Shown: piece by piece, positions 1 to 64,000 of the stretch
Layout of the letters: every line of letters begins with the position of its first letter
How positions within the stretch are numbered: position 1 is the stretch's first letter
Assembly: GCA_040902725.1 (NCBI GenBank)
Contig: JBBDWU010000045.1
Span: 3,341-67,340 of the forward strand
Source of the DNA: Gaiellaceae bacterium
GTDB lineage: Bacteria > Actinomycetota > Thermoleophilia > Gaiellales > Gaiellaceae
Reading direction: 5' to 3'
DNA: 64,000 nt
Position numbers and translations under genes: made by a program
The notes under the pieces: generated by a model
What the model saw: the letters and a program-made list of their open reading frames with translations, nothing else
The model's database searches: none
Told to the model about the DNA's origin: nothing

Positions 1-916
1 CGCGGCTCGTGACCAGCAGCCTGAGGTTGGGGCAGCGCTCGACGAGCGACGCGAGCTCGGGAGCCGACGCGACCACGTGCTCGAGGTTGTCGAGCAGGAG
101 CAGAAGATTGCGCTCGCCGATGTGCTCGGCGAGCCCGTTCTTGGCGCCGAGCGTCCGCCCGATCGTTTCCTGGACGAGCGCCGGGTCCCTGAGCGGAGCG
201 AGGCCGACCCAGAACACGCCCGCTTTGAACGCCGTGACGAGCCCGGTCGCCGCCTCGATCGCGAGGCGGGTCTTGCCCGAACCACCGGGACCCGTGAGCG
301 TGACGAGGCGGGCGCCGCCGTCGAGCAGCGCCGTCAGCTCCTCGATCTCCCGCTTGCGGCCGAAGAACGTGCTGGCGGGGCGGGGCAGGTTCGTGTTCGA
401 GATCGTCCCCAGCGGCGGGAACTCGTCGCCGCCCAGTTGGAAGATCGAGACCGGCTCGCCGAAGTCCTTCAGCCGGTGCTCTCCCAGGTCGCCGAAGTCG
501 CCCTCGACCAGGTCGCGCGTGTCCTTCGACAAGAGCACCTGGCCGCCGTGCCCGGCCGCCGCTATCCGCGCGGCCTTGTGCACGTCGTGGCCTACGTAGC
601 CCTCCGCGGCGACGTGCGGCCTGCCCGTGTGCAGGCCCATCCGGACGCGGATCGGGCCCGCGGCCAGCTCGTCGAGCGCCTGCTTGGCTGCCGCGAGCGC
701 TCCGGGCGCCGTTGGGAAGGCTACGAAGAACGCGTCCCCCTGCGTATCGACCTCGACGCCGCCGTGAGCGGCGAAGGCGTGCCGCAGCGCGCGGCGATGC
801 TCGGCCAGCGCCTCCGCGTAGGCGGCCGCCCCCAGCTCATGCAACAGCGTCGTCGAGCCTTCGACGTCGGTAAAGAGGAACGTGACCTCCCCCGCGAGCA
901 AGTCGTCGCGCGCCAT
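1..916 (-). CDS. Class III nucleotidyl cyclase fused to NB-ARC/STAND ATPase (paralog 1), N-terminal ~305 codons; the 3' part lies beyond the window
   Basis: My translation of the minus strand from ATG 916..914 gives MARDDLLAGEVTFLFTDVEGSTTLLHELG..VDTQGDAFFVAFP..GHDVHKAARIAAAGHGGQVLLS..LGEHRLKDF (cyclase). It continues FFGRKREIEEL..LVTLTGPGGSGKTRLAIEAA (Walker A)..LLLLLDNLEHV (Walker B)..RLLVTSR. There is no stop in the window, so it is absent from the ORF track; 77..1096(+) is its antisense shadow. Confidence 0.85.
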   Translation of the reverse strand, partial: MARDDLLAGEVTFLFTDVEGSTTLLHELGAAAYAEALAEHRRALRHAFAAHGGVEVDTQGDAFFVAFPTAPGALAAAKQALDELAAGPIRVRMGLHTGRPHVAAEGYVGHDVHKAARIAAAGHGGQVLLSKDTRDLVEGDFGDLGEHRLKDFGEPVSIFQLGGDEFPPLGTISNTNLPRPASTFFGRKREIEELTALLDGGARLVTLTGPGGSGKTRLAIEAATGLVTAFKAGVFWVGLAPLRDPALVQETIGRTLGAKNGLAEHIGERNLLLLLDNLEHVVASAPELASLVERCPNLRLLVTSR

Positions 917-940
917 CACGCCGAGATTGCCACGCACGCC

Positions 941-971
941 GGCAAAAGAACAGGCCCGCTCGCGCGGGCCT
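941..971 (-). terminator. Putative intrinsic terminator/attenuator between vapC and cyclase paralog 1
   Basis: An 8-bp GC stem AGGCCCGC/GCGGGCCT (952..959 and 964..971, loop tcgc) is followed on the minus strand by GTTCTTTTG (plus-strand ggcaaaagaac, 941..951). Confidence 0.45.
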
Positions 972-1001
972 CTCGAGTAGCGGGGGCGCGAACTGGACCC
1001 A

Positions 1002-1449
1002 TTAGCGACGATCTCGTCGAGGTCGAGTCCGTTGAGAAGTGGCCATCGCCGGGCTCGCAGCGACCTGGATCCCTTCGGCCCGGGCAGCACGGATGATCTT
1101 CTGATCGAACGACGTCATCGACGCGTCGACATGCCGAGCGGTCGCGAGGCAGTAGGCGTCTGGAAGGCTGATCGGATGGGCGCGCCGGAGTCGTGCCGCC
1201 TCGACTCCGATCGCCTCGCTCGGCTGATGGATCGCGACGCCCAGAGCAACGATCGCGGCGCGCGCTCGCCTGAACCGCCCATGGTCCGCGGCCGGCGCGA
1301 CGAGCACCCTCGGACAGGTTGACGACGCTGGTCAGCAAGGTCGTGTCTCCTCGGTGCCAGGCCCTGAAGAGAACGCGCGTTTGCGAATGGTGGGGATCGG
1401 AAGCGTCGAGCGCGCCGATCAGAACGTCGGCGTCGAGGACGATCTTCAC
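1002..1449 (-). pseudogene. vapC: PIN-domain toxin VapC, interrupted by a 1-nt frameshift (or an assembly error)
   Basis: The N-terminal half starts at GTG 1449 (VKIVLDADVLIGALDASDPHHSQTRVLFRAWHRGDTTLLTSVVNLSE). The C-terminal half is in the next frame (ORF 1002..1307: VLVAPAADHGRF..ISLPDAYCLATARHVDASMTSFDQKIIRAARAEGIQV). The junction gag-g-gtg (1311..1305) carries one extra G in a GGG run. The PIN acidic residues (LDAD, NLSE, LPDAY, SFDQ) are all present. Confidence 0.75.
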
Positions 1450-1568
1450 CGCGCGGCGTCTTCGGCGTCGAGCTGGTCGAGATACCCAGACGGATAGGTA
1501 CCGGTGAGCGCACCGAACGCGCTCTCCAGGCTGTCCTCGCCGCGGCGGATACGCGCAGTAAAGGACAT
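1446..1568 (-). CDS. 40-aa antitoxin-like ORF upstream of vapC
   Basis: ATG 1568 to TGA 1446 encodes MSFTARIRRGEDSLESAFGALTGTYPSGYLDQLDAEDAAR, which is below the ORF-track size cutoff. Its stop overlaps the vapC GTG (GTGA), as in type II TA pairs. It is too short to hold a full DNA-binding VapB fold, so the identity is tentative. Confidence 0.45.
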   Translation of the reverse strand: MSFTARIRRGEDSLESAFGALTGTYPSGYLDQLDAEDAAR

Positions 1569-1586
1569 GTTCTCGAGGTTCGGCGC

Positions 1587-1616
1587 GGAAGCCCGCGCGG
1601 CCCCGGCGCGGCTTCC
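1587..1616. promoter_or_regulatory. Inverted repeat upstream of the vapB-like ORF (candidate operator)
   Basis: GGAAGCC(C)GCGC at 1587..1598 pairs with GCGCGGCTTCC at 1606..1616, giving 11 bp with one bulged C and a 7-nt spacer. It lies about 20 nt upstream of ATG 1568. The operator role is inferred from the usual autoregulation of TA operons. Confidence 0.3.
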
Positions 1617-1790
1617 CGACCGGTGCGGGCTGCCGGCAATCGCCGCGAAGCTCTCGACGACCCGGCGGGCGCCTTCGCCGGCAAGCGCTCCAGGTCACCC
1701 GCGGCCGGTACCGCGACGACGAGACGCCGGGCCCGCCCGCTCACCCAGCACGAGCGTGGCGGCGCAGCTGCTTTGGCGCATCATGATGCC

Positions 1791-4322
1791 GTGCGCCGCG
1801 ATCTCCCCTCTGGAACCGTCACGTTCCTCTTCACCGACGTCGAGGGCTCGACCAAGCTCTTGCACGAGCTCGGCGCGGAAGAGTACGCGCGTGCGCTCGC
1901 GGAGCATCGCCGTATCCTCCGAGATGCCTTCGCCGCGCACGGCGGCGTCGAGGTCGACACGCAGGGAGACGCCTTCTTCGTCGCCTTCCCGACCGCACCG
2001 GGGGCGCTCGCCGCGGCAGCCGAGGCAACGGAGGAACTGGCTACGGGTCCGATCCGGATGCGGATCGGTTTGCACACCGGCACGCCGCACCTAGCCGAGG
2101 AGGGCTACGTGGGGTCGGACGTGCACAAGGGAGCCCGGATCGCGGCAGCGGGACACGGCGGTCAGGTGCTGCTCTCGAAGGAAACCCGCGAGCTCGCGGG
2201 GGTCGAGGTCGACGTTGCTGACCTCGGCGAGCACCGCCTGAAGGACTTCGCCGAGCCGGTGTGGATCTTCCAGCTCGGCGCGGGACGCTTCCCGCCGCTG
2301 AAGACGATCTCGAACACGAACCTGCCCCGGCCGGCGAGCTCGTTCGTCGGCCGGGAGCGCGAGGTCTCGGAGATCGGGGCGCTCCTTCGCGACGGTACGC
2401 GTCTCGTCACGCTCACCGGGCCTGGCGGCTCGGGCAAGTCGCGGCTGGCGATCGAGGCCGCGGCCGAGCTCGTACCCGAGTTCAGGAACGGCGTCTTCTG
2501 GATTGGCTTGGCGCCGCTCCGAGACCCGACCCTCGTGATGGAGACGGTGGCCCGGGCCGTGGGGGCGACTGACGGCCTTGCCGAACACGTTGCGGAGCGC
2601 GAGCTGCTGCTGCTGCTCGACAACTTTGAGCAGGTCGTCGAGGCCGCGCCGGAGCTCCCAGCCCTGCTCGAGTCCTGTCCGAACCTACGCGTACTCGTCA
2701 CGAGCAGAGAGCTGCTGCGCGTGCGGGGCGAGGTCGAGTACGCAGTGCCCACGCTGGCCGAGCGGGAGGCGGTCGAGCTCTTCTCCGCTCGTTCAGATCT
2801 CGCGCCGGACGAGACGATCGCCGAGCTCTGCCGGCGCCTCGACACCCTGCCGCTGGCTGTTGAGCTGGCGGCAGCGCGCACGAGCGTCCTCTCTCCCGCC
2901 CAGATCCTGGAGCGCCTCTCACACCGTCTCGATCTATTCAAGGGAGGCCGGGACGCCGACCCGCGCCAGCAAACGCTGCGCGCGACAATCGCATGGAGCT
3001 ACGAGCTGCTGGGGCAGGAGGAGCGGCGCCTCTTCGCGCGACTCGCAGTCTTCGTCGGCGGGTGCACGCTCGAAGCCGCGCAAGAGCTCGCGGAGGCCGA
3101 CCTCGACCCGCTCCAATCACTCGTCGACAAGAGCCTCCTCCGCCACACGGACGAACGGTTCTGGATGCTCGAGACGATCCGGGAGTACGCGGCCGAGCGC
3201 CTCGAGGAATCGGGCGAGGCCGATCGGTTGCGGCGGAAGCACGCGGAGCACTTCCTCGCGCTCGCGGAGGAGGCGGCGCCGAACCTCCGCGGGGCGAGCG
3301 CGAGCCCCGGCCCGTGGCTGGACCGGCTGGAAGCCGAGCACGACAACGTCCGAGCCGCGTTCGACCGCCTCCAGGTCATCGGCGAGACACAGCGTGTCCT
3401 ACGGCTGGCCGGAGCCCTGTGGGTGTTCTGGAACGTGAGAGGTCACCTGCGTGAAGCCAGACGTCGCCTCGATCGCGCACTCGACGGCAACGAGCGTCCG
3501 ACCGCAGCGCGCGCGAGAGCACTCGTCGGGGCGGCCGCGGTCTCAGCGGCGAGCGGAGACTCCGCGACGGCCACGATGCGGGCCGAGGCGGCGCTCACGT
3601 TGCACCGCTCACTCGGCGATCGGTGGGGCGCCGCGCTGTCTCAGTCGTACATCGCCACCGCTGCCGCCCAGGAACGCGACTGGGCGAAGGCGCAGCCAAT
3701 AGCGGAGAAGTGCGCGCGAGCGTTCGAAGAGCTCGGCGACGAGCACTACGCGATGCTGGCGAAGTGGCTCCTGGCCTGGATGTGCAGGGAGCTCGGCGAT
3801 CGCGAACGCGCCCGCGCACTGGCCGAGGAAAACGTCGGGCGCGCACGTGCGCTGGGTAACGAGCGCGTCGAGGCGCGCTCGCTGGGCTCCCTGGCGATGC
3901 TGGCTGTCGACGAGGGCCGGCTCGAGGACGCGGTGGCGACGCTCAAGGAGGCGAACCGGATCCACCGCGCCCTCGGCGACCGGTTCGAGATCGCGCTCGA
4001 CCTCTGCCGCTTCGCGCGCGCGCTCGCAGCTGCCGGACGGCCGGGAACGGCGGCGCGGATCCTCGCCACGGGCGAGGCTCTACGCGAGCAGATCGGCGCG
4101 ACGCTGGAATCATGGATCGCCATGGAGGCGAAGCTCGGAGAGACGCTCACAGCGGCCCGCGCGCAGCTCGGTGCAGCCGCTTTCGCCGAAGCGTGGGAGC
4201 AAGGACGCTCGCTAACGGCCGACGAGGGCGTCGAGCTCGCCCTCGACGCCCTGGACCGTGCTCGCCCGCGCAATCCAGCGACACCGGATCCTCCGGCCGA
4301 ATCCCGATCTCGTGATGTGTGA
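1791..4322 (+). CDS. Class III nucleotidyl cyclase - NB-ARC/STAND ATPase - TPR protein (paralog 2)
   Basis: Uses the frame of ORF 1623..4322. The start is taken at GTG 1791 (VRRDLPSGTVTFLFTDVEGST) by analogy with paralogs 1 and 3. Cyclase motifs: FTDVEGST, TQGDAFFVAF, DVHKGARIAAAGHGGQVLLS. NB-ARC motifs: GPGGSGKSRLA, LLLLDNFEQV, VTSRE, LPLAVELAAA, and a winged helix LFARLAVFVGGCTLEAA..MLETIREYA. The C-terminal region is TPR-like repeats, with no HTH at the C-terminus. Confidence 0.9.
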   Translation: MRRDLPSGTVTFLFTDVEGSTKLLHELGAEEYARALAEHRRILRDAFAAHGGVEVDTQGDAFFVAFPTAPGALAAAAEATEELATGPIRMRIGLHTGTPHLAEEGYVGSDVHKGARIAAAGHGGQVLLSKETRELAGVEVDVADLGEHRLKDFAEPVWIFQLGAGRFPPLKTISNTNLPRPASSFVGREREVSEIGALLRDGTRLVTLTGPGGSGKSRLAIEAAAELVPEFRNGVFWIGLAPLRDPTLVMETVARAVGATDGLAEHVAERELLLLLDNFEQVVEAAPELPALLESCPNLRVLVTSRELLRVRGEVEYAVPTLAEREAVELFSARSDLAPDETIAELCRRLDTLPLAVELAAARTSVLSPAQILERLSHRLDLFKGGRDADPRQQTLRATIAWSYELLGQEERRLFARLAVFVGGCTLEAAQELAEADLDPLQSLVDKSLLRHTDERFWMLETIREYAAERLEESGEADRLRRKHAEHFLALAEEAAPNLRGASASPGPWLDRLEAEHDNVRAAFDRLQVIGETQRVLRLAGALWVFWNVRGHLREARRRLDRALDGNERPTAARARALVGAAAVSAASGDSATATMRAEAALTLHRSLGDRWGAALSQSYIATAAAQERDWAKAQPIAEKCARAFEELGDEHYAMLAKWLLAWMCRELGDRERARALAEENVGRARALGNERVEARSLGSLAMLAVDEGRLEDAVATLKEANRIHRALGDRFEIALDLCRFARALAAAGRPGTAARILATGEALREQIGATLESWIAMEAKLGETLTAARAQLGAAAFAEAWEQGRSLTADEGVELALDALDRARPRNPATPDPPAESRSRDV

Positions 4323-4374
4323 AGTCATCGCCGGGCACTTGTCGCGGGTCCACATCGTCGCCCCGCCCCTGACG

Positions 4375-4407
4375 AGAAAAATCCCTGCGCTTAGCAGGGA
4401 CTTTTCT
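4375..4407. terminator. Bidirectional intrinsic terminator
   Basis: A 7-bp stem TCCCTGC/GCAGGGA (4382..4388 and 4394..4400, loop gctta) is flanked by gagaaaaa upstream and cttttct downstream. It therefore offers a U-tract on both strands, after cyclase paralog 2 (+) and after tRNA-fMet (-). Confidence 0.7.
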
Positions 4408-4416
4408 ACTTGTTCA

Positions 4417-4490
4417 TAGCGGGGGCAGGATTTGAACCTGCGACCTCCGGGTTATGAGCCCGGCGAGCTACCTGACTGCTCCACCCCGCG
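4417..4490 (-). tRNA. Initiator tRNA-Met (anticodon CAT)
   Basis: The reverse complement reads CGCGGGGTGGAGCAGTCAGGTAGCTCGCCGGGCTCATAACCCGGAGGTCGCAGGTTCAAATCCTGCCCCCGCTA. It has the 1:72 mismatch and the three G:C pairs closing the anticodon stem (GGG..CCC) typical of tRNA-fMet, and is near-identical to E. coli tRNA-fMet from memory. CCA is not encoded. Confidence 0.95.
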
Positions 4491-4519
4491 TCGCGGTGCC
4501 AAGTATAGCCTCCGATTCG

Positions 4520-4846
4520 ATGGCTTCGTGGATCTGGATCGGGCTCATCGCGCTCATCGCGGGCTTCGCCGGCGGGCTCGCCTTCGCCGTCGTGCGCGCG
4601 CTCGCGGCGTGGCGGACGCTGAGAGGCGCGTCGGCGACGCTGAGCGGCGGCCTCCAGCGCGTGAGCGACGACTCGGCGGCGCTGACGGCCAAGCTCGAGG
4701 CCCTTTCCAGCCGCTCGGAGCGGCTCCAGACCGCCTTGCAGCGACTGGCCGTGACCCGCGCCCGGCTGAACGTGCTGCTCGCGGCGATCGGCCAGGTGCG
4801 GGCCGGGATCGCGCGCGTCACGGGCATCGTTCCCCGCAAGGGCTAG
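4520..4846 (+). CDS. Small membrane-anchored coiled-coil protein (hypothetical)
   Basis: ATG 4520 gives MASWIWIGLIALIAGFAGGLAFAVVRALAAW (one TM helix) followed by a helical, Leu/Ala/Arg-rich segment. The stop TAG overlaps the GTG of ppx by 1 nt. The track ORF start at 4454 lies inside the tRNA and was rejected. Confidence 0.6.
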   Translation: MASWIWIGLIALIAGFAGGLAFAVVRALAAWRTLRGASATLSGGLQRVSDDSAALTAKLEALSSRSERLQTALQRLAVTRARLNVLLAAIGQVRAGIARVTGIVPRKG

Positions 4847-5751
4847 TGCGGGTCGCGGCGCTCGACCTGGGCACGAACACCACGCGCCTGCTCGTCGCGG
4901 ACGTCGAGGACGGCCGCGTCGATGAGGTCGAGCGGCGCCTCGAGATCACGCGGCTCGGCGAAGGGGTCGACGAGCGCCGGAAGCTGCTCCCCCTCCCCAT
5001 CGCCCGCGTCCGCAACGTCCTCTCCGACTACCGCCGCACGCTCGAGGAGCTAGGCGCCGAGCGGGCGCTGCTCGTCGCGACGAGCGCCGTCCGCGACGCT
5101 GAGAACGGCGAGGCGTTCCTGGGCGAGATCGAGTGGAGCTACGGCTTCACGACCCGGCTGCTCTCGGGGGATGAAGAGGCCGAGCTGGTGCGGCGCGGGG
5201 TCGCCACGGGCGCCGAGCTCGCCCCCGACACGCTGATTCTCGACCTCGGCGGTGGCTCCACCGAGCTGATCGTGGGCGACCGCCATGTCAGCCTCGACCT
5301 CGGCAGCGTGCGGATGACCGAGCGCTTCGGCGAGGACGTCGACGCGATCCGCGCGCACGTGCGCGAAGAGCTGCCGCCCGTCGAGGCCTCCCGCGCCATC
5401 GGCGTCGCGGGCACGGTGACGACGATCGCCGCGCTCGACCTCGGCCTGTCCGAGTACGACCCGGAGCGCGTCCACGGCCATCGCATCGCCCGCGAGGCCG
5501 TCGAGCGCCAGCTGGCGAGGCTGGCCTCGCTGCCGCTCGAGGAGCGCAGGCGCCTGCCGGGGCTCGAGCCGGAGCGCGCGCCGGTGATCGTGGCCGGCGC
5601 CGCGATCCTCGCCGAGCTTCTGGCGGCCTACGGACTCGACGGCGTCGAGGCGAGCGAGCGCGACATCCTCGACGGCGCGGCCCTCGAGGCCGCCGCGCTG
5701 CCGGAGCCCGAGGAGGGCGCGGCGCCGCCCGGCGCCTACACCTGCTGCTGA
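4846..5751 (+). CDS. ppx: Ppx/GppA-family phosphatase (exopolyphosphatase / pppGpp phosphohydrolase-like)
   Basis: GTG 4846 gives VRVAALDLGTNTTRLLVADVEDG..ATSAVRDAENG..DLGGGSTEL, which are actin-like ATPase-fold Ppx/GppA motifs. It is in frame with track ORF 4432..5751, whose N-terminal extension crosses the tRNA. Confidence 0.85.
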   Translation: MRVAALDLGTNTTRLLVADVEDGRVDEVERRLEITRLGEGVDERRKLLPLPIARVRNVLSDYRRTLEELGAERALLVATSAVRDAENGEAFLGEIEWSYGFTTRLLSGDEEAELVRRGVATGAELAPDTLILDLGGGSTELIVGDRHVSLDLGSVRMTERFGEDVDAIRAHVREELPPVEASRAIGVAGTVTTIAALDLGLSEYDPERVHGHRIAREAVERQLARLASLPLEERRRLPGLEPERAPVIVAGAAILAELLAAYGLDGVEASERDILDGAALEAAALPEPEEGAAPPGAYTCC

Positions 5752-6050
5752 GCGAAGGGCCTGTGGGCCTTGACGAGATCGGAGAGGAACGCCTTCTCGG
5801 CCGGTGAGACCTCGGGCCACTTGCCGAGTACGTCGTGGACGCGGCCGCCGATGGCCGAGCCCGAGTCGCAGCCCGCGAAGAGCGCCTCGTGCTTCTTGAA
5901 CACCTTGTGCCCGGCGGCGGCCTGGGCCTTGCCCTTGTCGGTCAGGCTGTCCCAGAGCACGAAGCTCGAGACGAAGCCGGCGAGTTGGAACGCGTTCGTC
6001 CCCTGTAGGTGGGCGCCGATCTCGTCGTCGCTGAGCCGCCGCGAGAACAT
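5736..6050 (-). CDS. Hypothetical protein (104 aa)
   Basis: The composition is balanced and not shadow-like (MFSRRLSDDEIGAHLQGTNAFQLAGFVSSFVLWDSLTDKGKAQ..). It lies 21 nt downstream of the CBS gene on the same strand. I recognise no family. Confidence 0.55.
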   Translation of the reverse strand: MFSRRLSDDEIGAHLQGTNAFQLAGFVSSFVLWDSLTDKGKAQAAAGHKVFKKHEALFAGCDSGSAIGGRVHDVLGKWPEVSPAEKAFLSDLVKAHRPFAQQQV

Positions 6051-6071
6051 CGTGCGAAAAGTCTCGCACTC

Positions 6072-6494
6072 CTAGGCCGGCTGGTAAAGCTCCTCGTCCT
6101 CTTCGGGCGGGCGGTCCTCGGCCAAGCGGCGCTGCACGACGGCGCGGGAGAGAACGCCCACGAAGTGCCCGTCGGCCTCCACCACCGGTACCCGCTCCAG
6201 CTCCTGCTCCTCCACGAACTGGAATGCCTCCTCGAGCGGCAGGTCGGCCTGGAGCGTCGCGAGCGGCTCCTCGGCGATGTCCCGCAGCGAGGTCTTCTTC
6301 GGGTCGAGCCCGGGCGCGACCACCTCGCGCACGAGCGTCTTGCGCGTGACGACGCCGATCAGCCGTCCGTCCTCGACGACGAACACGGCCCGCACCTCCG
6401 GCCGCGCCAGCTCCTCGCCGGCCGCCTGGGCGCTCGCGCCGGCGTCGCAGGTCGGCGGCTCGGCCACCATGGCGTCGCGCACGAGATCCGTCAC
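6072..6494 (-). CDS. CBS-domain pair protein
   Basis: GTG 6494 gives VTDLVRDAMVAEPPTC..VFVVEDGRLIGVVTRKTLVREV..LEEAFQFVEEQELERVPVVEADGHFVGVLSRAVV, i.e. two CBS repeats. Confidence 0.8.
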   Translation of the reverse strand: MTDLVRDAMVAEPPTCDAGASAQAAGEELARPEVRAVFVVEDGRLIGVVTRKTLVREVVAPGLDPKKTSLRDIAEEPLATLQADLPLEEAFQFVEEQELERVPVVEADGHFVGVLSRAVVQRRLAEDRPPEEDEELYQPA

Positions 6495-6573
6495 GACTTT
6501 GCTCCGAGATCCTCGTCCGCCGCGCCGACCTGCGCGGCGCGGGGGGCGAGGCGCGCCTGAGAAGAAGGGGGCA

Positions 6574-6600
6574 CGTGGGGGAAACATGGTTTCCCCCACG
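6574..6600 (-). terminator. Perfect 12-bp palindrome hairpin downstream of gdh
   Basis: CGTGGGGGAAAC-atg-GTTTCCCCCACG is followed on the minus strand by a pyrimidine-rich tgcccccttcttctc. It sits between the gdh stop (6625) and the CBS gene start (6494). Confidence 0.55.
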
Positions 6601-6624
6601 GGAGCGAGGCGCAGCCGAGCGACC

Positions 6625-7899
6625 TCACGGGTAGATCCCCCGCATCTCCAGCGCCCCCGCAACCTCGCGGATCGCGCCCACGAGCGCACCGCCGCGCAGG
6701 CTTATGCCTTCCTCCTCGTGCAGCGCCCAGACGCGGTCGAACGCGTCGACGAGCTTCTCCTCCAGCTTGCGGCGGATCTCGTCGCGGTCCCAGAAGAGGC
6801 GCCCGAGATCCTGCACCCACTCGAAGTACGAGACCGTGACGCCGCCGGCGTTCGTGAGCACGTCCGGGAGGACGAGGATCCCGCGGTCGGCGAGGATGCG
6901 GTCGCCGTCCATCGTCGTGGGGCCGTTGGCGCCCTCGGCGACGATCCGGCAGTCGAGCCGGTCCGCGTTCGCGCCGGTCACCTGGTCCTCGCGGGCGGCG
7001 AGGACGAGGATGTCGCAGGGGAGCTCCAGCAGCTCCGCGTTCGTGACGTAGTCGGCGTCCGGATAGCCCTCGAGCGAGCCCTCCTCGTCGACCCACCCCC
7101 GCGCCTCCATGAGGTCGAGCCCGCCCGCGGCGTAGATCCCGCCGCTGACGTCCGAGACGGCCAAGACCGTGGCGCCCCGGTCGACGAGCTCCTGCGCCGC
7201 GACCCCGCCGACGTTGCCGAAGCCCTGGACGACGCACCGTTGTCCCGCCAGCGGCGTGCCGAGCTTGCGGCAAGCCCGCTCGGTGACCATGACGACGCCG
7301 GCGCCGGTCGCCTCGGGCCGGAAGACCGAGCCGCCGATCGAGATCGGCTTGCCCGTCGTCACCTCGGGCACTGCGTAGCCCTTCTGCATCGAGTACGTGT
7401 CCATCAGCCACGCCATCGTCTGCTCGTTGGTGGCCATGTCCGGGGCGGGGATGTCCGACTGCGGCCCGATGAAGGGCGCCAGCTCGGCGGTGTAGCGCCT
7501 GGTCAGCCGCTGAATCTCACCGATCGAGAGCTCGCGCGGGTTGCAGCGGACGCCGCCCTTCGCGCCGCCGTAGGGGAGGCGCAGCAGCGCGCACTTCCAG
7601 GTCATCCACACGGCCAGCGCTGCGCACTCGCCGAGCGTGACCTCCGGGTCGTAGCGGATGCCGCCCTTCGTCGGCCCAAGCACCGTCGAGTGCTGCACGC
7701 GGTAGCCCGGGAAGACGCGCAGCGTCCCGTCGTCCATCGCCACCGGCACGGAGAGCATCACGGCCCGCTCTGGGAAGCGGAGCCGCTCGGCGATGCGGTC
7801 GGTGACTCCCGTGTGCGGCAGCGCCTCCTCGAACTGCGCCTGGGCGGTGCGGAAGAGGGGCGTGTCCCACTCGAGCGCCAGGTGTTCGGCGGCGACCAT
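6625..7899 (-). CDS. gdh: Glutamate dehydrogenase (Glu/Leu/Phe/Val dehydrogenase family)
   Basis: ATG 7899 gives MVAAEHLALEWD..GPTKGGIRY..LPYGGAKGGV..GFGNVGG..NAGGVTVSYFEWVQ. The track ORF extends to 8112 across tRNA-Leu, and that extension was rejected. Confidence 0.92.
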   Translation of the reverse strand: MVAAEHLALEWDTPLFRTAQAQFEEALPHTGVTDRIAERLRFPERAVMLSVPVAMDDGTLRVFPGYRVQHSTVLGPTKGGIRYDPEVTLGECAALAVWMTWKCALLRLPYGGAKGGVRCNPRELSIGEIQRLTRRYTAELAPFIGPQSDIPAPDMATNEQTMAWLMDTYSMQKGYAVPEVTTGKPISIGGSVFRPEATGAGVVMVTERACRKLGTPLAGQRCVVQGFGNVGGVAAQELVDRGATVLAVSDVSGGIYAAGGLDLMEARGWVDEEGSLEGYPDADYVTNAELLELPCDILVLAAREDQVTGANADRLDCRIVAEGANGPTTMDGDRILADRGILVLPDVLTNAGGVTVSYFEWVQDLGRLFWDRDEIRRKLEEKLVDAFDRVWALHEEEGISLRGGALVGAIREVAGALEMRGIYP

Positions 7900-8034
7900 C
7901 AGGCTCGAGAGCGGTGCGCGGCGAGGTAGTACCGCTCCACGTACTCGGCCACGGCGCGGTGCATCGAGAACCGCGGCGTGAGCCGCTCGATCGAGGACGG
8001 TGTGTCGACGAAGGTCTCCGAGCTCATCGTCAAG

Positions 8035-8118
8035 TGCCGGGAGAGGGAATCGAACCCCCACGCCCCGAAGGGCACCCGAGTTTAAGTCGGGCGCGTCTAC
8101 CCGTTCCGCCACCCCGGC
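8035..8118 (-). tRNA. tRNA-Leu (anticodon TAA)
   Basis: The reverse complement reads GCCGGGGTGGCGGAACGGGTAGACGCGCCCGACTTAAACTCGGGTGCCCTTCGGGGCGTGGGGGTTCGATTCCCTCTCCCGGCA. It has the anticodon loop CTTAAAC, a long variable arm and a T-loop GGTTCGATTCC. Confidence 0.92.
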
Positions 8119-8137
8119 TCGAACGCATGGTAGGCGC

Positions 8138-8815
8138 TTACGTACCGGGTAGGAGCCGCTCGCGGGGGAAGCGCTCGGGGCCGCGGAACGCGTACTCGTC
8201 CTTGAAGGCGTCGAACGTCTCCGGGTCGAACCCAGGGCACTCGGCGAGGACGCCCTGCCCCGGCGCAGGCTCCTGGCCGGGCGAGACGTCGGGCGACGTC
8301 CACGCGGCCAGCGCGATCTGGTCGCCGAGCGAAGGCAACGGGGCGACGATGATGCCGTTCGGGTCGTCCCGGTACCACTCCACGATCTCCGCGACGGTCG
8401 CCTCCGTCACGTCTCGGCCGTACTGGACGACCATTGCCCCGTGCTCGAGGTTGTGCACGAGCCGGAACTGCTCCACCGGCTCCGTGTAGACGTCCCAGAT
8501 CGCCGGGATGGGATAGTGCGGGCCGCTCGACGGCGGCGTCGTGTTGTACTCGAAGCCCTCCTCGAGCTGCTCGACGTGGGAGGCGGCCATCGCCGGCTGC
8601 TTCTCGATCGTGCAGCCTGCGGCGCGCAGCGTCGCGTCCGTCCCGTCTCCGCGCAGCACGACCACGGCCAGGACGATCGCGCCCGCGACGACGATCGCCG
8701 CCCCCGCCAGACCGCCGATGAGCAGGCGATTGGGGCCCTTGACGGTCTCGGTCTTGCGCTGCTTGGGCGCCTGGACGCGGCGCGGCGGCTGGGGAGTGCG
8801 CGACTTCTTCGCCAC
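8138..8815 (-). CDS. DUF3105-family membrane-anchored protein
   Basis: It has a basic N-terminus, one TM helix, and then SGPHYP..HNLEHGAMVVQY, which are characteristic DUF3105 motifs (from memory). Confidence 0.75.
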   Translation of the reverse strand: MAKKSRTPQPPRRVQAPKQRKTETVKGPNRLLIGGLAGAAIVVAGAIVLAVVVLRGDGTDATLRAAGCTIEKQPAMAASHVEQLEEGFEYNTTPPSSGPHYPIPAIWDVYTEPVEQFRLVHNLEHGAMVVQYGRDVTEATVAEIVEWYRDDPNGIIVAPLPSLGDQIALAAWTSPDVSPGQEPAPGQGVLAECPGFDPETFDAFKDEYAFRGPERFPRERLLPGT

Positions 8816-8902
8816 GTCGGCGGCGATGCTACCAGCGGTTGCGACGTGCCCCGGACCGCGAAAAAGGTCATGCTAGGCCTGGGATCCCGACAAGGAGGGA
8901 CA

Positions 8903-9082
8903 ATGGGATGGCTTGACAAGCTCCTCGGCCGAGGCAAGAAGTCCGGGGAAGACAAGATGGGCGGCTCGTCCGCGGACCAGCAGGGCATGGGCTCGCAGCA
9001 GTCCGGCGGCATGGGCGGCGACCAGTCCGGCACGCAGCAGGGCTCGGGCACCGATGAGGGCTCGGAGCGCGAAGGGATGTAG
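8903..9082 (+). CDS. 59-aa Gly/Gln/Ser-rich small protein
   Basis: A strong SD (caaggaggga) precedes ATG 8903 by 2 nt. The product is MGWLDKLLGRGKKSGEDKMGGSSADQQGMGSQQSGGMGGDQSGTQQGSGTDEGSEREGM. The N-terminal MGxLDKxxG motif recalls small actinobacterial stress/antitoxin-annotated proteins, but that resemblance is weak. Confidence 0.5.
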   Translation: MGWLDKLLGRGKKSGEDKMGGSSADQQGMGSQQSGGMGGDQSGTQQGSGTDEGSEREGM

Positions 9083-9151
9083 AAACGCGGGCGGGGGGCG
9101 CTGAAACGGCGCCCCCGCTCCGTCCGACCCACTCTCTACCGTTCCCGGGCC

Positions 9152-10153
9152 ATGGTCTCCACGGCCCTCATTGGCATCCTCTCGTTCGGCCTCGCCGCGG
9201 CCGGCGTCTGGCTCGTGCGCACCCTTCGCCGCGAGCTCGCCTCGCTCCGCGTCGAGACCCGCGCCGAGCTGGCCGAGCGCAGCGCCGAGCTCGATCGCCG
9301 GCTCGGCGGCCTGAACGAGACGCTCGACCGTCGGCTCGAGAACGCGTCGTCGACCACGAAGGAGATCCACGAGCGGCTCGGCAAGCTCGGCGAGGCGACG
9401 TCGCAGATGAACGAGCGCGTGCGCGACCTGGCACGGCTCGAGCAGGCGTTGCGGCCGCCCAAGGCCCGCGGCGGCTTCGGCGAGCTGATGCTCGGCAACC
9501 TGCTCCAGGACCGGCTGCCCCCGGACGCTTTCCAGCTCCAGTACACGTTCTCGGGCGGCGAGCGCGTGGACGCCGTGATCCGCGTCGAGAAGCTCGTCCC
9601 GATCGACGCCAAGTTCCCGCTCGACAACTTCCACCGGGCGATCGAGGCGGAGTCCGACGACGTGCGCACGCTCCACGAGAAGGCCTTCGCGCGCGACCTG
9701 AAGGGCCACATCGACGCGATCGCGAGCAAATACATCCGGCCCGAGGAAGGCACATATGACTTCGCGCTCATGTATCTGCCCTCCGAGGCGGTCTACTACG
9801 AGCTCGTCTGCGGGAAGACAGGTGCGCTGCACGAGTACGCAATGGGCAAGCGCGTCTTCCCGGTCTCGCCTACGACGCTCATGGCCTACTTGCAGGTGAT
9901 CATTCTCGGTCTACGCGGATTGCAGATCGAGCAGCACGCCCAGGAAGTGATGACCTACGTCTCCGAGCTCCAGCGCGACTTCGGCCGCTTCCGGGACGAC
10001 TTCGAGGTCGTCGGCAAGCACCTCGGCAACGCCAAGACGAAGTACGACGAGGCGGAGAAGCGGCTCGACCGCTTCGACGGCAAGCTGGAGCGGGCGGCCG
10101 AGCAGGAAACGCTGGACGTGGGCGCCGAAGTGCGCGCCCTCGACGCCGCCTAG
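9152..10153 (+). CDS. rmuC: DNA recombination protein RmuC
   Basis: It has an N-terminal TM helix and coiled coil, followed by ARGGFGELMLGNLL..VDAVI..IDAKFPL..DFALMYLPSEAVY. Confidence 0.88.
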   Translation: MVSTALIGILSFGLAAAGVWLVRTLRRELASLRVETRAELAERSAELDRRLGGLNETLDRRLENASSTTKEIHERLGKLGEATSQMNERVRDLARLEQALRPPKARGGFGELMLGNLLQDRLPPDAFQLQYTFSGGERVDAVIRVEKLVPIDAKFPLDNFHRAIEAESDDVRTLHEKAFARDLKGHIDAIASKYIRPEEGTYDFALMYLPSEAVYYELVCGKTGALHEYAMGKRVFPVSPTTLMAYLQVIILGLRGLQIEQHAQEVMTYVSELQRDFGRFRDDFEVVGKHLGNAKTKYDEAEKRLDRFDGKLERAAEQETLDVGAEVRALDAA

Positions 10154-10208
10154 CCGGTAGCAACTGGCGGGGCGCTCGACTGAGCCCGGCCGTGTACGTT
10201 GCGGCCAC

Positions 10209-10892
10209 GTGATCACGGCGCTCCTCTTCGACTTCGACGGCGTGATCGTCGATACGGAGGTTCCGACATTCCAGTCGTGGCGCGATACCTACGCCGAGTA
10301 CGGTGTCGACCTTGCGCTTGACGACTGGCTGCCCGCAGTTGGCAGCGGGAGCTCGACGTCAGGCGCTTTCGATGCCGTTGCCCATCTCGAACGGCTGACC
10401 GGAATTACCGTTGATCGGGAGGCGGTCATTGCAAAGAGAACGCAGCGAAAGGCTGAGCTGTACGCGCGCGCTCCGCTCCTGCCCGGCGTGCGCGAACGGC
10501 TCGCGGAAGCTCGGGAACGCGGCTTGAAGACGGCGATCGTCACACGAAACCGTGACGACCGAGTGAGGGCGCAGTGTCACACCGTAGGCCTCAACCACCA
10601 ATGGCAGGCACTCATCTGCGCGAACGAGGACCCGATGCGCGACAAGGCAGAGCTCTATCGGCACGCGCTCACCGTTCTCGAAGTTCACGCGAACCAGGCG
10701 TTGGCGTTCGAGGACTCGCCGGCGGGCGTTCGCGCGGCCAAGCAGGCGCAAGTGCTTTGCGCCGCCGTCCCGAGCGAGATCACGCGCGGTGCAGCGTTCG
10801 ACGAAGCCGACATCGTGCTTTCGTCCCTCGCTGAGCATCCGTTGGCCGAGATCGTGCGTCTGGCGGCTGCCGCCAGAGCGCCTAGTACCTGA
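10209..10892 (+). CDS. HAD-IA family hydrolase (beta-phosphoglucomutase-like)
   Basis: MITALLFDFDGVIVDTE (DxDG motif I), VTRN (motif II region) and AFEDSPAGVRAAKQAQ (motif III/IV). It is noticeably less GC-rich than its neighbours. Confidence 0.85.
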   Translation: MITALLFDFDGVIVDTEVPTFQSWRDTYAEYGVDLALDDWLPAVGSGSSTSGAFDAVAHLERLTGITVDREAVIAKRTQRKAELYARAPLLPGVRERLAEARERGLKTAIVTRNRDDRVRAQCHTVGLNHQWQALICANEDPMRDKAELYRHALTVLEVHANQALAFEDSPAGVRAAKQAQVLCAAVPSEITRGAAFDEADIVLSSLAEHPLAEIVRLAAAARAPST

Positions 10893-12021
10893 GCAGCGCG
10901 CCGATCCCCTCGGCCGGATCGAGGTCGGGCCGGTCGCCGACCGCGCGCACGGTGCCGCCGTGCGCGAGCGTCTGGTGGACGGCGAGGTCGAGCCCCTCTC
11001 CGCGCGGCTCCATCTGCGTCCCGTCGAGCGGGCAGCTGCCGTCGGCGACGTCAACCCGCCCGCAGCGCGGGCACTGGTACGCCTCCCGGTTGGCGCCGTC
11101 GCGGTAGAGCAAGAGCTCCACGCGCCCGTCCGAGGCCGCCTCCAGCACGCGCTCCCAGCCCGCGGCGGCGCGGCCGTTCCGGCCCGCCTCCTCCCGCCAG
11201 CGGTCGAGCGCGGCCGTCTCCTGCCGGACACGCCACTCCTGCAGCACCGGCGTCGCCAGCTCGAGCAGCTGCGCGGGGGTCGCATGTGCTTCCGCGTGCG
11301 TCCAGCCGGCCAGGGCGGCGCGGGTGTCCTGGGCCAGCAGCTCCTCGAACTCGTTGCGCATCGGCTCCGGGCAGACGATCACCACGCCCGGCCCGTGCAG
11401 CCGGCGCACCACCCGGTTGAGGGCGGAGGCCACGCGGCGCATGTGCTCCGCCGAAAGCTCGTCGATGTGCCGCTGGAAACGCGCCTGGGACCAGCCGCCC
11501 TGGTCGTGCCGGCCCGGCTGCTCGTCCCGCTCGTCGACCGCCTCGTGCAGCTTCCCGTCGCGCAGCCGGTAGACCTCGCCGCGCTCGCGGCTGACCATCG
11601 CGACCAGCGCCCCGTCCCCGCGCCCCACGAGCGGCACGAGCGGCGCGAGGTAGAGCTCGTTCGCCACCTTGACGGTGTCCGGAACGGGCTCGGTCAGCTG
11701 GAGCACCTGCCACAGGTTGTCGGGCCCGTCCGCGAAGACCGCGAGGCCTTGCGACCCCTGCCGGTCGAAGTCGTCGTCGAGGTAGCGGCGGATGCGCTCG
11801 AAGTCGGCCTTGAGCCCCGCGCGCTGGTCGTGAGACAGGTCGCCCTGCGAGGCCATGCGCCGCTCGCCCTCGCTGAGGAGCGAGTTGGCGTGCGCGGCGA
11901 CGTCGCCCGCGGTGGGCGCGACGCTCGGATCGAGATCGAGGTAGAGGCTGATCGCTCGGCCGCGCGCGGCCCGGAAGGCCGCCAGCTCTTTCAGCTTCTC
12001 CCAACTGACGGTGGCTGCCAT
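10882..12021 (-). CDS. Bacterial eRF1-like / Vms1(VLRF1)-like release-factor-fold protein with a Zn-ribbon insert
   Basis: The 379-aa product has the three-domain eRF1-like layout by eye. The central loop reads GRHDQGGWSQARFQRH, and the C-terminal domain has CPRCG..x9..CPLDG. An SD (aggggg) lies 4 nt before ATG 12021. Confidence 0.6.
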   Translation of the reverse strand: MAATVSWEKLKELAAFRAARGRAISLYLDLDPSVAPTAGDVAAHANSLLSEGERRMASQGDLSHDQRAGLKADFERIRRYLDDDFDRQGSQGLAVFADGPDNLWQVLQLTEPVPDTVKVANELYLAPLVPLVGRGDGALVAMVSRERGEVYRLRDGKLHEAVDERDEQPGRHDQGGWSQARFQRHIDELSAEHMRRVASALNRVVRRLHGPGVVIVCPEPMRNEFEELLAQDTRAALAGWTHAEAHATPAQLLELATPVLQEWRVRQETAALDRWREEAGRNGRAAAGWERVLEAASDGRVELLLYRDGANREAYQCPRCGRVDVADGSCPLDGTQMEPRGEGLDLAVHQTLAHGGTVRAVGDRPDLDPAEGIGALLRY

Positions 12022-12099
12022 GTACCCCCTGTTGCCTGCGAGTCGGCGATTGTAGTCATAGGCGCCTGACCGGAAGCTCCGACCGACGGGTTTCGTTTA

Positions 12100-13080
12100 A
12101 TGCAGTACATGGACGTCCGCAAGCTGATCGTCGTCGGCGGCGGCCCCGCCGGCTACGCGGCCGCGCTCTACGCGGCCCGCGCCAACCTGGACCCGCTGGT
12201 GATCGAGGGCTTCCAGTGGGGCGGTCAGCTGATGATCACGAGCGACGTCGAGAACTATCCGGGCTACGCGGACGGAATCCTCGGGCCCGAGATGATGCAG
12301 GACTTCCGGCGCCAGGCCGAGCGCTTCGGCGCCGAGTACCTCACCGACGACGTCACCAAGGTCGACTTCTCGGAGCGGCCGTTCCGCGTCTGGGTCGGCG
12401 ACGACGAATTCCGGGCTGAGACGGTCATCGTCGCCACCGGCGCGACCGCACGGCAGATCGGGATCGAGAGCGAGCGGAAGCTCCAGGGGCGGGGCGTCAC
12501 GTACTGCGCGGTCTGCGACGCGGCCTTCTACCGCGGCAAGGAAGTCGTGGTCGTCGGCGGCGGCGACTCGGCGATGGAGGAGGCGATCTTCACGACGAAG
12601 TTCGCCGACCGAGTGACGGTCGTCCACCGCCGAAACGAGTTCCGCGCGTCGCAGATCATGGTCGATCGCGCCCGCCAGAACGACAAGATCGAGTTCCTGA
12701 CCCCGTTCGTCATCGAGGAAGTGCTCGGCGACGAGAAGATGGCCGGCGTGCGGCTCCGCAACGTCGACACCGACGAGACGCAGGAGCTCGCCGCCGACGG
12801 CCTCTTCGTCGCCATCGGGCACGACCCGACCACGGCGCTCTTCCTCGACTGGCTCGACCATGACGAGGCGGGCTATCTCGTGGCAAAGCCCGGCTCCACC
12901 GAGACGAACGTCCCCGGTGTCTTCGCCGCGGGCGACGTCCAGGACCACGTCTACCGCCAGGCGGTCACGGCCGCCGGCTCCGGCTGCATGGCGGCGCTCG
13001 ACGCCGAGCGCTTCCTGGCCGCCCAGGAGGGTCACCTCGCCACGGCGCTGACCGCGCCCCGGGCCGAGGCTGAGCGCTAG
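12100..13080 (+). CDS. trxB: Thioredoxin-disulfide reductase
   Basis: VVGGGPAGYAAALYAAR, the redox-active CAVCDAAF, and a second Rossmann motif VVVVGGGDSAMEEA. Confidence 0.95.
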   Translation: MQYMDVRKLIVVGGGPAGYAAALYAARANLDPLVIEGFQWGGQLMITSDVENYPGYADGILGPEMMQDFRRQAERFGAEYLTDDVTKVDFSERPFRVWVGDDEFRAETVIVATGATARQIGIESERKLQGRGVTYCAVCDAAFYRGKEVVVVGGGDSAMEEAIFTTKFADRVTVVHRRNEFRASQIMVDRARQNDKIEFLTPFVIEEVLGDEKMAGVRLRNVDTDETQELAADGLFVAIGHDPTTALFLDWLDHDEAGYLVAKPGSTETNVPGVFAAGDVQDHVYRQAVTAAGSGCMAALDAERFLAAQEGHLATALTAPRAEAER

Positions 13081-13089
13081 CCTCGGGTC

Positions 13090-13524
13090 GTGCCCTTCTT
13101 CATCTGCCCGAACTGCAAGCAGCGCTCGCTGGACCACGACGGCCGCCACGGCCTCCTCGACCACGCTGTCGCCTGCGAGAGCTGCGGCTTCGGGTTCCTC
13201 TTCGAGCTGATCGAGGACTACTACCCCGGCCCCAACACCGGCTTCGTGGTCTGCGACGCGCGCCGGCGGGTGCTCGCGCTCGGCCGCGGCGTGTTCGAGC
13301 TGACCGGCTACCGCGAGGAGGACGTGATTGGGCGTGACGTCACGGAGGCATTCGGCCTCTCCGACGAGACCCCCGCGGCCACCGCGGTCGAGTGGGGCGT
13401 CCGCAAGCTGGGGCAACGGCTCGAGCTGCGCACCCGCGCCGGGACGACGAAGCCGGTCACCGCCGACTTCTTCCCGGCCTACGACGACGACGGCGGCCTG
13501 CTGGTCGCGCTAGCACCGGGGTAG
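13090..13524 (+). CDS. Zn-ribbon + PAS-domain small protein
   Basis: GTG 13090 gives MPFFICPNCKQRS..x20..CESCGF (a four-Cys ribbon). A PAS-like segment follows: FVVCDARRRVLALGRGVFELTGYREEDVIGRDVTEAFG..RTRAGTTKPVTADFFPAYDDDGGLLV. Confidence 0.6.
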   Translation: MPFFICPNCKQRSLDHDGRHGLLDHAVACESCGFGFLFELIEDYYPGPNTGFVVCDARRRVLALGRGVFELTGYREEDVIGRDVTEAFGLSDETPAATAVEWGVRKLGQRLELRTRAGTTKPVTADFFPAYDDDGGLLVALAPG

Positions 13525-13527
13525 GCG

Positions 13528-14649
13528 GTGCCCGAGGTCGCGATCGTCGGCGGCGGGGTCATGGGCGCTTCGATCGCCTACCACCTCGCGGCGGCCGGGA
13601 TCGACGACGTCGTCCTCTACGAACGGGCCGCGCTCGCGTCCGGCCCCACCGGCCGCTCGACGGCGCTGATCCGGCTCCACTACTCGCAGCCGCTGCTCGT
13701 CCGCATGGCCGCGCACGGCCTGCGGCTCTACTCGTCGTTCCGCGAGGCCGTCGGCCGGGACTCGGGCTTCACGCGCACCGGGCTGCTCGTCGCCGCGCCG
13801 GAGGCCGAGCGGGCCGCGCTCGAGCGCAACGTCGAGGTCGGCCGCGGAGAGGGCGCCTCGATGGAGCTCCTCGACGCGGATCAGGTCGCCGAGATCGAGC
13901 CACGACTGGTCGCGGACGGGCTCACGTTCGCCTTCGAGCCCGAGGCCGGCTACTGCGACCCCTATCTCGTCACCGCAGGCTTCGCCGAGGCCGCGCGCGG
14001 CGCCGGCGTGCGAATCGAGGAGGGGAGCCCGGTGGAGTCCGTCGAGTCGCTCCACGCAGACCTCACCGTGATCGCAGCGGGCCCGTGGTCGGGCCCGCTG
14101 CTGCGGCCGCTCGGCTACGAGCTGCCGATCCGCCCCGCCCGGGCCGAGGTGGGCCGCTTCCGTCTCCCCGCCGACTTCGGCTCGTCCCCGCCGGCCCTGG
14201 CCGACTTCTCCGAGTCCCAGCTCTACTTCGTGCCGAAGGACGGCGGCATCCTCGAGGTCGGCACCCTCGATCCCGAGCACGCCGAGCACCCGATCGACCC
14301 CGACGAATGCCCCGAAGGAGCGGAGGCCGAGACGCTCGCGGCCTTCCGTGCGGCCCTCACCGCGCGACTCCGGGGCGCCGAGCGTGGCCACTGGCGCGGC
14401 TCCTGGTCGGCCGTGTACGACGTCACTCCCGACTGGCACCCCGCGATCGGCTACGCCGCCGAGCGCGTGATCGTGGCCGCCGGCTTCTCGGGCCACGGCT
14501 TGAAGCTCGCCCCGGCGGTGGGGACGGCCGTGGCCGAGCTCGTCCGCGACGGCCGCTCGTCCACGTACGACATCGGCCTGCTCGACCCGGGCCGCTTCGA
14601 GCGCGGCGAGCTCGTCAAGACGACGTACGGCTACTCGGTACTCGGCTAG
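13528..14649 (+). CDS. FAD-dependent oxidoreductase (DAO / sarcosine oxidase beta-like)
   Basis: VAIVGGGVMGASIAYHLA..YE is an FAD dinucleotide-binding motif, and the C-terminal GFSGHGLKLAPAVG is typical of the DAO family. Confidence 0.85.
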   Translation: MPEVAIVGGGVMGASIAYHLAAAGIDDVVLYERAALASGPTGRSTALIRLHYSQPLLVRMAAHGLRLYSSFREAVGRDSGFTRTGLLVAAPEAERAALERNVEVGRGEGASMELLDADQVAEIEPRLVADGLTFAFEPEAGYCDPYLVTAGFAEAARGAGVRIEEGSPVESVESLHADLTVIAAGPWSGPLLRPLGYELPIRPARAEVGRFRLPADFGSSPPALADFSESQLYFVPKDGGILEVGTLDPEHAEHPIDPDECPEGAEAETLAAFRAALTARLRGAERGHWRGSWSAVYDVTPDWHPAIGYAAERVIVAAGFSGHGLKLAPAVGTAVAELVRDGRSSTYDIGLLDPGRFERGELVKTTYGYSVLG

Positions 14650-15304
14650 CCGGGCAGAGCTCGGAGATCACGCAGTCCTCGCAGCGCGGGTTGCGCGCGA
14701 TGCAGATCCGGCGGCCGTGCCAGATCAGCAGGTGCGGGAAGCGCCCCCAATCGGACCGCGGGACGAGCCGAATCAGGTCGCGTTCGATCTTCACGGGATC
14801 CTCCTGGCGCGTGAAACCGAGCCGCTGGGAGAGCCGCCGCACATGGGTGTCGACGACGACGCCCTGCGCGTGCCCGAGCTCGGCGGCCACGACGTTCGCC
14901 GTCTTCCGCCCCACTCCCGGCAGCCGCACGAGCTCCTCCAGCCGGCGCGGGACCTCTCCGTCGAACTCCTCCAGGAGGCCGCGCATCGTGCCGCGGATCG
15001 CCTTCGCCTTCTGGCGGAAGAACCCCGTGGCGTAGATGTCCCGCTCGAGCTCCTCCGGCGGGACGGCGAGGTAGTCCTCCGGGCGGCGGTACTTCAAGAA
15101 CAGCCGCTCGGTCACGCGGTTCACGTTCACGTCTGTCGTCTGAGCGGACAACATGACCGAGACGAGCAGCTCGAGGTCGCTGCGGAACCGGAGCGCGATC
15201 GCCGCGTCGTCGTGCTCTGCCACGAGCCGCTCGACGATCGGCCTGATCCGCGCGCGCTTGGGGCCGACGCGGCGCCTCGCCTCCGCGACGTATGACCTAG
15301 CCAA
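14615..15304 (-). CDS. nth: Endonuclease III
   Basis: LSAQTTD..HhH LPGVGRKTANVV..VDTHV, plus the Fe-S cluster C-x6-C-x2-C-x5-C (CIARNPRCEDCVISELC). The start is taken at TTG 15304, overlapping the addA stop by 8 nt. Confidence 0.9.
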   Translation of the reverse strand: MARSYVAEARRRVGPKRARIRPIVERLVAEHDDAAIALRFRSDLELLVSVMLSAQTTDVNVNRVTERLFLKYRRPEDYLAVPPEELERDIYATGFFRQKAKAIRGTMRGLLEEFDGEVPRRLEELVRLPGVGRKTANVVAAELGHAQGVVVDTHVRRLSQRLGFTRQEDPVKIERDLIRLVPRSDWGRFPHLLIWHGRRICIARNPRCEDCVISELCPASRVPSSRTSS

Positions 15305-18300
15305 CCGCCTGGAGTTCCGGAGGCGCGGCCGACCGCAGCCGCGGCCCGGCGCAGACGACGTCGAGCGCCGGGCAGCCGGCGCAGGCGAACTCGCTCGGCG
15401 TCGGTCGGAACTCGCCGGCCTGGATGCGCGCGATCGCCTCGGTCAGCTCCGCCTCCAGCAGCGGCAGGTCCTCGCGCCGGTAGAGCGCCGCCACCGGCGC
15501 CTCCGGCCGCTCCAGGAACAGGTAGACGACCTCGACCTCCTGCGCGCCGGCCCGGAAGCACGCGAGCGCGTAGACGAGCCGCTGGAGCCGGTACCCCTCC
15601 TCGACGATCTCCTCGGGCGACCGCTCGGCGAGCGTGTTGGTCTTGTAGTCGAGAACGAGGGCGCGCTCGCCGTCGCGATGGAAGACGTCGAGGAAGCCGC
15701 GCAGGAGCACGCCGTCGTGCTCGAAGGTGAAGCGCTGCTCCTGGACGACGCCGTCGAGCCCCGCGAGCCTGCGCGCCGTCTCCGAGTCGCAGTACGCCGC
15801 GAGCAGGCCGCGCACGCGCTCGAGCTCCTCGTCGCCCAGCCGCGCGTCCGCGACCTCGGGGACGCGCGGGTCGCGCAGGTCGACGTGCTCGAGCAGGTCG
15901 TGGACGATGCTGCCGATCTCCGTCGCCCCCACGCCCGTCTCCCCCGGCGCGGCCCCCTCGCGCGGGCGCATGCCCGCGACCCGCTCGGCGAAGTAGCGGT
16001 ACGAGCAGGTGTCGAACGTCGACAGGGCCGTGAAGGAGAGGCGGCGCACCCGGTGCAGCGGCGGCGACGGGATCTCGACCAGCGGCGGCAGCGTCGGGGC
16101 GGCCGCGGGCAGCCGGGCGGCGGCGGCGTCGAAGAGGGCCAGCTGACCGTCCTCGGCGGCGGGTTCCTCCACGGCCGGCTCGGCCGGCAGCTCGCGGTTG
16201 AGCCCGATGACGATCGTCGCGCCGCCCCGCTCCAGCTCCATGCCGTCCGCCAGCTCGCCGGCCTCGAGCCGCGCCAGCACCCAGCTGATCGGCGTGCGCG
16301 CGTCCGGCGCGCGGCCGAGATCGACCGAGCCGGAGACGATCAGCCGGTCGACCGCGCGCGTCATCGCGACGTAGTAAAGGCGCCGCCGCTCGGCCTCCGC
16401 CTCGCGCTCGCTGATCTCCTTCACGTCCATGTAGCCGAACGCGCCCTTGCGCTTGCCCGTCGACGGGTCGGCGACGCGGAAACCGAAGCGGCCGTCGGGC
16501 AACGCGAGGATCTCGTCGGCGGAGGGGACGGCGCGCTCGCGGCCCGCGTCGGCCACGACCACCACCTTGAACTCGAGCCCCTTGGCCGCGTGGATCGTGA
16601 GCAACCGGACCGCGTCCGCGCCCTCCTCCTCGGCCGCCGCCTCGAGCTCCTTCGCGCCCACGGCCTCCTGCTCCCGCACGAAGCGGACGAAGCCCTCCAG
16701 ATCGGGCCCGCGCAGCTCCTCGTAGGAGCGCGCGAGGCGCGCCAGCTTGCGGAGATTCGCGTAGCGACGCCGCCCGTCCCACTTCGCCAGCACGGCGAGG
16801 TCGTAGTCGTGCTCGGCGACGATCCGCTCGCAGAGCCGTTCCAGCGAGAGCGACGACGACGCTGCCGCGAGCCGCTCGTAGCGCTGGAGGAAGGCCCGGC
16901 AGCGCTGCGCGTCGCGGGCCGGGAGCGAGGCGGGAATGCCCTTCTCGAGCCCCGTGAAGAGCGGCCGCTTCGGCGCCGCGCGCCGGATCAGGACGAGCGC
17001 GTCGTTGGAGATCCCGACGAGCGGCGAGGCGAGAACGCTCACGAGCGCCTCGTCGTCGTAGCGATTGTGCAGGAGGCGCAGGTAGGCGAGCAGGTCGCCC
17101 ACCTGCTGCTGGCCGAAGTAGCCCCGCCCGGTCGCCCGGTAGGTCGGCAGGCCGAGGGCACGCAGCTCCTCCTCGAACCACTCGGCGTCGGTGCCGGCCG
17201 CGAAGAGGAGGACGATCTCGCCGGGCGCCGCCTCGCCGTTCGCGACGAGCTCGTGGACGCGCCGGGCGACGTGCTTCGCCTCGGCGCGCCGCCAGTGGAC
17301 GCCCGTGTCCGCAAACACCACCTTGTCGGTGACGAGCAGCTCGACCGGCGTCCCGAAGACGGGGTCGGGGAACTCGCCCGACGCCGTCAGCTCCTGGAAC
17401 TCGTCGCCGAAGTCGGCGCCGAAGAGGTGGTTGATCGCCGCGAGCACCTCGGGCCGGGAGCGGTAGTTCCGGGTCAGCGAGTGGAGCGTCGGCGCCTGCG
17501 CCCGTCGCTCCCGAAAGACGTGCACGTCGGCGTGCCGGAACCCGTAGATCGACTGGAACTCGTCGCCGACGAAGAAGACGTCCTCGGCGCCAGGCGGCGG
17601 CGAAGCCGGGCTTCGCCCGGCGGGAGTCGCAGCCGACCAGCGGCCCGAGAGCAGGTCGATCAGCTCGCACTGGAGGCGGTTCGTGTCCTGGAACTCGTCG
17701 ACCATGATCGCGCGGAAGCGCCAGGCCTCCTGCTGCCGCACCGCCTCGTCGGCGCGCAGAAGGTCGCGCGCGAGCAGCTGGAGGTCTTCGAAGTCGAGCG
17801 CCGACTCGCGGTCCTTGGCAGCCTGGTAGTGGCGCGCGAAGCCGTCGAGGAGCTCCTGGAGCAGGTCGCGGTCGCGAACGGCGAGCTCGTCGAGCGCCGC
17901 CTGCTCGACCGCGCGCCGCGCCTCCTCGTACGTGGCGGCGCGCTCGCCCTTGATCCGGAGGTCGGAAAGGTCGAGCAGCAGCTCGGGGGCCGTGCGGCGG
18001 TCGAGCAGCTCGACCGCGCGCGCGGCGACCTCGTCGCCCTCCTCGACGAGGCAGCGTGCGGCTTCCTTCAGCGCCGGCAGCAGCTCGTCGAGGCGCGGCC
18101 CCTCGCCCAGCTCGAGCACGAGGTCCCGGCCGGCCGCCCGCAGGGTTTCGTAGACGCCGGTCAGCATCCGGCGCAGGCTGCGCGCGCCGTAGGTGGAGAG
18201 CAGCGCCGTCCGCTCGGGCGCGCCGCCGGCGCAGAACTCCACGAGCGCGGACGCGAACGCCTCGCTCTGGAGCACGCGCGCCTGGTTGTCGTCCAGCACG

Positions 18301-18629
18301 CGGAAGCGCGGGTCGACCTCGGCGGCGAAGGGGTAGGCACGCAGCAGCCGGTGGCAGAGGCCGTGGATCGTCGAGATCCAGGCGCCGTCGAGCTCGCGGG
18401 CGAGGTCGGCGCGGCCGAGCTCCACCAGCCGCGCCCGGATCCGCGAGCGCAGCTCCCCGGCGGCCTTCTCGGTGTAGGTGATGACGAGGATCGAGCCGAC
18501 GTCGAGCCCGCGCTCGCAGACCGCGCGCGCGAAGCGCTCGACGAGTACGGCCGTCTTCCCCGTGCCAGCGCCGGCGGAGACGAAGACGACGCCTTCCGCC
18601 TCGACCGCTGCCAGCTGCTCGGGGTTCAT
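15297..18629 (-). CDS. addA: UvrD-type helicase / RecB-family nuclease subunit A (AddA/AdnB-like)
   Basis: ATG 18629 gives MNPEQLAAVEA..SAGAGTGKTAVL (Walker A)..DEFQDTN. The C-terminal PD-(D/E)xK region has LVLDYKTN plus Cys residues (FDTCSYRYF; CAGCPALDVVC). There is an ATGA overlap with the addB stop. Confidence 0.88.
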   Translation of the reverse strand: MNPEQLAAVEAEGVVFVSAGAGTGKTAVLVERFARAVCERGLDVGSILVITYTEKAAGELRSRIRARLVELGRADLARELDGAWISTIHGLCHRLLRAYPFAAEVDPRFRVLDDNQARVLQSEAFASALVEFCAGGAPERTALLSTYGARSLRRMLTGVYETLRAAGRDLVLELGEGPRLDELLPALKEAARCLVEEGDEVAARAVELLDRRTAPELLLDLSDLRIKGERAATYEEARRAVEQAALDELAVRDRDLLQELLDGFARHYQAAKDRESALDFEDLQLLARDLLRADEAVRQQEAWRFRAIMVDEFQDTNRLQCELIDLLSGRWSAATPAGRSPASPPPGAEDVFFVGDEFQSIYGFRHADVHVFRERRAQAPTLHSLTRNYRSRPEVLAAINHLFGADFGDEFQELTASGEFPDPVFGTPVELLVTDKVVFADTGVHWRRAEAKHVARRVHELVANGEAAPGEIVLLFAAGTDAEWFEEELRALGLPTYRATGRGYFGQQQVGDLLAYLRLLHNRYDDEALVSVLASPLVGISNDALVLIRRAAPKRPLFTGLEKGIPASLPARDAQRCRAFLQRYERLAAASSSLSLERLCERIVAEHDYDLAVLAKWDGRRRYANLRKLARLARSYEELRGPDLEGFVRFVREQEAVGAKELEAAAEEEGADAVRLLTIHAAKGLEFKVVVVADAGRERAVPSADEILALPDGRFGFRVADPSTGKRKGAFGYMDVKEISEREAEAERRRLYYVAMTRAVDRLIVSGSVDLGRAPDARTPISWVLARLEAGELADGMELERGGATIVIGLNRELPAEPAVEEPAAEDGQLALFDAAAARLPAAAPTLPPLVEIPSPPLHRVRRLSFTALSTFDTCSYRYFAERVAGMRPREGAAPGETGVGATEIGSIVHDLLEHVDLRDPRVPEVADARLGDEELERVRGLLAAYCDSETARRLAGLDGVVQEQRFTFEHDGVLLRGFLDVFHRDGERALVLDYKTNTLAERSPEEIVEEGYRLQRLVYALACFRAGAQEVEVVYLFLERPEAPVAALYRREDLPLLEAELTEAIARIQAGEFRPTPSEFACAGCPALDVVCAGPRLRSAAPPELQAVG

Positions 18630-21538
18630 GCGCGCTTCACCCGGCACATCGTCCAGAGCTCGCACCAGTCAGGGCAGGGGCCGAAGCGCGGATCGTGCGC
18701 GACGTCGCCGGAGCGCATCCGCTCGACGACCGCGACCGCCCGCTCGCGGGCGCCGTCCACCTGGCCCCAGAACTCGTCCTCCTCGAGGTAGTCGTTCTTG
18801 TGGAACCCGGGCACGCCGTCCTCGCTGAAGTCCCGGCGCAGCAGGCCGCGCGCCTCGCGCTTGCCCGCCAGCGGCCGGTAGACGCCGCCGAGCGGCTCGA
18901 CGCCGATCAGGTCGCGCAGGACGAGCATGTAGAGCGGGATCTGGAGCCTCAGCTCGTCCTCGATCTTCTGCGCGCCCTGCGCGCTCGCGCCCGACTTGTA
19001 GTCCTGGACGATCCCGCGCGCCGAGAACGGGTCGAGGTCGATCCGGTCGATCTTGCCGGTCAGCCGGAACGTCCCCAGGTCGAGCCCGCCGACGGACGAG
19101 CGCTCGCCGCCGAAGAGGACCTCGAACTTGCTGGGGACGAGCGGCGACTCCTGCTCGGCCTCCGCGCGCACGACCGCCTCGAGGTCGCGCCGCAGGCCGC
19201 CCTCGAGCTCGAGCCGCTGGAGCTCGCTCAGCTCCATCCGCACGCCGGCCAGGGCCGCCTCCAGGCACTCGCCCATGAACGCGATCGCGTCGTCGAGCTT
19301 GTCCGGGTGCACGCGGTCGGCGCCGAGCCGCTTGGGCACGCCGGAGAAGAACTTGTAGAGGGCGGAGTGCGCGACCGAGCCGCGGAGCCGCGCGTCCACC
19401 TCCGCGTCGATCTGCCGCGGCGAGAGCACGCGCTCGACGAACCAGATCGAGGAGCAGTCGGCGAACGCCTCCAGCTCGGTGACCGAGAAGGTCGCCCGGG
19501 CGCGGAGCTCCTCGAGCACGGCAGGGTGGGTGAGCCGCGTCGGGCGCTCGAAGGCGGCGAGGGCGCGCTCGAGGCGCCGCTCCCAGCCGTTGGCGAGCGC
19601 GACCGACGTGGCCGAGTCGGGATCGGAGGCGGCGAGCGCCGCGACGGCGCGGGCGCGCTCCCGCTCCGTCGGCGCCGCCTCGAGCGGCCAGGTGAGGGCC
19701 GAGAGCGGGCGCTTGCGGGTCCAGCGAGCGACCTCGGCGGGGTCGAAGACCGCGCGCGTCTCGTCCCAGAACGGGCTCGCGTCGCGCGGCGCGCCGTCGT
19801 CGCCCGCCGCTTCCCGGACGAGCGAGAGCCGCTTCGTGGCGCGGGTGCACGCGGTGTAGAAGAGGTAACGGTCGCGCGCGACCGGGTCGGGGCGCACGAG
19901 GCGCGAGCCGCGGCTCTCGTCCAGCTCGCGGCGGCGCTCGTCGTCGAGGAACGGCGAGGCGGCGCCGCGGCGCGGGAGGCTCCCGCCCTCGAGCCCGAGC
20001 ACGAAGACCGTCTCCGCGAGCCGCGTTCGCGCGCGGTCGAGCTCGACGACCGGCACGCGGCCGGGCTCGCCGATCGAGTCCAGCCGCACCCGCGAGCGCT
20101 CCAGAGCGTGCAGCACCTCCTCGCGCGTGGGCTCGAGCGGCTCCAGCTCGTCGAGCAGCTCCGCGACCGTCTCGTACGCGCGCAGGTCGGTCACCGTCCG
20201 GGCCGACGGCTGGACGCCCTCGAGCCCGTGCGCGGCGCGCGCCATCGCCGCCGCGAGGCCGCGGACCGCGGCGAGCGTCCCCGGTGCCGACCGCAGCGCC
20301 TCGAGCGCGGGGAACGGCGATCCCCGCAGCGCGATCGCCTCCTCCTCGACCCGCTCGTCGCGAACGGCGCGGCCGCGCAACCTGCCCTCGAGGAAGTCCG
20401 CGTGCGCGCGGGCGAGACCGGAGTACGGAGAGCGGAGGAACGCGAAGAGCGCCCGGCGCGCCGGCTCGCCCCAGGCGTAACGGAGCAGCGAGAGGAGCGC
20501 GTGGCCGAAGGGGGCCTGGCCGAGCCGCATGCGCCCCTCGAGCGCGTAGGGGATGCCGAGCGTCGTGAAGGCGGTCTCGATCGGGGCGCGCCAGCGTTCG
20601 AGGCCGGGGCAGACGACGAGCACCTCCTCGGGAGCGGTGTCCGCGCGCAGGAGGGCCAGGATCTCCTCGCCGACGAGCTCGGCCGTCCCGCGCCGGCCCG
20701 CGCCCTCGAGCCAGCGGACGGCGCCCTCGAGCTGAGGCGGCTGCTCCTGAGCCGCGTCGGCGAAGAGGGCCCGCTCCAGGTGCGCGAGCGCGGGATGGGC
20801 GACCTCCGCGTACCGCGGCGGCATGGTCTCGAAGTCCTCCGCGAGCTTTCCGAGGTCGGCGGCCGTGCGCTCGAGCGCGGCGAAGGCGGGGCGGCCCGGC
20901 TCGTACGGGAGGGAGACGCACACCTCCGCCCGGCCGGCAAGCGCCTCGAGCAGCCGCCACTGGGCGGCGGTCAGGTCCTCGAAGCCGTAGGCGAAGACGG
21001 GGCTCCCGTCCCACGCCTCGAGCTCGGAGGCCAGCCGCTCCGCGGCGTGCCGGCGCTCGAGATCCCGGTCCCAGACGCCACGCCGCTCGAGCTCCGCGCG
21101 GTAGGCCGCGTGCAGCTCGGCCAGGCGGCTGCCCTGATGATGGTCGGGGTCGAGGAGCCCGCGCTCGAGATCGCGGATCGCGTCGGCGAGCGCGTCGGCG
21201 AAGCCGGAGAAGCGGGCCGAGGCGCCGAGGCCGTTCAGCGGCGCGGCCGCGACCGTGCGGCGCAGGATCAGCGCGCGCTGGGCGTCGGAGAGCGCCGGCC
21301 GCGCCTCGGTCCCCGCGCGGCCGATGCGCTCGAAGAGATCGTCGAACGTGCCGATCCAGCCGCCGAGCAGGCACGGATCGCGGCTCAGCAGGTCCCGCTC
21401 GACCCGCTCGACGTCCGACCGGTTGGGCACGATCAGGACAGCGCCGCGCGGAAGTGCGACGAGATAGCGCTCGAGCAGCAGCGCGACTTTGCCTGCATTC
21501 GCGGGCCCCGCGACCAGGGTCAGCCCCATTCGACCCAT
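18626..21538 (-). CDS. addB: Helicase-nuclease subunit B (AddB-like, Fe-S nuclease)
   Basis: The N-terminus has VAGPANAGKV (Walker A). The C-terminus has IVQDYKSG (nuclease), and Cys residues FADCSSIW plus CPDWCELWTMC look like the AddB-type 4Fe-4S ligands. Confidence 0.85.
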   Translation of the reverse strand: MGRMGLTLVAGPANAGKVALLLERYLVALPRGAVLIVPNRSDVERVERDLLSRDPCLLGGWIGTFDDLFERIGRAGTEARPALSDAQRALILRRTVAAAPLNGLGASARFSGFADALADAIRDLERGLLDPDHHQGSRLAELHAAYRAELERRGVWDRDLERRHAAERLASELEAWDGSPVFAYGFEDLTAAQWRLLEALAGRAEVCVSLPYEPGRPAFAALERTAADLGKLAEDFETMPPRYAEVAHPALAHLERALFADAAQEQPPQLEGAVRWLEGAGRRGTAELVGEEILALLRADTAPEEVLVVCPGLERWRAPIETAFTTLGIPYALEGRMRLGQAPFGHALLSLLRYAWGEPARRALFAFLRSPYSGLARAHADFLEGRLRGRAVRDERVEEEAIALRGSPFPALEALRSAPGTLAAVRGLAAAMARAAHGLEGVQPSARTVTDLRAYETVAELLDELEPLEPTREEVLHALERSRVRLDSIGEPGRVPVVELDRARTRLAETVFVLGLEGGSLPRRGAASPFLDDERRRELDESRGSRLVRPDPVARDRYLFYTACTRATKRLSLVREAAGDDGAPRDASPFWDETRAVFDPAEVARWTRKRPLSALTWPLEAAPTERERARAVAALAASDPDSATSVALANGWERRLERALAAFERPTRLTHPAVLEELRARATFSVTELEAFADCSSIWFVERVLSPRQIDAEVDARLRGSVAHSALYKFFSGVPKRLGADRVHPDKLDDAIAFMGECLEAALAGVRMELSELQRLELEGGLRRDLEAVVRAEAEQESPLVPSKFEVLFGGERSSVGGLDLGTFRLTGKIDRIDLDPFSARGIVQDYKSGASAQGAQKIEDELRLQIPLYMLVLRDLIGVEPLGGVYRPLAGKREARGLLRRDFSEDGVPGFHKNDYLEEDEFWGQVDGARERAVAVVERMRSGDVAHDPRFGPCPDWCELWTMCRVKRA

Positions 21539-21618
21539 CGTAGTGACGGGGGTTGACGGCCCCTAGGCGCCGGGGCGCAAAGAGCGTGAAAAAGAAGTGC
21601 GCCGGGTCTGGAGCGGGC

Positions 21619-21822
21619 CTAGGTCTGGGCCGACTTCGGCCGGCGGCCGCGCCGGGCCACGCTACGGCCCTGCGAAGCCAGGTTCTCGGCCTCTTCGTCG
21701 GTCACGTCGAGCTCGCGGACACCCTTGCGAGCGTCGCGATACGTGATCCGAATCGTCGCGCCCTTCCCTTCGGCGATCTCGCGGCCTGAGATATCGGAGA
21801 CGAGCACCATCTTGCGAGCCAA
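21619..21822 (-). CDS. Lsr2-like mini-protein (N-terminal-domain-like fold plus a basic RGRRP tail), 67 aa
   Basis: TTG 21822 lies 5 nt after the SD gaaggagg. The product is MARKMVLVSDISGREIAEGKGATIRITYRDARKGVRELDVTDEEAENLASQGRSVARRGRRPKSAQT. Compare Lsr2 MAKKVTVTLVDDFDG..VEFGLDGVTYEIDLS..NA..L (from memory). The track ORF start at 21882 is less likely. Confidence 0.45.
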   Translation of the reverse strand: MARKMVLVSDISGREIAEGKGATIRITYRDARKGVRELDVTDEEAENLASQGRSVARRGRRPKSAQT

Positions 21823-21871
21823 GATTTCCTCCTTCGCTTTGACCGTTCTGCGCATTAAATCCACACGGTAA

Positions 21872-22888
21872 CTAGGCCGCAACCCTTGAGCTGCGAATTC
21901 GCCACGATCGCAACAAAGACAACAGCGCCCGCTCCTCCACGTCGAGGCCGATATCCCGGGCGCCCACGACGCGCAAATGCCGGGGGCGGAAATCCTCCAG
22001 CGTGCGCCCCTCGAGATACTGCTCGACGACCGCCGGGTTGACGTATGACGCGCGCGCCACCGCCGGCGTGTTTCCGAGCTTCTCCCCCACCGTGCGCATC
22101 ACGGCGGCCACGGTCCGCTTCGCCGCGGCCTCGGTCTCCGCCGGCCCGTGCTCCGCGAGCGCGATCGCGGCCAGCAGCGTGCCGCCCCACGTGCGGAAGT
22201 CCTTGGCCGTGTACTCCGGGCCGAGGTGCTCGCCGATGTACGCGTTCAGGCGCGCGCCGGTGAGGTTGCCGAGCTCGCCGTCGAGCCTGTACCTGAAGAG
22301 GCGCGAGCCGCCGTCGAGCGCGAGCAGCCCGCGGATCTCCTCGGCCAGCTCCTCGTCGGCGATCGTCTGCCGCACCTGCGCGCGCCCCTTGCCGCGGAAG
22401 CAGAACGCGATCCGGTGGCCGCGCACCGTGACGTGCCGCTTGCGCAGCGTGGTGATCCCGTACGTGCGCGCGCTCTTCGCGTAGCGCTCCGACCCGACGC
22501 GGAACCAGCCGAGGTTGATGAGGCGGACGGCGACCGCGCAGACCCGTTCCGGGTCGAGCTCTTCGAGCCCCATGTGCTCGGACATCGCCGCGCGCAGGTC
22601 CGGAAGCCGCTCGCCGAAGAGCACGAGACCGTCGAATTTCGCCTCCTCCTGCGCCGCCCGGAACTTCGCGCTGTAGAGATACTGGCGCCGGCCCGCCGCG
22701 TCGGTGCCGGTCGCCTGGAGCTTCGCCCCAGGATGAGGCGAGATCCACACGTCGCGCCAGGCCGGCGGGATCGCCAGCTCCTCGATCCGCGCGAGCGCAT
22801 CCGAATCCGCGATGCGGTTGCCGCGCGAGTCGAGGTAGCGAAACCGCCCCTTCGACCCCACCCTCCTCCAGCCTCCTCGACGGGCCAT
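21872..22888 (-). CDS. DNA topoisomerase IB (poxvirus-like bacterial type)
   Basis: ATG 22888 gives MARRGGWRRVGSKGRFRYLD..IPPAWRDVWI..YLYS..TLRKRHV..FRGKGR..TAKDFRTWGGT..ARASYVNP (catalytic Tyr region). The upstream part of track ORF 21872..23287 has shadow-like composition. Confidence 0.85.
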   Translation of the reverse strand: MARRGGWRRVGSKGRFRYLDSRGNRIADSDALARIEELAIPPAWRDVWISPHPGAKLQATGTDAAGRRQYLYSAKFRAAQEEAKFDGLVLFGERLPDLRAAMSEHMGLEELDPERVCAVAVRLINLGWFRVGSERYAKSARTYGITTLRKRHVTVRGHRIAFCFRGKGRAQVRQTIADEELAEEIRGLLALDGGSRLFRYRLDGELGNLTGARLNAYIGEHLGPEYTAKDFRTWGGTLLAAIALAEHGPAETEAAAKRTVAAVMRTVGEKLGNTPAVARASYVNPAVVEQYLEGRTLEDFRPRHLRVVGARDIGLDVEERALLSLLRSWRIRSSRVAA

Positions 22889-22919
22889 CCTGCGAGCTTT
22901 CCAGAGTAACCTCCGAGCG

Positions 22920-23993
22920 GTGGACGCAAACACGATCGTGGTGCTCGAGGGCGACGACACCGGGCAGGAGCTGCTCGAGGAGGCGCTGCGCGTGCTGGCA
23001 GCCGGCGTGATCGGGATCGAGCTCGAGTTCCCGCGGGTCGACCTCTCACTGGAGCGGCGGCGCGAGACGAAGAACGCGGTCGTGCACGAGGCGGCCGCGG
23101 CGATCCGCGAGGTCGGCATGGGCCTCAAGGCCGCCACGATCACGCCCGAGGGCGCGGACGACGTCGGCTCGCCGAACCGGATCCTGCGGGAGAAGATCGG
23201 CGGCAAGGTGATCGTGCGCACCGGGCGCCGGATCCCCGGCATCGTCCCGCTCGGCGGCGTCCACGCGCCGATCTCGATCGTGCGCATGGCCGTCGGCGAC
23301 GCCTACGGCGCCGAGGAGTGGCGCGAGGGGTCGGGCGACGACGAGGTCGCGCTGCGGACGGAGCGGATCGAGCGGCGGATCTGCCGCGCGGTCGCCGAGT
23401 ACGCCTTCCGCCTCGCCGAGCGCACGGGCGCGAAGGTCTTCGGCGGCCCGAAGTACACGGTCAGCCCGGTGTACGAGGGGATGCTGAAGGAGGAGATGGA
23501 CGCCGCCGCCGCGCGACACCCCGGCGTGCCCTACGAGCCGCAACTGATCGACGCGACCTTCGCCCTCCTGATCGCCGCGTCGGGCGACCCGCTCGTCATC
23601 CCCGCGCTCAACCGCGACGGCGACATCCTCTCCGACCTCGTCCTGCCGCTGTTCGGCTCGATCGCGGGCTCGGAGTCGCTCCTGATCGCGTTCGACGAGG
23701 ACTACGCGCCGCGCGCGCTGATGGCGGAAGCCGCCCACGGGACGGCGCCCTCGCTGCAGGGGAAGAACGTGGCGAACCCGATGGCGATGATCCTGGCGGG
23801 CGCCGCGCTGCTCGCGCACGGCTCGGACGAAGGCGCCCAGCAGGCGGGGCGCGCGATCCGCGAAGCCTGCCTGGAGGCGGTGGCGCAGGGCGTCCGGACG
23901 GCCGACCTCGGCGGCCACGCCTCGACGACCGAGTTCACGGACGAGGTGATCGGGCGCGTCCGCGCGAAGCTGGAGGTCTGGTCGGCCCTCTAG
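22920..23993 (+). CDS. Isocitrate/isopropylmalate dehydrogenase-family protein
   Basis: GDDTGQELLEEA..NRDGDILSDL..AEAAHGTAP..NPMAMILAGAALL. The GTG start at 22920 is preceded by TAACCT 7 nt upstream. Confidence 0.8.
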   Translation: MDANTIVVLEGDDTGQELLEEALRVLAAGVIGIELEFPRVDLSLERRRETKNAVVHEAAAAIREVGMGLKAATITPEGADDVGSPNRILREKIGGKVIVRTGRRIPGIVPLGGVHAPISIVRMAVGDAYGAEEWREGSGDDEVALRTERIERRICRAVAEYAFRLAERTGAKVFGGPKYTVSPVYEGMLKEEMDAAAARHPGVPYEPQLIDATFALLIAASGDPLVIPALNRDGDILSDLVLPLFGSIAGSESLLIAFDEDYAPRALMAEAAHGTAPSLQGKNVANPMAMILAGAALLAHGSDEGAQQAGRAIREACLEAVAQGVRTADLGGHASTTEFTDEVIGRVRAKLEVWSAL

Positions 23994-26458
23994 GCATCGA
24001 TGCCTGCCTCCTCGAGCGCCAGGTCGACGGCAGCGTCCGGAGTGAGTGCTCGGCCTTCATCCTGTGCGTCCGTCAGCGCGCGCTCGTCGAGGTGCGCGCC
24101 GATGGCGGCGAGCGTCTGCGCATTCCTCGCGGCAATCAACGCGGCGCTCGCCCCGGTCTCGCTGAACAGGCTCCCCGCGCATCCCAGGAGCCGGGCAGCA
24201 CCGGCCGGCGCTCGACCCGCGAGCGCCGTTGCCAGGACCGTCAGCAGGGTCGCGATCTCGTTTTGCGCGCCGAGGTTCCTCTGTATCGCGTACGCCCTCT
24301 TCAGCAGGGCGACAGCGCGATCGGTCTCGCCCTCGTCGCAAAGGGCTTCAGCCATCATGATCAGCGCGTTTGCCTCGATGCGCACCATTCCCGCCGCGCG
24401 CGCCCGCCTCAATACCTGCTCGTACGCCGCTCGGGAGCGGTCACGCTCACCGAGCATCAAGTCCATCCACCCGGCCACTGTCATGGCGAGCAGCTCGAAG
24501 TGCTCGTCACCTACCTCGCGAAAACGTCGCACGCTGTCTTCGAAGAGGGCACGCGCGTGGACGAGGTTCCCTTCCTCGCGGATCACCTGACCGAGCAGGA
24601 ATCCCGAGCGCGCGATTCCCCACGCATTGCCGAGCTCGCGGTTGATCGCCATCGCTTCGTCGGCGCGAGCCCTCGCAGTCATGATGTCGCCACATTCGAT
24701 CGCCGTGGCGGTCGCGCCGTTGAGGGCGATCCCACGCGCTGCGGTCCGCTGGGGGGATTGCGCCAGGACGGCTTCGAGGCGCCGCCGTCCCTCGGCAATG
24801 TGTCCCTTGATGTACCAGAAGTACCAGAGGGCGCCGGCGAGCCGTACCGCACGCTGCGCGTCGGCATCCTCGAGCCGATCGAGCGCCGCGCGGAAGTTGT
24901 CGCTTTCGCGTTCCATCGGCCCCAGCCAGTCCTGTGGCCTTGCCGCGACCTGCGGTCCAGCCTCCTCCGCGAGCGCGAGGAAGAACTCGGCGTGGCGCAG
25001 GCGGATGTCGTCCCCCTCGCCGGAGGCCTCCAGGCGCTCGGCGGCGAACTCGCGGATGGTCTCCAGCATCCAGAACCGCTCTCCCGTGTGGCGAACGAGG
25101 CTCTTGTCGACGAGCGACTGGAGATCGTCGAGGTCGGCTTCGCAGATGCCTTCGGCCGCCTCGAGGCTGCAGCCGCCGCGGAAGACGGCCAGGCGCGCGA
25201 AGAGCCGCTGCTCCTCCGGCCGCAGCAGCTCGTGGCTCCACTCGATGGTGGCCCGCAGCGTCTGCTGGCGCGGGTCGACCCCGCGGCCCGCCTTGAGCAG
25301 GTCGAGCCGCAGGGCGAGGCGCTCGAGGAGCTGCTCGGGCGAGAGCACGGCCACGCGTGCCGCCGCCAGCTCGAGCGCGAGCGGCAGCTGCTCGAGTCGA
25401 GCGCAGAGCTCGGGGACGGCGGCGCTCGCCTGGAAGTCGGGCACCGCTGCACGCGCCCGGGCGAGGAAGAGCTCCGTCCCCTCCTCGGGATCGAGCGGGG
25501 GCACCGCGTAGGCCTGCTCGCCGGGGACGCGCAGCAGCTCGCGGCTCGACACGAGCAGCTGGAGGTTCGGGCAGGCGGCGAGCAGTCCGGCCAGGCCGGG
25601 GGCGGCCTCGATCACGTGCTCGAAGTTGTCGAGCAGCAGCAGCAGCGACCGGTCGCCGATGTGCTCGGCCAGCCCGTCCTTGGCGCCAATCGCCGCTCCC
25701 GCAGTCTCCAGCACGAGCTGCGGGTCGCGGAGCGGCCCCAGCGGCACCCACCAGACGCCGTGCGGATGGTCGTCCGCGGCTCCCGCGGCCGCCTGAAGTG
25801 CCAGCCGCGTCTTGCCCGTCCCGCCCGGCCCCGTCAGGGTCAGCAGGCGGACGTCTCCGCGCCCGAGCAGGCCAAGCACCTCCTCGAGCTCCCGCTCCCG
25901 CCCGACGAACGGGGTCGCGGGAACGGGCAGGTTGGTCTGGTACAGGCTCTTCAGCGGCGGAAACTCGTCCGCGCCGAGCTGGTAGATCCGCTCCGGCGCC
26001 GACAGGTCTTTCAGCCGGTGCTCGCCCAGGTCGCGTAGGCCGTCCGGGTCGACCAACGCCGCCGTGGAAGCCGAGACGAGCACCTGCCCGCCATGCCCGC
26101 ACGCCGCGATCCGGGCCGCCCGGTGCACGTCAGCGCCCACGTAGCCCTCGTCCGTCACGTGCGGCGTGCCGGTGTGGATCCCCATCCGCACGCGGATCGG
26201 CCCGGCCGCCAGCCCCCCCAGCGCTTCGGCCGCCGCCCGCAGCGCGGCCGGAGCCGTGGGGAAGGCGACGAAGAACGCGTCCCCCTGCGTGTCCACCTCC
26301 ACGCCCGCGTGCGCGCCGAACGCGTGCCGCACGATCCGCCGGTGCTCGGCCAGGGCGGCTGCGTATCCCTCCGCCCCCAGCCCGTCCAGCAGCTTCGTCG
26401 AGCCCTCCACGTCCGTGAACAGGAAGGTCACCGTCCCCGCGGGAAGATCGCTCCGCAC
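23990..26458 (-). CDS. Class III nucleotidyl cyclase - NB-ARC/STAND ATPase - TPR protein (paralog 3)
   Basis: GTG 26458 gives VRSDLPAGTVTFLFTDVEGSTKLL..TQGDAFFVAFP..DVHRAARIAACGHGGQVLVS..FVGRERELEEV..LTLTGPGGTGKTRLA..LLLLDNFEHV..VSSRE..LPLALELAAA..MLETIREFA, followed by TPR repeats. The upstream portion of the 1130-aa track ORF is Arg/Pro-rich shadow. Confidence 0.9.
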   Translation of the reverse strand: MRSDLPAGTVTFLFTDVEGSTKLLDGLGAEGYAAALAEHRRIVRHAFGAHAGVEVDTQGDAFFVAFPTAPAALRAAAEALGGLAAGPIRVRMGIHTGTPHVTDEGYVGADVHRAARIAACGHGGQVLVSASTAALVDPDGLRDLGEHRLKDLSAPERIYQLGADEFPPLKSLYQTNLPVPATPFVGRERELEEVLGLLGRGDVRLLTLTGPGGTGKTRLALQAAAGAADDHPHGVWWVPLGPLRDPQLVLETAGAAIGAKDGLAEHIGDRSLLLLLDNFEHVIEAAPGLAGLLAACPNLQLLVSSRELLRVPGEQAYAVPPLDPEEGTELFLARARAAVPDFQASAAVPELCARLEQLPLALELAAARVAVLSPEQLLERLALRLDLLKAGRGVDPRQQTLRATIEWSHELLRPEEQRLFARLAVFRGGCSLEAAEGICEADLDDLQSLVDKSLVRHTGERFWMLETIREFAAERLEASGEGDDIRLRHAEFFLALAEEAGPQVAARPQDWLGPMERESDNFRAALDRLEDADAQRAVRLAGALWYFWYIKGHIAEGRRRLEAVLAQSPQRTAARGIALNGATATAIECGDIMTARARADEAMAINRELGNAWGIARSGFLLGQVIREEGNLVHARALFEDSVRRFREVGDEHFELLAMTVAGWMDLMLGERDRSRAAYEQVLRRARAAGMVRIEANALIMMAEALCDEGETDRAVALLKRAYAIQRNLGAQNEIATLLTVLATALAGRAPAGAARLLGCAGSLFSETGASAALIAARNAQTLAAIGAHLDERALTDAQDEGRALTPDAAVDLALEEAGIDA

Positions 26459-26490
26459 GGCGGCATCATGCCGCGAGACAGCCGCGCCCT

Positions 26491-27039
26491 CTAGGCCGTC
26501 GCGGCGAGCGCGGCGCCCTCGGCCCAGACGGCGAGGAACGTGTAGGCGATGCGCGGGTCGAACTGCGTCCCCGCGCAGCGCTCGATCTCCTCGAACGCGA
26601 CGCCCGGGTCGAGCGCGCTGCGGTAGGGCCGGTCGGAGGTCATCGCGTCGTAGGCGTCGGCGACCGCGAGCAGGCGCGCCTCGACCGGGATCGCCGTCCC
26701 CGCCAGGCCGCGCGGGTACCCCCAGCCGTCCCAGCGCTCGTGATGGCAGAGCACGTACGTCAGGGCGGCCTGCGCGGAGGAGAGCTCTTCGAGTAGGCGC
26801 GCGCCGGCGGCGGGATGCTGCTCGATCTCGGCCCGCTCGACCGCGTCCAGCGGCCCGGGCTTCCGCAGGATCTCGGGCGAGACCGAGAGCTTGCCGACGT
26901 CGTGGAGCGCGCTGCCGAGCCGCAGCCCCTGGAGCGGCCCGCCCTCCCAGCCGAGCCGGCGCGCGACCGGATCGGCGAGGGCCGCCACGCGCGCCGAGTG
27001 CTCGAAGATCGCGTCGACCACTGCCGGATGCAGTTCCAC
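26491..27039 (-). CDS. Stand-alone HD-GYP domain phosphohydrolase
   Basis: HSARVAAL..ALHDVGKLSV..HPAAGARLL..HHERWDGWGYPRGL..VADAYDAMTSDRPYR. The start is uncertain: I took GTG 27039, while the track start at 27156 would overlap the pntAA start. The stop lies 32 nt upstream of cyclase paralog 3. Confidence 0.8.
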   Translation of the reverse strand: MELHPAVVDAIFEHSARVAALADPVARRLGWEGGPLQGLRLGSALHDVGKLSVSPEILRKPGPLDAVERAEIEQHPAAGARLLEELSSAQAALTYVLCHHERWDGWGYPRGLAGTAIPVEARLLAVADAYDAMTSDRPYRSALDPGVAFEEIERCAGTQFDPRIAYTFLAVWAEGAALAATA

Positions 27040-27063
27040 GCGGGCGGCATAGACTCCTGCCCC

Positions 27064-28137
27064 GTGAGGGTCGGCGTCCCGAAGGAGAACGCTCCCGACG
27101 AGCGCCGGGTCGCGCTCGTGCCCGAGGCCGTCCAGAAGCTCGTCCAGAAGGGGCACGAGGTGGTGGTGGAGGGCGGCGCGGGCGCGGGCGCGTTGTTCGC
27201 CGACGAGGAGTACGAGGCCGCCGGCGCGGCCATCGGCGACCCCTACGACGCCGACGTCGTCGTCTGCGTCCAGCGGCCGAGCGAGGACGCTCTCCGCTCC
27301 GGAACGGTGCTCGTCGGGCTGCTCCAGCCGCTGGCCGAGCCGGAGGCGATCGAGCGGCTCGCCGAACGCGGCGTGACCGCACTCGCGCTGGAGGCCGTCC
27401 CGCGGATCACGCGCGCCCAGGCGATGGACGCGCTTTCCTCGCAGGCGACGCTCGCGGGCTACAAGTCCGTCCTGATCGCGGCCGACCGCCTGCCGCGGCT
27501 GTTTCCCATGCTGACAACGGCGGCGGGCACGGTGCGCCCGGCCAAGGTGCTCGTGCTCGGCGCCGGCGTCGCCGGCCTGCAGGCGATCGCGACCGCGCGG
27601 CGGCTGGGGGCGCGGACCTTCGGTTTCGACGTGCGGCCGGTCGTTCGCGAGCAGGTCGAGAGCCTCGGCGCCTCGTTCCTGGACCTCGGAATCGTCGGCG
27701 AGGAGACGGAGGGCGGCTACGCCCGCGAGCTGACGCCGGACGAGCAGCGGCGCCAGCAGGGGGAGCTCGAGCGGCGGCTGCCCGAGTTCGACGTCGTGAT
27801 CACGACCGCCCAGATCCCGGGGCGGCGCGCGCCGCGGCTGATCCCGGCCGCCGCCGTCGAGGCCATGCAGCCCGGCTCCGTGATCGTCGACCTGGCCGCG
27901 GAGACGGGCGGCAACTGCGAGCTGACCGAGGCGGGCGCCGAGGTGGTGCGCAACGGGGTCACGATCGTCGGGCCGACGAATCTCGCCGCCACCATGCCCG
28001 TCGACGCGAGCCGGCTCTACTCCCGGAACGTGAGCGCGCTGCTCGAGCTGCTCGCGCCCGACGGTGAGCTCCAGCTCGATTTCGACGACGAGATCGTCGC
28101 CGCCGCCTGCGTGACCCGCCGGCAGGTGCGCGCATGA
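27064..28137 (+). CDS. pntAA: NAD(P) transhydrogenase subunit alpha, part 1
   Basis: GTG 27064 gives VRVGVPKENAPDERRVALVP..VLGAGVAGLQAIATARRLGA, an alanine dehydrogenase/PNT fold. Confidence 0.9.
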   Translation: MRVGVPKENAPDERRVALVPEAVQKLVQKGHEVVVEGGAGAGALFADEEYEAAGAAIGDPYDADVVVCVQRPSEDALRSGTVLVGLLQPLAEPEAIERLAERGVTALALEAVPRITRAQAMDALSSQATLAGYKSVLIAADRLPRLFPMLTTAAGTVRPAKVLVLGAGVAGLQAIATARRLGARTFGFDVRPVVREQVESLGASFLDLGIVGEETEGGYARELTPDEQRRQQGELERRLPEFDVVITTAQIPGRRAPRLIPAAAVEAMQPGSVIVDLAAETGGNCELTEAGAEVVRNGVTIVGPTNLAATMPVDASRLYSRNVSALLELLAPDGELQLDFDDEIVAAACVTRRQVRA

Positions 28138-28418
28138 TCCTGATCGCCAGCGTCACCATCTTCGTGCTCGCCGTCTTCCTCGGCTTCGAGCTGATCGCGC
28201 GCGTGCCGACGCTGCTGCATACGCCGCTGATGTCGGGCACGAACGCGATCTCCGGGATCATCGTCGTCGGCGCGATCCTCGTCGGCGGCGCCTCCGAGGG
28301 GACGCTCGAGCGGACGCTCGCCTTCCTGGCGCTCGTGTTCGCGGCGATCAACGTCGTCGGCGGCTTCCTCGTCACCGACCGCATGCTCGAGATGTTCAAG
28401 CGGCGCCCCGACGAATGA
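28134..28418 (+). CDS. pntAB: NAD(P) transhydrogenase subunit alpha, part 2 (membrane)
   Basis: The 94-aa product has three hydrophobic helices and the motif TPLMSGTNAISGIIVVG. It shares an ATGA overlap with pntAA. Confidence 0.9.
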   Translation: MILIASVTIFVLAVFLGFELIARVPTLLHTPLMSGTNAISGIIVVGAILVGGASEGTLERTLAFLALVFAAINVVGGFLVTDRMLEMFKRRPDE

Positions 28419-29818
28419 TGCTCGCCTTCGCGCTCTCCCACAACGTCGTCTTCACGGCCTACGCCGCGGCTGCCGTGCTCTTCGTCGTCGGCATCCGGAT
28501 GCTCTCCTCGCCGCGCACCGCCCGGCGAGGGAACTGGATCTCCGCGGGAGGGATGCTGGTCGCGGTCGGCTTCACGCTCACGCTCGAGGAGATCGACGAC
28601 TACGGGTTCGTCGCCGCCGGGCTGGCGATCGGCGCCGTGCTCGGGGTGCCGGCGGCGCGGCTCGTGAAGATGACGGCGATGCCGCAGATGGTCGCGCTGC
28701 TGAACGGGCTCGGCGGCGGCGCGGCGGCGCTCGTCGCGACGGCGGAGTTCTTCCGTTTTGCGGCCGCCGCCGGCGGTACGCCCGCGGACACGCTCGTGGC
28801 GACGATGCTCGCGGCGCTGCTCGGGCCGCTGACGTTCTCGGGGAGCATGATCGCGTGGGGCAAGCTCCAGGAGGTGCTCCCCGGGCGCCCGGTCGTGTTC
28901 CGGGGCCAGCAGGCGGCCAACGCCGCCGTGTTCGGCGCGGGGGTCGTCCTGGCGGCGCTGGCGGCGCTGGCCGAGAGCAAGGCGCTGCTCTCGGCGGCCC
29001 TGATCGTCTCCTTCGTCGTCGGAGTGCTGCTCGTGCTCCCGATCGGCGGCGCGGACATGCCGGTCGTGATCGCGCTGCTGAACGCCTTCTCGGGGCTCGG
29101 CGGCGTCACCACCGGGTTCATCCTCGACAACAACGCCCTGATCATCGGGGGCACGCTCGTCGGCGCCTCCGGGACGCTGCTCTCGATCCTGATGGGGCGT
29201 GCGATGAACCGGAGCATCGCCAACGTCCTCTTCGGCGCGTTCGGCCAGCTGGCCGCCGGGGGACCGGCCGCGGTCGCCGACGACGGCGGCGTCCGGGCGA
29301 CGACGGCGGACGACGTCGCCGTGCTGCTCGCCTACGCGCGGCGGGTCGTCTTCGTCCCCGGCTACGGGCTCGCCGTCGCGCAGGCGCAGCACGACGTCCG
29401 GGCGCTGGCCGACCTCCTCCAGGAGCGGGGCGTCGACGTCCGCTACGCGATCCATCCCGTCGCGGGGCGGATGCCCGGGCACATGAACGTCTTGCTCGCC
29501 GAGGCCAACGTCCCCTACGACCAGCTGTACGAGATGGACCAGATCAACGCGGAGTTCCCCCAGACGGACGTGGCCGTGATCGTCGGCGCGAACGACGTCG
29601 TCAACCCGTCGGCGCGCAACCAACCGGGCAGCCCGATCTACGGCATGCCGATCCTCGACGTCGACCGGGCCGCGAACGTGGTCGTGATCAAGCGCTCGAT
29701 GTCGCCGGGGTTCGCGGGGATCGACAACCCGCTCTTCTACGACCCGAAGACGGTGATGCTGTTCGCGGACGCGAAGGCGGCGCTCGAGGACGTGATCGCC
29801 GCCGTCAAGCACGTTTAG
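28415..29818 (+). CDS. pntB: NAD(P) transhydrogenase subunit beta
   Basis: A multi-TM N-terminal half is followed by the C-terminal dIII domain VPGYGLAVAQAQ..YAIHPVAGRMPGHMNVLLAEA..GANDVVNP. Confidence 0.92.
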   Translation: MMLAFALSHNVVFTAYAAAAVLFVVGIRMLSSPRTARRGNWISAGGMLVAVGFTLTLEEIDDYGFVAAGLAIGAVLGVPAARLVKMTAMPQMVALLNGLGGGAAALVATAEFFRFAAAAGGTPADTLVATMLAALLGPLTFSGSMIAWGKLQEVLPGRPVVFRGQQAANAAVFGAGVVLAALAALAESKALLSAALIVSFVVGVLLVLPIGGADMPVVIALLNAFSGLGGVTTGFILDNNALIIGGTLVGASGTLLSILMGRAMNRSIANVLFGAFGQLAAGGPAAVADDGGVRATTADDVAVLLAYARRVVFVPGYGLAVAQAQHDVRALADLLQERGVDVRYAIHPVAGRMPGHMNVLLAEANVPYDQLYEMDQINAEFPQTDVAVIVGANDVVNPSARNQPGSPIYGMPILDVDRAANVVVIKRSMSPGFAGIDNPLFYDPKTVMLFADAKAALEDVIAAVKHV

Positions 29819-29819
29819 C

Positions 29820-30761
29820 GTGCGCGTCCCCTTTCTCAGCGGCCCGGTCGTGGAGCGGGCCGTGTCGCCCGAGCGCGCGGTCGAGGCCGTGCGGGAGGCG
29901 TTCGTAGCGTACGCGCGCGGCGAGTGGACGATGCCGCCGAAGGTCTACGTCCCCGCCTACCCGGCCGGCGACTTCCGCGCCATGCCGGCGCTCGGCGCCG
30001 GGCACGCGCTCCTGAAGTGGGTGACGTCGTTCCCGGGGAACCCCGCGCAGGGACTGCCGACGGTGATGGGCGTCGTGCTCGTCTCGGACGCGTCAAACGG
30101 GGTCCTGAAGGCGGTGCTGGATGCCGGCGCGGTGACGGCGCTGCGCACGGGCGCCGCGGCCGTGCTCGCGGCGGAGACCGTCGGGCGCGCCGACGCGGAG
30201 ACGGCGGCGGTGATCGGGGCGGGCGTGAACGGACGCGCGGCCGCGCGCGCGTTCGTCGCGCGCGGACGGCGGCCCTGGCTGTGGGACGTGGACGAGGCGC
30301 GGGCGCGGTCGGTCGCCGACGAGCTCGGCTGCGACGTCGCGCCAAGCCGCGAGGCTGCGCTTGGCGCCGACCTCCTGGTGACCGTGACCCCCGGCCGCGA
30401 CGTGCTGCTCGGGCTGGGGTCGCTACAGCCGGGCCAGCACGTCAGCCTGATGGGCGCCGACGGGCCCGGGAAGGCGGAGATCGCCGTCGAGGAACTGGCG
30501 CGCGTCCGCATCTTCTGCGACGACTGGGAGCAGGCGAGCCACAACGGCGACCTCGTCCACGCGGTCGCGGCGGGGAAGGTTAGGCGCGCGCAGGTGACCG
30601 AGCTCGGCGCCGTCCTCGCCGGGCAGGCGGAAGGGCGACGCTCGGCGGACGAGGCGACCGCCTTCGACTCCACCGGCCTCGCGATTCAGGACCTCGCGAT
30701 CGCCCTCGCCGCGCTGGAGCGGCTCGACGAGCTAGACGGGCTCGTGTACGTCGAGCCGTAG
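29820..30761 (+). CDS. Ornithine cyclodeaminase / mu-crystallin family protein
   Basis: LKWVTSFPGNP..TALRTGAAAVLAA..VIGAGVNGRAAARA. The GTG start is 1 nt after the pntB stop. Confidence 0.8.
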   Translation: MRVPFLSGPVVERAVSPERAVEAVREAFVAYARGEWTMPPKVYVPAYPAGDFRAMPALGAGHALLKWVTSFPGNPAQGLPTVMGVVLVSDASNGVLKAVLDAGAVTALRTGAAAVLAAETVGRADAETAAVIGAGVNGRAAARAFVARGRRPWLWDVDEARARSVADELGCDVAPSREAALGADLLVTVTPGRDVLLGLGSLQPGQHVSLMGADGPGKAEIAVEELARVRIFCDDWEQASHNGDLVHAVAAGKVRRAQVTELGAVLAGQAEGRRSADEATAFDSTGLAIQDLAIALAALERLDELDGLVYVEP

Positions 30762-31826
30762 CGGGTCGAACAGCTCCAGCAAGGGAACGTCGCGGCCGAG
30801 GATCGCGTCGGCGACCAGCTCGCCGCAGGCGAGACCGAGCACGTTGCCGTGCCCGGAGTAGCCGCCCGCGACCCAGCTGCGGTCGTCCACCCGCCCCACC
30901 ACCGGCAGCAGGTCGGGGACGAAGCCGAAGATGCCCGCCCAGCGGTGCGTGATCCGCACCTCGCGGCCGAGCAGGTCGAGGAGGAACCGCTCGAGCGCCG
31001 ACTGGATCGTTCCCGTGGTCTCCTCGACGTCGGTGAACTCGGCGGCCAGGTCGGCGTCACGGAAGCCGCCGGCCACGATCCGTCCGTCGTCGAGCTGCTG
31101 CCAGTAGTCGTAGCCGTGCCGGCCGTAGTGCGGCATCTCGAAGAGCCGCTCGGGGATCGGCTCCGTGCCCAGCATCTGCCCGCGCGTGGGGATGATCGAG
31201 CCCTCGAGCCGCCCGAGCAGCCCGCTCGGATACCCGTCGGTGGCGACGACCATGTGGTCGGCATCGAGGTCGTCGAGGTCCGTCACCCGGCTGTGCTCCC
31301 GGATCTCCACGCCGGCCTCGGCCGCGCGCAGCGCCAGTTGCCACGTGAAGCGGGCCGGGTGGAGCGATCCGTCCGTCGGATGGAACAAGTGGTCGCCCCG
31401 GAGCTCGACTGCGAAGCCGTCCTCGCGGAGCGCCTCGTACTCGAGCTTCAGCTCTGCGGCCTCCTCCTCGTCGGCCGCGATCCGAAGGCTCCCCGTGCGC
31501 CGGAATGCATCGCCTTCCATCCGGTTGAGGTACCGCTCCGTCCAGGCCCAGTACTCGGCCGCGCGGCCGGCGCCGAGCCACTCGCGCGCGCTGTCGTAGG
31601 GCATCGCTCCGCCCCGGAGCGCGAAGCCTCCGTTGCGACCGCTCGCGCCTTCCCCCAGCCCGCGCGCCTCGTGGAGGACGACGCTGAGTCCCCCCTCCGC
31701 CAGCGCGAGCGCGCAGGCGCAGCCGGTGATGCCGCCGCCGACCACGGCGACGTCGGCAGGCCCCGACACGCGAGCCTGGGGCAGCGGCGGCCGCTCGGCG
31801 TCGAGCCAGAACGGCCGGCTAGCCAT
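30732..31826 (-). CDS. FAD-dependent oxidoreductase (DAO family)
   Basis: ATG 31826 gives MASRPFWLDAE..VAVVGGGITGCACALALAEGG..ASGRNGG. It overlaps the fdh stop by 8 nt. Confidence 0.85.
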   Translation of the reverse strand: MASRPFWLDAERPPLPQARVSGPADVAVVGGGITGCACALALAEGGLSVVLHEARGLGEGASGRNGGFALRGGAMPYDSAREWLGAGRAAEYWAWTERYLNRMEGDAFRRTGSLRIAADEEEAAELKLEYEALREDGFAVELRGDHLFHPTDGSLHPARFTWQLALRAAEAGVEIREHSRVTDLDDLDADHMVVATDGYPSGLLGRLEGSIIPTRGQMLGTEPIPERLFEMPHYGRHGYDYWQQLDDGRIVAGGFRDADLAAEFTDVEETTGTIQSALERFLLDLLGREVRITHRWAGIFGFVPDLLPVVGRVDDRSWVAGGYSGHGNVLGLACGELVADAILGRDVPLLELFDPLRLDVHEPV

Positions 31827-33021
31827 CTCCGAAGCGCTCTGCCTCGTCCGAGCCGCCCGTTGCGTCGCCGGCGCTGTAGGAGCGCGCGCCGGCACCGGCC
31901 AGCTGCCCGCCGTCGACGATCAGGTACTCCTCGCGGATCGGTCGGCCGTCGAACCAGCACTCGAGGATCTCGCGGACGCCCCCGGCATAGCGGGCCTGGG
32001 CCGAGAGGCTCGAACCGGAGATGTGCGGGGTCATGCCGTGATTCGGCATCGTCCGCCAGGGGTGGTCCTTGGGCGCAGGCTGCGGGAACCAGACGTCGCC
32101 GGCGTAGCCCGCGAGCTGGCCGGTCTCCAGCGCGCGCGCAACGGCGTCGCGGTCGCAGATCTTGCCCCGGGCGGTGTTGATCAGGTAGGCGCCGCGCTTC
32201 ATCTTGCCGATCAGCTCGTCGTCGAAGAGGTGCTCGGTCTCGGGGTGCAACGGGGCGTTGATCGTGACCACGTCGCAGACCTGGACGAGCGACTCCGCGT
32301 CCGGGTGCCAGGTGACGCCCAGCTCCTCCTCCACCTCGGCGGGCAGGCGGTGGCGGTCGGTGTAGTGAAGGCCGACCTCGAACGGCTTCAGCCGGCGGAG
32401 CACCGCCGAGCCGATCCGACCGGCGGCGAACGTCCCCACCTGCATCCCCTCCAGGTCGTACGACCGCGACACGCAGTCGGCGATGTTCCAGCCGCCCTTC
32501 AGCACCCACTGGTGGGAGGGGATGTAGTTGCGGACGAGGGCGAGGATCGCCATCACCACGTGCTCGGCGACGCTGATGCTGTTGCAGTAGGTCACCTCGG
32601 CGACCGTGATGCCGCGCTCGATCGCCGCCTCGAGGTCGACGTGATCCGAGCCGATTCCTGCCGTCACCGCCAGCTTCAGGCCGGGCGCGCCCGCGATCCG
32701 CTTCGCGGTCAGGTACGCGGGCCAGAAGGGCTGGGAGACCACGATCTCCGCGCCGGGGAGCTCCTGCTCGAACACCGAGCCGGGCCCGTCCTTGCTGGCC
32801 GTCACGACCAGCTGGTGCCCGCGCTCCTCGAGGAACGTCCGCAGTCCGAGCTCGCCCGAAACGCTGCCGAGCAGCTCGCCGGGCGTGAAATCGATCTGCT
32901 CGGGGGTCGGGGTCGTCTGGCCGTCGTAGTACCGCTCGATCGTGGGGATGCCGTCGCGCGCGTACGACGCCGGATAGCCGTCGACGGGATCGTCGTAGAG
33001 CACGCACAGGACCTTGGCCAT
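31819..33021 (-). CDS. fdh: NAD-dependent formate dehydrogenase
   Basis: MAKVLCVLYDDPVDGYP..PFWPAYLT..TAGIGSDHVDL..GRIGSAVLRRL..INTARG..PHISGSSLSAQARYA is a D-2-hydroxyacid dehydrogenase fold with the long FDH-specific N-terminus. Confidence 0.9.
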   Translation of the reverse strand: MAKVLCVLYDDPVDGYPASYARDGIPTIERYYDGQTTPTPEQIDFTPGELLGSVSGELGLRTFLEERGHQLVVTASKDGPGSVFEQELPGAEIVVSQPFWPAYLTAKRIAGAPGLKLAVTAGIGSDHVDLEAAIERGITVAEVTYCNSISVAEHVVMAILALVRNYIPSHQWVLKGGWNIADCVSRSYDLEGMQVGTFAAGRIGSAVLRRLKPFEVGLHYTDRHRLPAEVEEELGVTWHPDAESLVQVCDVVTINAPLHPETEHLFDDELIGKMKRGAYLINTARGKICDRDAVARALETGQLAGYAGDVWFPQPAPKDHPWRTMPNHGMTPHISGSSLSAQARYAGGVREILECWFDGRPIREEYLIVDGGQLAGAGARSYSAGDATGGSDEAERFGDG

Positions 33022-33060
33022 GCGCTGGGATCATGTCAGCCAACGGAAAGGAGCCGGCAA

Positions 33061-33621
33061 ATGGGAAGGATCGTCGTAACCGAGTTCGTCTCGACGGGGT
33101 GATGGAGGACCCGGGCGGAGCGGAAGGACTTCAAGTACGGAGGCTGGACCTTCGAGATCCCCAGGGGAGACGAGGGCGACAAGTTCAAGCTCGACGAGAC
33201 CATGGCGACCGAGGCCCTGCTCCTCGGCCGGGTCACCTACGAGGGCTTTGCCGCGGCCTGGCCTTCGAGGGACGGCGAGTTCGCCGACAAGTTCAACGCC
33301 ATGCCCAAGTACGTCGTCTCCTCGAGCCTGGGCGAGCCCGAGTGGAGCAACTCGACCGTCCTGAGAGGCGACGTCGCCGAGGAGGTCGCGACGCTGAAGC
33401 AGGAGCTGGACGGCGACATCGTCGTTCACGGCAGCGCCCAGCTCGTGCAGACGCTGCTGGAGCACGACCTGGTCGACGAGCTGCGCCTGATGGTCTTCCC
33501 GGTCGTGCTGGGGAGCGGTAAGCGCCTGTTCGGCGACACGAGCGAGAAGAAGGCATTGCGGCTCGTCGACTCGTCGACGGTCGGTGACGGCGTCGCCATA
33601 CTCATCTACGGGAGGGCCTAG
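33061..33621 (+). pseudogene. RibD-C/dihydrofolate-reductase-like family protein disrupted by two nearby frameshifts
   Basis: Frame A from ATG 33061 reads MGRIVVTEFVSTG, then TGA at 33100. The conserved motif continues only in the adjacent frame (LDGVMEDPGGAEG, about 33092..33130). It then returns to frame A (FKYGGWTFEIPRGDEGDKFKLDETMATEALLLGRVTYEGFAAAWP..). The track lists only the 33202..33621 remnant. Confidence 0.7.
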
Positions 33622-34581
33622 TCACCGAGCGGCGCGATACGTCCCCTCGCCTTCGACCACGAGTCCCGCGAGCTCCAGCTCCGCCAGCGTCGCCGCGAGG
33701 GCGCCGGCGGCCAGCCCGGTGACGCGGGCAAGCTCGTCCGCCGTGGCCGGGAGCTGCTCGAGGATCGGGCTCGACTCGGTTGCGCGCGCCGGCTCCTCGA
33801 GCCCGAAGACCTCGAGCACGTCGGCGGCCGACGTGAGCGGGGTCGCGCCGATCCGGAGCAGCGCGTTCGTGCCCTTGGAGAGCGACGAGGTGATCTCGCC
33901 CGGCACGGTGAACACCTCGCGTCCCTCTTCGAGCGCGAAGTCCGCCGTGATGAGCGCGCCGCTCCGCTCGCGCGCCTCGACCACCACGGTGGCCGCCGCG
34001 AGGCCCGCGATGATCCGGTTGCGGGCGGGGAAGCGCCACGGCGCCGGCTCGACCGCGGGCGCGTACTCGGAGACGATCAGCCCCCGCTCCGCGATCCCGC
34101 GCGCCAGCTCGCGGTGGGAGGCGGGGTAGTCGCGGTCGATCCCGCAGCCGAGCACGGCCAGAGTCAGGCCGCCGGCCTCGAGCGCGCCGCGGTGCGCGGC
34201 GCCGTCGATGCCGCGCGCGAGGCCGCTGATGACGACGAGACCGGCGGCGGCGAGCTCGCGGGCGACCGTGCGCGCCACGCTGCTCCCGTAGGACGAGCAG
34301 GCGCGGGCGCCGACGATCGCCACGGCCGGACGCGCGAGCAGCTCCGGGGCGGCCGCTCCGCGGACGAAGAGCCCGACCGGCGGGTCGTGGATCGCCCGCA
34401 GCAGCGACGGGAAGTCCTCCTCGGAGCGGCCGACGAAGCGAAGGCCCCGTTCGTGGAGCGCGCGCCCGTAGGCGGCCGCGTCGAAGCGGCGCGCGAACGC
34501 CCCGAAGCGGGAGTCGCGGGGCCGGCCGACGTGGTGGCCTCCAGTCTCTGCGGCGAAGGCGGCGACGGCGAGCTCGCTCAC
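33622..34581 (-). CDS. dprA: DNA-processing protein DprA
   Basis: AIVGARACSSYG..ISGLARGIDGAAHRGAL..AVLGCGID..YP..RFPARNRIIAGL..VVEA..SGALITA. Confidence 0.9.
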   Translation of the reverse strand: MSELAVAAFAAETGGHHVGRPRDSRFGAFARRFDAAAYGRALHERGLRFVGRSEEDFPSLLRAIHDPPVGLFVRGAAAPELLARPAVAIVGARACSSYGSSVARTVARELAAAGLVVISGLARGIDGAAHRGALEAGGLTLAVLGCGIDRDYPASHRELARGIAERGLIVSEYAPAVEPAPWRFPARNRIIAGLAAATVVVEARERSGALITADFALEEGREVFTVPGEITSSLSKGTNALLRIGATPLTSAADVLEVFGLEEPARATESSPILEQLPATADELARVTGLAAGALAATLAELELAGLVVEGEGTYRAAR

Positions 34582-36038
34582 GAGGACGAGAGCTCCGCGG
34601 GAGCGCGGTAGGCCAGGGCCTCCGCGACGTGCTCGGGCAGGATCTCGTCCGCGCCGGCGAGTGCCGCCGCGGTATGGGCGACGCGCGCCACGCGGGCGCG
34701 GCCTCTACCGGACAGCGGCAGCCGGTCGACGGCGCGACTGAGCAGCTCGTCAGCCGCGCTCGTGCGCCGCAGCGGCCGGTCGCGCAATGTGTCGCGGGCC
34801 TGCTCGACGCGGCTCCTCACGGCCTCCGAAGGCTCGCCGGCGGCTGCGGCAAACTCGCTGGCCCGCGCGCGGGGGACGGTGACGACGAGATCGAAGCGGT
34901 CGAGCAGCGCCCGCGAGAGCTTCTCCCGGAAGGCCGAGAGCCGCTGCGCCGAACAGACGCAGTCGCCGGCAGGATCTCCGCGCGCTCCGCACGGGCACAG
35001 GTTCATCGTCCCAACCAGCTGGAACCGGGCGGGGAAGATCGCCCGCGCTTCCGCGCGCGCGATCGAGACGACGCCGTCCTCGAGCGGTTGCCGAAGCGCC
35101 TCGAGCGCAGGCCGCTGGAACTCCGGCAACTCGTCCAGCAGCAGCACGCCCCGGTGCGCGAGCGTGGCTTCGCCCGGCCGCGGCCCCGGGCCTCCGCCCA
35201 CGATCGCCGCGACCGACGCGCTGTGATGCGGCGCCCGGAAGGGCCGCTGGGTCACCAGCGGGTGCTCGGGCGTGAGCAGTCCGGCCACCGAGTGGATGCG
35301 CGTGACCTCGAGGATCTCCGTCTCCGCGAGCGGAGGCAGGATCCCCGGCAGTCGCCGCGCGAGCATCGTCTTGCCCGTTCCGGGCGGACCGCCGAGCAGC
35401 AGGTTGTGGGAGCCGGCCGCCGCGAGCTCGAGCGCCCGCCGGGCGCGCTCCTGCCCGCGGACGTCGGCGAGATCGGCTGCGGGCGGAGGAGCGCGATCGT
35501 TGCTGTACGCCTCGTACGACGCCGCCTGGCGCTCGCCGCGCAGATACTCGATCGCCTCCACCAGATGCCTGACCGGAACCGGCTCGATGCCTGCAAAGGC
35601 CGCCTCGGAAGCCGACTCCGCCGCGCAGATCAGGCTCGCGAGCCCGGAGCTGCGCGCGCCCTCGGCGATCGCCAGCGTCCCCCCGACAGGGCGGATGCGC
35701 CCGTCCAGCGCGAGCTCGCCGACCGCCGCGTGGCCCGCGAGCCGATCGGCCGGCACCTGGCCCGAGGCGGCCAGGATCGCGAGCGCGATCGGCAGGTCGA
35801 AGCCGGACCCCTCCTTGCGCAGCCCCGCGGGGGCGAGGTTGACGGTGATCCGGCTGCGCGGCCACTGGCGCTCAGCGGACGCGATGCCGCTGCGGACGCG
35901 CTCCTTCGCCTCCTGGCAGGCGCGGTCGGCGAGGCCGACGATCGTGAAGCCGGGGATCCCGCGCTGCAGGTGCGCCTCCACTTCGACGCGCCGCGGGTCG
36001 AGCCCGACGAGGGCGTGCGTGACGGCGCGTGCGAGCAC
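34578..36038 (-). CDS. comM: YifB/ComM family Mg-chelatase-like AAA+ ATPase
   Basis: A Lon-protease-like N-terminal domain (GIPGFTIVGL) is followed by GGPPGTGKTMLA, GVLLLDELPEF and the C-terminal Mg-chelatase domain. Confidence 0.9.
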   Translation of the reverse strand: MLARAVTHALVGLDPRRVEVEAHLQRGIPGFTIVGLADRACQEAKERVRSGIASAERQWPRSRITVNLAPAGLRKEGSGFDLPIALAILAASGQVPADRLAGHAAVGELALDGRIRPVGGTLAIAEGARSSGLASLICAAESASEAAFAGIEPVPVRHLVEAIEYLRGERQAASYEAYSNDRAPPPAADLADVRGQERARRALELAAAGSHNLLLGGPPGTGKTMLARRLPGILPPLAETEILEVTRIHSVAGLLTPEHPLVTQRPFRAPHHSASVAAIVGGGPGPRPGEATLAHRGVLLLDELPEFQRPALEALRQPLEDGVVSIARAEARAIFPARFQLVGTMNLCPCGARGDPAGDCVCSAQRLSAFREKLSRALLDRFDLVVTVPRARASEFAAAAGEPSEAVRSRVEQARDTLRDRPLRRTSAADELLSRAVDRLPLSGRGRARVARVAHTAAALAGADEILPEHVAEALAYRAPAELSSS

Positions 36039-36093
36039 CCCTTCGAGGGTAGGCGGGAAATCGCACGCCCGAGTGCCGACTCTGTGCCGAAAC

Positions 36094-36693
36094 TCAGGCC
36101 AGTAGCGAGCGCAGCGTGCGCGCCGCGGCGCCTGGGTCGTCCGCGTCCCGGATCGCCCGCACGACCGCCAGGCGCTGCGCGCCCGCGGCGACGACCTCGG
36201 CCGCGTTCTCCAGGTCGATGCCGCCGATCGCGAACCACGGCAGGCCGTCGAGCTCCGCCGCCGCCCGCACGAGCTCGAGCCCCACCGCCGCCCGGCCGGG
36301 CTTCGTCGGCGTCTCGAACACCGGCCCGACGGCGACGTAGTCGACCGGCTCGCGCTGCGCGGCCTCGAGCTGCTCCAGCGAGTGCGTCGAGAGGCCCACG
36401 AGCCGATCCCCGACGAGCGCCCGCGCCTCCGCCGCCGACGGGTCTTCCTGGCCGACGTGGACGCCGTCCGCCCCGCACTCGTGGACGAGGTCAGGCCGGT
36501 CGTTGAGCACGAACCGCGCCCCGTGGCGGTCGCAGGCCTGCCGGAACAGCGCCGCGGCGCGCACGATCTCCTCGTCCACGGCGTCTTTCATCCGCAGCTG
36601 CACGACGTCCACCCCGCCTGCCAGCGCGGCCTCCAGCCGGGCCTCCGGGATCGGATCGGTGACGAAGTAGAGCCGCGCGGGGGCGAGATCCAC
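36094..36693 (-). CDS. thiE: Thiamine-phosphate synthase
   Basis: LYFVTDP..VQLRMKDA..ND..GVHVGQED..GLSTH..DYVAVGPVF.T.TKPG..FAIGGI. Confidence 0.9.
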   Translation of the reverse strand: MDLAPARLYFVTDPIPEARLEAALAGGVDVVQLRMKDAVDEEIVRAAALFRQACDRHGARFVLNDRPDLVHECGADGVHVGQEDPSAAEARALVGDRLVGLSTHSLEQLEAAQREPVDYVAVGPVFETPTKPGRAAVGLELVRAAAELDGLPWFAIGGIDLENAAEVVAAGAQRLAVVRAIRDADDPGAAARTLRSLLA

Positions 36694-36723
36694 CGGCTCA
36701 GGCTAGCTACCATGTCGGCACAA

Positions 36724-36815
36724 GCACGGGAGCCCGAGGCGCCGGGCTGAGAGGGTGGCACGAGCCGCCGCCGACCGTCAGAACCTGATCCGGGTCATGC
36801 CGGCGCAGGGAGGTG
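36724..36815 (+). promoter_or_regulatory. TPP (THI-box) riboswitch upstream of thiO-thiS-thiG
   Basis: It contains the conserved cores GGGCTGAGAGGG and GAACCTGATCCGGGTCATGCCGGCGCAGGGA, immediately before the thiO ATG at 36818. The boundaries are approximate. Confidence 0.9.
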
Positions 36816-36817
36816 GG

Positions 36818-39854
<3,037 letters not shown>

Positions 39855-39871
39855 CGCCCCGCTTTCGGTCC

Positions 39872-40423
39872 CTAGGCGGGAACTCCTATCGCGGCGAGCT
39901 GGACGCGGTTGCCGCTCGCGGACAGCCACTCGCGCACTTCGGGCTCGTAGCCCCACTCGCGCAGCGGCGCGACGACCTCGTCGCCGCCGTAGCCGCAGAC
40001 GATCAGGCGCCCGCCGGGCTCCAGGAAACGCGCCAGCAGCCGCTCCACGTATTCGCGCCTGCGAGCCTCGGGGACGTAGACCAGCTCCGTGCGCACGAAG
40101 TCGAAGCGGCGCGGCGGCTCCCACTCGAGCGCGTCGCCGACCCAGATCCGGTCCGCCCACTGCGGCAGGCGCTCGCGCGCCCGCGCCACGAGCCGCGGCG
40201 CGAAGTCGAGCCCGTACGGCTCCACGCCGGCCCACTCGGCCATCGACTCCATGAGCAAGCCGTTCGCGCAGCCGACGTCCAGGAATGTTCCCGGCCCGTC
40301 GATCGCCTCGGCGATCGGCCTGCGCCCCGCTTCCCACTCCGCCGCGCCGCCGCTCTTCCCCGACTCGCCGTAGACCGTCCCCGACGCCAGGTAGTGCTGC
40401 TCGTAGAACTCGGGCGTCAGCAT
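39872..40423 (-). CDS. Class I SAM-dependent methyltransferase (small, unknown substrate)
   Basis: FLDVGCANGLLMESMA (motif I) and the LEPGGRLIV region. Its ATG shares 1 nt with the yraN stop (TGATG). Confidence 0.75.
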   Translation of the reverse strand: MLTPEFYEQHYLASGTVYGESGKSGGAAEWEAGRRPIAEAIDGPGTFLDVGCANGLLMESMAEWAGVEPYGLDFAPRLVARARERLPQWADRIWVGDALEWEPPRRFDFVRTELVYVPEARRREYVERLLARFLEPGGRLIVCGYGGDEVVAPLREWGYEPEVREWLSASGNRVQLAAIGVPA

Positions 40424-40749
40424 CAGAAGGCGTCCGCGGTGCGCCTGAGCCCCTCGGGCCCGACCGTCACGACGTCGAACGAGATCTCCAGCTCGTCGAG
40501 CTCGGGCCGCGCCGCGAGCCAGGCCTCCGCCGCACGGCGCACCCGGCGCTGCTTTTCCGGGTGGACGTAGTCCACCGGCGCGCCGAAGTCCTCCCGGCCG
40601 CGCTCCTTCACCTCGCAGAACACGAGCCGGCGGCCGCGCCGCGCGACCAGGTCGACCTCGTTGCCGCCCGCCCAGGCGTTCGCGGCCAGGATCCGGTAGC
40701 CGCGCAGCCGGTAGTGCCTACGCGCTCGCCGCTCGCCCGAGTTCCGCAT
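40423..40749 (-). CDS. yraN: YraN-family (UPF0102) endonuclease-fold protein
   Basis: GERRARRHYRLRGYRILAANAW..EVDLVARRGRRLVFCEVKER is a PD-(D/E)xK-like core. Confidence 0.85.
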   Translation of the reverse strand: MRNSGERRARRHYRLRGYRILAANAWAGGNEVDLVARRGRRLVFCEVKERGREDFGAPVDYVHPEKQRRVRRAAEAWLAARPELDELEISFDVVTVGPEGLRRTADAF

Positions 40750-41371
40750 AGCAGCGGGCCCGCCAGGAACGCCGGTGGATCGGTGTCGGGCCGCGCGCGA
40801 TCACGATGCGCGTGTGCTCCGGCGTGATGTAGCCGACGTGGGAGGTGAAGCCGTAGTGGGGATAGAGGGTGCCCAGCCGCCGCATCAGCCGGTCGCGGGT
40901 CACCTTCGCCACGATCGATGCGGCCGCGATCGCAGCGCTCTTCTCGTCGCCGTCGACGACGGCGCGGTGCGGCGGCGCGAGCGGCCCCAGCCGGAAGCCG
41001 TCGACCAGGCAGGCCTCGGCGGGCGGCGTGAGCTCCGCCAGAACCTCGCGCAGGCCGCGCAGGTTCGAGCGGTGGAGGCCGTTGCGGTCGATCACGGAGG
41101 GCGGGATGACGCGCAGGACGACGCGCTCGGCCGCGGCCAGCACGGCGTGGAAGAGCTCCTCCCGGCGCGCGGGTGAGCACTGCTTCGAGTCGTTGAGGTA
41201 GGCGAGCGGCCGGACGCGGTGGTCGCGCAGGCGCTCGTAGTCGAGCAGGACTCCGGCCACCACCAGCGGGCCGGCGAGCGAGCCGCGGCCGGCCTCGTCG
41301 GCGCCGGCGACCAGCCGCGCGCCGAGCTTGCGGTCGAACTGGAGGAGCTTCAGGCCCGTGCGCGCCGCCAC
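40718..41371 (-). CDS. rnhB: Ribonuclease HII
   Basis: VAGADEAGRGSLAGPLVVAGV..DSKQCS..VDG...SAAIAAASIVAKVTRD..YPHYGF..H.GY.T..H. Confidence 0.9.
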   Translation of the reverse strand: MAARTGLKLLQFDRKLGARLVAGADEAGRGSLAGPLVVAGVLLDYERLRDHRVRPLAYLNDSKQCSPARREELFHAVLAAAERVVLRVIPPSVIDRNGLHRSNLRGLREVLAELTPPAEACLVDGFRLGPLAPPHRAVVDGDEKSAAIAAASIVAKVTRDRLMRRLGTLYPHYGFTSHVGYITPEHTRIVIARGPTPIHRRSWRARCYAELGRAASA

Positions 41372-41565
41372 GCGCCGAGGATAGCTCCGAAGCTGTGACG
41401 ACTACGCGCTGAGTCAGTCGAGGGTCTCGCGCTTATGGCGCGCGAAAAGCAAGCCAGGCTAGGACGCAGGGAGCGTGCGTATGAGACATACGGACGCGAC
41501 CGAGGACAACGCCTGGCGCCGCTTTGCAGCCGCCAGAAGCGCACTGACTCTCGGCTGACGCGGCG

Positions 41566-42045
41566 CTAGGTCGTCTCTGCCTCGACAGGCTCGGGCTCGG
41601 ACGCCTCGACGACGTCCTCCTCGACTGCCTCTGCCTCGACAGCCTCCGCAGCGGGCAGATCCTCGGCCGCTTCCTCGGTCGTCGCGGCCGCGCGGCGCCC
41701 GTACGCGACCTCGCGCACGCGGGCCTTCTTGCCGACTTTGCCGCGCAGGTAGTAGAGCTTCGCGCGGTTCACGTCGCCCACCGCGGTCACCTCGATCTTC
41801 TCGATCTTGGGCGAATGCAGCGGGAACGTGCGCTCGACGCCGACGCCGAAGGACTGCTTCCGGACGGTGAACGTTTCGCGCGACCCTGCCCCTTGGCGCT
41901 TGATCACGATGCCCTCGAACACCTGGGTGCGGCGCCGCTGGCCCTCGATCACCTGGAAGTGGACGCGCACGGTGTCGCCCGCTTTGAAGCGGGGCAGGCC
42001 GCTGCGCAGCTGAGCGCGCTCGAGTGACTCGATGACCTTGCTCAT
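41566..42045 (-). CDS. rplS: 50S ribosomal protein L19 with an acidic C-terminal extension
   Basis: The core is [61 protein letters not shown]. An Ala/Glu-rich tail of about 45 aa follows ([41 protein letters not shown]). Confidence 0.93.
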
Positions 42046-42079
42046 AAGGAACCAGCCGGGAGGAGGATGGTAGCAGCGG

Positions 42080-42682
42080 CTATCTAACGGAAACGCGGTT
42101 CGGCGGCCAGTAGACGGCGAAGACCTTGCCGATGATGTTCGCCCGCGGGACCGTTCCCCACTGGCGCGAGTCGCAGGAATGCGTGCGGTTGTCGCCGAGG
42201 AAGACGTAGTGGCCCGCCGGCACCGTCCGCAACGGCTGAGTGTCCGTCCCCATCCGCCCCCCGGCGATGTACGGCTCCAGCAGCCGCTGCCCGTTGATGA
42301 ACACGATCCCGCTCTCCATCCGCCATGTCTCGCCGGGCAGCGCGACCAGGCGCTTCACGAACGTGCCGCCGGCCCCGCACTCCCGCTGCGCCTCCGGGGG
42401 GGTGTCGAAGACGATCACTTCGCCGCGCTTCGGCTCCTTGAAGCGGTAGACGAGCCGGTTGGCGAGCACCCGGTCGGAGTAGCCGGCCTCGCAGCCGTCG
42501 CCCGGCTGCGCGCAGTGGAGCGTGGGCTCCATCGACGAGGACGGGATGCGGTACGGGTTCACGACCCAGGCCTTGATCGCCAGGACGATCAGGATCGCGC
42601 CGGCGATCGTGACAGCCCAGTCGATCGCGACCCGCCACGGGTGCGGCAGGTCGTGCGTCAGTCGGTCGATCGGGTTCCTCAC
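42080..42682 (-). CDS. lepB: Signal peptidase I
   Basis: GTG 42682 forms a GTGA overlap with the trmD stop. Motifs include one TM helix, [10 protein letters not shown] (catalytic Ser), [17 protein letters not shown] and [11 protein letters not shown]. Confidence 0.9.
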
Positions 42683-43341
42683 CGCGGCGTCCGCGCCTTG
42701 CTCTCGCCGCGCCGCCACTCGGCGATACGTGCGTGGTCGCCGGACAGGAGCACGTCCGGCACCGGCCAGCCGCGGAACTCCGCCGGGCGGGTGTAGTGCG
42801 GGTACTCGATTCCGCCCTCCAGCTCGGCCGAGAAGCTCTCCTCCACGCCCGACTCGTCGCTGCCGAGCGCGCCCGGCAGCCGCCGCGCGATCGCGTCGAT
42901 GAGCACCATGGCCGGCAGCTCGCCGCCCGAGAGGACGTAGGGGCCGATTGAGACCCGGTCGGTCGCCAGGTGCTCGAGGATTCGCTCGTCGAACCCCTCG
43001 AAGCGGGACGAGAGCAACGTCAGCGCCGGCTCGGCGGCGAGCTCCTCGACGAGCTCCTGGTCGAGCTGGCGCCCGGCCGGCGTGAATGCGATCACCCGGT
43101 GGCCGGGCGGGCCGCCGTAGACCGCGTCGAGCGCGGCAGCGACGACGTCGACGCGCAGCACCATCCCGGCGCCGCCCCCGTAGGGGTCGTCGTCGACCTG
43201 GCCGGACTTGAGGGGCGTGTGCTGCCGGTAGTTGACGAGCTGCAGCACGAGCTCGTCGCCGAGCACCGCGGCCACGGGCCGCTGCTCCGTCAGCCAGGCG
43301 AAGGCATGCGGGACGAGCGTGAAGACGTCGATGTTGATCAT
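42679..43341 (-). CDS. trmD: tRNA (guanine37-N1)-methyltransferase
   Basis: MINIDVFTLVPHAF..DDDPYGGGAGMVL..GRFEGFDER..SIGPYVLSGGELPAMVLIDA. Confidence 0.93.
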   Translation of the reverse strand: MINIDVFTLVPHAFAWLTEQRPVAAVLGDELVLQLVNYRQHTPLKSGQVDDDPYGGGAGMVLRVDVVAAALDAVYGGPPGHRVIAFTPAGRQLDQELVEELAAEPALTLLSSRFEGFDERILEHLATDRVSIGPYVLSGGELPAMVLIDAIARRLPGALGSDESGVEESFSAELEGGIEYPHYTRPAEFRGWPVPDVLLSGDHARIAEWRRGESKARTPR

Positions 43342-43808
43342 GCGTCGAGAGGATCGGAGAAGCCGGGCGAGACGACGATTCTGCCAGCGGCGACGTCCAC
43401 GTCGCGCACGCAGGCGTCCACGAAGGGCAGCAGGAGCCCGTCCTCGAGCTCGATGACGTCGTTCGCGACGCCGGGCTCCACGGCCGCGACCCGCCCCAGC
43501 GCGCGCCCGCCCTCCTCCACCACCTCGAGCCCGACGAGCTGGAACGCATACCACGCGTCCTCCTCGGGCGGCGGCAGCTGGTCGCGCGAGACGGCGAGCT
43601 CCGAGCCGCGCTCGACGGGACGGTCGAGCCGGATCACCGGCCGGCCGCCCGCGCGCTTCGAGGCGACGACCCGCGCCGGCTCACCCGCAACGAGCAGCGC
43701 GGCGCCCTCGGCGAAGCGGGCGGGGTCCTCGCTCGCGTGCTCCACGAAGAAGCTGCCGTCGAGGCCGTGCGGCCGCCCGACGCGGCCGACGGGCACCGGT
43801 TCACTCAC
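43338..43808 (-). CDS. rimM: Ribosome maturation factor RimM
   Basis: VGRVGRPHGLDGSF is followed by a PRC-barrel C-terminus. It sits in the rpsP-KH-rimM-trmD context. Confidence 0.88.
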   Translation of the reverse strand: MSEPVPVGRVGRPHGLDGSFFVEHASEDPARFAEGAALLVAGEPARVVASKRAGGRPVIRLDRPVERGSELAVSRDQLPPPEEDAWYAFQLVGLEVVEEGGRALGRVAAVEPGVANDVIELEDGLLLPFVDACVRDVDVAAGRIVVSPGFSDPLDA

Positions 43809-44046
43809 CGTTATCGGCGATCTCGACCGTGATGCGCTCGTGCGAGCGGGACGCGCTCGCGCGGATGACCGTGCGCAGCGCGCGCGCGATCCTGCCCTGG
43901 CGGCCGATCACCTTGCCCACGTCGTCCGGGGCAACGTGCAGGCGGAGGACGACGACGCCGTCGTCGCGCTCCTCGCGGTCGACCCGGACCGCGTCCGGCT
44001 CGTCCACGAGCCCGCGGGCCAGGTACTCGAGCAGGTCGGCGCTCAC
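43801..44046 (-). CDS. KH-domain RNA-binding protein (UPF0109/YlqC-like)
   Basis: [36 protein letters not shown] contains the GxxG KH motif. Confidence 0.88.
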
Positions 44047-44285
44047 CCCAGGTTCTTTGCCTTCAGCAAGCGGGCGACCGCCTCGGAGGGCTTCGCGCCC
44101 TTGCCGAGCCAGTCCTTGACCTTCGCCTCGTCGAACTCGATCAGCGACGGGTCGGGCTGCGGGTTGTACCGCCCGACGATCTCGATGAACTTGCCGTCCC
44201 GCGGCGAGCGGGAGTCGGCCACCACGACGCGGTAGATCGGGTTCTTCTTCGACCCCACGCGGGCCAGCCTCATGCGTACTGCCAC
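44043..44285 (-). CDS. rpsP: 30S ribosomal protein S16
   Basis: [42 protein letters not shown]. Confidence 0.95.
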
Positions 44286-44289
44286 AGAA

Positions 44290-45594
44290 TCACCTCCTCA
44301 CCGGCAATGCGGGAATGGTGCCCTTGCCGAGCTGTTTCATGACCTGCTCCATCTGCGTGCGCGCGCGCAGCAGCCGGTTGACCTGCTGGACGGACGTCCC
44401 GGAGCCGTGCGCGATCCGGCGGCGGCGGGCGCCGTCGATCAGCTCCGGCCGGCGGCGCTCCTGCGGCGTCATCGAGAGGACGATCGCCTCGACGCGCGCG
44501 AGCTCCCGCTCGTCCACGTCGACGTCGGCCAGCTGCGAGCCGATGCCCGGCACCAGCTTGAGGATCCCCTGGAGCGGCCCCATGCGGCGGATCATCTTCT
44601 GCGCGGCGAGAAAGTCGTCGAACGTGAACTTGCCGGCGCGGACCCGCTCCTCGAGCGCCTCCTGCTCGTCCTCGCCGATCGCCTCCTCGGCCTTCTCGAT
44701 CAGGGTCAGGACGTCGCCCATGCCGAGGATGCGCGAGGCCATGCGGTCGGGGTGGAAGTACTCGAGCTGGTCGAGCTTCTCGCCGGTCGAGGCCAGCTTG
44801 ATCGGCCGGCCGGTGGCGGCCTTGACCGAGAGGGCGGCGCCACCGCGGGCGTCGCCGTCCAGCTTGGTCAGGACGACGCCGTCGAAGTCGATCCGCGCCT
44901 GGAAGGCGAGGGCGACGTTGACGGCCTCCTGGCCGGTCATCGCGTCGAGGACGAGCAGCACGTTGTGCGGCTTCGCCTCGCGGCGCACGGCGGCCAGCTC
45001 CTCCATCAGGGCCTCGTCGACGTGGAGGCGGCCGGCGGTGTCGAGGATGAGGACGTCCTCCTCCGCCTGCGCGATGCCCGCGCGCACGGCCGCGATCGGG
45101 TCGGAGCGCTCCTCGGAGTAGACGGGGACGTCGATCTGGCGGCCGAGCTGTTCCAGCTGGTCGATCGCCGCCGGGCGCTGGAGGTCGGCGGCGACGAGCG
45201 CCGGCCGCTTCCCCTCCTTGCGCAGCAGCAGCGCGAGCTTCGCCGCCGCGGTCGTCTTCCCCGAGCCCTGGAGCCCGGCGAGCAGGACGACGGTGGGCGG
45301 GCGCCCGGCGAACGCGAGCTTCGAGCTGCCGGCGCCCATCAGGCTCGTCAGCTCCTCGTGGACGATCTTCACGACCTGCTGGCCGGGCGTGAGGCTCTTC
45401 GCGACCTCCGCGCCGAGCGCGCGCTCGCGCACGGCGGCGACGAAGTCGCGGACGACCTTCAGGTTGACGTCGGCCTCGAGCAGCGCCAGCCGGATCTCGC
45501 GCATCGCGCGCGCGAGCGACTCCTCGTCCAGGCGGCCGCGGCCGCGGACGTCGGCGAGGGCGTGCTGGAGCTTGTCTCCGAGGGCTTCGAACAC
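44290..45594 (-). CDS. ffh: Signal recognition particle protein Ffh
   Basis: An N-domain is followed by the G-domain motifs [14 protein letters not shown] and [10 protein letters not shown], then a Met-rich M-domain. Confidence 0.95.
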
Positions 45595-45665
45595 GGTCGC
45601 GAAGCGTAGCCGCCAGCCGCGTGGAGATACTGAGCGCTGTCCAGTCGTCTCGCAAGGAGGTAGTC

Positions 45666-45887
45666 ATGTCAGCGGAGCACGAGACTCGCGTCGCCAAGGT
45701 GGTCACGATCATCGGCACGTCGCCGGAGAGCTTCGCCAAGGCGGCGGCCGCGGCCGTCGAGGAGGCAGCGAAGACGCTGCGCGGCATCACGGGCGCGGAT
45801 GTCCTCTCGATGAGCTGCGGCGTCAATGACGGCCGGATCGTCGAGTACCGCACGACCGTCAACATCGCTTTCGGGCTCGAGCGCTAG
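45666..45887 (+). CDS. Dodecin-family small protein (73 aa)
   Basis: The SD aaggagg lies 5 nt before ATG 45666. The product is MSAEHETRVAKVVTIIGTSPESFAKAAAAAVEEAAKTLRGITGADVLSMSCGVNDGRIVEYRTTVNIAFGLER. This matches the dodecin beta-alpha-beta-beta pattern (V.E..GTSP.S...A...A...A.KTLR......V......V.DG.I.EYR..V...F). Confidence 0.75.
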   Translation: MSAEHETRVAKVVTIIGTSPESFAKAAAAAVEEAAKTLRGITGADVLSMSCGVNDGRIVEYRTTVNIAFGLER

Positions 45888-45932
45888 CTGACCTAGTAGG
45901 CGAACCAGCACGGGCGTCCTACACTCGGCGGC

Positions 45933-48824
45933 ATGACCGCCTCGCCCCCTTCGGCGAGCCGCCGCACCGTCACCGTCCTCTTCTGCGACGTCGTCGACTC
46001 GACGCCGCTCGGGGAGCGCCTCGACGCGGAGACCCTGCGGCGGGTCCAGACCGAGTACTTCGCAGCGGTGCGGGGCGTGCTCGAGCGGCACGGCGGCCTC
46101 GTCGAGAAGTTCATCGGGGACGCGGCCATGGCCGTATTCGGCCTGCCCACACTGCACGAGGATGACGCGCTCCGCGCCGCCCGCGCCGCGTCCGAGCTCG
46201 GCGCGGCCGTCCTGCCGATCGACCGCGAGCTCGACAGGGACCACGGCCTGCGGCTGAGAATCCGGGTCGGAGTCGCCACGGGCGAGGTCGTCACCGGCGA
46301 TCCGGCCGGCGGCCAGGCACTCGCCACGGGCGAGACGGTCGTGACGGCCCAACGCCTCGAGCAGGCGGCTCGGCCCGAGGAGGTGCTCGTCGACGACCCG
46401 ACCTACCGCCTGATCGCGGACGCCGTCGACGCCGAGCCGGTCGAGGCCGTCGCCGCGAAGGGCAAGACCGAGCCCGTCGCGGCCTGGAGGTTGCTGGGGG
46501 TCGAGACGGGCGCGCTGGGCGTGGCCCGCCGCTTCGACACGCCGCTCGTCGGTCGCGAGAGCGAGCTGGCCGCGTTGCGCGGCGCGCTCGAGCGGGCCCT
46601 CGCGGGGCGCCGCTGCCAACTCGTGACCGTGGTCGGGCAGGCGGGCGTCGGTAAATCGCGCCTCGTGCGCGAGTTCCTCCTCGAGGCCGGGCCGGCGGCA
46701 ACGGTGCGGATTGGACGCTGCCCGCCCTACGGCGACGGCATCACCTTCTTGCCCGTCGCGGAAGTGCTCCCGGACGAGACGCTCGAAGGCACGACGGACG
46801 AGATCTTTCGGCGCGTGCGCAAGAGCTTCGAGCAGCTGGCCGAGCGAGGACCGCTCGTTCTCTGCTTCGACGACGTTCACTGGGCGGAGCCGACCTTCCT
46901 CAACCTCGTCGATTACCTGAAGGGCTGGATCGTCGCTGCCCCGGTCCTGATCGTTTGCCTGGCTCGCCCGGAGCTGCTCGACGAGCGACCCGAGTGGCAG
47001 CAGTCGAGCCTCTCGCTGCCGCCGCTCTCCCCGGCGGAGATCGAGACCCTGCTCGATGCGCTCGATGCGCCTGCGGAGGCCCGTGGCCGGATCGCGGAAG
47101 CCGCCGAGGGGAACCCCCTCTTCGCCGAGCAGGTGGCGGCGATCGCCGTCGACGAGGGCTCGGAGTTCGTCGTGCCGCGCTCGATCCAGCTCTTGCTTGC
47201 CGCTCGGCTCGACCGGCTCGCGGCGAGCGAGCGCTCGGTCGCGGAGTGGGCGGCGGTCGTCGGGCGCGAGTTTCCCCTGCGGGCGGTGGCGGCCCTTGCG
47301 CCGGAGGAGATGCGCGCCGAGGTCGCAGGGCACCTGTTCGCACTGCTCCGCAAGGACCTGGTCGAGCCGCACGCCGGCCTCTTTTGGGAGGAGGACGGCT
47401 TCCGCTTCCGGCACGGCCTCATCCGCGATGTCGCGTACGAGGGAATCCCGAAGGAGGTGCGCGCCGAGCTCCACGAACGCTACGCGCGCTGGTACGACCG
47501 CTACCACGGCGAGGACGTGATCGTCGGCTATCACCTCGAGCAGGCGTTCCGGTACCGGCAGCAGCTCGGGCGTGTCGACGAGTCCCTGGGGGAGGAGGCC
47601 GGGCGCTGCCTGGCGGTCGCGGGCCGGCGAGCGTTCGCGCGCCAGGACACGCCGGCCGCGACCAAGTTGCTCCAGCGAGCGCTCGCGCTCCTACCGAAAG
47701 ACGACCCGGAGCGGCGCGAGCTCATGCGCGAGGAGAGCATCGCCCTCTGGCTCGGCGGCGAGGCCAGAAAGAGCACGGCGGTGCTGGACGAGCTGCTCGA
47801 GTTGGCGGTCGAATCCGGCGACAGGCGGATGGAGTGGTACGCGCTGCTCGAGCGCGCCCACCGCCGCACGATGATCGACCCCGGAGCCACCGCGGACGAG
47901 CTCCTCGCCGTGACGGAGCAGGCGATCGCGGTGTTCGAGGAGCTCGGGGACGAGTCCGGCCTCGCCCAGGCCTGGCGGCGCCGCTCGCTGGCCCCGCGAG
48001 GGCAGGGGGACTTCGCCACGGCCGAGGAGGCACTCGAGCGGGCGTACGTCCACGCCCGCAAGGCGACCGACCGCCAGGAGCAGGGCCGGACGATCGACGC
48101 CCTGTGCGGCATCCTCCTTTACGGCCCGGCCCCCGTCGACGCCGCCCTCCGCCGCTGCGACGAGCTGCTCGAGGCCGCCGGCGGCGATCTGCTCGCCGAG
48201 GCTTGCGTGCTGAGGACGACCGCGGCGCTGCGCGCGATGCGGGGAGAGTTCGGGCTGAGCCGCTCGCTTTGCGCCGGCGTCAGGGAGACGTATCAGGATC
48301 TGGGGCTCCGCCTCGCGCTCGTCGCGCTGGCGGAGATCGCGGGTGGGATCGAGCTGCTCGCAGGGAACGCGGCGGAGGCGGAGGTCGCTCTGCGTGGGGG
48401 CTACGAAATCCTCTTCGCCATGGGCGACGCCACCGTCGTCGCCTTCCAGGCGGGCCTGCTCGCCGAGACGGTCGCGCTGCAGGGGCGGCTGGAGGAGGCG
48501 GAGGAGCTCGTCCGGCGCGCCGAGGAAGGGGCTGCCGAGGACATTGGCGCCCAGATCCACTGGCGCGCCACGAAGGCGGCCATCGAGAGCCTGCGCGGCC
48601 GGCACGACGCCGCGATCGAGCTCGCGCGGAAGGCCGTCGAGATCGCGGCCGGCACCGACGCTCTCAACATGCACGCCGGTGCCGCCCTCCGGCTCGCTGA
48701 GGTCCTGAGGCGCGCAGGCCGGCTCGAGGAAGCAGCGCGTTCGGCGAGCGACGCAGTGCGCCTGTACGAGCACAAGGGGAACGTCGTGGCCGCCCGCGCC
48801 GCCCTTCCGTCCGTGGCGGTTTAG
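45933..48824 (+). CDS. Class III nucleotidyl cyclase - AAA(AAA_16-like) ATPase - TPR protein (distant paralog 4)
   Basis: VTVLFCDVVDSTPLGERLD..EKFIGDAAMAVFG..RIRVGVATGEVV..GETVVTAQRLEQAA (cyclase). Then LVGRESELAALRGAL..VVGQAGVGKSRLV (Walker A)..LCFDDVHWAE (Walker B), followed by a long TPR-like C-terminus. TACACT lies 7 nt upstream of ATG 45933. Confidence 0.9.
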   Translation: MTASPPSASRRTVTVLFCDVVDSTPLGERLDAETLRRVQTEYFAAVRGVLERHGGLVEKFIGDAAMAVFGLPTLHEDDALRAARAASELGAAVLPIDRELDRDHGLRLRIRVGVATGEVVTGDPAGGQALATGETVVTAQRLEQAARPEEVLVDDPTYRLIADAVDAEPVEAVAAKGKTEPVAAWRLLGVETGALGVARRFDTPLVGRESELAALRGALERALAGRRCQLVTVVGQAGVGKSRLVREFLLEAGPAATVRIGRCPPYGDGITFLPVAEVLPDETLEGTTDEIFRRVRKSFEQLAERGPLVLCFDDVHWAEPTFLNLVDYLKGWIVAAPVLIVCLARPELLDERPEWQQSSLSLPPLSPAEIETLLDALDAPAEARGRIAEAAEGNPLFAEQVAAIAVDEGSEFVVPRSIQLLLAARLDRLAASERSVAEWAAVVGREFPLRAVAALAPEEMRAEVAGHLFALLRKDLVEPHAGLFWEEDGFRFRHGLIRDVAYEGIPKEVRAELHERYARWYDRYHGEDVIVGYHLEQAFRYRQQLGRVDESLGEEAGRCLAVAGRRAFARQDTPAATKLLQRALALLPKDDPERRELMREESIALWLGGEARKSTAVLDELLELAVESGDRRMEWYALLERAHRRTMIDPGATADELLAVTEQAIAVFEELGDESGLAQAWRRRSLAPRGQGDFATAEEALERAYVHARKATDRQEQGRTIDALCGILLYGPAPVDAALRRCDELLEAAGGDLLAEACVLRTTAALRAMRGEFGLSRSLCAGVRETYQDLGLRLALVALAEIAGGIELLAGNAAEAEVALRGGYEILFAMGDATVVAFQAGLLAETVALQGRLEEAEELVRRAEEGAAEDIGAQIHWRATKAAIESLRGRHDAAIELARKAVEIAAGTDALNMHAGAALRLAEVLRRAGRLEEAARSASDAVRLYEHKGNVVAARAALPSVAV

Positions 48825-48857
48825 GCTGCGCCAGGCCGTCGAGAGAAGGGAGACACG

Positions 48858-49082
48858 ATGTGGTTCAGCAAATGGCTGAGGAGCGGGGCCGAGTTCAAGG
48901 GTGAGGCGGAGAACTCGATCGAGGACGCGGTGCACGCAGCCGTCGAGGACGCGGCGAACAAGGGACAGCTCGGCACCGGCGACCGCTTCAAGGTCAAGCA
49001 CATCCGAGGCCGCGTCGGTGCGCACGACTCGCCGTGGCACATCACGTACAGCGCCGTGATCGAGAAGGAGCCGCGCAGCTAG
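48858..49082 (+). CDS. Dodecin-fold-like small protein (74 aa), hypothetical
   Basis: The SD aagggag lies before ATG 48858. The product is MWFSKWLRSGAEFKGEAENSIEDAVHAAVEDAANKGQLGTGDRFKVKHIRGRVGAHDSPWHITYSAVIEKEPRS. The strand-helix-strand-strand order and the FKVKHIRGRVG segment resemble mycobacterial dodecin (..FEVQSIRGHLVDG.., from memory). Confidence 0.5.
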   Translation: MWFSKWLRSGAEFKGEAENSIEDAVHAAVEDAANKGQLGTGDRFKVKHIRGRVGAHDSPWHITYSAVIEKEPRS

Positions 49083-50015
49083 TCAGTCTGCGAGCAATGC
49101 CCGGGCGAAGTCCTGCGGGTCGAAGGGCCGCAGGTCGTCGATTGCCTCGCCCACGCCGACGAGCGTGACGGGGAGCTCGAGCTCGTGCGCGATCGCGACG
49201 GCGATCCCGCCACGGGCGGATCCGTCCAGCTTGGTCAGCGCGACTCCGGTCACGCCGACCGCGTCGCGGAACTCGCGCGCCTGCTGGAGGCCGTTCTGGC
49301 CGGTGGTCGCGTCGACGACGAGCAGCGTCTCGTGCGGCGCGCCCTCCAGCTTGCCCGCGAGCACGCGCCGTACCTTCGCCAGCTCCTCCATGAGGTTGCG
49401 CTGGGTGTGCAGCCGGCCGGCGGTGTCGACGATCACGACGTCGTGGCCGCCGGCCCGCTCCAGCGCGTCGAAGGCGACCGACGCAGGGTCGCCGCCCTGC
49501 CGGCCGCCGACGAACTCTGCTCCCGCCCGCTCGGCCCAGATCTCCAGCTGCTCCTCCGCGGCGGCGCGGAACGTGTCCGCGGCGGCCAGCAACACCGAGC
49601 GCTCGTGGGCTCGGAGCGCGTGGGCGAGCTTCCCGATCGTCGTCGTCTTGCCGGTGCCGTTGACGCCGACGACGAGGATCACGCTCGGCTTGGCGCTCAC
49701 ATCAAGCGTTCCCGGCTCCCCGAGCATGGCCGCCAGCTCCTCGGCGATGTCGTCGATGCCGCCCCGCGCCTCGAGCCGCCGCACGAGCTCGGCCGTCGCG
49801 GGCACGCCCACGTCTGCGCCGATCAGCGCCTCCTCGAGCCGCTCCCAGGCCGCGTCGTCGGCGGGATCGAACGCCGCGAGCGCGAGCTGCTCGGTGAGGG
49901 CCCGCCGGCTCTTCGCCAGGGAGTCGCGCAGCCGGCCGAAGACCCCACGCCGCTCCTCCTCGGTCTCCGGGGGCGCTGCGCCGTCGCCGAGCAGCTCTGC
50001 CCAGCTTCTCGCCAT
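49083..50015 (-). CDS. ftsY: Signal recognition particle receptor FtsY
   Basis: A short N-terminal region is followed by the NG domain: GVNGTGKTTTIGKLA, DTAGRL, TKLDGSARGG. Confidence 0.95.
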   Translation of the reverse strand: MARSWAELLGDGAAPPETEEERRGVFGRLRDSLAKSRRALTEQLALAAFDPADDAAWERLEEALIGADVGVPATAELVRRLEARGGIDDIAEELAAMLGEPGTLDVSAKPSVILVVGVNGTGKTTTIGKLAHALRAHERSVLLAAADTFRAAAEEQLEIWAERAGAEFVGGRQGGDPASVAFDALERAGGHDVVIVDTAGRLHTQRNLMEELAKVRRVLAGKLEGAPHETLLVVDATTGQNGLQQAREFRDAVGVTGVALTKLDGSARGGIAVAIAHELELPVTLVGVGEAIDDLRPFDPQDFARALLAD

Positions 50016-50037
50016 CCCCCAACGCTAGCCTCAGCGC

Positions 50038-50370
50038 GTGCTCACTTGGGAACGAGTCGCCGAGGTCGCCCACGAGCTCCCTGAGGTCGAGGACTCGACC
50101 TCGTACGGCGCCCCGTGCTTCCGCGTGGCGGGGAAGGCCTTCGCCGGCGTCTCGCGCCACGAGGGCGGGATCTGGGCCCGCTGCGACCGCGAGGAGCGGC
50201 CGCTGCTCGTCGCGTCGAACCCGGAGCTCTACCGGCTCACGCCGCACTTCGAGCGTTCGCCCGGCTATCTGCTGATCTGGCTCGAGCACGCGACCGAGCA
50301 GGACGTGCGCGAGCGCCTCGAGGATGCCTGGCTGATCCAGGCGCCGAAGCGCCTCCTGCCTAGGCTGTAG
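50038..50370 (+). CDS. MmcQ/YjbR-family protein
   Basis: MLTWERVAEVAHELPEVEDSTSYGAPCFRVAGKAFAGV..LEDAWLIQAPKRL. TAGCCT lies 6 nt upstream of GTG 50038. Confidence 0.7.
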   Translation: MLTWERVAEVAHELPEVEDSTSYGAPCFRVAGKAFAGVSRHEGGIWARCDREERPLLVASNPELYRLTPHFERSPGYLLIWLEHATEQDVRERLEDAWLIQAPKRLLPRL

Positions 50371-50383
50371 CGAGCGCCGCGCG
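50360..50383. repeat. Left copy of a 24-nt direct repeat (a duplicate of the smc 3' terminus)
   Basis: CTAGGCTGTAGCGAGCGCCGCGCG matches 50589..50612 (CTAGGCCGTAGCGAGCGCCGCGCG) at 23 of 24 positions. Both reverse complements read RAALATA-stop. Confidence 0.85.
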
Positions 50384-50409
50384 GTCTGCGCGGGGCAGCC
50401 GCCGCCGCG

Positions 50410-50431
50410 ACACTCTCGCCACACTCTCGCG
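50410..50431. repeat. Tandem 11-mer
   Basis: acactctcgcc and acactctcgcg are adjacent, with 10 of 11 positions identical. Confidence 0.8.
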
Positions 50432-50445
50432 CGCCTTTCGACCCC

Positions 50446-50531
50446 GGGGTCTGACCCCGTATCGCAAGTCGCAATCCGCCCAGGTGCAGGTGAATTGGCC
50501 CGGCGCTCGACACCGCATGGGGTCAGACCCC
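50446..50531. repeat. 13-nt inverted repeat pair (REP-like palindromic units) spaced 60 nt apart
   Basis: GGGGTCTGACCCC (50446..50458) and GGGGTCAGACCCC (50519..50531) are exact reverse complements. Each unit is itself nearly palindromic. Confidence 0.8.
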
Positions 50532-50588
50532 TGTTACAGAAGTCACACAAGCGTCACGCCGCTCTGCAGTACCGGCGGCCGCAAAGAA

Positions 50589-50612
50589 CTAGGCCGTAGC
50601 GAGCGCCGCGCG
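50589..50612. repeat. Right copy of the 24-nt direct repeat (the genuine smc 3' end)
   Basis: See 50360..50383. Confidence 0.85.
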
Positions 50613-53060
50613 ATCTTCCTGCGGCAGGCGCCGCGAGACGATCTCGGACACGCCCTCGGCGCCCATCGTGACGCCGTAGAGCACGTCGGCGGCCTCCATC
50701 GTCCGCTTCTGGTGCGTGATCACCACGAACTGGGCCCGGTCGGCGTAGCGTCGCAGCAGCTCGACGAAGCGGCCGATGTTCGCGTCGTCGAGCGCGGCCT
50801 CGACCTCGTCGAGCAGGTAGAAGGGGCACGGACGCGCTAGGAAGAGCGCGAACAGGAACGAGATCGCGCCGAGGGCCTTCTCGCCGCCCGAGAGCAGGGA
50901 GAGTCGGGTGATGCGCTTGCCGGCGGGCCGCAGGTGCACCTCGATGCCGTCCTCGGTGAGCTCGAGCCGCCCCTCGCCGCCGGGGAAGAGCGTTGCCGCG
51001 ACCTCGGCGAAGTTGGCGCGGACGGCGGCGAAGGTCTCCGCGAAGCGCGTCTCGACCGTCTCGGTGAGCTCGTCGCGGAGCTGCTCCAGCTCGTGCAGGC
51101 TCGTCTCCAGGTCCTCGCGCTTGGCCGCGAGCTCCTCGAGCCGCTCCTTCTCGGCCGCGTACTCCTCCTTGGCGAACGGGTTCACCTGGCCGAGCGACTC
51201 AAGGCGGCGCGCGAGCCGTTCCGCCTTCTCGGCCAGTGCGTCGCGGTCCTCGCCCTCGACCGGGTCGGCCCCGGCGGCCTCGAGGCGGCGCTTGGCCTCG
51301 TCGGCTTCCGCCTCGATCCTCGCCCGCTCGACCTCGACGGCCGACGAGCCCTCGGCGGCCTCGGCAGCCTCCCGGCGCAGCTCGGCCTCCGCGCCCCCGA
51401 GCTCGCGCAGCCGCTCCGCGAGCTCCTGCGTCCTCGTCGCGCCCGCATCGACCCGCGCCCGCAAGGGCGCCTCGAACCGGCCGGAGGCGCCGTCGGCGGC
51501 CTCGATCGCGGCGAGGAGGCGATCGACGGCGGCGTTCAGACGCCGCCCCACGGCCGGCTCGATCCGAGCGGTCGGCCCGGCTTCCGGGGCCTGGGCGGCC
51601 GCAGCCTCGAGCTCCTCGGCCTCGGCCGTGAGCGCCCGCCGCCGCGCCTCGAGCTCGAGCAGCACGACCTCCGCGGTCTCGCCGGCGAACCAGAGCTCTC
51701 CCCGCCCGGGGTCGTAGCCGAAGCCTTCGCTCGTTACCGCCGGGGCGGTCGACGCCAGCAGCTCGTCCAGCGGCACGACGGGCAACAGCTCCGGGGGCCG
51801 GGTGAGCACGACGAGCGTCCCGAGCCCCGCCGACCGCGCCTGCTGGAGCAGCGCGAGCGCGGCGCCCGCGTCCTCCGCGACCAGTGCGGACGCGCGCCAG
51901 CCGAGCGCGGCCGCGACCGCCTTCTCCTCGCCCGGCTCGACGCGAAGCTCGTCGAGCGCCAGGCGGCAGCCGCGCTCCGCGAGCGCGCGAGCCGCGGGCG
52001 GTAGTCCCTCGCGCTCTGCCAGCGAGCGCTCGAGCGCGGCCAGCCGCTCGCGCACCAGCCCTGCGCGCTCCTCGAGCGCGGCCCGCGAGGGCCCTTCGTA
52101 GCCCGTCGCGCGGTCGGGGACGTCAACCCGTAGCCCCTCCGCCTGCTCTCTTCGCAATGCCAGCCGCTCGCGCGTCCCCGTGAGCCGGTAGAGCGCTGCG
52201 GTGGCCGCCTCGCGCCGGCCCGCGGCGTCGGCGAGCTCCTCCTCCGCCGCCTCGCGCTCCCCGAGCACGCCTTCGAGCCGTTCGTCGACGTGGCGGCGGG
52301 CGAGTTGAGCCGCGAGCCGCCGCTCGTCGGTCGCGGCCAGTCGCTCCTCGCATGCGGCGAGATCGAGCTCGGCGAGCCGGGCGCGGTGGGCGGCGAGCTC
52401 GACCGCGACCCGCTCGGAGCGCTCGGCAGCCGTGGCCTGGAGCGCCAGCGGCCGCAGCCGCTTCTTGACCTCCGCCTCGACGTCGCGGGCGCGCTCGACC
52501 TGGATCTGGACGCGCGCGAGCTTCAGCTCGGCCCGGTGACGCCGGCGCTTGAAGCGCCCGAGCCCGGCAGCCTCCTCCACGAACTCGCGCCGCTTCTCGG
52601 GCGTCGAGGCGAGGATCTCCTCCACCTTGCCCTGGCCGATGATCGAGTGCATCCGGCCGCCCAGGCCGAGGTCAGCGAGCAGCTCGACGACGTCCAGGCG
52701 CCGCACGGAAGCCCTGTTGACGAGGTACTGGCCCTCGCCGCCCCGGTGGAGCCGGCGGATGATCGAAAGCTCCGAGAAATCGATTGGGCCGTCGCCGTCG
52801 GCGTTGTCGAAGAGCAGCTCGACCTCGCAGTAGTCGGCCTGCGTGCGCCCGCCGCCGCCCGCGAAGAGCACGTCGTCAGGCTTCTCGGCGCGGAGCTCCG
52901 TGGGCGCCAGCGAGCCGGCCGCCCACACGATCGCGTCGGCCACGTTCGACTTGCCCGACCCGTTCGGGCCGACGACCACGGCGACGCCTGGCTCGAGGCG
53001 GACCTCGACCGGGTCGGGGAACGACTTGAAGCCACGCAGCTTGATCGCGCTGAGATGCAC
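50589..53060 (-). CDS. smc: Chromosome partition protein Smc, unusually short (823 aa)
   Basis: GTG 53060 gives MHLSAIKLRGFKSFPD..VVGPNGSGKSNVADAI (Walker A). A hinge-like segment AALGWRASALVAEDAGAALALLQQARSAGLGTLVVL lies around aa 385-420. The C-terminal head has LSGGEKAL (signature) and FYLLDEVEAALD (Walker B). It is one uninterrupted ORF. Confidence 0.9.
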   Translation of the reverse strand: MHLSAIKLRGFKSFPDPVEVRLEPGVAVVVGPNGSGKSNVADAIVWAAGSLAPTELRAEKPDDVLFAGGGGRTQADYCEVELLFDNADGDGPIDFSELSIIRRLHRGGEGQYLVNRASVRRLDVVELLADLGLGGRMHSIIGQGKVEEILASTPEKRREFVEEAAGLGRFKRRRHRAELKLARVQIQVERARDVEAEVKKRLRPLALQATAAERSERVAVELAAHRARLAELDLAACEERLAATDERRLAAQLARRHVDERLEGVLGEREAAEEELADAAGRREAATAALYRLTGTRERLALRREQAEGLRVDVPDRATGYEGPSRAALEERAGLVRERLAALERSLAEREGLPPAARALAERGCRLALDELRVEPGEEKAVAAALGWRASALVAEDAGAALALLQQARSAGLGTLVVLTRPPELLPVVPLDELLASTAPAVTSEGFGYDPGRGELWFAGETAEVVLLELEARRRALTAEAEELEAAAAQAPEAGPTARIEPAVGRRLNAAVDRLLAAIEAADGASGRFEAPLRARVDAGATRTQELAERLRELGGAEAELRREAAEAAEGSSAVEVERARIEAEADEAKRRLEAAGADPVEGEDRDALAEKAERLARRLESLGQVNPFAKEEYAAEKERLEELAAKREDLETSLHELEQLRDELTETVETRFAETFAAVRANFAEVAATLFPGGEGRLELTEDGIEVHLRPAGKRITRLSLLSGGEKALGAISFLFALFLARPCPFYLLDEVEAALDDANIGRFVELLRRYADRAQFVVITHQKRTMEAADVLYGVTMGAEGVSEIVSRRLPQEDRAALATA

Positions 53061-53083
53061 GCTCGCCGGAGGCTAACGACGGG

Positions 53084-53755
53084 CTAGGACGTCGCCGGCT
53101 CGATTCCGAGCTCCTGGAGCGTCTCCCGCGCGGCCTCCTGCTCGGCGTCCTTCTTCGTCCGTCCGGAGCCCCGGCCCTCCTCCTTCCCGTCGACGAGGGC
53201 GGCGATTGTGAAGCGCCGGTCGTGCGGCGGCCCCTTCGCGTCGAGCACGGAGTAGGAGACGTGCTTCCCGTCCCGCGCGAGCACCTCCTGGAGCTCCGTC
53301 TTGTAGTCGACGTGGCTCGTCAGCGCGTACTCGATGCGGCTGCGGAAGGCCTCCACGATCGGCTTGCGCACCCTGGCGAAGCCGTGCTCGAGGAAGATCG
53401 CGGCCATTGCCGCCTCGAGCAGCGCGGCGAGCACGTTGCGGTTCCGGGTCAGCCGCTTGAGCTCGTCCTCCGGGAGACCGCGAGCGCGGACGCGCAGGGC
53501 GTCCCCCAGCCCGAGCTGGCGCGCCACGACCGCGCAGCTGGCGCGCGAGACGACGTGCGAGCGGATCTTCGCGAGCCGCCCCTCCGTAAAGTCCGGGTGC
53601 TCGTCGAACAGCGCGCACGCGACTGCGAGCTCCAGGACGCTGTCGCCCAGGAACTCGAGCCGCTCGTACGACTCGGCGCGATCCTCCGCCCAGGACGCGT
53701 GGGTGAAGACCTGCTCGGCGCGCTCCGGCGGCAGCCCCTCGATCAGCCGCCGCAG
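53084..53755 (-). CDS. rnc: Ribonuclease III (start codon unresolved)
   Basis: In one frame it reads ..LAALRRLIEGLPPERAEQVFTHASWAEDRAESYERLEFLGDSVLELAVACALF..GRLAKIRSHVVS.., with a dsRBD at the C-terminus. The first in-frame ATG/GTG/TTG is GTG 53527, downstream of the ERLEFLGD catalytic signature. The upstream limit given here (CTG 53755) is a guess. Confidence 0.8.
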   Translation of the reverse strand: MRRLIEGLPPERAEQVFTHASWAEDRAESYERLEFLGDSVLELAVACALFDEHPDFTEGRLAKIRSHVVSRASCAVVARQLGLGDALRVRARGLPEDELKRLTRNRNVLAALLEAAMAAIFLEHGFARVRKPIVEAFRSRIEYALTSHVDYKTELQEVLARDGKHVSYSVLDAKGPPHDRRFTIAALVDGKEEGRGSGRTKKDAEQEAARETLQELGIEPATS

Positions 53756-53780
53756 CGCGGCGAGACGGTCGTCCTCTTCC

Positions 53781-54026
53781 CTACTGGTGCCCGGAGACGT
53801 AGTCGACGGCCTGGCCGACGGTCGTGATCTTCTGCGCGTCCTCGTCCGAGATCTTGATTCCGAACTGGTCCTCCAGCTCCATGATCAGCTCGACGAGGTC
53901 GAGGGAGTCCGCGTCGAGGTCCTCCTGGAAGGACGCCTCTTCGGTGATCTCGCTCTCGTCGATCCCGAGTTGCTCGACGAGCACTTCCTTGACACGGTCG
54001 AAGACTTCCTCACGCGTAGCTGCCAT
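53781..54026 (-). CDS. acpP: Acyl carrier protein
   Basis: ..[22 protein letters not shown].. contains the phosphopantetheine Ser in the DSLD motif. Confidence 0.95.
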
Positions 54027-54032
54027 CTCACC

Positions 54033-55031
54033 TCATTCCGTCGTGGGGGCCTGAGAGCGCGCCGATGCTACCACGCGCTCCCCGAGGCGCTGGCCGAGTC
54101 GTTCCACCACGCGGTGCTCCACTCCGCGGGCCGCGAGGCGGATGGCGTTGGCGATCGCCGTGCGGCCGGAATTTCCGTGGGCGATGACGGAGAGGCCGCG
54201 CAGGCCCAGCAGGTACGCGCCGCCGTACGTGTCCGGGTCGAGGCGCGCTCGGAGCTTCCGCGCGGCCGGGCGGATGAGCAGTCCGCCGGCCTTGCCGCGG
54301 GCGGTGGAGGCGATCTCCGCGCGCATCGCGTCGAGCAGCGTCAGGATCGTCCCCTCCAGCAGCTTCAGGCAGACGTTGCCCGTGAACCCGTCCGTGACGA
54401 CGACGTCGGCAGCGCCGGCGAGGAGGGCGCGGCTCTCGACGTTGCCCTTGAAGGGGAGGCTCCCCGCCGCGAGCAGGCCGTGGGCTTCGAGCGTCAGCGC
54501 GTTGCCCTTCTCGGGTTCCTCGCCGATCGAGAGCAGCCCGATCCCGGGCGAACGGACGTCGAGCACCTCCTCGGCGAAGATCGCGCCCATGTGCGCGAAC
54601 TGGAGCAGGTGCTCCGGCCGCGCGTCCGCGTTCGCGCCGGAGTCGATCAGGACGGACGGGCCGCGCTGGGTGGGGATGACGACCGCGATCGCCGGTCGCA
54701 TGACGCCCTGCAGGCGGCGGATCTCGACGAGGCCGGCCGCGAGCATCGCGCCGGTGTTTCCGGCCGAGAGCACGGCGTCTGCCTCGCCCTCGCCGACGGC
54801 GCGGCAGGCGCGCACGAGCGAGCTGTCCGGCTTGCCGCGGACGGCCTCCGCCGGCTTCTCGTCCATCGCGATCTCCTGCGTCGTCTCGACGAGGGGCAGC
54901 CCGCCCGTCTCGAGCCCCGCCGGGCCGTACAGGACGGGCTGAACGCCGTCGGACGCGGCTTCGAGCGCGCCCGCGACGACCTCCTCGGGTGCCCGGTCGC
55001 CTCCCAGCGCGTCGACCGCGACGCGGATCAT
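54033..55031 (-). CDS. plsX: Phosphate acyltransferase PlsX
   Basis: MIRVAVDALGGDRAPEEVV..SAGNTGA..NGA.LLGL.G..V..HG.S. Confidence 0.92.
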   Translation of the reverse strand: MIRVAVDALGGDRAPEEVVAGALEAASDGVQPVLYGPAGLETGGLPLVETTQEIAMDEKPAEAVRGKPDSSLVRACRAVGEGEADAVLSAGNTGAMLAAGLVEIRRLQGVMRPAIAVVIPTQRGPSVLIDSGANADARPEHLLQFAHMGAIFAEEVLDVRSPGIGLLSIGEEPEKGNALTLEAHGLLAAGSLPFKGNVESRALLAGAADVVVTDGFTGNVCLKLLEGTILTLLDAMRAEIASTARGKAGGLLIRPAARKLRARLDPDTYGGAYLLGLRGLSVIAHGNSGRTAIANAIRLAARGVEHRVVERLGQRLGERVVASARSQAPTTE

Positions 55032-55048
55032 CCGGTGATCCTAGGCGT

Positions 55049-55237
55049 CTAGGGGGCGTCGTACCGGAGCGGCTCGACCTCGCGGCCCCTGTACGTCTTG
55101 CACGTCGGGCAGACGCGGTGAGCGCGCTTCGGCTGGCCGCACGCAGGGCAGACGTTGACGCGCGGCGCTTCGATGCCGTGCTGCGCGCGGCGCTTGTCGC
55201 GCCTGGACTTCGACGTCTTTCGCTTGGGGACGGCCAT
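55049..55237 (-). CDS. rpmF: 50S ribosomal protein L32 (Zn-ribbon form)
   Basis: [27 protein letters not shown]. Confidence 0.93.
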
Positions 55238-55254
55238 GAGCCGCGGCAGTGTAG

Positions 55255-55764
55255 CTACTGCAGCTTCTCTTTCAGCTGCGCGAGCGCCTCCCAGCGAGGG
55301 TCGACGCTCTCCTCCTCGTGCTCGTGCGGCTCGACGTTCAGGTCCTTGCCGCAGACGGGACAGAGGCCGGCGCAGTCGGGGCGGCAGAGGATCTGCTCCG
55401 GCAGCGACAGCGCCAGCGCGTCGCGCGCCCAGGCGGAGAGGTCGAGCCGGTCGTCCTCGATGTACGGCGTCCGCAGCTCCTCGTCGTCGGGGCTATTCGC
55501 CTGGTATTCGCGCGCGGGGATCGTCCGCTCGACGACGGCGTCGGCGAGGCAGCGCTGGCAGGGGCCGTGCAGCCGCCCTGTGAAGCGCAACTCGAAGAGC
55601 ATGCCGGTCGAGGTGCGGCTGATCGTCAGCTCCGCGCCGGGCTTCTCCGGCACCGGCAGGTACCGCTGCCCGCCGAGGGTCAGCGGCTCGAGCTCGATCT
55701 CCTGCTCGTCCCGGTGCTGCTCGCCCGACCGGAGCCTGACACGGCGAAGGTCGAGGCTGGTCAT
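55255..55764 (-). CDS. yceD: YceD/DUF177 family protein
   Basis: ATG 55764 gives ..[24 protein letters not shown], in the conserved position upstream of rpmF. Confidence 0.85.
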
Positions 55765-55893
55765 GACCCGGCCAGCGTAGCGCGGCGCCGGGCCGCCTCG
55801 TAAGGCCTGTGTAAAGGGAGCGATCAGGCTGAGCTTAAGCGCGTCCCTTAGGGGGAACAGGAGGTACTCAGGACCAACCAAGGGGGGAACCGC

Positions 55894-56703
55894 ATGCGCA
55901 CGACCTCAACCTCAAGCGCGCGCCGCCTCAAGCTCGGCGCGCTTCTCGGGCTCGCCGCGATCGGCGCGGCCGCGTTCGTCGCGCTCGGCTACGCGGCACC
56001 GAACCAGACGTCCGCCCAGGCTCAGTACGCGCCCGCCAACACGGTGGCGCCGACGATCTCGGACACGACGCCGGAGCGCGGCCAGACGCTGACGGCGGGG
56101 AACGGGACCTGGACCGGCGACCAGCCGATCGTGTTCACGTACCGGTGGCTCCGCTGCAATCCGGCCGGGAACAACTGCGTCGACATCCCCGCCGCGACCA
56201 GCCAAACCTACACGGTGCAGACCGCCGACATCGACAACACGCTCCGCGTTCGCGTGACGGGCACGAACTCGACCGGCTCGAGCTCGGCGCAGTCCGCCGC
56301 GACCTCCAGGGTCACGCCCGCAGTCCCCGCGACGGGCACCGTGCCGGTGGCGGCCGTCACGCAGCCGAACCGCCTCAACATCGACCAGGTGCGGTTCAGC
56401 CCGAACCCGATCCGGCTCTCCACGCAGTCCATCGAAGTCCGCGTGCACGTGCTGGAGGCAAGCGGGCGTCCGGTCAGCGGCGCGCTCGTATTCGTCCGCT
56501 CCACGCCGCTCGTCACCGACAGCGCCGGCGAGGCCACCACCGGTAGCGACGGCTGGGCGACGGTACGGCTCGTCCGGCGATCGAACTACAACATCATCCG
56601 GTTCCAGGACAACCTGCAGATCTTCGTTCGGGCCCGCAAGGCCGGGGAAGACCTCCAGGCCGGCGTCTCGAGCCGGCGCCTGGTGCAGGTCTCGATCGGC
56701 TAG
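55894..56703 (+). CDS. Secreted protein with an Ig-like repeat domain
   Basis: It has a signal peptide (RRLKLGALLGLAAIGAAAFVALGYA). The motif P.ISDTTPERGQTLTAGNGTWTGDQPIVFTYRWLRCNPAGNNCVDIPAATSQTYTV..D..LRVRVTGTN follows, then a second beta-rich domain. The SD ggggg lies before ATG 55894, and local GC content is lower. Confidence 0.7.
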   Translation: MRTTSTSSARRLKLGALLGLAAIGAAAFVALGYAAPNQTSAQAQYAPANTVAPTISDTTPERGQTLTAGNGTWTGDQPIVFTYRWLRCNPAGNNCVDIPAATSQTYTVQTADIDNTLRVRVTGTNSTGSSSAQSAATSRVTPAVPATGTVPVAAVTQPNRLNIDQVRFSPNPIRLSTQSIEVRVHVLEASGRPVSGALVFVRSTPLVTDSAGEATTGSDGWATVRLVRRSNYNIIRFQDNLQIFVRARKAGEDLQAGVSSRRLVQVSIG

Positions 56704-58037
56704 CGGACGGTACCGAGCGGATTCAGGCGCGCCGCCCGCTCCAGGGCGGCGCGCCGCTCCGCGCCCGCCGAGACGCGCGCGAGCGCGATCCAGAGCTCCG
56801 GGTCGCCGGGGTCGCGCTCGAGCGCCTCGCGCAGGCTCTCGCGCGCGGCGGCGTCGTCCCCCTGCGCTTCCTGCGCCAGCGCCAGGCGCTCCCACGGCTC
56901 CGCGGCCCAGGGCGCCGCATCTGCGGCTCGCCGCGCCCAGCGCGCGCTCACGTCCCAGTCGCTCTCCTGCGCGGCGGCGGCGCTGCGGCCGAGCAGGGCG
57001 TTTCCGGCCAAGGCGAAGGCCGCAAGCGCGGCGAGCGCCGCGGTTGCCGCCAGCGCGGGGGCGCGTGGCAGGCGCACGCCCGTCCCGGGAAGGGACGCGG
57101 CGGCTGCCGCGAGCGCAGAGACGACGAGCACGGCCTGCTCCCAGTCCCAGTCGAGCGCGGCATGCACGAGGAAGGCGACGTACGCGCCGGTCGCCGCGGG
57201 CGAGCGCGCCCGCCAGGCCAGTGGAACGGCCAGCGCGCCCAGCAGCAGCGCAAGGCCGAGCGGCCCGAGCTCCGCAAGCGTCTCGAGGTAGAGGTTGTGT
57301 GCATCCCGAGCGGCCTGGCCCGTGGGCCGCTCGCGCAGCCAGGTGCGCTCGAAGGTGCCGGCGCCCTCCCCGAGGACGGGCGCGTCGCGGGCCGCCCCGA
57401 GCGCCACCGACCAGTAGGCGTCCCGCGGCGACCAGTCTGTCGCCCCCAGGGCCAGCGCGAGAGCCAGGCCCGCCAGGACGACGGCCACGGGCGCCCGGCG
57501 CCCCCGGCGTGCGGCGAGCGCTCCCGCGAAGCCGACCGCGAGCGCGAGCCAGGCGCCCCGCGAGTCCGTTCGGACGACCACGACGAGCAGAAGCGGCACG
57601 GCGACCAGCAGCGGGGGATGCCGGAACGCGAGCACGATCGCCAGCGCGGCCAGGAGCGCCAGGCCGTTCGTGTAGCCCACGGGCTCGGCGTCCCCGGCGG
57701 CGAGGTTCCAGATCGCGATCACGGCGGCCGCGAGAACGACGCCCGCCGTGAGGCCCCGCGAGGAGCCGAGCACGACGAAGGCGCCGAGCGCCAACACGTA
57801 AAGGAGCCCCCGCTCGGCCTCGAGCGCGGACAAGGGCACGCTGTCCGACCACACGCTCGAGAGGAGCGCCCACGCGGTGAAAGCGGCGAGGAGAGCGAGC
57901 ATCGCCAGCGCTCCCCACCCAGCTTCGAGCCGCCGCCGGAGCAGGAGCCCGGCGGCCGCCGCCCAGGCAAGCCCGAGCGACGCCCAGCCCCACGACTGGG
58001 GGAAGTAGCCGCCGTCGGCAATCGCCAGGCCGCCCAC
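56700..58037 (-). CDS. O-antigen ligase (Wzy_C)-like polytopic membrane protein with C-terminal TPR
   Basis: It has many TM segments, with DSRGAWLALAVG..GAGTFERTW..DAHNLYLETLAELG. The C-terminal soluble repeats are ALAQEAQGDDAAARESLREALERDPGDPELWIALARV. The start is taken at GTG 58037, because the longer track ORF overlaps the nitroreductase gene. Confidence 0.75.
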   Translation of the reverse strand: MGGLAIADGGYFPQSWGWASLGLAWAAAAGLLLRRRLEAGWGALAMLALLAAFTAWALLSSVWSDSVPLSALEAERGLLYVLALGAFVVLGSSRGLTAGVVLAAAVIAIWNLAAGDAEPVGYTNGLALLAALAIVLAFRHPPLLVAVPLLLVVVVRTDSRGAWLALAVGFAGALAARRGRRAPVAVVLAGLALALALGATDWSPRDAYWSVALGAARDAPVLGEGAGTFERTWLRERPTGQAARDAHNLYLETLAELGPLGLALLLGALAVPLAWRARSPAATGAYVAFLVHAALDWDWEQAVLVVSALAAAAASLPGTGVRLPRAPALAATAALAALAAFALAGNALLGRSAAAAQESDWDVSARWARRAADAAPWAAEPWERLALAQEAQGDDAAARESLREALERDPGDPELWIALARVSAGAERRAALERAARLNPLGTVR

Positions 58038-58057
58038 CGCGGCCGCGGCGAGGGCAG

Positions 58058-58552
58058 CTACCGCCGCGTCACGAACTCGCCGAGCGGCTGCCGATTCGCC
58101 TGCGCGCTCCACTCCTCCGCCGGTCGCGACTCCGGGTCCCGAGGCCGGGCCGGGTAGCCGAGCGAGAGAACGATCCCGACCTCGCCCTCCTCCAGGTCGA
58201 GCGCCTCGGCTACTGCGGCGGCGTCCTCGATCCCGTTCGGGCACGAGGCGACGCCCTCGTTCCAGGCCGTCAGCATCATGTTCTGGGCGGCGCGGCCGAG
58301 GTCGAAGCCCTTGCCCACGATCGCGAGGACGAGCGCGGCGCCGCGGATGTTGCCGGGCTCGTAGACCGCCTCAGCGAGCCGCTCGCGCCGCTCGGGGCTC
58401 TCGACGAGCAGGAAGCGCCACGGCTGCCGGTTCGAGCCGCTGCCGCTCAGGCGGCCGGCGTCGAGGATCCGCTCCACGACATCCACCGGAAGCGGCCGCT
58501 CTGCGTACCTGCGCTCGTCGCGCTTGCTGGCGACGGCCAGGTAGGTGTCCAC
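58058..58552 (-). CDS. Nitroreductase-family protein
   Basis: KRDERRYAERPLP..ILDAGRLSGSGSNRQPWRFLLV..NMMLTAWNEGVASCP. Confidence 0.85.
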   Translation of the reverse strand: MDTYLAVASKRDERRYAERPLPVDVVERILDAGRLSGSGSNRQPWRFLLVESPERRERLAEAVYEPGNIRGAALVLAIVGKGFDLGRAAQNMMLTAWNEGVASCPNGIEDAAAVAEALDLEEGEVGIVLSLGYPARPRDPESRPAEEWSAQANRQPLGEFVTRR

Positions 58553-58561
58553 CCTCGCGGC

Positions 58562-59062
58562 CTAGGTGAAGGAGTCTTCGTCGAGCTCGGGGCCGACGCC
58601 GGCCACGACCGTCTCCTGGGAGCGCTCGTGCAGCCGCTCGCGCCCGCGCTTGACCGCGGCGAGGAACTTGTCGAGGTTGACCTCGAGCGTCGAGAGGATC
58701 CCGTCGGCCCAGTCCTCGATCTCGAGGCGCATCTCGCGGGCCTGGCGGCGGGCGTCATCGATGATCTCCTGGGCCTGCCGCTCGGCGATCTTGACGATCT
58801 CGGTCTGCGAGGCCTCGCGCACTGCCTGCTCGCGCGCCTCCTGCAGCAGCCGATCGGTCTCGCGCTTCGCCTCGGCCAGCATCTCCTGCCGCTCCTTGAC
58901 GATCCAGCGGGCCTGCTTGATCTCCTCGGGGATCGTCGCGCGCATCTGATCGAGGATGTCGTAGATCTCCTCGCGGTCGATCCGCACCTGGTCGGTGAGC
59001 GGGACGGCCTTCGCGTTGTGCACGAGGTCGTCGAGCTTGTCGATGAGAACGAGGACGTCCAT
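58562..59062 (-). CDS. Coiled-coil protein (ATP-synthase-b/E-like annotation class), hypothetical
   Basis: ATG 59062 gives MDVLVLIDKLDDLVHNAKAVPLTDQVRIDREEIYDILDQMRATIPEEIKQARWIVKERQEMLAEAKRE.. It sits in the conserved position downstream of coaD. Confidence 0.6.
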   Translation of the reverse strand: MDVLVLIDKLDDLVHNAKAVPLTDQVRIDREEIYDILDQMRATIPEEIKQARWIVKERQEMLAEAKRETDRLLQEAREQAVREASQTEIVKIAERQAQEIIDDARRQAREMRLEIEDWADGILSTLEVNLDKFLAAVKRGRERLHERSQETVVAGVGPELDEDSFT

Positions 59063-59072
59063 GGCTCGAAGT

Positions 59073-59588
59073 CTACTCCTGGGGGTTTTCCGGGGTCCCG
59101 GGCCGCCCGTCCGGGAAGAGCTCCCGCAGGCGGCGCGCAACCGCGTCTGGGACGAGTTCGTCCACCTTTCCGCCAAAGGCGGCGATCTCCTTCACGCCGC
59201 TCGACGAGACGAAGCTGACCTCCGCGCTCGCCATCACGTAAACGGTCTCGATGTCGGGAGCGAGCGTCCGGTTGAGCTGGTTCATCTGGAACTCCCACTC
59301 GAAGTCCGAGATCACGCGCAGGCCCTTCACGATCACGCGTGCCTCCCACTTGCGGGCGAAGTCGACCACGAGCTCGGAGAAGACGTCCACCTCGACGTTC
59401 TCGTGATGCGCGAGCGCGACGCGAAGGAACTCGACGCGCTCGTCGACGGAAAAGAGCGTCTGCTTGTGGCGCGGGTCGCGGACGACGCCGACCACGACGC
59501 GGTCGAAGACACTCGCAGCGCGGCCGATCACGTCGACGTGCCCGTTCGTGACGGGGTCGTAGGAGCCGGGACAGATGGCGGTGTTCAC
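59073..59588 (-). CDS. coaD: Phosphopantetheine adenylyltransferase
   Basis: AICPGSYDPVTNGHVDVI..VKGLR...DFE.E..M...N..L..ET.....S....VSSS.VKE. Confidence 0.93.
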   Translation of the reverse strand: MNTAICPGSYDPVTNGHVDVIGRAASVFDRVVVGVVRDPRHKQTLFSVDERVEFLRVALAHHENVEVDVFSELVVDFARKWEARVIVKGLRVISDFEWEFQMNQLNRTLAPDIETVYVMASAEVSFVSSSGVKEIAAFGGKVDELVPDAVARRLRELFPDGRPGTPENPQE

Positions 59589-60112
59589 GGCTGCCAGAGG
59601 GTAATCCGTGCAGCCCCGTAGCGGCGCGAGGTGCGCAGCGGCAACGCCAGCTCGGGCTCGGGATCGCGGGCGGGGGTCTCGAGGACGACGACCGCGTGGG
59701 GCGAGAGCCGCGGCGGCAGGTAGCGCTCGAGCGTCGGCCTGAGCGCCTCGTAGGCCCCGTAGGGCGGGTCGCAGAGCACGAGGTCGTAGGTGCCCGTGTC
59801 CGTCGCGAGGAAGCGGAGCGCGTCGGAGTTGACGAGGCGGGCGCCGGTGAGGTCGAGCTTGTCGAGGTTGCGCTCGATTGTGCGGTGGGCGTCCCGGTCG
59901 GCCTCGACGAAGACGGCGCTCGCCGCGCCGCGCGAGAGCGCTTCCAGGCCCATGGCGCCCGATCCCGCGAACAGGTCGAGCACCCGGGCGCCCTCGACCG
60001 GCCCGATCAGGTTGAAGGCCGCCTCGCGCGCGCGGTCGGAGGTGGGTCGCGTCTCGCGGCCCTTGGGGGCGAAGATGCGCGCCCCCTTACGCGAGCCCGC
60101 GATGATCCGCAT
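59585..60112 (-). CDS. rsmD: 16S rRNA (guanine966-N2)-methyltransferase RsmD
   Basis: MRIIAGSRKGARI..TRPTSDRAREAAFN..LDLFAGSGAMGLEALSRGA..DPPY. Confidence 0.9.
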   Translation of the reverse strand: MRIIAGSRKGARIFAPKGRETRPTSDRAREAAFNLIGPVEGARVLDLFAGSGAMGLEALSRGAASAVFVEADRDAHRTIERNLDKLDLTGARLVNSDALRFLATDTGTYDLVLCDPPYGAYEALRPTLERYLPPRLSPHAVVVLETPARDPEPELALPLRTSRRYGAARITLWQP

Positions 60113-62228
60113 CGCCGAAGACGCGCGCGACCTCGCCGTCGAGCGGTCCGGACGTGTCCACGAGCCCGGCGGCCGCCACACGCGCCTGCTCGAGCAAGGG
60201 CCGGTCGGCGCGCAGGCGCGCGAAGCGGAAGTCCGAGACCCCGTGCTGGATCGTGCCGAGCAGGTGCCCCTCCCCACGCAGCTCCAGGTCGACCTCGGCG
60301 AGCTCGAAGCCGTCGTTCGTCGCCACCAGCGCCTCGAGACGCTGGGCGGCCGCGTCCGTCAGCTCCTCCTTCCGCCGGGAAACCAGCAGGCAGTACGACT
60401 GCTCCGCCCCGCGCCCGACGCGCCCGCGCAGCTGGTGGAGCTGCGCCAGGCCGAAGCGGTCGGCTTCCTGGACGATCATCACCGTCGCGTTGGCGACGTC
60501 GACGCCGACCTCGATCACCGTCGTGGCCACGAGCACGTCGAGATCGCGCGCCTTGAAGCGCGCCATCAGCGCCCGCCGGTCGGCCGGCTTCAGCTTCCCG
60601 TGCAGGCACGCGACCCGAAAGCCCTTCAGCTCGTGCTTTGCCAGCCGCTCGGCCTCCTGCTCGGCCGCGCGCGCGCGGCTCGTCTCCGACTGCTCGATCA
60701 GCGGGCAGACGACGTAGGCCTGGCGGCCTTCCCGCAGCAGGCGCGTCAGCCGCGTGTAGGTGGCGGAGGCACGCTCCTCCGGAATCCAGGCGGTCACGAC
60801 CGGCCTCCGGCCGGCCGGCGGCTTCGAGATCTCGCTCACCTGAAGGTCGCCGTAGACGGTGAGGGCGAGCGTGCGCGGGATCGGCGTCGCCGTCATGTGG
60901 AGGACGTGCGGCGAGCTGCTGGAGACGAGCGCCTGCCGCTGCTCGACGCCGAAGCGGTGCTGCTCGTCGACGACGGCCACGGCCAGGTCGTCGAGCGCCA
61001 CCCCTTCCTGGATCAGCGCGTGGGTGCCGACGAGCAGCTGCGCGCCCGCGCCGGCCCGCCGCTCCCGCGCCGGGACGGAGCTGGTCAGCAGCGCGCACGT
61101 GACGCCAAGCTCGCCGCAGATCGCCTCGAGGGTGAGGAAGTGCTGCTCCGCGAGCGTCTCCGTGGGCGCCATCAGCGCGCCGCGGAGGCCGTTCTCGACC
61201 GCCCGCAGCAGCGCGTAGATCGCCACCACCGTCTTCCCCGAGCCGACGTCGCCCTGGAGCAGGCGCTGCATCGGCACCGTGCGCGCCAGGTCGTCGTCGA
61301 GCTCGCGGATCGCCTTCTCCTGGTGCGGCGTGAGCGCGAACGGGAGCGCCTTGCGGTAGCGGAGGATGAGATCGCCGGGCGGGCCGAGCGCCGGCGCGAC
61401 CGTCTGCTCGCGCGCGCGGCCGCGGCGCGCCAGGCCGAGCTGGAGGACGAGCAGCTCGTCGAAGGCGAGCCGCGCGCGGCCCCGCTCCGCCTCCCCTGGC
61501 TCCCGCGGGCGGTGGAGCGCGATCAGCGCGTCGGCGCGGAGCGGCAGCCCCTCCGAGTCCCGCAGCGCGGCCGGCAGCGGGTCGGGCAGGTCGGCGGCGT
61601 GCGGGAGCGCGGCCTCCACGAGCCGGCGAACCAGGCCGGAGGTGACGTCCTCGCTCGCGGGATAGACCGGGACGAGCCCCGGCGGCGAGGCCGCCTCGAG
61701 CACGTCGTGCGAGCGGACGGTGAAGGCTCCGCGGCGCAGGCTGCCGATCAGCCGGACGCGGACGCCGGGCTTCAGCCGGTCCGGCACCCAGGGCTGGTTG
61801 AACCAGACGCAATCGAGCTCGCCGCTCGCGTCGGCGATCCGGGCGTTCTGGATCGTCATTCGCCCGCGCCCGCGCCGGCTCGACGACCGCAGCACCTCGC
61901 CCTCGATCACGGCCTCGTCCTCGCCGAAGAGGTCGACGATCCGCTGCGCCTCCACGTAGCGGCGCGGCCGGTGCCGGAGCAGGTCGCCGAAGGTCTCAAG
62001 GCCCAGCTTCGCCAGGCGCTTGCGCACGGTCGGCCCGACCCCGGGCAGCGAGTCGAGCTGCTGCTCGAGCCGCTCCGGGCGAGGCGCCCCACGCGGTCGC
62101 GGCCACTCCCGTACCGGGTCCAGGCTCGCGAACCCCGTCGGCCGACGGGTCGAGTTTGAGACGGTCACGACCAGCGCGATCCGAGTATAGGAACCGGGTC
62201 CGGACGGCACGAGCCAGGCCCTAGACAC
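60087..62228 (-). CDS. recG: ATP-dependent DNA helicase RecG
   Basis: LPGVGPTVRKRL (HhH), a wedge/OB region, LLQGDVGSGKTVVA, DEQHRFGV, MTATPIPRTL and HQLRGRVGRG. The N-terminal start is uncertain. Confidence 0.9.
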   Translation of the reverse strand: MSRAWLVPSGPGSYTRIALVVTVSNSTRRPTGFASLDPVREWPRPRGAPRPERLEQQLDSLPGVGPTVRKRLAKLGLETFGDLLRHRPRRYVEAQRIVDLFGEDEAVIEGEVLRSSSRRGRGRMTIQNARIADASGELDCVWFNQPWVPDRLKPGVRVRLIGSLRRGAFTVRSHDVLEAASPPGLVPVYPASEDVTSGLVRRLVEAALPHAADLPDPLPAALRDSEGLPLRADALIALHRPREPGEAERGRARLAFDELLVLQLGLARRGRAREQTVAPALGPPGDLILRYRKALPFALTPHQEKAIRELDDDLARTVPMQRLLQGDVGSGKTVVAIYALLRAVENGLRGALMAPTETLAEQHFLTLEAICGELGVTCALLTSSVPARERRAGAGAQLLVGTHALIQEGVALDDLAVAVVDEQHRFGVEQRQALVSSSSPHVLHMTATPIPRTLALTVYGDLQVSEISKPPAGRRPVVTAWIPEERASATYTRLTRLLREGRQAYVVCPLIEQSETSRARAAEQEAERLAKHELKGFRVACLHGKLKPADRRALMARFKARDLDVLVATTVIEVGVDVANATVMIVQEADRFGLAQLHQLRGRVGRGAEQSYCLLVSRRKEELTDAAAQRLEALVATNDGFELAEVDLELRGEGHLLGTIQHGVSDFRFARLRADRPLLEQARVAAAGLVDTSGPLDGEVARVFGDADHRGLA

Positions 62229-62256
62229 GGGCCTCGGCGGGGCTTACGGTCCGCCC

Positions 62257-63477
62257 GTGCGTCTTGCGGCGGCCGCACTCCTCAGTTCACTCGTGGTCCC
62301 CGCGCTCACGGGGCCTCCGGAGCGCGTCGCGCCGTCCGTTCGCCTCGCCGCCTGGCCTGGCGGCTTCGCCGTCACCAACGACGACGGCATCTGGACGGTC
62401 AGGACGCGCTGTGGGGTCGAACGGGGCCGGTCGGCCGGCCCGGGCTACATCTCCGAGCTCGTCACCACTGACGGTCACGTGCTGGTGAACGACTCGCGGC
62501 GGCAGCGCGGCACGCTGAACGATCCGGCCTTCGGCGGGCTCGGCGCCTTCGGCTGGCACCACGCGCGCGGCCGCGCCGGGCGGCTCCGCTTCAACGCGGG
62601 CAACGCCTGGGAGATCAGCGGCCGCGTCTGCGCGCGCCGGAACCACGGCTTCGGCGTAGTGCGGACGCGCGTGACCGAACAGCCGGTGACGCGGGACGGC
62701 GCGGTCACCTTCGCCGTCGCGGTGGACTTCGCCGACGGGTACACGTTCCCGAAGCCGCTCCTGCGCGCGACGTATCGCTACCGCTTCGAGCGGTCGGTCG
62801 TGAAGAGCTGGGTCGAGGTCACGCCGCTCTGCCCCCGCGGGCGTTGCGGGCGCACGCGGCTGGCCGCCTTCGTGAAGGAGCCGAAGCTCGTGGCGCACGT
62901 GACCGGCGGCCGCTTCACGCGGATGGCCACCTTCGCGGAGGACGGGTCGCTCGTCTGCGTCTACGTCGGCGCAGGGCCGGCCCAGGGGCCGATCCTCAAG
63001 ACGGGCCAGTGCGACGCGCCCGGCCGCACGCGGCTCCAGCTCGACTACGGGTCGGCGGTCAGCCAGCTCGAGGGCGGGTGCGAGTCACGGCCCTGCCTGA
63101 ACATCGTCATGCGCTCCTACGAGGGGCGCCACGGCGGGCCGACCGGTGCGTGGGGCGAGGGCGGGCTCGACGACTGGGCGCTCTCCGCGGCGGCTCGCCC
63201 GGCCGCCTTCCGGCGCGACACGCCGTCGGGCGACGGGCTCGTCTGGGGCTGCCACTCGCTCAGCACCGCCGACGAGCGCGTGCGCCGCTGGGAGACCGCG
63301 GCGCGGCGCGGGCCGAGGGGCCGCTACACCGCCGCGGGCGGGCTCTTCCCCGCGTGGGAGGGCGGTCGCGGCGGCTATGACTGCGAGCCGCTCGCCCGCA
63401 CGTTCGGGCCCGCCGGCGAGCGTTTCCGGGTCTTCGCCTCCTACTCGGTCGGGGAGGGCTGGGAAGACCTGGACTAG
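62257..63477 (+). CDS. Hypothetical secreted Cys-rich protein (406 aa)
   Basis: It has a signal-like N-terminus (MRLAAAALLSSLVVPALTG). The composition is non-shadow (W, Y, F, N present) with scattered Cys. TACGGT lies 6 nt upstream of GTG 62257. I recognise no family. Confidence 0.55.
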   Translation: MRLAAAALLSSLVVPALTGPPERVAPSVRLAAWPGGFAVTNDDGIWTVRTRCGVERGRSAGPGYISELVTTDGHVLVNDSRRQRGTLNDPAFGGLGAFGWHHARGRAGRLRFNAGNAWEISGRVCARRNHGFGVVRTRVTEQPVTRDGAVTFAVAVDFADGYTFPKPLLRATYRYRFERSVVKSWVEVTPLCPRGRCGRTRLAAFVKEPKLVAHVTGGRFTRMATFAEDGSLVCVYVGAGPAQGPILKTGQCDAPGRTRLQLDYGSAVSQLEGGCESRPCLNIVMRSYEGRHGGPTGAWGEGGLDDWALSAAARPAAFRRDTPSGDGLVWGCHSLSTADERVRRWETAARRGPRGRYTAAGGLFPAWEGGRGGYDCEPLARTFGPAGERFRVFASYSVGEGWEDLD

Positions 63478-64000
63478 GACGGGTCGCTGAACCAGAAGAA
63501 GCCCACGGTCCCCGGGCCGGCGTGGGTGCCGATGACGGCTCCGAGGCTCGTCGACAGCTCGATCTCCGCCTGCGGGCGCTCGTCGCGCACCATCTTCGCC
63601 AGCGCCTCGGCGCGCTCGGGCGCGTCCGCGTGCGCGATCCCGACGCGCAGCCCGGGCTCGTCCGCGCTCCCGTCCCGGAATGCGCGCACGAACTCCTGGA
63701 ACGCCTTCTGGTTGCCGCGGACGCGCTTCACGGGCACGACCTCGCCGTCGGTGATCGTCAGGATCGGCTTCACGTTCAGCATCTGGCCGGCGAAGGCGCG
63801 GGCGCGCCCGATGCGGCCTCCGCGCGCGAGGAACTCGAGCGTGTCGACGGTGAAGAGCAGCTTCGCGTCGCGCTGGTAGCGGGCCACCAGCGCGTCGAGC
63901 TCCTCGTCCGTCGTTCCCTGCTCGAGGCGGCGCTGGACGGCAAGGCCTAGCATCGCGATCGCGGCGGAGGCCGTGTCCGAATCGACGATCCGAATGTGAT
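63474..64000 (-). CDS. DegV-family fatty-acid-binding protein, C-terminal part (the 5' end lies beyond the window)
   Basis: ..IRIVDSDTASAAIAMLGLAV..LFTVDTLEFLARGGRIG..KPILTI.DGEV.PV.RVRG..KA. The frame stays open upstream of the track start at 63953, up to position 64000. Confidence 0.85.
   Translation of the reverse strand, partial: HIRIVDSDTASAAIAMLGLAVQRRLEQGTTDEELDALVARYQRDAKLLFTVDTLEFLARGGRIGRARAFAGQMLNVKPILTITDGEVVPVKRVRGNQKAFQEFVRAFRDGSADEPGLRVGIAHADAPERAEALAKMVRDERPQAEIELSTSLGAVIGTHAGPGTVGFFWFSDPS

Follow-up and report, generated by a model that had tools for sequence, protein, structure and literature searches.

We propose that four genes in a 64-kb stretch of DNA from a soil actinobacterium of the Gaiellaceae (the window, meaning the whole of the DNA analysed) encode ligand-gated STAND switches with a class III nucleotidyl cyclase as output, and we think it probable, on balance, that these switches serve ordinary second-messenger signalling. 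For the family as a whole, the cyclase activity, the product and the ligand are predictions from sequence. Each protein reads, from N to C terminus, as a cyclase, a P-loop STAND ATPase with a winged-helix domain, and a TPR solenoid. Class III cyclases need a head-to-tail dimer to form their active sites. In the proposed mechanism, each TPR would bind a different ligand, ligand binding would lift autoinhibition and lead to ADP-to-ATP exchange, the NB-ARC or AAA_16 module would then oligomerise, and oligomerisation would pair two cyclase domains as the head-to-tail dimer; the resulting cNMP would be read by the eight cNMP-binding proteins of the genome.

The four open reading frames described in an earlier note on this DNA were confirmed, positions included. 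The gene g1 (2..916, minus strand) has its N-terminal 305 aa in the window, namely the cyclase domain and the start of the ATPase; the remainder lies beyond the left edge of the window, and in the genome g1 encodes an 821-aa cyclase-NB-ARC-TPR protein with TPR-like helices at its C terminus and no HTH. The 843-aa product of g2 (1791..4322, plus strand) comprises a cyclase domain (residues 1-165, with key residues D16, D56, D60, E104-G105, H112 and R116), a linker (166-195), an NB-ARC-type NBD/HD/WHD (196-545, with the motifs GPGGSGKS, LLLLDN, TSRE, LPLA and MLETIRE) and a TPR region (546-822), and g3 (23990..26458, minus strand, 822 aa) has the same architecture. The last gene, g4 (45933..48824, plus strand, 963 aa), pairs a cyclase domain (D19, K59, D63, R141) with an AAA_16/MalT-type STAND ATPase (GQAGVGKS, LCFDD), followed by TPRs onward to the C terminus. 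With Pfam, Guanylate_cyc scored above its gathering threshold in all four proteins, TPR_12 was found in g2, g3 and g4, whose C termini fall inside the window, and AAA_16 was strong in g4 (66.8 bits). In g1-g3, AAA_16 and NB-ARC both fell slightly below cut-off, NB-ARC matching g1 and g2 only, and the NB-ARC class of these three proteins therefore rests on motifs and fold. Motifs and Pfam together thus uphold the earlier division into three NB-ARC/AfsR-like paralogs and one AAA_16/MalT-like protein. The absence of a LuxR-type HTH was likewise borne out, with no GerE match in g1-g4 by Pfam; genome-wide there are 13 GerE matches, and none of them lies inside a cyclase ORF. In an AF2 model of g2, superposition of the cyclase domain on Ma1120 (5d0e) and Rv1900c (1ybu_B) gives a TM of 0.90 and an rmsd of 1.7-2.0 A, and the ATPase-TPR body matches the STAND-TPR protein 6mfv, with low model confidence for the NBD (pLDDT 45-78).

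Are these heads built for catalysis? Both metal-binding Asp positions are intact, as originally read, in the form FTD/GDA in g1-g3 and FCD/GDA in g4. At the position of the transition-state Asn, the motifs are DVHKAAR in g1 (His codon 578-580), DVHKGAR in g2 (H112, codon 2124-2126), DVHRAAR in g3 (His codon 26123-26125) and TVVTAQR in g4 (Val137, codon 46341-46343). In phmmer searches against the PDB, 'sdvHkgaR' of g2 aligned to 'vavHigaR' of Rv1900c (E 5e-16) and 'etVVtaqR' of g4 to 'aqVNltyR' of Cya2. These alignments place His at the Asn position in g1-g3, matching His402 of Rv1900c, and Val in g4, and so settle the question of register that the earlier note had raised. Across 137 representatives the position holds His in 128, Asn in 6 and Val in 3, and His and Asn thus interchange inside the family. 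Rv1900c (LipJ) of Mycobacterium tuberculosis is an active adenylyl cyclase whose His402 negates the need for Asn (PMC4886424). In Ma1120, also an active enzyme, the position is occupied by Ala, and the A164N mutant loses activity (PMC4215837). Given these two precedents, His by itself is no signal of new chemistry, the question that the earlier note had attached to the Asn-to-His change; by analogy with these enzymes, His in g1-g3 or Val in g4 would be tolerated, not inactivating. Over 49 homologs, D16, D60, R116, G210-K216, D277-N278, R306 and P354-A356 are invariant. The triphosphate loop, the transition-state Arg and the metal Asp residues do not vary among homologs, and intact Walker A/B, sensor and GxP-type motifs are present. 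Given this invariance of the metal Asp residues and the Arg, an enzymatic nucleotide output, as first suggested, is the natural reading.

Which nucleotide would be made is a separate matter. To the substitutions listed earlier we add that the base-specifying Lys is replaced by Asp in g1-g3 (VEVDTQGDA), and that Asp56 with Glu104-Gly105 stands in place of the canonical Lys and Asp in 215 of ~270 homologs. With such a non-canonical Asp/Gly base-selecting dyad, cAMP is an assumption; by analogy with Rv1900c and Ma1120, the closest relatives of known structure, the predicted cNMP is nevertheless probably cAMP. The alternative is that the NB-ARC-type heads are active and that the Asp56/Glu104-Gly105/His112 pocket selects GTP or some other NTP, the product then being cGMP or a different cNMP. 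The combination of an acidic residue in place of the Lys and a small one in place of the Asp is the guanylyl-cyclase pattern, described as Glu plus Cys/Ser/Thr/Gly/Ala/His, and Cya2 has Gly at the second position (PMC4215837). The retention of the signature in most homologs also speaks for this alternative, as does the only His-clade cyclase of the genome that keeps the Lys (C10:5430): it retains Asp seven residues before the His (H-7) too, and the Asp-type His-clade cyclases of the genome carry Gly, Ala or Asn there, from which it follows that the two base-selecting positions change together. However, Asp is shorter than the Glu of guanylyl cyclases. Among assayed enzymes the closest are Rv1900c and Ma1120, both primarily adenylyl cyclases. 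In addition, the base-selecting and Asn positions are described in the literature as dispensable in Rv1900c, so that specificity in this clade may not follow from the pocket residues. We consider a product other than cAMP unlikely. A change of this kind would alter the product only and fits a signalling or an immune role alike.

The family to which these genes belong is very large and already catalogued: it has at least 8,000 homologs, many of them annotated "predicted ATPase/class 3 adenylate cyclase". The 2.15-Mb genome holds 16 cyclase domains and 9 cyclase-STAND genes, none of the nine with a LuxR HTH, and 4 of the 9 fall within these 64 kb (Poisson p = 1.7e-4). The idea of an expanded HTH-less branch therefore stands as regards multiple copies but not as something particular to this genome, the branch being order-wide and present in other phyla too. 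Among relatives, matches per genome range from 0 to 15 for the NB-ARC type and from 0 to 22 for the AAA_16 type; with copy number varying in this way, the family is not a uniform single-copy housekeeping gene, the alternative that the earlier note had held open.

The order ffh-g4-ftsY recurs in six relatives that represent at least five genera, where g4 has been inherited vertically and in synteny. Its conserved flanks are ffh (SRP54; 44290..45594, minus strand) on the left and ftsY (49083..50015, minus strand) on the right. A dodecin-family small protein (45621..45887, plus strand) is encoded on the strand of g4, 45 nt upstream of it, and other genera keep it at this locus; a second, weaker dodecin-like ORF lies downstream (48858..49082, plus strand; Pfam Dodecin 22.4 bits against a cut-off of 22.5). 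Val at the Asn position is common to g4 and its two same-genus orthologs, which read GVATGE; syntenic orthologs elsewhere have NTGE and VN(V/L)A, and the Val is thus genus-specific, since other genera retain Asn. Near g3, a stand-alone HD-GYP-type phosphodiesterase gene (Pfam HD_5; 26491..27156, minus strand, start codon uncertain) is encoded on the strand of g3 and ends 32 nt ahead of the start of that gene, an adjacency that is not conserved across 15 related loci. Between g1 and g2 sits a putative vapBC cassette, made up of a vapC-like PIN gene (1005..1449, minus strand), which a frameshift, or else an error of assembly, breaks into two frames at about base 1308, and, directly upstream, a 40-aa ORF (1449..1568, minus strand) that is putatively vapB-like by position alone.

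Could the proteins instead be immune sensors of the NLR/Avs kind? On this view, recognition of a phage protein or another foreign protein by the TPR would be followed by oligomerisation of the STAND module, and a cNMP alarm from the cyclase head would trigger effectors encoded elsewhere, as in Pycsar/Pucsar. This idea has already been predicted in a 2026 preprint, in whose 'Immune clade 1' cNMP cyclases are joined to STAND modules of the NACHT and AP-ATPase types (10.64898/2026.08.12.744502). The effector-STAND-repeat layout does match immune sensors, and variable copy number, gene clustering, very divergent sensors and an adjoining vapBC cassette are seen with NLR-like sensors too, so that these features, like the placement of STAND-fused cyclases in a predicted immune clade, count against ordinary signalling. 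Here the TPRs of the four NB-ARC-type paralogs in the genome are merely 25-47% identical (cyclase heads, 72-82%), a second cyclase-STAND gene lies within 3 kb in 15 of 80 related loci, and the g2 region is 94-99% identical to another species of the genus, compared with ~75% at the nucleotide level for the g4 region. Yet the neighbours form no defence island: besides the SRP genes they include core metabolism (Iso_dh, AlaDH/PNT, GDH), an AddAB-like helicase-nuclease pair and a thioredoxin-reductase-like oxidoreductase. No neighbour or partner gene is conserved across the 80 loci, and no conserved effector was found next to the genes there. PADLOC gave no match for g1-g3 and for g4 only a PycC-like similarity of the generic sort expected from every class III cyclase. 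Of the eight cNMP_binding proteins in the genome, two are MFS transporter fusions, and the three scanned with Pfam contain no death-effector fusion, being transporter fusions or small stand-alone domains rather than TIR or pore effectors. Finally, the heads are slow to evolve, representatives of 50% clusters being 65-79% identical, whereas the immune clades of the preprint are fast-evolving (10.64898/2026.08.12.744502), and g4 is inherited at a fixed locus. Thus neither the gene context nor the PADLOC library nor any linked effector speaks for the NLR/Avs analogy of the earlier note, and we regard an immune role as doubtful.

Very improbable, in our estimate, is the reading that the heads, that of g4 especially, have lost catalysis and act as nucleotide-binding or dimerisation modules of the STAND switch: the Val and the GVATGE of g4 and its same-genus orthologs would fit it, and catalytically inactive cNMP cyclase domains occur in related conflict systems (Kaur et al. 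2020, PMC7159879), but g4 retains both metal Asp residues, Lys59 and Arg141, Ma1120 works with Ala at the same position, and the metal- and phosphate-contacting residues of g1-g3 are all invariant across the family, which favours retained catalysis.

The four proteins recall several known systems. With 'Immune clade 1' and Pycsar/Pucsar (10.64898/2026.08.12.744502), the likeness is the cNMP cyclase-STAND NTPase fusion as such; g1-g4 differ in having no linked cNMP-binding effector, slow-evolving heads and housekeeping surroundings. The ATPase-TPR parts of g2 and g3 match AfsR-type SARP regulators (SARP-NB-ARC-TPR), FxSxx_TPR and HaaT in NCBIfam (E 1e-9 to 6e-20), sharing GxGGxGK[ST], LLLLDN, TSRE, LPLA and (R)FxMLETIRE-type motifs, with scores far below the equivalog cut-offs; the output of AfsR is the SARP DNA-binding domain, whereas that of g2 and g3, also N-terminal, is the cyclase. 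The cyclase-AAA_16 part of g4 matches the TOMM kinase/cyclase fusion (TIGR03903, E 4e-54), with which it shares an HTH-less cyclase-ATPase-TPR design, but it has no N-terminal kinase domain and its 184 bits are far below the 706-bit cut-off. In the Rv0386/Rv1358/Rv2488c class of M. tuberculosis, which is built as cyclase, ATPase, TPR and LuxR HTH, an N-terminal class III cyclase likewise precedes a P-loop ATPase of the STAND type and a set of helical repeats; its AAA_16/MalT-like ATPase is of the type found in g4 and unlike the NB-ARC/AfsR-like ATPase of g1-g3, and its C-terminal GerE/LuxR HTH has no counterpart in g1-g4 or in the cyclase ORFs of the genome. The full-length soluble adenylyl cyclase of mammals (ADCY10, sACfl) resembles g1-g4 in combining class III catalysis with a downstream predicted STAND P-loop and no DNA-binding output; its STAND part still lacks a known regulator (PMC12802110). 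Where sAC contains a C1-C2 pair of cyclase domains, g1-g4 possess one each and depend on homodimerisation. The order C1-C2-AAA_16-TPR does occur in the genome, in a separate gene of 1,253 aa on contig C21. For the heads, the closest system is LipJ, the best NCBIfam cyclase match of g2 and g3. Unlike g1-g4, it carries an N-terminal alpha/beta-hydrolase domain and neither STAND nor TPR, and it has Asn342 and Asp395 where the family of g2 has Asp56 and Gly105. Its cyclase homology domain (Rv1900c; PDB 1YBT, 1YBU) is the best PDB sequence match of the g2 head (E 5e-16), shares its fold (TM 0.90, rmsd 1.7 A for the AF2 model), and, like g1-g3, has His at the Asn position (His402) and a residue other than Lys at the base-specifying position.

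All four cyclase-STAND-TPR genes described in the earlier note are present as open reading frames, and their division into three NB-ARC-module paralogs and one AAA_16-like gene is supported by Pfam, NCBIfam, sequence motifs and fold. The window has a G+C content of ∼72% and lies on contig C45 of a 2.15-Mb assembly (57 contigs, 93% complete). Gene g1 (2..916, minus strand) crosses the left window edge, and the complete gene in the genome encodes 821 aa; g2 (1791..4322, plus strand) and g3 (23990..26458, minus strand) read cyclase–NB-ARC-type–TPR, and g4 (45933..48824, plus strand) reads cyclase–AAA_16–TPR. In each protein the cyclase domain begins at residue 7–10, with no domain N-terminal to it, and scores above the gathering threshold of Guanylate_cyc (PF00211; 37.9–64.5 bits against a cut-off of 21.9); TPR_12 is matched in g2, g3 and g4, whose C-termini fall inside the window. 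The proteins do lack a LuxR-type helix-turn-helix (HTH), as had been claimed: Pfam gives no GerE/LuxR HTH match in any of the four, and none of the 13 GerE matches found genome-wide falls inside a cyclase ORF.

The ATPase modules are of two kinds. AAA_16 is a strong Pfam match in g4 (66.8 bits); g1–g3 are NB-ARC-like in appearance, with AAA_16 scores of 29–32 against a cut-off of 32.6 and, in g1 and g2, NB-ARC scores of ∼22 bits, slightly below the 23.5 cut-off, so that their AAA_16, NB-ARC and nSTAND matches are all borderline. The features of a STAND NB-ARC/AP-ATPase can nonetheless be traced through g1–g3: Walker A, Walker B (hhhhD[DN]), a sensor-1 Arg, a GxP motif (LPLA), a winged helix and C-terminal repeats. 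In an alignment of 49 g2 homologs the P-loop (G210–K216), Walker B D277–N278, sensor-1 R306 and the LPLA motif are invariant. Among NCBIfam models, the heads of g2 and g3 score best against LipJ (77 bits, far under the 800-bit cut-off), their ATPase–TPR bodies match AfsR, FxSxx_TPR and HaaT, and g4 matches the TOMM kinase/cyclase fusion family. The AlphaFold2 model of g2 runs, from N to C terminus, through a cyclase domain (pLDDT ∼80–90), a flexible linker, a nucleotide-binding domain, a winged helix and an unbroken TPR solenoid that stops at residue 822, beyond which the tail is disordered; the fold of its body matches the STAND-TPR structure 6mfv, and the sole PDB sequence match to its ATPase part is the plant NB-ARC protein 9jbn (E 0.002). 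From these family matches, invariant motifs, model and fold matches it follows that g1–g3, together with a fourth paralog (contig C3), combine a LipJ-type cyclase head with an AfsR-like NB-ARC–TPR scaffold, and that in g4 a canonical-type head sits on a scaffold of AAA_16/MalT-like type. PF25872, a Pfam family assigned to most homologs, presumably covers part of the STAND/winged-helix region.

What do the active sites retain? The two metal-binding Asp residues are intact, as the earlier note had it (D16/D60 in g2, D19/D63 in g4), and D16, D60 and Arg116 are invariant among the 49 g2 homologs. The Arg of the transition-state pair is likewise kept, and its Asn is replaced by His in g1–g3 and by Val in g4. 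When the g2 head was compared with every PDB chain by phmmer, the top match was Rv1900c/LipJ (1YBT; E 5e-16), whose 'vavHigaR' aligns with 'sdvHkgaR' of g2; this equates His112 of g2 with His402 of Rv1900c. For the g4 head the best alignment is to Cya2 (2W01), where 'etVVtaqR' of g4 falls over 'aqVNltyR', so Val occupies the Asn position of g4. Alignment to these two solved proteins therefore shows the original residue assignment to have been correct. In the AlphaFold2 model, the g2 cyclase domain superposes on Rv1900c (1ybu_B; TM 0.90, rmsd 1.7 Å) and on Ma1120 (5d0e; TM 0.90). The Asn-to-His state is not new in itself, being already known from Rv1900c, whose His402 provides an active precedent; PMC4886424 describes the Asn as dispensable there, and the match to His402 also follows from the direct alignment to 1YBT. 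Ma1120 has a natural Ala164 at the Asn position, and the A164N substitution drastically lowers its activity (PMC4215837). A lost Asn does not exclude activity, because active Rv1900c has His and active Ma1120 has Ala.

Judged from sequence, His and Asn interchange inside the NB-ARC-type family: the motif was located in 137 cluster representatives, with H at this position in 128, N in 6 and V in 3. The canonical Asn occurs in only 4 of the 16 cyclase domains of the genome and His in 8, four of which are without any STAND fusion. The history of the Val in g4 can be read from its locus, since g4 lies between ffh and ftsY and six relatives, which span at least five genera, have the same ffh–cyclase–ftsY order. 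The syntenic orthologs outside the genus have the canonical VN(V/L)A(A/K/S)RL, and Val is found in all three species of the genus; the substitution in g4 is thus recent and specific to the genus, in a gene that is passed on vertically. Two genes of dodecin type flank g4: a clear dodecin gene 45 nt upstream (45621–45887, plus strand; E 1e-20) and a weaker dodecin-like ORF just downstream (48858–49082, plus strand). A dodecin homolog is kept at the ffh–cyclase–ftsY locus in five relatives and may hint at a flavin-linked regulatory partner.

The proposal of an expanded, HTH-less branch holds as far as copy number is concerned: a count over the whole genome gives nine cyclase-STAND genes (four NB-ARC-type, four AAA_16-type with a single cyclase domain, and one cyclase–cyclase–AAA_16–TPR), four of them inside the 64-kb window (Poisson p = 1.7e-4). 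The expansion is not peculiar to this genome, however, as 30 relatives of the same order have 0–15 matches per genome for the NB-ARC type and 0–22 for the AAA_16 type, and at least 8,000 proteins are homologous to g2 at E ≤ 1e-10, many of them named 'predicted ATPase/class 3 adenylate cyclase' by JGI. With the g2 cyclase head alone as query, 2,998 clusters at 50% identity are matched at E ≤ 1e-30, and the best 150 of them are mostly 800–870 aa long; the MAGs that supplied loci belong to Gaiellaceae, other Thermoleophilia and Actinomycetota, Candidatus Limnocylindria and Dormibacterota. Within the genus, g3 has no ortholog beyond a paralog-level 63% identity, possibly because the MAGs are incomplete. 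The segment from vapBC to g2 (676–5500) is 94% identical in nucleotides to another species of the genus (locus L002, genome G001), with the g2 protein at 99%; the ffh–g4–ftsY region of the same two genomes is ∼75–79% identical, and g1 is missing from the corresponding position in the other species. The pattern suggests that the vapBC–g2 segment was recently exchanged, or else a binning artefact. The vapBC-like cassette itself (1005–1568, minus strand) sits between g1 and g2, and its PIN (vapC) gene lies in two frames with a break at about base 1308 (N-terminal part 1309–1449, C-terminal part 1005–1307, minus strand), being either a frameshifted pseudogene or an assembly error. The genome as a whole has eight cNMP-binding proteins, two fused to an MFS transporter and the others including small stand-alone domains, and six HD-GYP proteins; with the 16 cyclase domains, this is a very high density of cyclic-nucleotide genes for 2.15 Mb.

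How might such proteins work? The active sites of class III cyclases lie at the interface of a dimer, and ligand-induced nucleotide exchange makes STAND proteins oligomerise. The four NB-ARC-type paralogs of the genome share 72–82% identity in the cyclase head and 58–72% in the ATPase, whereas their TPR regions share 25–47%. Taking these properties together, we therefore lean towards reading g1–g4 as ligand-gated cyclases activated by proximity-induced dimerisation, which we hold to be rather probable. In the NB-ARC-type paralogs, different TPR sensors would drive one common enzymatic output; Rv1900c and Ma1120, taken as analogues, point to cAMP as the probable product, which would feed ordinary signalling.

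The base-selecting residues bring in another candidate for the product. The canonical adenine-selecting Lys/Asp dyad, of which g4 keeps Lys59, is absent in g1–g3: its Lys position is Asp56, and Gly105, preceded by Glu104, replaces the Asp seven residues before the His. This D/EG/H/R signature is present in 215 of ∼270 homologs; the one His-clade cyclase of the genome that keeps the Lys also keeps the Asp, and in the Asp-type cyclases this second position is Gly, Ala or Asn. Guanylyl cyclases are described as pairing an acidic with a small residue (PMC4215837), and a product other than cAMP is therefore possible, if unlikely, for the NB-ARC-type heads. Carried further, the conserved Asp56/Glu104–Gly105/His112/Arg116 pocket could mark a distinct substrate class, in which case the product of the NB-ARC–TPR-gated cyclases in soil Actinomycetota and Chloroflexota would be cGMP or some cyclic nucleotide other than cAMP, and the paralogs, each with its own TPR ligand, would feed a common messenger pool, hitherto unrecognised; we regard this proposal as unlikely. 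The PBC motifs in the cNMP-binding domains of the genome were judged too unreliable a guide to whether cAMP or cGMP is preferred.

The surroundings of the putative ligand-gated cyclases are largely those of ordinary metabolism. A gene for isocitrate/isopropylmalate dehydrogenase and an AlaDH/PNT gene flank g3, and the window further holds glutamate dehydrogenase, an AddAB-like helicase-nuclease pair, a thioredoxin-reductase-like oxidoreductase, RmuC and similar genes; a baeRF_family10/acVLRF1 protein, of a bacterial eRF1-like release-factor family, is encoded amid housekeeping genes (10882–12021, minus strand). A stand-alone HD-GYP-type phosphodiesterase (26491–27156, minus strand; Pfam HD_5, E 2e-36) shares its strand with g3 and stops 32 nt upstream of it. 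It was rejected as a dedicated partner: HD-GYP is absent beside the homolog in 15 related cyclase loci and the genome has six HD-GYP paralogs, so its place by g3 is taken to be coincidental, or else to reflect an operon specific to the lineage. The idea that the NB-ARC type has a conserved operon partner was rejected as well, no recurrent ORF cluster being found in the 3-kb flanks of 80 loci (the largest was an artefact of overlapping frames); the sole recurrence was a second, AAA_16-type cyclase-STAND gene, in 15 of the 80.

A role as NLR- or Avs-like sensors, a resemblance pointed out in the earlier note, had been anticipated by a 2026 preprint predicting that STAND-fused cNMP cyclases form an immune clade, 'Immune clade 1' (10.64898/2026.08.12.744502). 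Divergent TPR sensors, variable copy number and clustering of the genes would suit an immune role, but we consider it quite improbable: no defence island was found around g1–g4, whose neighbours are housekeeping genes; no Pycsar/Pucsar-type effector (cNMP-binding TIR or transmembrane) is adjacent to them or recurrent in the 80 related loci, and a Pfam scan of three of the eight cNMP-binding proteins found neither a TIR nor a pore effector; PADLOC yielded no usable defence annotation, with no significant match for g2 or g3 and a generic PycC similarity (8e-14) for g4; and the heads evolve slowly, a conservation that argues against a fast-evolving clade and is not itself a tree placement. Overall, the original observation is confirmed and its interpretation partly supported.

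These genes occur in many soil MAG lineages, and the 2,998 head clusters make a very large family; despite this, we know of no NB-ARC-gated cyclase that has been studied biochemically. A 2.15-Mb genome with nine cyclase-STAND sensors, 16 cyclase domains and eight cNMP receptors is a compact example showing that cyclic-nucleotide signalling can be dense in uncultured Thermoleophilia.

The architecture itself has precedents in the mycobacterial Rv0386 class, the TIGR03903 family, mammalian soluble adenylyl cyclase and the 2026 preprint. The Pycsar and Pucsar systems have an adjacent cNMP-binding effector that is missing at g1–g4, and known anti-phage STAND systems (Avs/AVAST, bNACHT) differ in that g2 and g3 have no PADLOC match and g1–g4 no defence island. 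Rv1900c/LipJ shares the His at the Asn position and is nearest in sequence and fold, but its N-terminal alpha/beta-hydrolase (lipase) domain is absent from the window proteins. The Rv0386/Rv1358/Rv2488c class has the N-terminal cyclase followed by an AAA_16-type ATPase that is also seen in g4 and only borderline in g1–g3, but carries a C-terminal LuxR/GerE HTH that g1–g4 lack. Outside the window, on contig C10 (4540–5867, plus strand), the gene for a GerE/LuxR-HTH protein immediately precedes that for a short His-type cyclase with the canonical Lys/Asp dyad, an arrangement reminiscent of the split Rv0890c/Rv0891c pair of M. tuberculosis. Also outside the window, contig C21 (∼20.0–23.9 kb, minus strand) encodes a 1,253-aa protein with two tandem cyclase domains, the first apparently degenerate at the Asn–Arg motif, followed by AAA_16 and TPRs. 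Mammalian soluble adenylyl cyclase in its full-length form (ADCY10), for which a STAND region is predicted (PMC12802110), has this domain order too, and the cyclase-STAND family would offer a tractable bacterial model for the control of a cyclase by a STAND switch, a question unsolved for the mammalian enzyme.

Follow-up and report, generated by a model that had tools for sequence, protein, structure and literature searches.

A class III cyclase–STAND–TPR gene of Gaiellaceae and the small gene behind it: a possible sensor–partner pair beside a separate dodecin

MalT is a STAND NTPase in which ligands and the partner proteins MalK, MalY and Aes set the conformation of the sensor arm and oligomerisation. 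In the RNPP pairs (Rap–Phr, PlcR–PapR and NprR–NprX), the gene for a cytoplasmic TPR receptor is followed by a small gene, often with an export signal. Planar heterocycles are ligands of dodecin oligomers, some of which take up the ADP part of CoA. In characterised dodecins, tryptophans related by symmetry hold two isoalloxazine rings sandwiched between them (PMC7414021), and the flavin-pocket tryptophan of Rv1498A is Trp39 (PMC8044443). The mycobacterial protein Rv0386 is described as an N-terminal class III cyclase with MalT-like ATPase, TPR and LuxR domains in a preprint (bioRxiv 10.1101/2024.03.06.583649).

The locus considered here lies in a 64-kb window (the whole stretch of DNA that was analysed) from an uncultured soil actinobacterium of the family Gaiellaceae. 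The interval between ffh and ftsY holds three plus-strand genes, encoding a small protein (P1), a 963-residue protein with cyclase, ATPase and TPR-like regions, and a second small protein (P3), with gaps of 45 nt between P1 and the cyclase gene and 33 nt between the cyclase gene and P3. This layout had been reported in the preliminary description, together with good Shine–Dalgarno sequences ahead of both small genes; its coordinates and sequence strings were all confirmed, and both Shine–Dalgarno sequences can be read directly. The features are as follows.

44290–45594, minus strand: ffh (SRP54), divergent from P1 and the conserved border on the left of the island (open-reading-frame list)
45654–45660, plus strand: Shine–Dalgarno sequence of P1, AAGGAGG, 5 nt ahead of the ATG at 45666 (read from the sequence)
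45666–45887, plus strand: P1, 73-residue dodecin-family protein with Gly43 at the flavin-stacking Trp position (Pfam PF07311)
45897–45925, plus strand: candidate cyclase promoter, with a −35-like TAGGCG (45897–45902), a 17-nt spacer and a −10 TACACT (45920–45925) (conservation)
45933–48824, plus strand: class III cyclase/STAND ATPase/TPR protein, 963 residues (Pfam)
45960–46472, plus strand: cyclase catalytic domain, residues 10–180 (Pfam Guanylate_cyc; alignment to solved cyclases and orthologues)
46542–46919, plus strand: AAA_16/STAND nucleotide-binding domain, residues 204–329 (Pfam AAA_16; Walker motifs)
47613–48821, plus strand: C-terminal helical-repeat (TPR-like) sensor region, residues ∼561–963 (TPR matches; drop in identity)
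48841–48851, plus strand: Shine–Dalgarno sequence of P3, GAGAAGGGAGA (read from the sequence)
48858–49082, plus strand: P3, 74 residues, short form, without a membrane anchor, of the unnamed 'HxSPWHITY' small-protein family (family searches, alignment, AlphaFold2)
49083–50015, minus strand: ftsY (SRP receptor), convergent with P3 and the conserved border on the right of the island (open-reading-frame list)

The island is a housekeeping setting (smc–ftsY/ffh–rpsP). SRP54 Pfam domains are present on the ffh orthologues of four relatives (L002, L010, L012 and L015), which are 85–88% identical to the window copy, and the ftsY orthologues give SRP54-family Pfam matches and are 76–86% identical to the window's ftsY. 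The stop codons of P3 and the convergent ftsY abut with zero spacer. Two more, distant cyclase–AAA–TPR genes lie within the window (23990–27382, minus strand; 1623–4322, plus strand), in keeping with the label 'paralog' given earlier to the present gene. The sequencing runs with this sequence are all DNA metagenomes. The reading that we favour, and to which we give about an even chance, is that the cyclase protein and P3 form a Gaiellaceae-specific signalling pair of sensor and partner, standing beside a separate resident dodecin, P1. The earlier interpretation is partly supported, while the observation beneath it is confirmed.

The 963-residue protein matches Pfam Guanylate_cyc (E = 1.2e-17), AAA_16 (E = 4.2e-18) and TPR_12, TPR_2 and TPR_MalT (E = 2.8e-6 to 2.2e-4), with TPR models placed at residues 880–946. 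It may be regarded as a STAND-type switch with an N-terminal class III cyclase as its output, an AAA_16 ATPase and a long TPR-like sensor. Its class III cyclase, P-loop MalT/AAA_16-type ATPase and TPR recall the mycobacterial class IIIc adenylyl cyclases Rv0386, Rv1358 and Rv2488c, but the C-terminal LuxR HTH is missing (a Pfam scan found no HTH domain in the protein), the transition-state Asn is replaced by Val, and the gene has an apparently dedicated small gene downstream and a probable leaderless promoter; the accessible text of bioRxiv 10.1101/2024.03.06.583649 describes no such small partner for Rv0386. The likeness to MalT would lie in the principle of a partner-controlled STAND protein and in the TPR_MalT match, whereas the output here is a cyclase rather than DNA binding and the proposed partner has a predicted dodecin fold.

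In alignments to solved cyclases and to orthologues, the cyclase domain keeps both metal-binding Asp residues (FCDVVDST and IGDAAM), the Lys (EKFIGD) and the Arg (AQRLE); Val has replaced the transition-state Asn, and a three-residue deletion takes out the site of the second base-specifying residue. Most lineages have lost this Asn; Val and Ala are seen in its place. The Asn-to-Val change suggests that the window enzyme may be barely active, and because of it the cyclase of this lineage probably gives a weak or changed output. The Walker motifs of the AAA_16 domain are intact (Walker A GQAGVGKS at residue 235 and a Walker B-like LVLCFDD). Cyclase orthologues of L009–L021 are 65–68% identical to the window protein. 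It is the TPR half of the gene that diverges fast: past residue ∼570, identity to L002 and L003 drops from 55–80% to 35–45%. In these two relatives the cyclase domain is 72–76% identical, the dodecin 89–95% and the TPR region 38–41%, and the P3 slot is occupied by another type of small protein.

The cyclase gene has a probable promoter of its own with a leaderless start, a suspicion already voiced in the preliminary description and strengthened by comparison with relatives. TACACT ends exactly 7 nt ahead of the cyclase ATG, and no Shine–Dalgarno sequence is found there. CCTAnACTCG is invariant 6–7 nt ahead of the ATG in eight aligned loci, two of which (L018 and L019) have no dodecin; near-identical boxes lie 6 nt from the ATG in the cyclase–P3–dodecin loci L104, L024 and L054, and L022 and L025 carry TAnAGT variants further from the cyclase start. 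The TAnACT box at 6–7 nt, which supports the leaderless start, is thus present in most loci checked, with all three gene arrangements represented. Since a generic sigma-70 scan found no match in the cyclase promoter region, the promoter is called from conservation and not from a consensus score. The cyclase would be transcribed from this conserved promoter as a leaderless mRNA, and P3, with its own Shine–Dalgarno sequence 33 nt downstream, would most likely be co-transcribed with it.

Relatives of P3 are extremely rare: a set of 1.84 billion proteins yielded three true representatives, and one of 5.8 billion yielded 23 clusters. The invariant core over the 23 clusters comprises His26, Val29, Gly41, Phe44, His56, Ser58, Pro59, His61, Ile62, Thr63 and Tyr64. 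P3 is a real conserved, fast-evolving gene, with a dN/dS of about 0.26–0.9; the window copy may be under weak constraint, because its dN/dS is elevated (0.43–0.92). The AlphaFold2 model, made with the family alignment, has a mean pLDDT of 79 (above 90 in the core) and a β-α-β-β topology. A Foldseek search of the PDB with this model gave dodecins for all of the best 28 matches (TM score 0.47–0.68), the top ones having TM scores of 0.62–0.68 and an r.m.s.d. of ∼3 Å, and the structural alignment to the Thermus thermophilus dodecin shows 32% identity. P3 is accordingly described here as predicted to fold like a dodecin monomer, as the preliminary description had supposed; HHalign against a diverse dodecin alignment adds a probability of 81.5%. 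Dodecin homology by sequence is borderline: the profile gives only 11% against the close P1 family, and Pfam Dodecin matches P3 weakly (E = 1.5e-4), its 22.4 bits falling just short of the 22.5 cut-off, and matches none of 14 other P3-family or slot proteins scanned.

The nearest known proteins are the flavin dodecins of Halobacterium salinarum, T. thermophilus, Streptomyces and M. tuberculosis (Rv1498A) and the Trp-less calcium dodecin Rv0379 (PDB entry 3onr). P3 shares their topology in its predicted structure, but is set apart by an invariant HxSPWHITY core and by a β3 strand shorter by ∼3 residues, most members of its family are missed by the Pfam model, and Arg43, within a nearly invariant GDRF motif, occupies the position of the flavin-stacking Trp. 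Approximately half of the P3-family members (100–110 residues) start with a hydrophobic stretch, an anchor or signal, that is preceded by positive charges, and the dodecin-like domain of these long forms is probably outside the cytoplasm; L010 has a long-form copy only. To our knowledge, an N-terminal hydrophobic anchor is not known in characterised dodecins.

A cyclase orthologue or its C-terminal fragment lies directly upstream of P3, on the same strand, in all 19 P3-family loci, which represent ∼11 distinct sequence types and to which the window is additional. All of these loci belong to a single clade at family level (Gaiellaceae and relatives). Two unrelated settings carry the pair: one is the ffh/ftsY island, the other lies by UDP-glucose dehydrogenase and epimerase genes, where the pair stands without a dodecin. 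The cyclase–P3 gaps are short and equipped with Shine–Dalgarno sequences, in most loci too tight to fit a promoter, and the slot is filled by a small open reading frame with a similar predicted helix–hairpin pattern even at loci where its sequence is no longer recognisable. Across ten loci, the pairwise identity of P3 follows that of the TPR region (Spearman 0.81, Mantel p ∼0.0002) and not that of the cyclase domain (Spearman 0.21, p ∼0.10); the partial correlation of P3 with the TPR region given the cyclase domain is 0.84, against −0.04 with the cyclase domain given the TPR region.

P3 is probably the partner of the sensor because it always follows the cyclase gene and changes in step with the sensor. 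It could bind the TPR region as a dedicated ligand, co-sensor or anti-activator, and would thereby control nucleotide-dependent oligomerisation of the STAND module; class III enzymes need paired cyclase domains, and this pairing would follow from the oligomerisation. The earlier suggestion that the small proteins are partners of the TPR sensor thus gains indirect support for P3, although a simple cytoplasmic partner fits poorly because many members of the family are probably extracytoplasmic. In RNPP pairs, too, the receptor sensor and the small gene diversify together, but P3 is a folded domain of ∼60 residues rather than a short processed peptide, the window copy has no export signal and the locus has no linked oligopeptide importer; this analogy is only a lead.

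P3 might instead be an independent, often exported protein that stays next to the cyclase gene by vertical inheritance, with P1 a mere neighbour. P3 lies on one continuous stretch of DNA with the TPR-coding 3′ half, and their co-variation could arise without interaction, from one recombination tract or shared fast drift; the whole arrangement, confined to one family, could be partly inherited synteny. The high dN/dS of P3 in the window's lineage and the apparent export of the long forms fit such independence. We nevertheless consider it unlikely, as the pair is retained in the two unrelated contexts and through rearrangement of the island, none of the 19 loci has a P3-family gene away from the cyclase, and both the tight spacing and the persistently filled slot speak against it.

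Similarly improbable is a role in product handling, with P3 (and perhaps P1) as a small-molecule-binding oligomer whose specificity has shifted from flavin to nucleotides; it would act as buffer, sponge or receptor for the cyclic nucleotide made by the cyclase rather than bind the TPR sensor. The GDRF Arg at the Trp site and three invariant His residues suggest a conserved ligand site, dodecin oligomers are known to accommodate planar heterocycles, and P3 sits right behind the cyclase gene like the effector genes of cyclase-based systems, the cyclase domain giving PycC-like matches. However, P3 type tracks the TPR region and not the cyclase domain, lineages with Val or Ala for the catalytic Asn still keep P3, the long forms are predicted to be extracytoplasmic, and Pfam scans of the small proteins show no known cyclic-nucleotide-binding fold or motif.

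P1 has the length and the β-α-β-β pattern of dodecins and matches Pfam Dodecin (PF07311) over its full length (model positions 1–64 of 64; E = 9.1e-21; 74.4 bits against a cut-off of 22.5), as expected from its earlier assignment to this family. A homologue search returned 2749 sequences, the best 120 of the 2749 being 77–95% identical, and close relatives are annotated at source as 'flavin-binding protein dodecin'. In PDB alignments, Gly43 faces the Trp of solved flavin dodecins, and Gly is also found there in all seven relatives aligned with P1. P1 scores ∼47 bits against the NCBIfam dodecin equivalogs, under both cut-offs (75 and 100), and is about as similar to the Trp-less calcium dodecin Rv0379 (31.4 bits) as to the flavin dodecin 6ri3 (32.0 bits).

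The three-gene set recurs in relatives, but the idea of two dodecins bracketing the cyclase as a unit is weakened, since the dodecin also occurs alone, downstream of the cyclase–P3 pair or not at all beside it. In L108–L112 the dodecin lies between ffh and ftsY without a cyclase, and one 85% identical to P1 is found in an unrelated context; in L104–L107, L025 and L054 the order is cyclase, P3, dodecin, with gaps of 10–22 nt. P1 is a highly conserved Trp-less resident dodecin of the ffh–ftsY gap in this clade, whether the cyclase is present or absent, and its adjacency to the cyclase may for this reason be mainly positional. A looser functional tie to the cyclase and P3 is possible, because in some relatives the dodecin follows P3 so closely that it apparently belongs to the same operon.

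The idea first put forward, that P1 and P3 take up flavin (or CoA) as binders or buffers and so keep the cyclase informed of flavin or redox state, now appears very unlikely: P1 is a genuine dodecin-family member whose close relatives carry a flavin-binding annotation, and it remains adjacent to the cyclase in two different gene orders, but the sandwiching Trp is Gly in P1 and Arg in P3, the equivalog scores of P1 fall short, the calcium dodecin matches P1 about equally well, dodecin and cyclase each occur without the other, and an Rfam scan of the region found no FMN riboswitch or other Rfam element.

Least probable, with a very slight chance, is an anti-phage system made up of an Avs-like STAND sensor, a Pycsar-like cyclase and a small, sometimes membrane-anchored downstream effector: the STAND and TPR architecture, the hypervariable sensor region, the single-transmembrane-helix small protein downstream in many loci and PADLOC matches of PycC models to the cyclase domain (down to E = 8e-14) recall Pycsar, in which the gene of a class III-like cyclase (PycC) stands ahead of that of a cyclic-nucleotide-activated effector, a small protein that may carry a transmembrane helix, but any class III cyclase would give such matches, PADLOC models match neither P1 nor P3, a cyclic-nucleotide-binding domain is missing from P3, the cyclase is part of one polypeptide with the STAND and TPR regions and in most lineages lacks the catalytic Asn, and the module sits in a housekeeping island. 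The divergence of the cyclase (49–68% identity) runs roughly in step with that of ftsY (76–86%), which suggests vertical inheritance rather than mobility.

Three forward-strand genes occupy the interval between ffh and ftsY, at exactly the positions that the preliminary description had read from the sequence. They encode P1, a 73-residue dodecin-family protein, a 963-residue protein with a class III cyclase domain, an AAA_16/STAND ATPase and a TPR region, and P3, a small protein of 74 residues. The surrounding housekeeping cluster lies on the reverse strand, and the G+C content of the region is 70-75%.

Features of the locus (positions in the window)
44290-45594, reverse strand, ffh, housekeeping cluster
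45666-45887, forward strand, P1, 73 residues, with the Shine-Dalgarno (SD) sequence AAGGAGG 5 nt 5' of the gene
45920-45925, forward strand, TACACT box, 7 nt 5' of the cyclase ATG
45933-48824, forward strand, open reading frame of the 963-residue cyclase, 45 nt after P1, without an SD sequence
48858-49082, forward strand, P3, 74 residues, 33 nt after the cyclase gene, with the SD sequence GAGAAGGGAGA
49083-50015, reverse strand, ftsY, housekeeping cluster, convergent with P3
50589-53060, reverse strand, smc, housekeeping cluster
Reverse strand, no coordinates assigned: rpsP, a KH-domain gene, rimM and trmD, same housekeeping cluster

The stop codons of P3 and of the convergent ftsY abut with zero spacer (49080-49085), and in the related locus L012 the two genes overlap by 4 nt (6204-6207 of that contig); this arrangement leaves no space for terminators between the convergent transcripts. 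The source organism, from the Gaiellaceae (Thermoleophilia, Actinomycetota), is uncultured, and the closest named relatives of its genes come from Gaiellaceae MAGs. DNA of the locus is present in sediment, groundwater, permafrost and soil metagenomes, the runs that hold the sequence being DNA metagenomes only. In relatives with the gene order dodecin, cyclase, P3, a Macro-domain gene of 163-167 residues lies on the reverse strand between ffh and the dodecin gene, from which it diverges (L002, 5480-5971; L010, 2173-2664; L012, 2233-2733; L015, 1938-2429). The window has just 71 nt between 45594 and 45666, and there the Macro-domain gene was either lost or never present. An open reading frame of 110 residues (50038-50370, forward strand) is located between ftsY and smc on the strand opposite to both, and the gene of 110-114 residues at the same position in L002, L012 and L108 carries the Pfam domain YjbR.

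P1 matches the Pfam Dodecin model PF07311 over its full length (model positions 1-64 of 64) with 74.4 bits against a cut-off of 22.5 and an E value of 9.1e-21, which bears out its earlier assignment as a dodecin. The scores of 47.1 and 47.6 bits fall below the NCBIfam equivalog cut-offs of 75 and 100 (NF043052 and NF041389) and, as judged from its sequence, P1 is not an equivalog of the characterized flavin dodecins. In those proteins two isoalloxazine rings sit between symmetry-related tryptophans (PMC7414021), and in Rv1498A of M. tuberculosis the tryptophan of the flavin pocket is Trp39 (PMC8044443). Gly43 of P1 aligns with the flavin-stacking tryptophan of 6ri3 and 2vkf (Trp36, 38 or 39 in solved dodecins), and the seven P1 relatives in the alignment all carry this glycine. 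The match of P1 to the calcium dodecin Rv0379 (3onr), which also lacks the tryptophan, reaches 31.4 bits and is about equal to that to the flavin dodecin 6ri3 (32.0 bits). We regard P1 as a new dodecin-family protein of the Trp-less kind. Its subfamily is large, with 2749 homologues, the best 120 of which are 77-95% identical; many 'flavin-binding dodecin' labels on database entries from soil Thermoleophilia overstate function, because the flavin-binding residue is absent.

P3 is predicted to adopt a dodecin-like fold, as the preliminary description had proposed; the support comes from structure prediction, and the dodecin profile identifies P1 clearly and P3 only in part. P3 scores 22.4 bits against Pfam Dodecin, just under the cut-off of 22.5 (E = 1.5e-4), in a partial match to positions 6-45 of the 64-position model; with the NCBIfam model DodecBact the score is 20.6 bits (cut-off 75), and none of the other P3-family and slot proteins (those encoded directly 3' of the cyclase gene) that were scanned matches Pfam Dodecin. 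AlphaFold2 yields a β-α-β-β arrangement from the single sequence (pLDDT 68) and, with an alignment of 23 sequences, a model with a mean pLDDT of 79 and a core above 90, in which the strands comprise residues 13-17, 44-54 and 61-70 and the helix residues 21-34. A Foldseek search of the PDB with this model returns dodecins at all of ranks 1-28 (probability 0.89-1.0), with target-normalized TM scores of 0.47-0.68, the best being 0.62-0.68, and, for these best matches, an r.m.s.d. of 2.7-3.0 Å over ∼62 columns. The T. thermophilus dodecin is 32% identical to P3 in the Foldseek alignment and is found in the PDB by the P3-family profile at an E value of 0.0098; Arg43 of P3 (GDRF) aligns with the flavin tryptophan of its LDWF segment. 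When the P3 family is compared by HHalign with a diverse set of aligned dodecins, the probability is 81.5% (P = 1.1e-5, 51 columns); with the narrow P1 subfamily alone it is 11.5%. A remote homology between P3 and the dodecins appears probable. A recent duplication of P1 as the source of P3 was set aside, as BLASTP aligns 19 residues only (E = 0.028). A repeat search of the DNA gives GC-rich chance matches only, save for a similarity in the helix-coding regions of the two genes, where 45741-45772 and 48927-48958 (helix α1 of P1 and P3, respectively) share 81% identity over 32 nt, either as a possible relic of shared ancestry or simply through Ala/Glu-rich, GC-biased coding.

P3 belongs to an unnamed family that goes unrecognized by current profile libraries, and with it the HxSPWHITY small proteins are added to those with a predicted dodecin fold. 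A word-indexed search with the sequence of P3 alone returns P3 itself only, exhaustive phmmer over 1.84 billion representatives finds three true relatives and a profile search finds 23 family clusters. The invariant core comprises His26, Val29, Gly41, Phe44, His56, Ser58, Pro59, His61, Ile62, Thr63 and Tyr64, and yields the motif GDRF...G.VG.HxSPWHITY. The three histidines (His26, His56 and His61) are invariant in all 23 members, together with Ser58, Pro59, Thr63 and Tyr64, a pattern suggestive of an interface or of a site for a metal or ligand. Short forms of 64-84 residues and long forms of 100-110 residues are present, and a long and a short copy occur in tandem in L009 and L015-L017. The long forms begin with a hydrophobic stretch of ∼20 residues that has Arg/Lys on its N-terminal side and an acidic segment after it; by the positive-inside rule we infer that their P3 domain would be extracytoplasmic or secreted. 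The P3 of the window is a short form, whose stop-to-stop frame allows just 11 more residues upstream.

The gene neighbourhoods of related MAGs and contigs (L-numbers) fall into six types.

Gene neighbourhoods of the window and of related loci
Type a: ffh / (Macro) / dodecin, cyclase, P3 family / ftsY, in the window, L010, L012-L013 and L015-L017
Type b: island between ffh and ftsY and gene order as in type a, with a different-looking protein of 56-64 residues carrying a GTNPxN motif in the third slot, in L002 and L003
Type c: ffh / cyclase, small protein, dodecin / ftsY, in L104-L107, L022, L024, L025 and L054
Type d: cyclase then P3 at an unrelated site, without dodecin, in L018-L021, one further contig, L102 and L103
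Type e: ffh / dodecin alone / ftsY, in L108-L112
Type f: an 85%-identical dodecin in an unrelated context, in L005-L008

A cyclase orthologue or its C-terminal fragment lies directly upstream in 19 of the 19 loci with a P3-family gene. The cyclase-P3 pair is a stable unit, found in two genomic contexts and three gene orders with no exception. The unrelated site of type d adjoins genes for UDP-glucose dehydrogenase and an epimerase. In type c a gap of just 10-22 nt separates the small protein and the dodecin; L104-L107 encode as the small protein a clear HxSPWHITY member, and L022, L024, L025 and L054 one of divergent type with an HNPIH/NPLHEY motif. The divergent slot proteins share a predicted helix-hairpin pattern, and homology of the slot proteins of L002, L003, L022, L024, L025 and L054 to P3 is only suggestive (HHalign 52%, P = 1.5e-4). 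Neither small protein is found by P3- and P1-family HMMs near 75 more distant cyclase homologues in other genomes, and the same HMMs detect no further copy in the 64-kb window. A scan of GTDB genomes with the cyclase recovers no close orthologue, all homologues being at most 52% identical; the order cyclase, P3, dodecin came to light through the best of these.

The home of the dodecin is the gap between ffh and ftsY. The preliminary description had treated the two small genes and the cyclase as one bracketed unit; its link between cyclase and P3 stands, and the part assigned to P1 is weakened, the dodecin being found alone in L108-L112 and the pair without a dodecin in type d. Since each occurs without the other, the bracketing is largely a matter of a two-gene module lying beside a resident gene. 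A functional tie of the dodecin to the pair is possible, given the tight spacing of cyclase, P3 and dodecin in type c.

The cyclase domain (residues 10-180) matches PF00211 (Guanylate_cyc) with 64.5 bits against a cut-off of 21.9, and its catalytic residues were read from an alignment to solved cyclases and to its own orthologues. Both metal-binding aspartates are present (FCDVVDST and IGDAAM) and are kept in all orthologues aligned. The transition-state arginine is also present and the catalytic asparagine is replaced by valine, as seen by comparing GETVVTAQRLE with GREVNLASRLE of CyaB, so that the VNxAxR pair is incomplete. The position is valine in seven loci of the same type as that of the window (the window, L002, L003, L010, L012, L015 and L018) and alanine in L022 and L025, and the asparagine is kept in L104 and L105, a distribution which indicates that the family descended from a canonical cyclase. 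The base-specifying lysine is present (EKFIGD), and a three-residue deletion removes the place of the second base-specifying residue. From these residues, catalysis by the protein of the window appears doubtful or altered. The ATPase (residues 204-329) matches AAA_16/STAND with 66.8 bits against a cut-off of 32.6, with Walker A GQAGVGKS at residue 235 and Walker B LVLCFDD. TPR models match the C-terminal part with E values of 2.8e-6 to 2.2e-4 and with scores that stay under the respective gathering thresholds, and no HTH family is among the Pfam matches at E values up to 1, so that a LuxR-type C-terminal domain is lacking. The protein belongs to the same class as Rv0386 (cyclase, MalT-like ATPase and TPR), from which it differs in having neither the LuxR domain nor the catalytic asparagine.

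A promoter of the cyclase's own very probably lies within the 45-nt spacer. When the 90 nt upstream of the gene are aligned for eight loci, among them L018 and L019, which lack the dodecin, CCTAnACTCG is unchanged throughout and stands 6-7 nt from an equally invariant ATG; near-identical boxes are present in L104, L024 and L054, and TAnAGT variants lie further from the start in L022 and L025. A TANNNT box that precedes the start codon by ∼7 nt is consistent with a leaderless mRNA in actinobacteria. The conserved box and the missing SD sequence back the earlier suggestion that the cyclase has a leaderless promoter of its own, and the call is made on cross-locus conservation, a generic promoter and terminator scan of 45400-49300 having returned nothing. 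TAGGCG (45897-45902), 17 nt upstream of the -10 box in the window, may be a -35 element or an operator; its spacing is kept in the other loci between ffh and ftsY except L022 and L025, and is 27 nt in L018 and L019. Read-through from P1 into the cyclase gene is neither needed nor excluded.

Identity to the window copies is 85-88% for ffh, 76-86% for ftsY, 69-95% for the dodecin and 49-68% for the cyclase, and ranges from 64% down to unalignable for P3. The TPR half is the fastest-diverging part of the cyclase gene. In L002 and L003, the loci with the other type of slot protein, the cyclase domain is 72-76% identical and the sequence from about residue 570 onward is 35-45% identical; only their TPR-plus-P3 segment looks replaced or accelerated. 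Exchange of the cassette from outside the clade was set aside, as overall cyclase divergence falls roughly in step with that of ftsY. Across ten loci, P3 identity follows TPR identity (Spearman 0.81, Mantel p ∼0.0002) and is not significantly correlated with cyclase-domain identity (Spearman 0.21, p ∼0.10), the partial correlations being 0.84 for P3 with TPR and -0.04 for P3 with the cyclase domain. This co-variation fits a co-evolving pair of sensor and partner, and one recombination tract over contiguous DNA would give it as well. The dN/dS of P3 is 0.26-0.7 among the other members and 0.43-0.92 for the copy of the window, with dS likely to be compressed by GC3 bias.

We favour, with moderate confidence, a model in which P3 is a dedicated partner of the TPR sensor of the STAND cyclase that gates ATP-dependent oligomerization, and P1 is a separate Trp-less dodecin. 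P3 would pair with the TPR sensor and would gate the ATP-dependent oligomerization that leads to pairing of the cyclase domains; we infer binding of P3 to the TPR region, co-transcription and an effect on activity. The main difficulty for this model is the apparent export of the long-form P3 proteins, L010 having only a long-form copy. Cyclase-STAND-TPR proteins are very numerous in Actinomycetota, with three in this 64-kb window, and to our knowledge the literature searched names no signal for their TPR sensors; nor does it hold a paper that ties a dodecin or dodecin-like protein to an (adenylate) cyclase. The product of a very small gene, linked strictly to one cyclase and changing with its sensor half, is a concrete candidate ligand or partner, here for one member of a very large orphan class and confined to one uncultured lineage.

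It seems unlikely that the dodecin-fold proteins instead buffer or receive the product of the cyclase. We also think it improbable that there is no functional coupling. Should P3 not bind the sensor, the finding would amount to a lineage-specific gene neighbourhood. A more far-reaching reading, which we offer as a long shot, is that evolution has put the dodecin fold to a new use in signalling: the P3 family would supply self-encoded protein ligands that co-diversify with a STAND/TPR cyclase, in cytoplasmic and exported versions, and the module would sense whether the small protein has stayed in the cytoplasm or left it, as a monitor of secretion or envelope status or as a receptor/'pherotype' pair with a nucleotide second messenger as output. 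The idea that export is read derives from the cytoplasmic and exported versions of P3 and from the location of the module between two SRP genes, ffh and ftsY. Coupling of flavin or redox status to the cyclase through dodecin-fold proteins, as put forward in the preliminary description, is very improbable: the flavin-stacking tryptophan is absent (Gly43 in P1 and Arg43 in P3), the dodecin and cyclase genes occur independently and an Rfam scan of 44000-50600 gives zero matches at E values up to 1, so neither an FMN nor another riboswitch is present. A defence system is about as improbable, the cyclase showing generic PycC-level similarity only, with no effector model matched, and P3 and P1, unlike Pycsar effectors, having neither a PADLOC match nor a match to a cyclic-nucleotide-binding Pfam domain.

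Two distant cyclase-AAA_16-TPR paralogues are encoded in the window (23990-27382, reverse strand, and 1623-4322, forward strand). Both have histidine instead of the catalytic asparagine and an xKxxGD motif without the lysine, and neither has a small dodecin-like neighbour. L022 contains two cyclase open reading frames of 975 residues in tandem (974-3901 and 4864-7791) with the slot open reading frame and a dodecin fragment between them, which may reflect a duplication in tandem or faulty assembly. Cyclase-STAND paralogues of another clade, in other MAGs, regularly precede a conserved open reading frame of 116-123 residues that is XRE-type HTH-like by eye (L026, 7269-7622; L027, 6019-6369; L030, 7237-7596; L032, 7220-7591; L033, 7247-7618; L039, 6274-6627) and may be another small partner gene behind such a cyclase.
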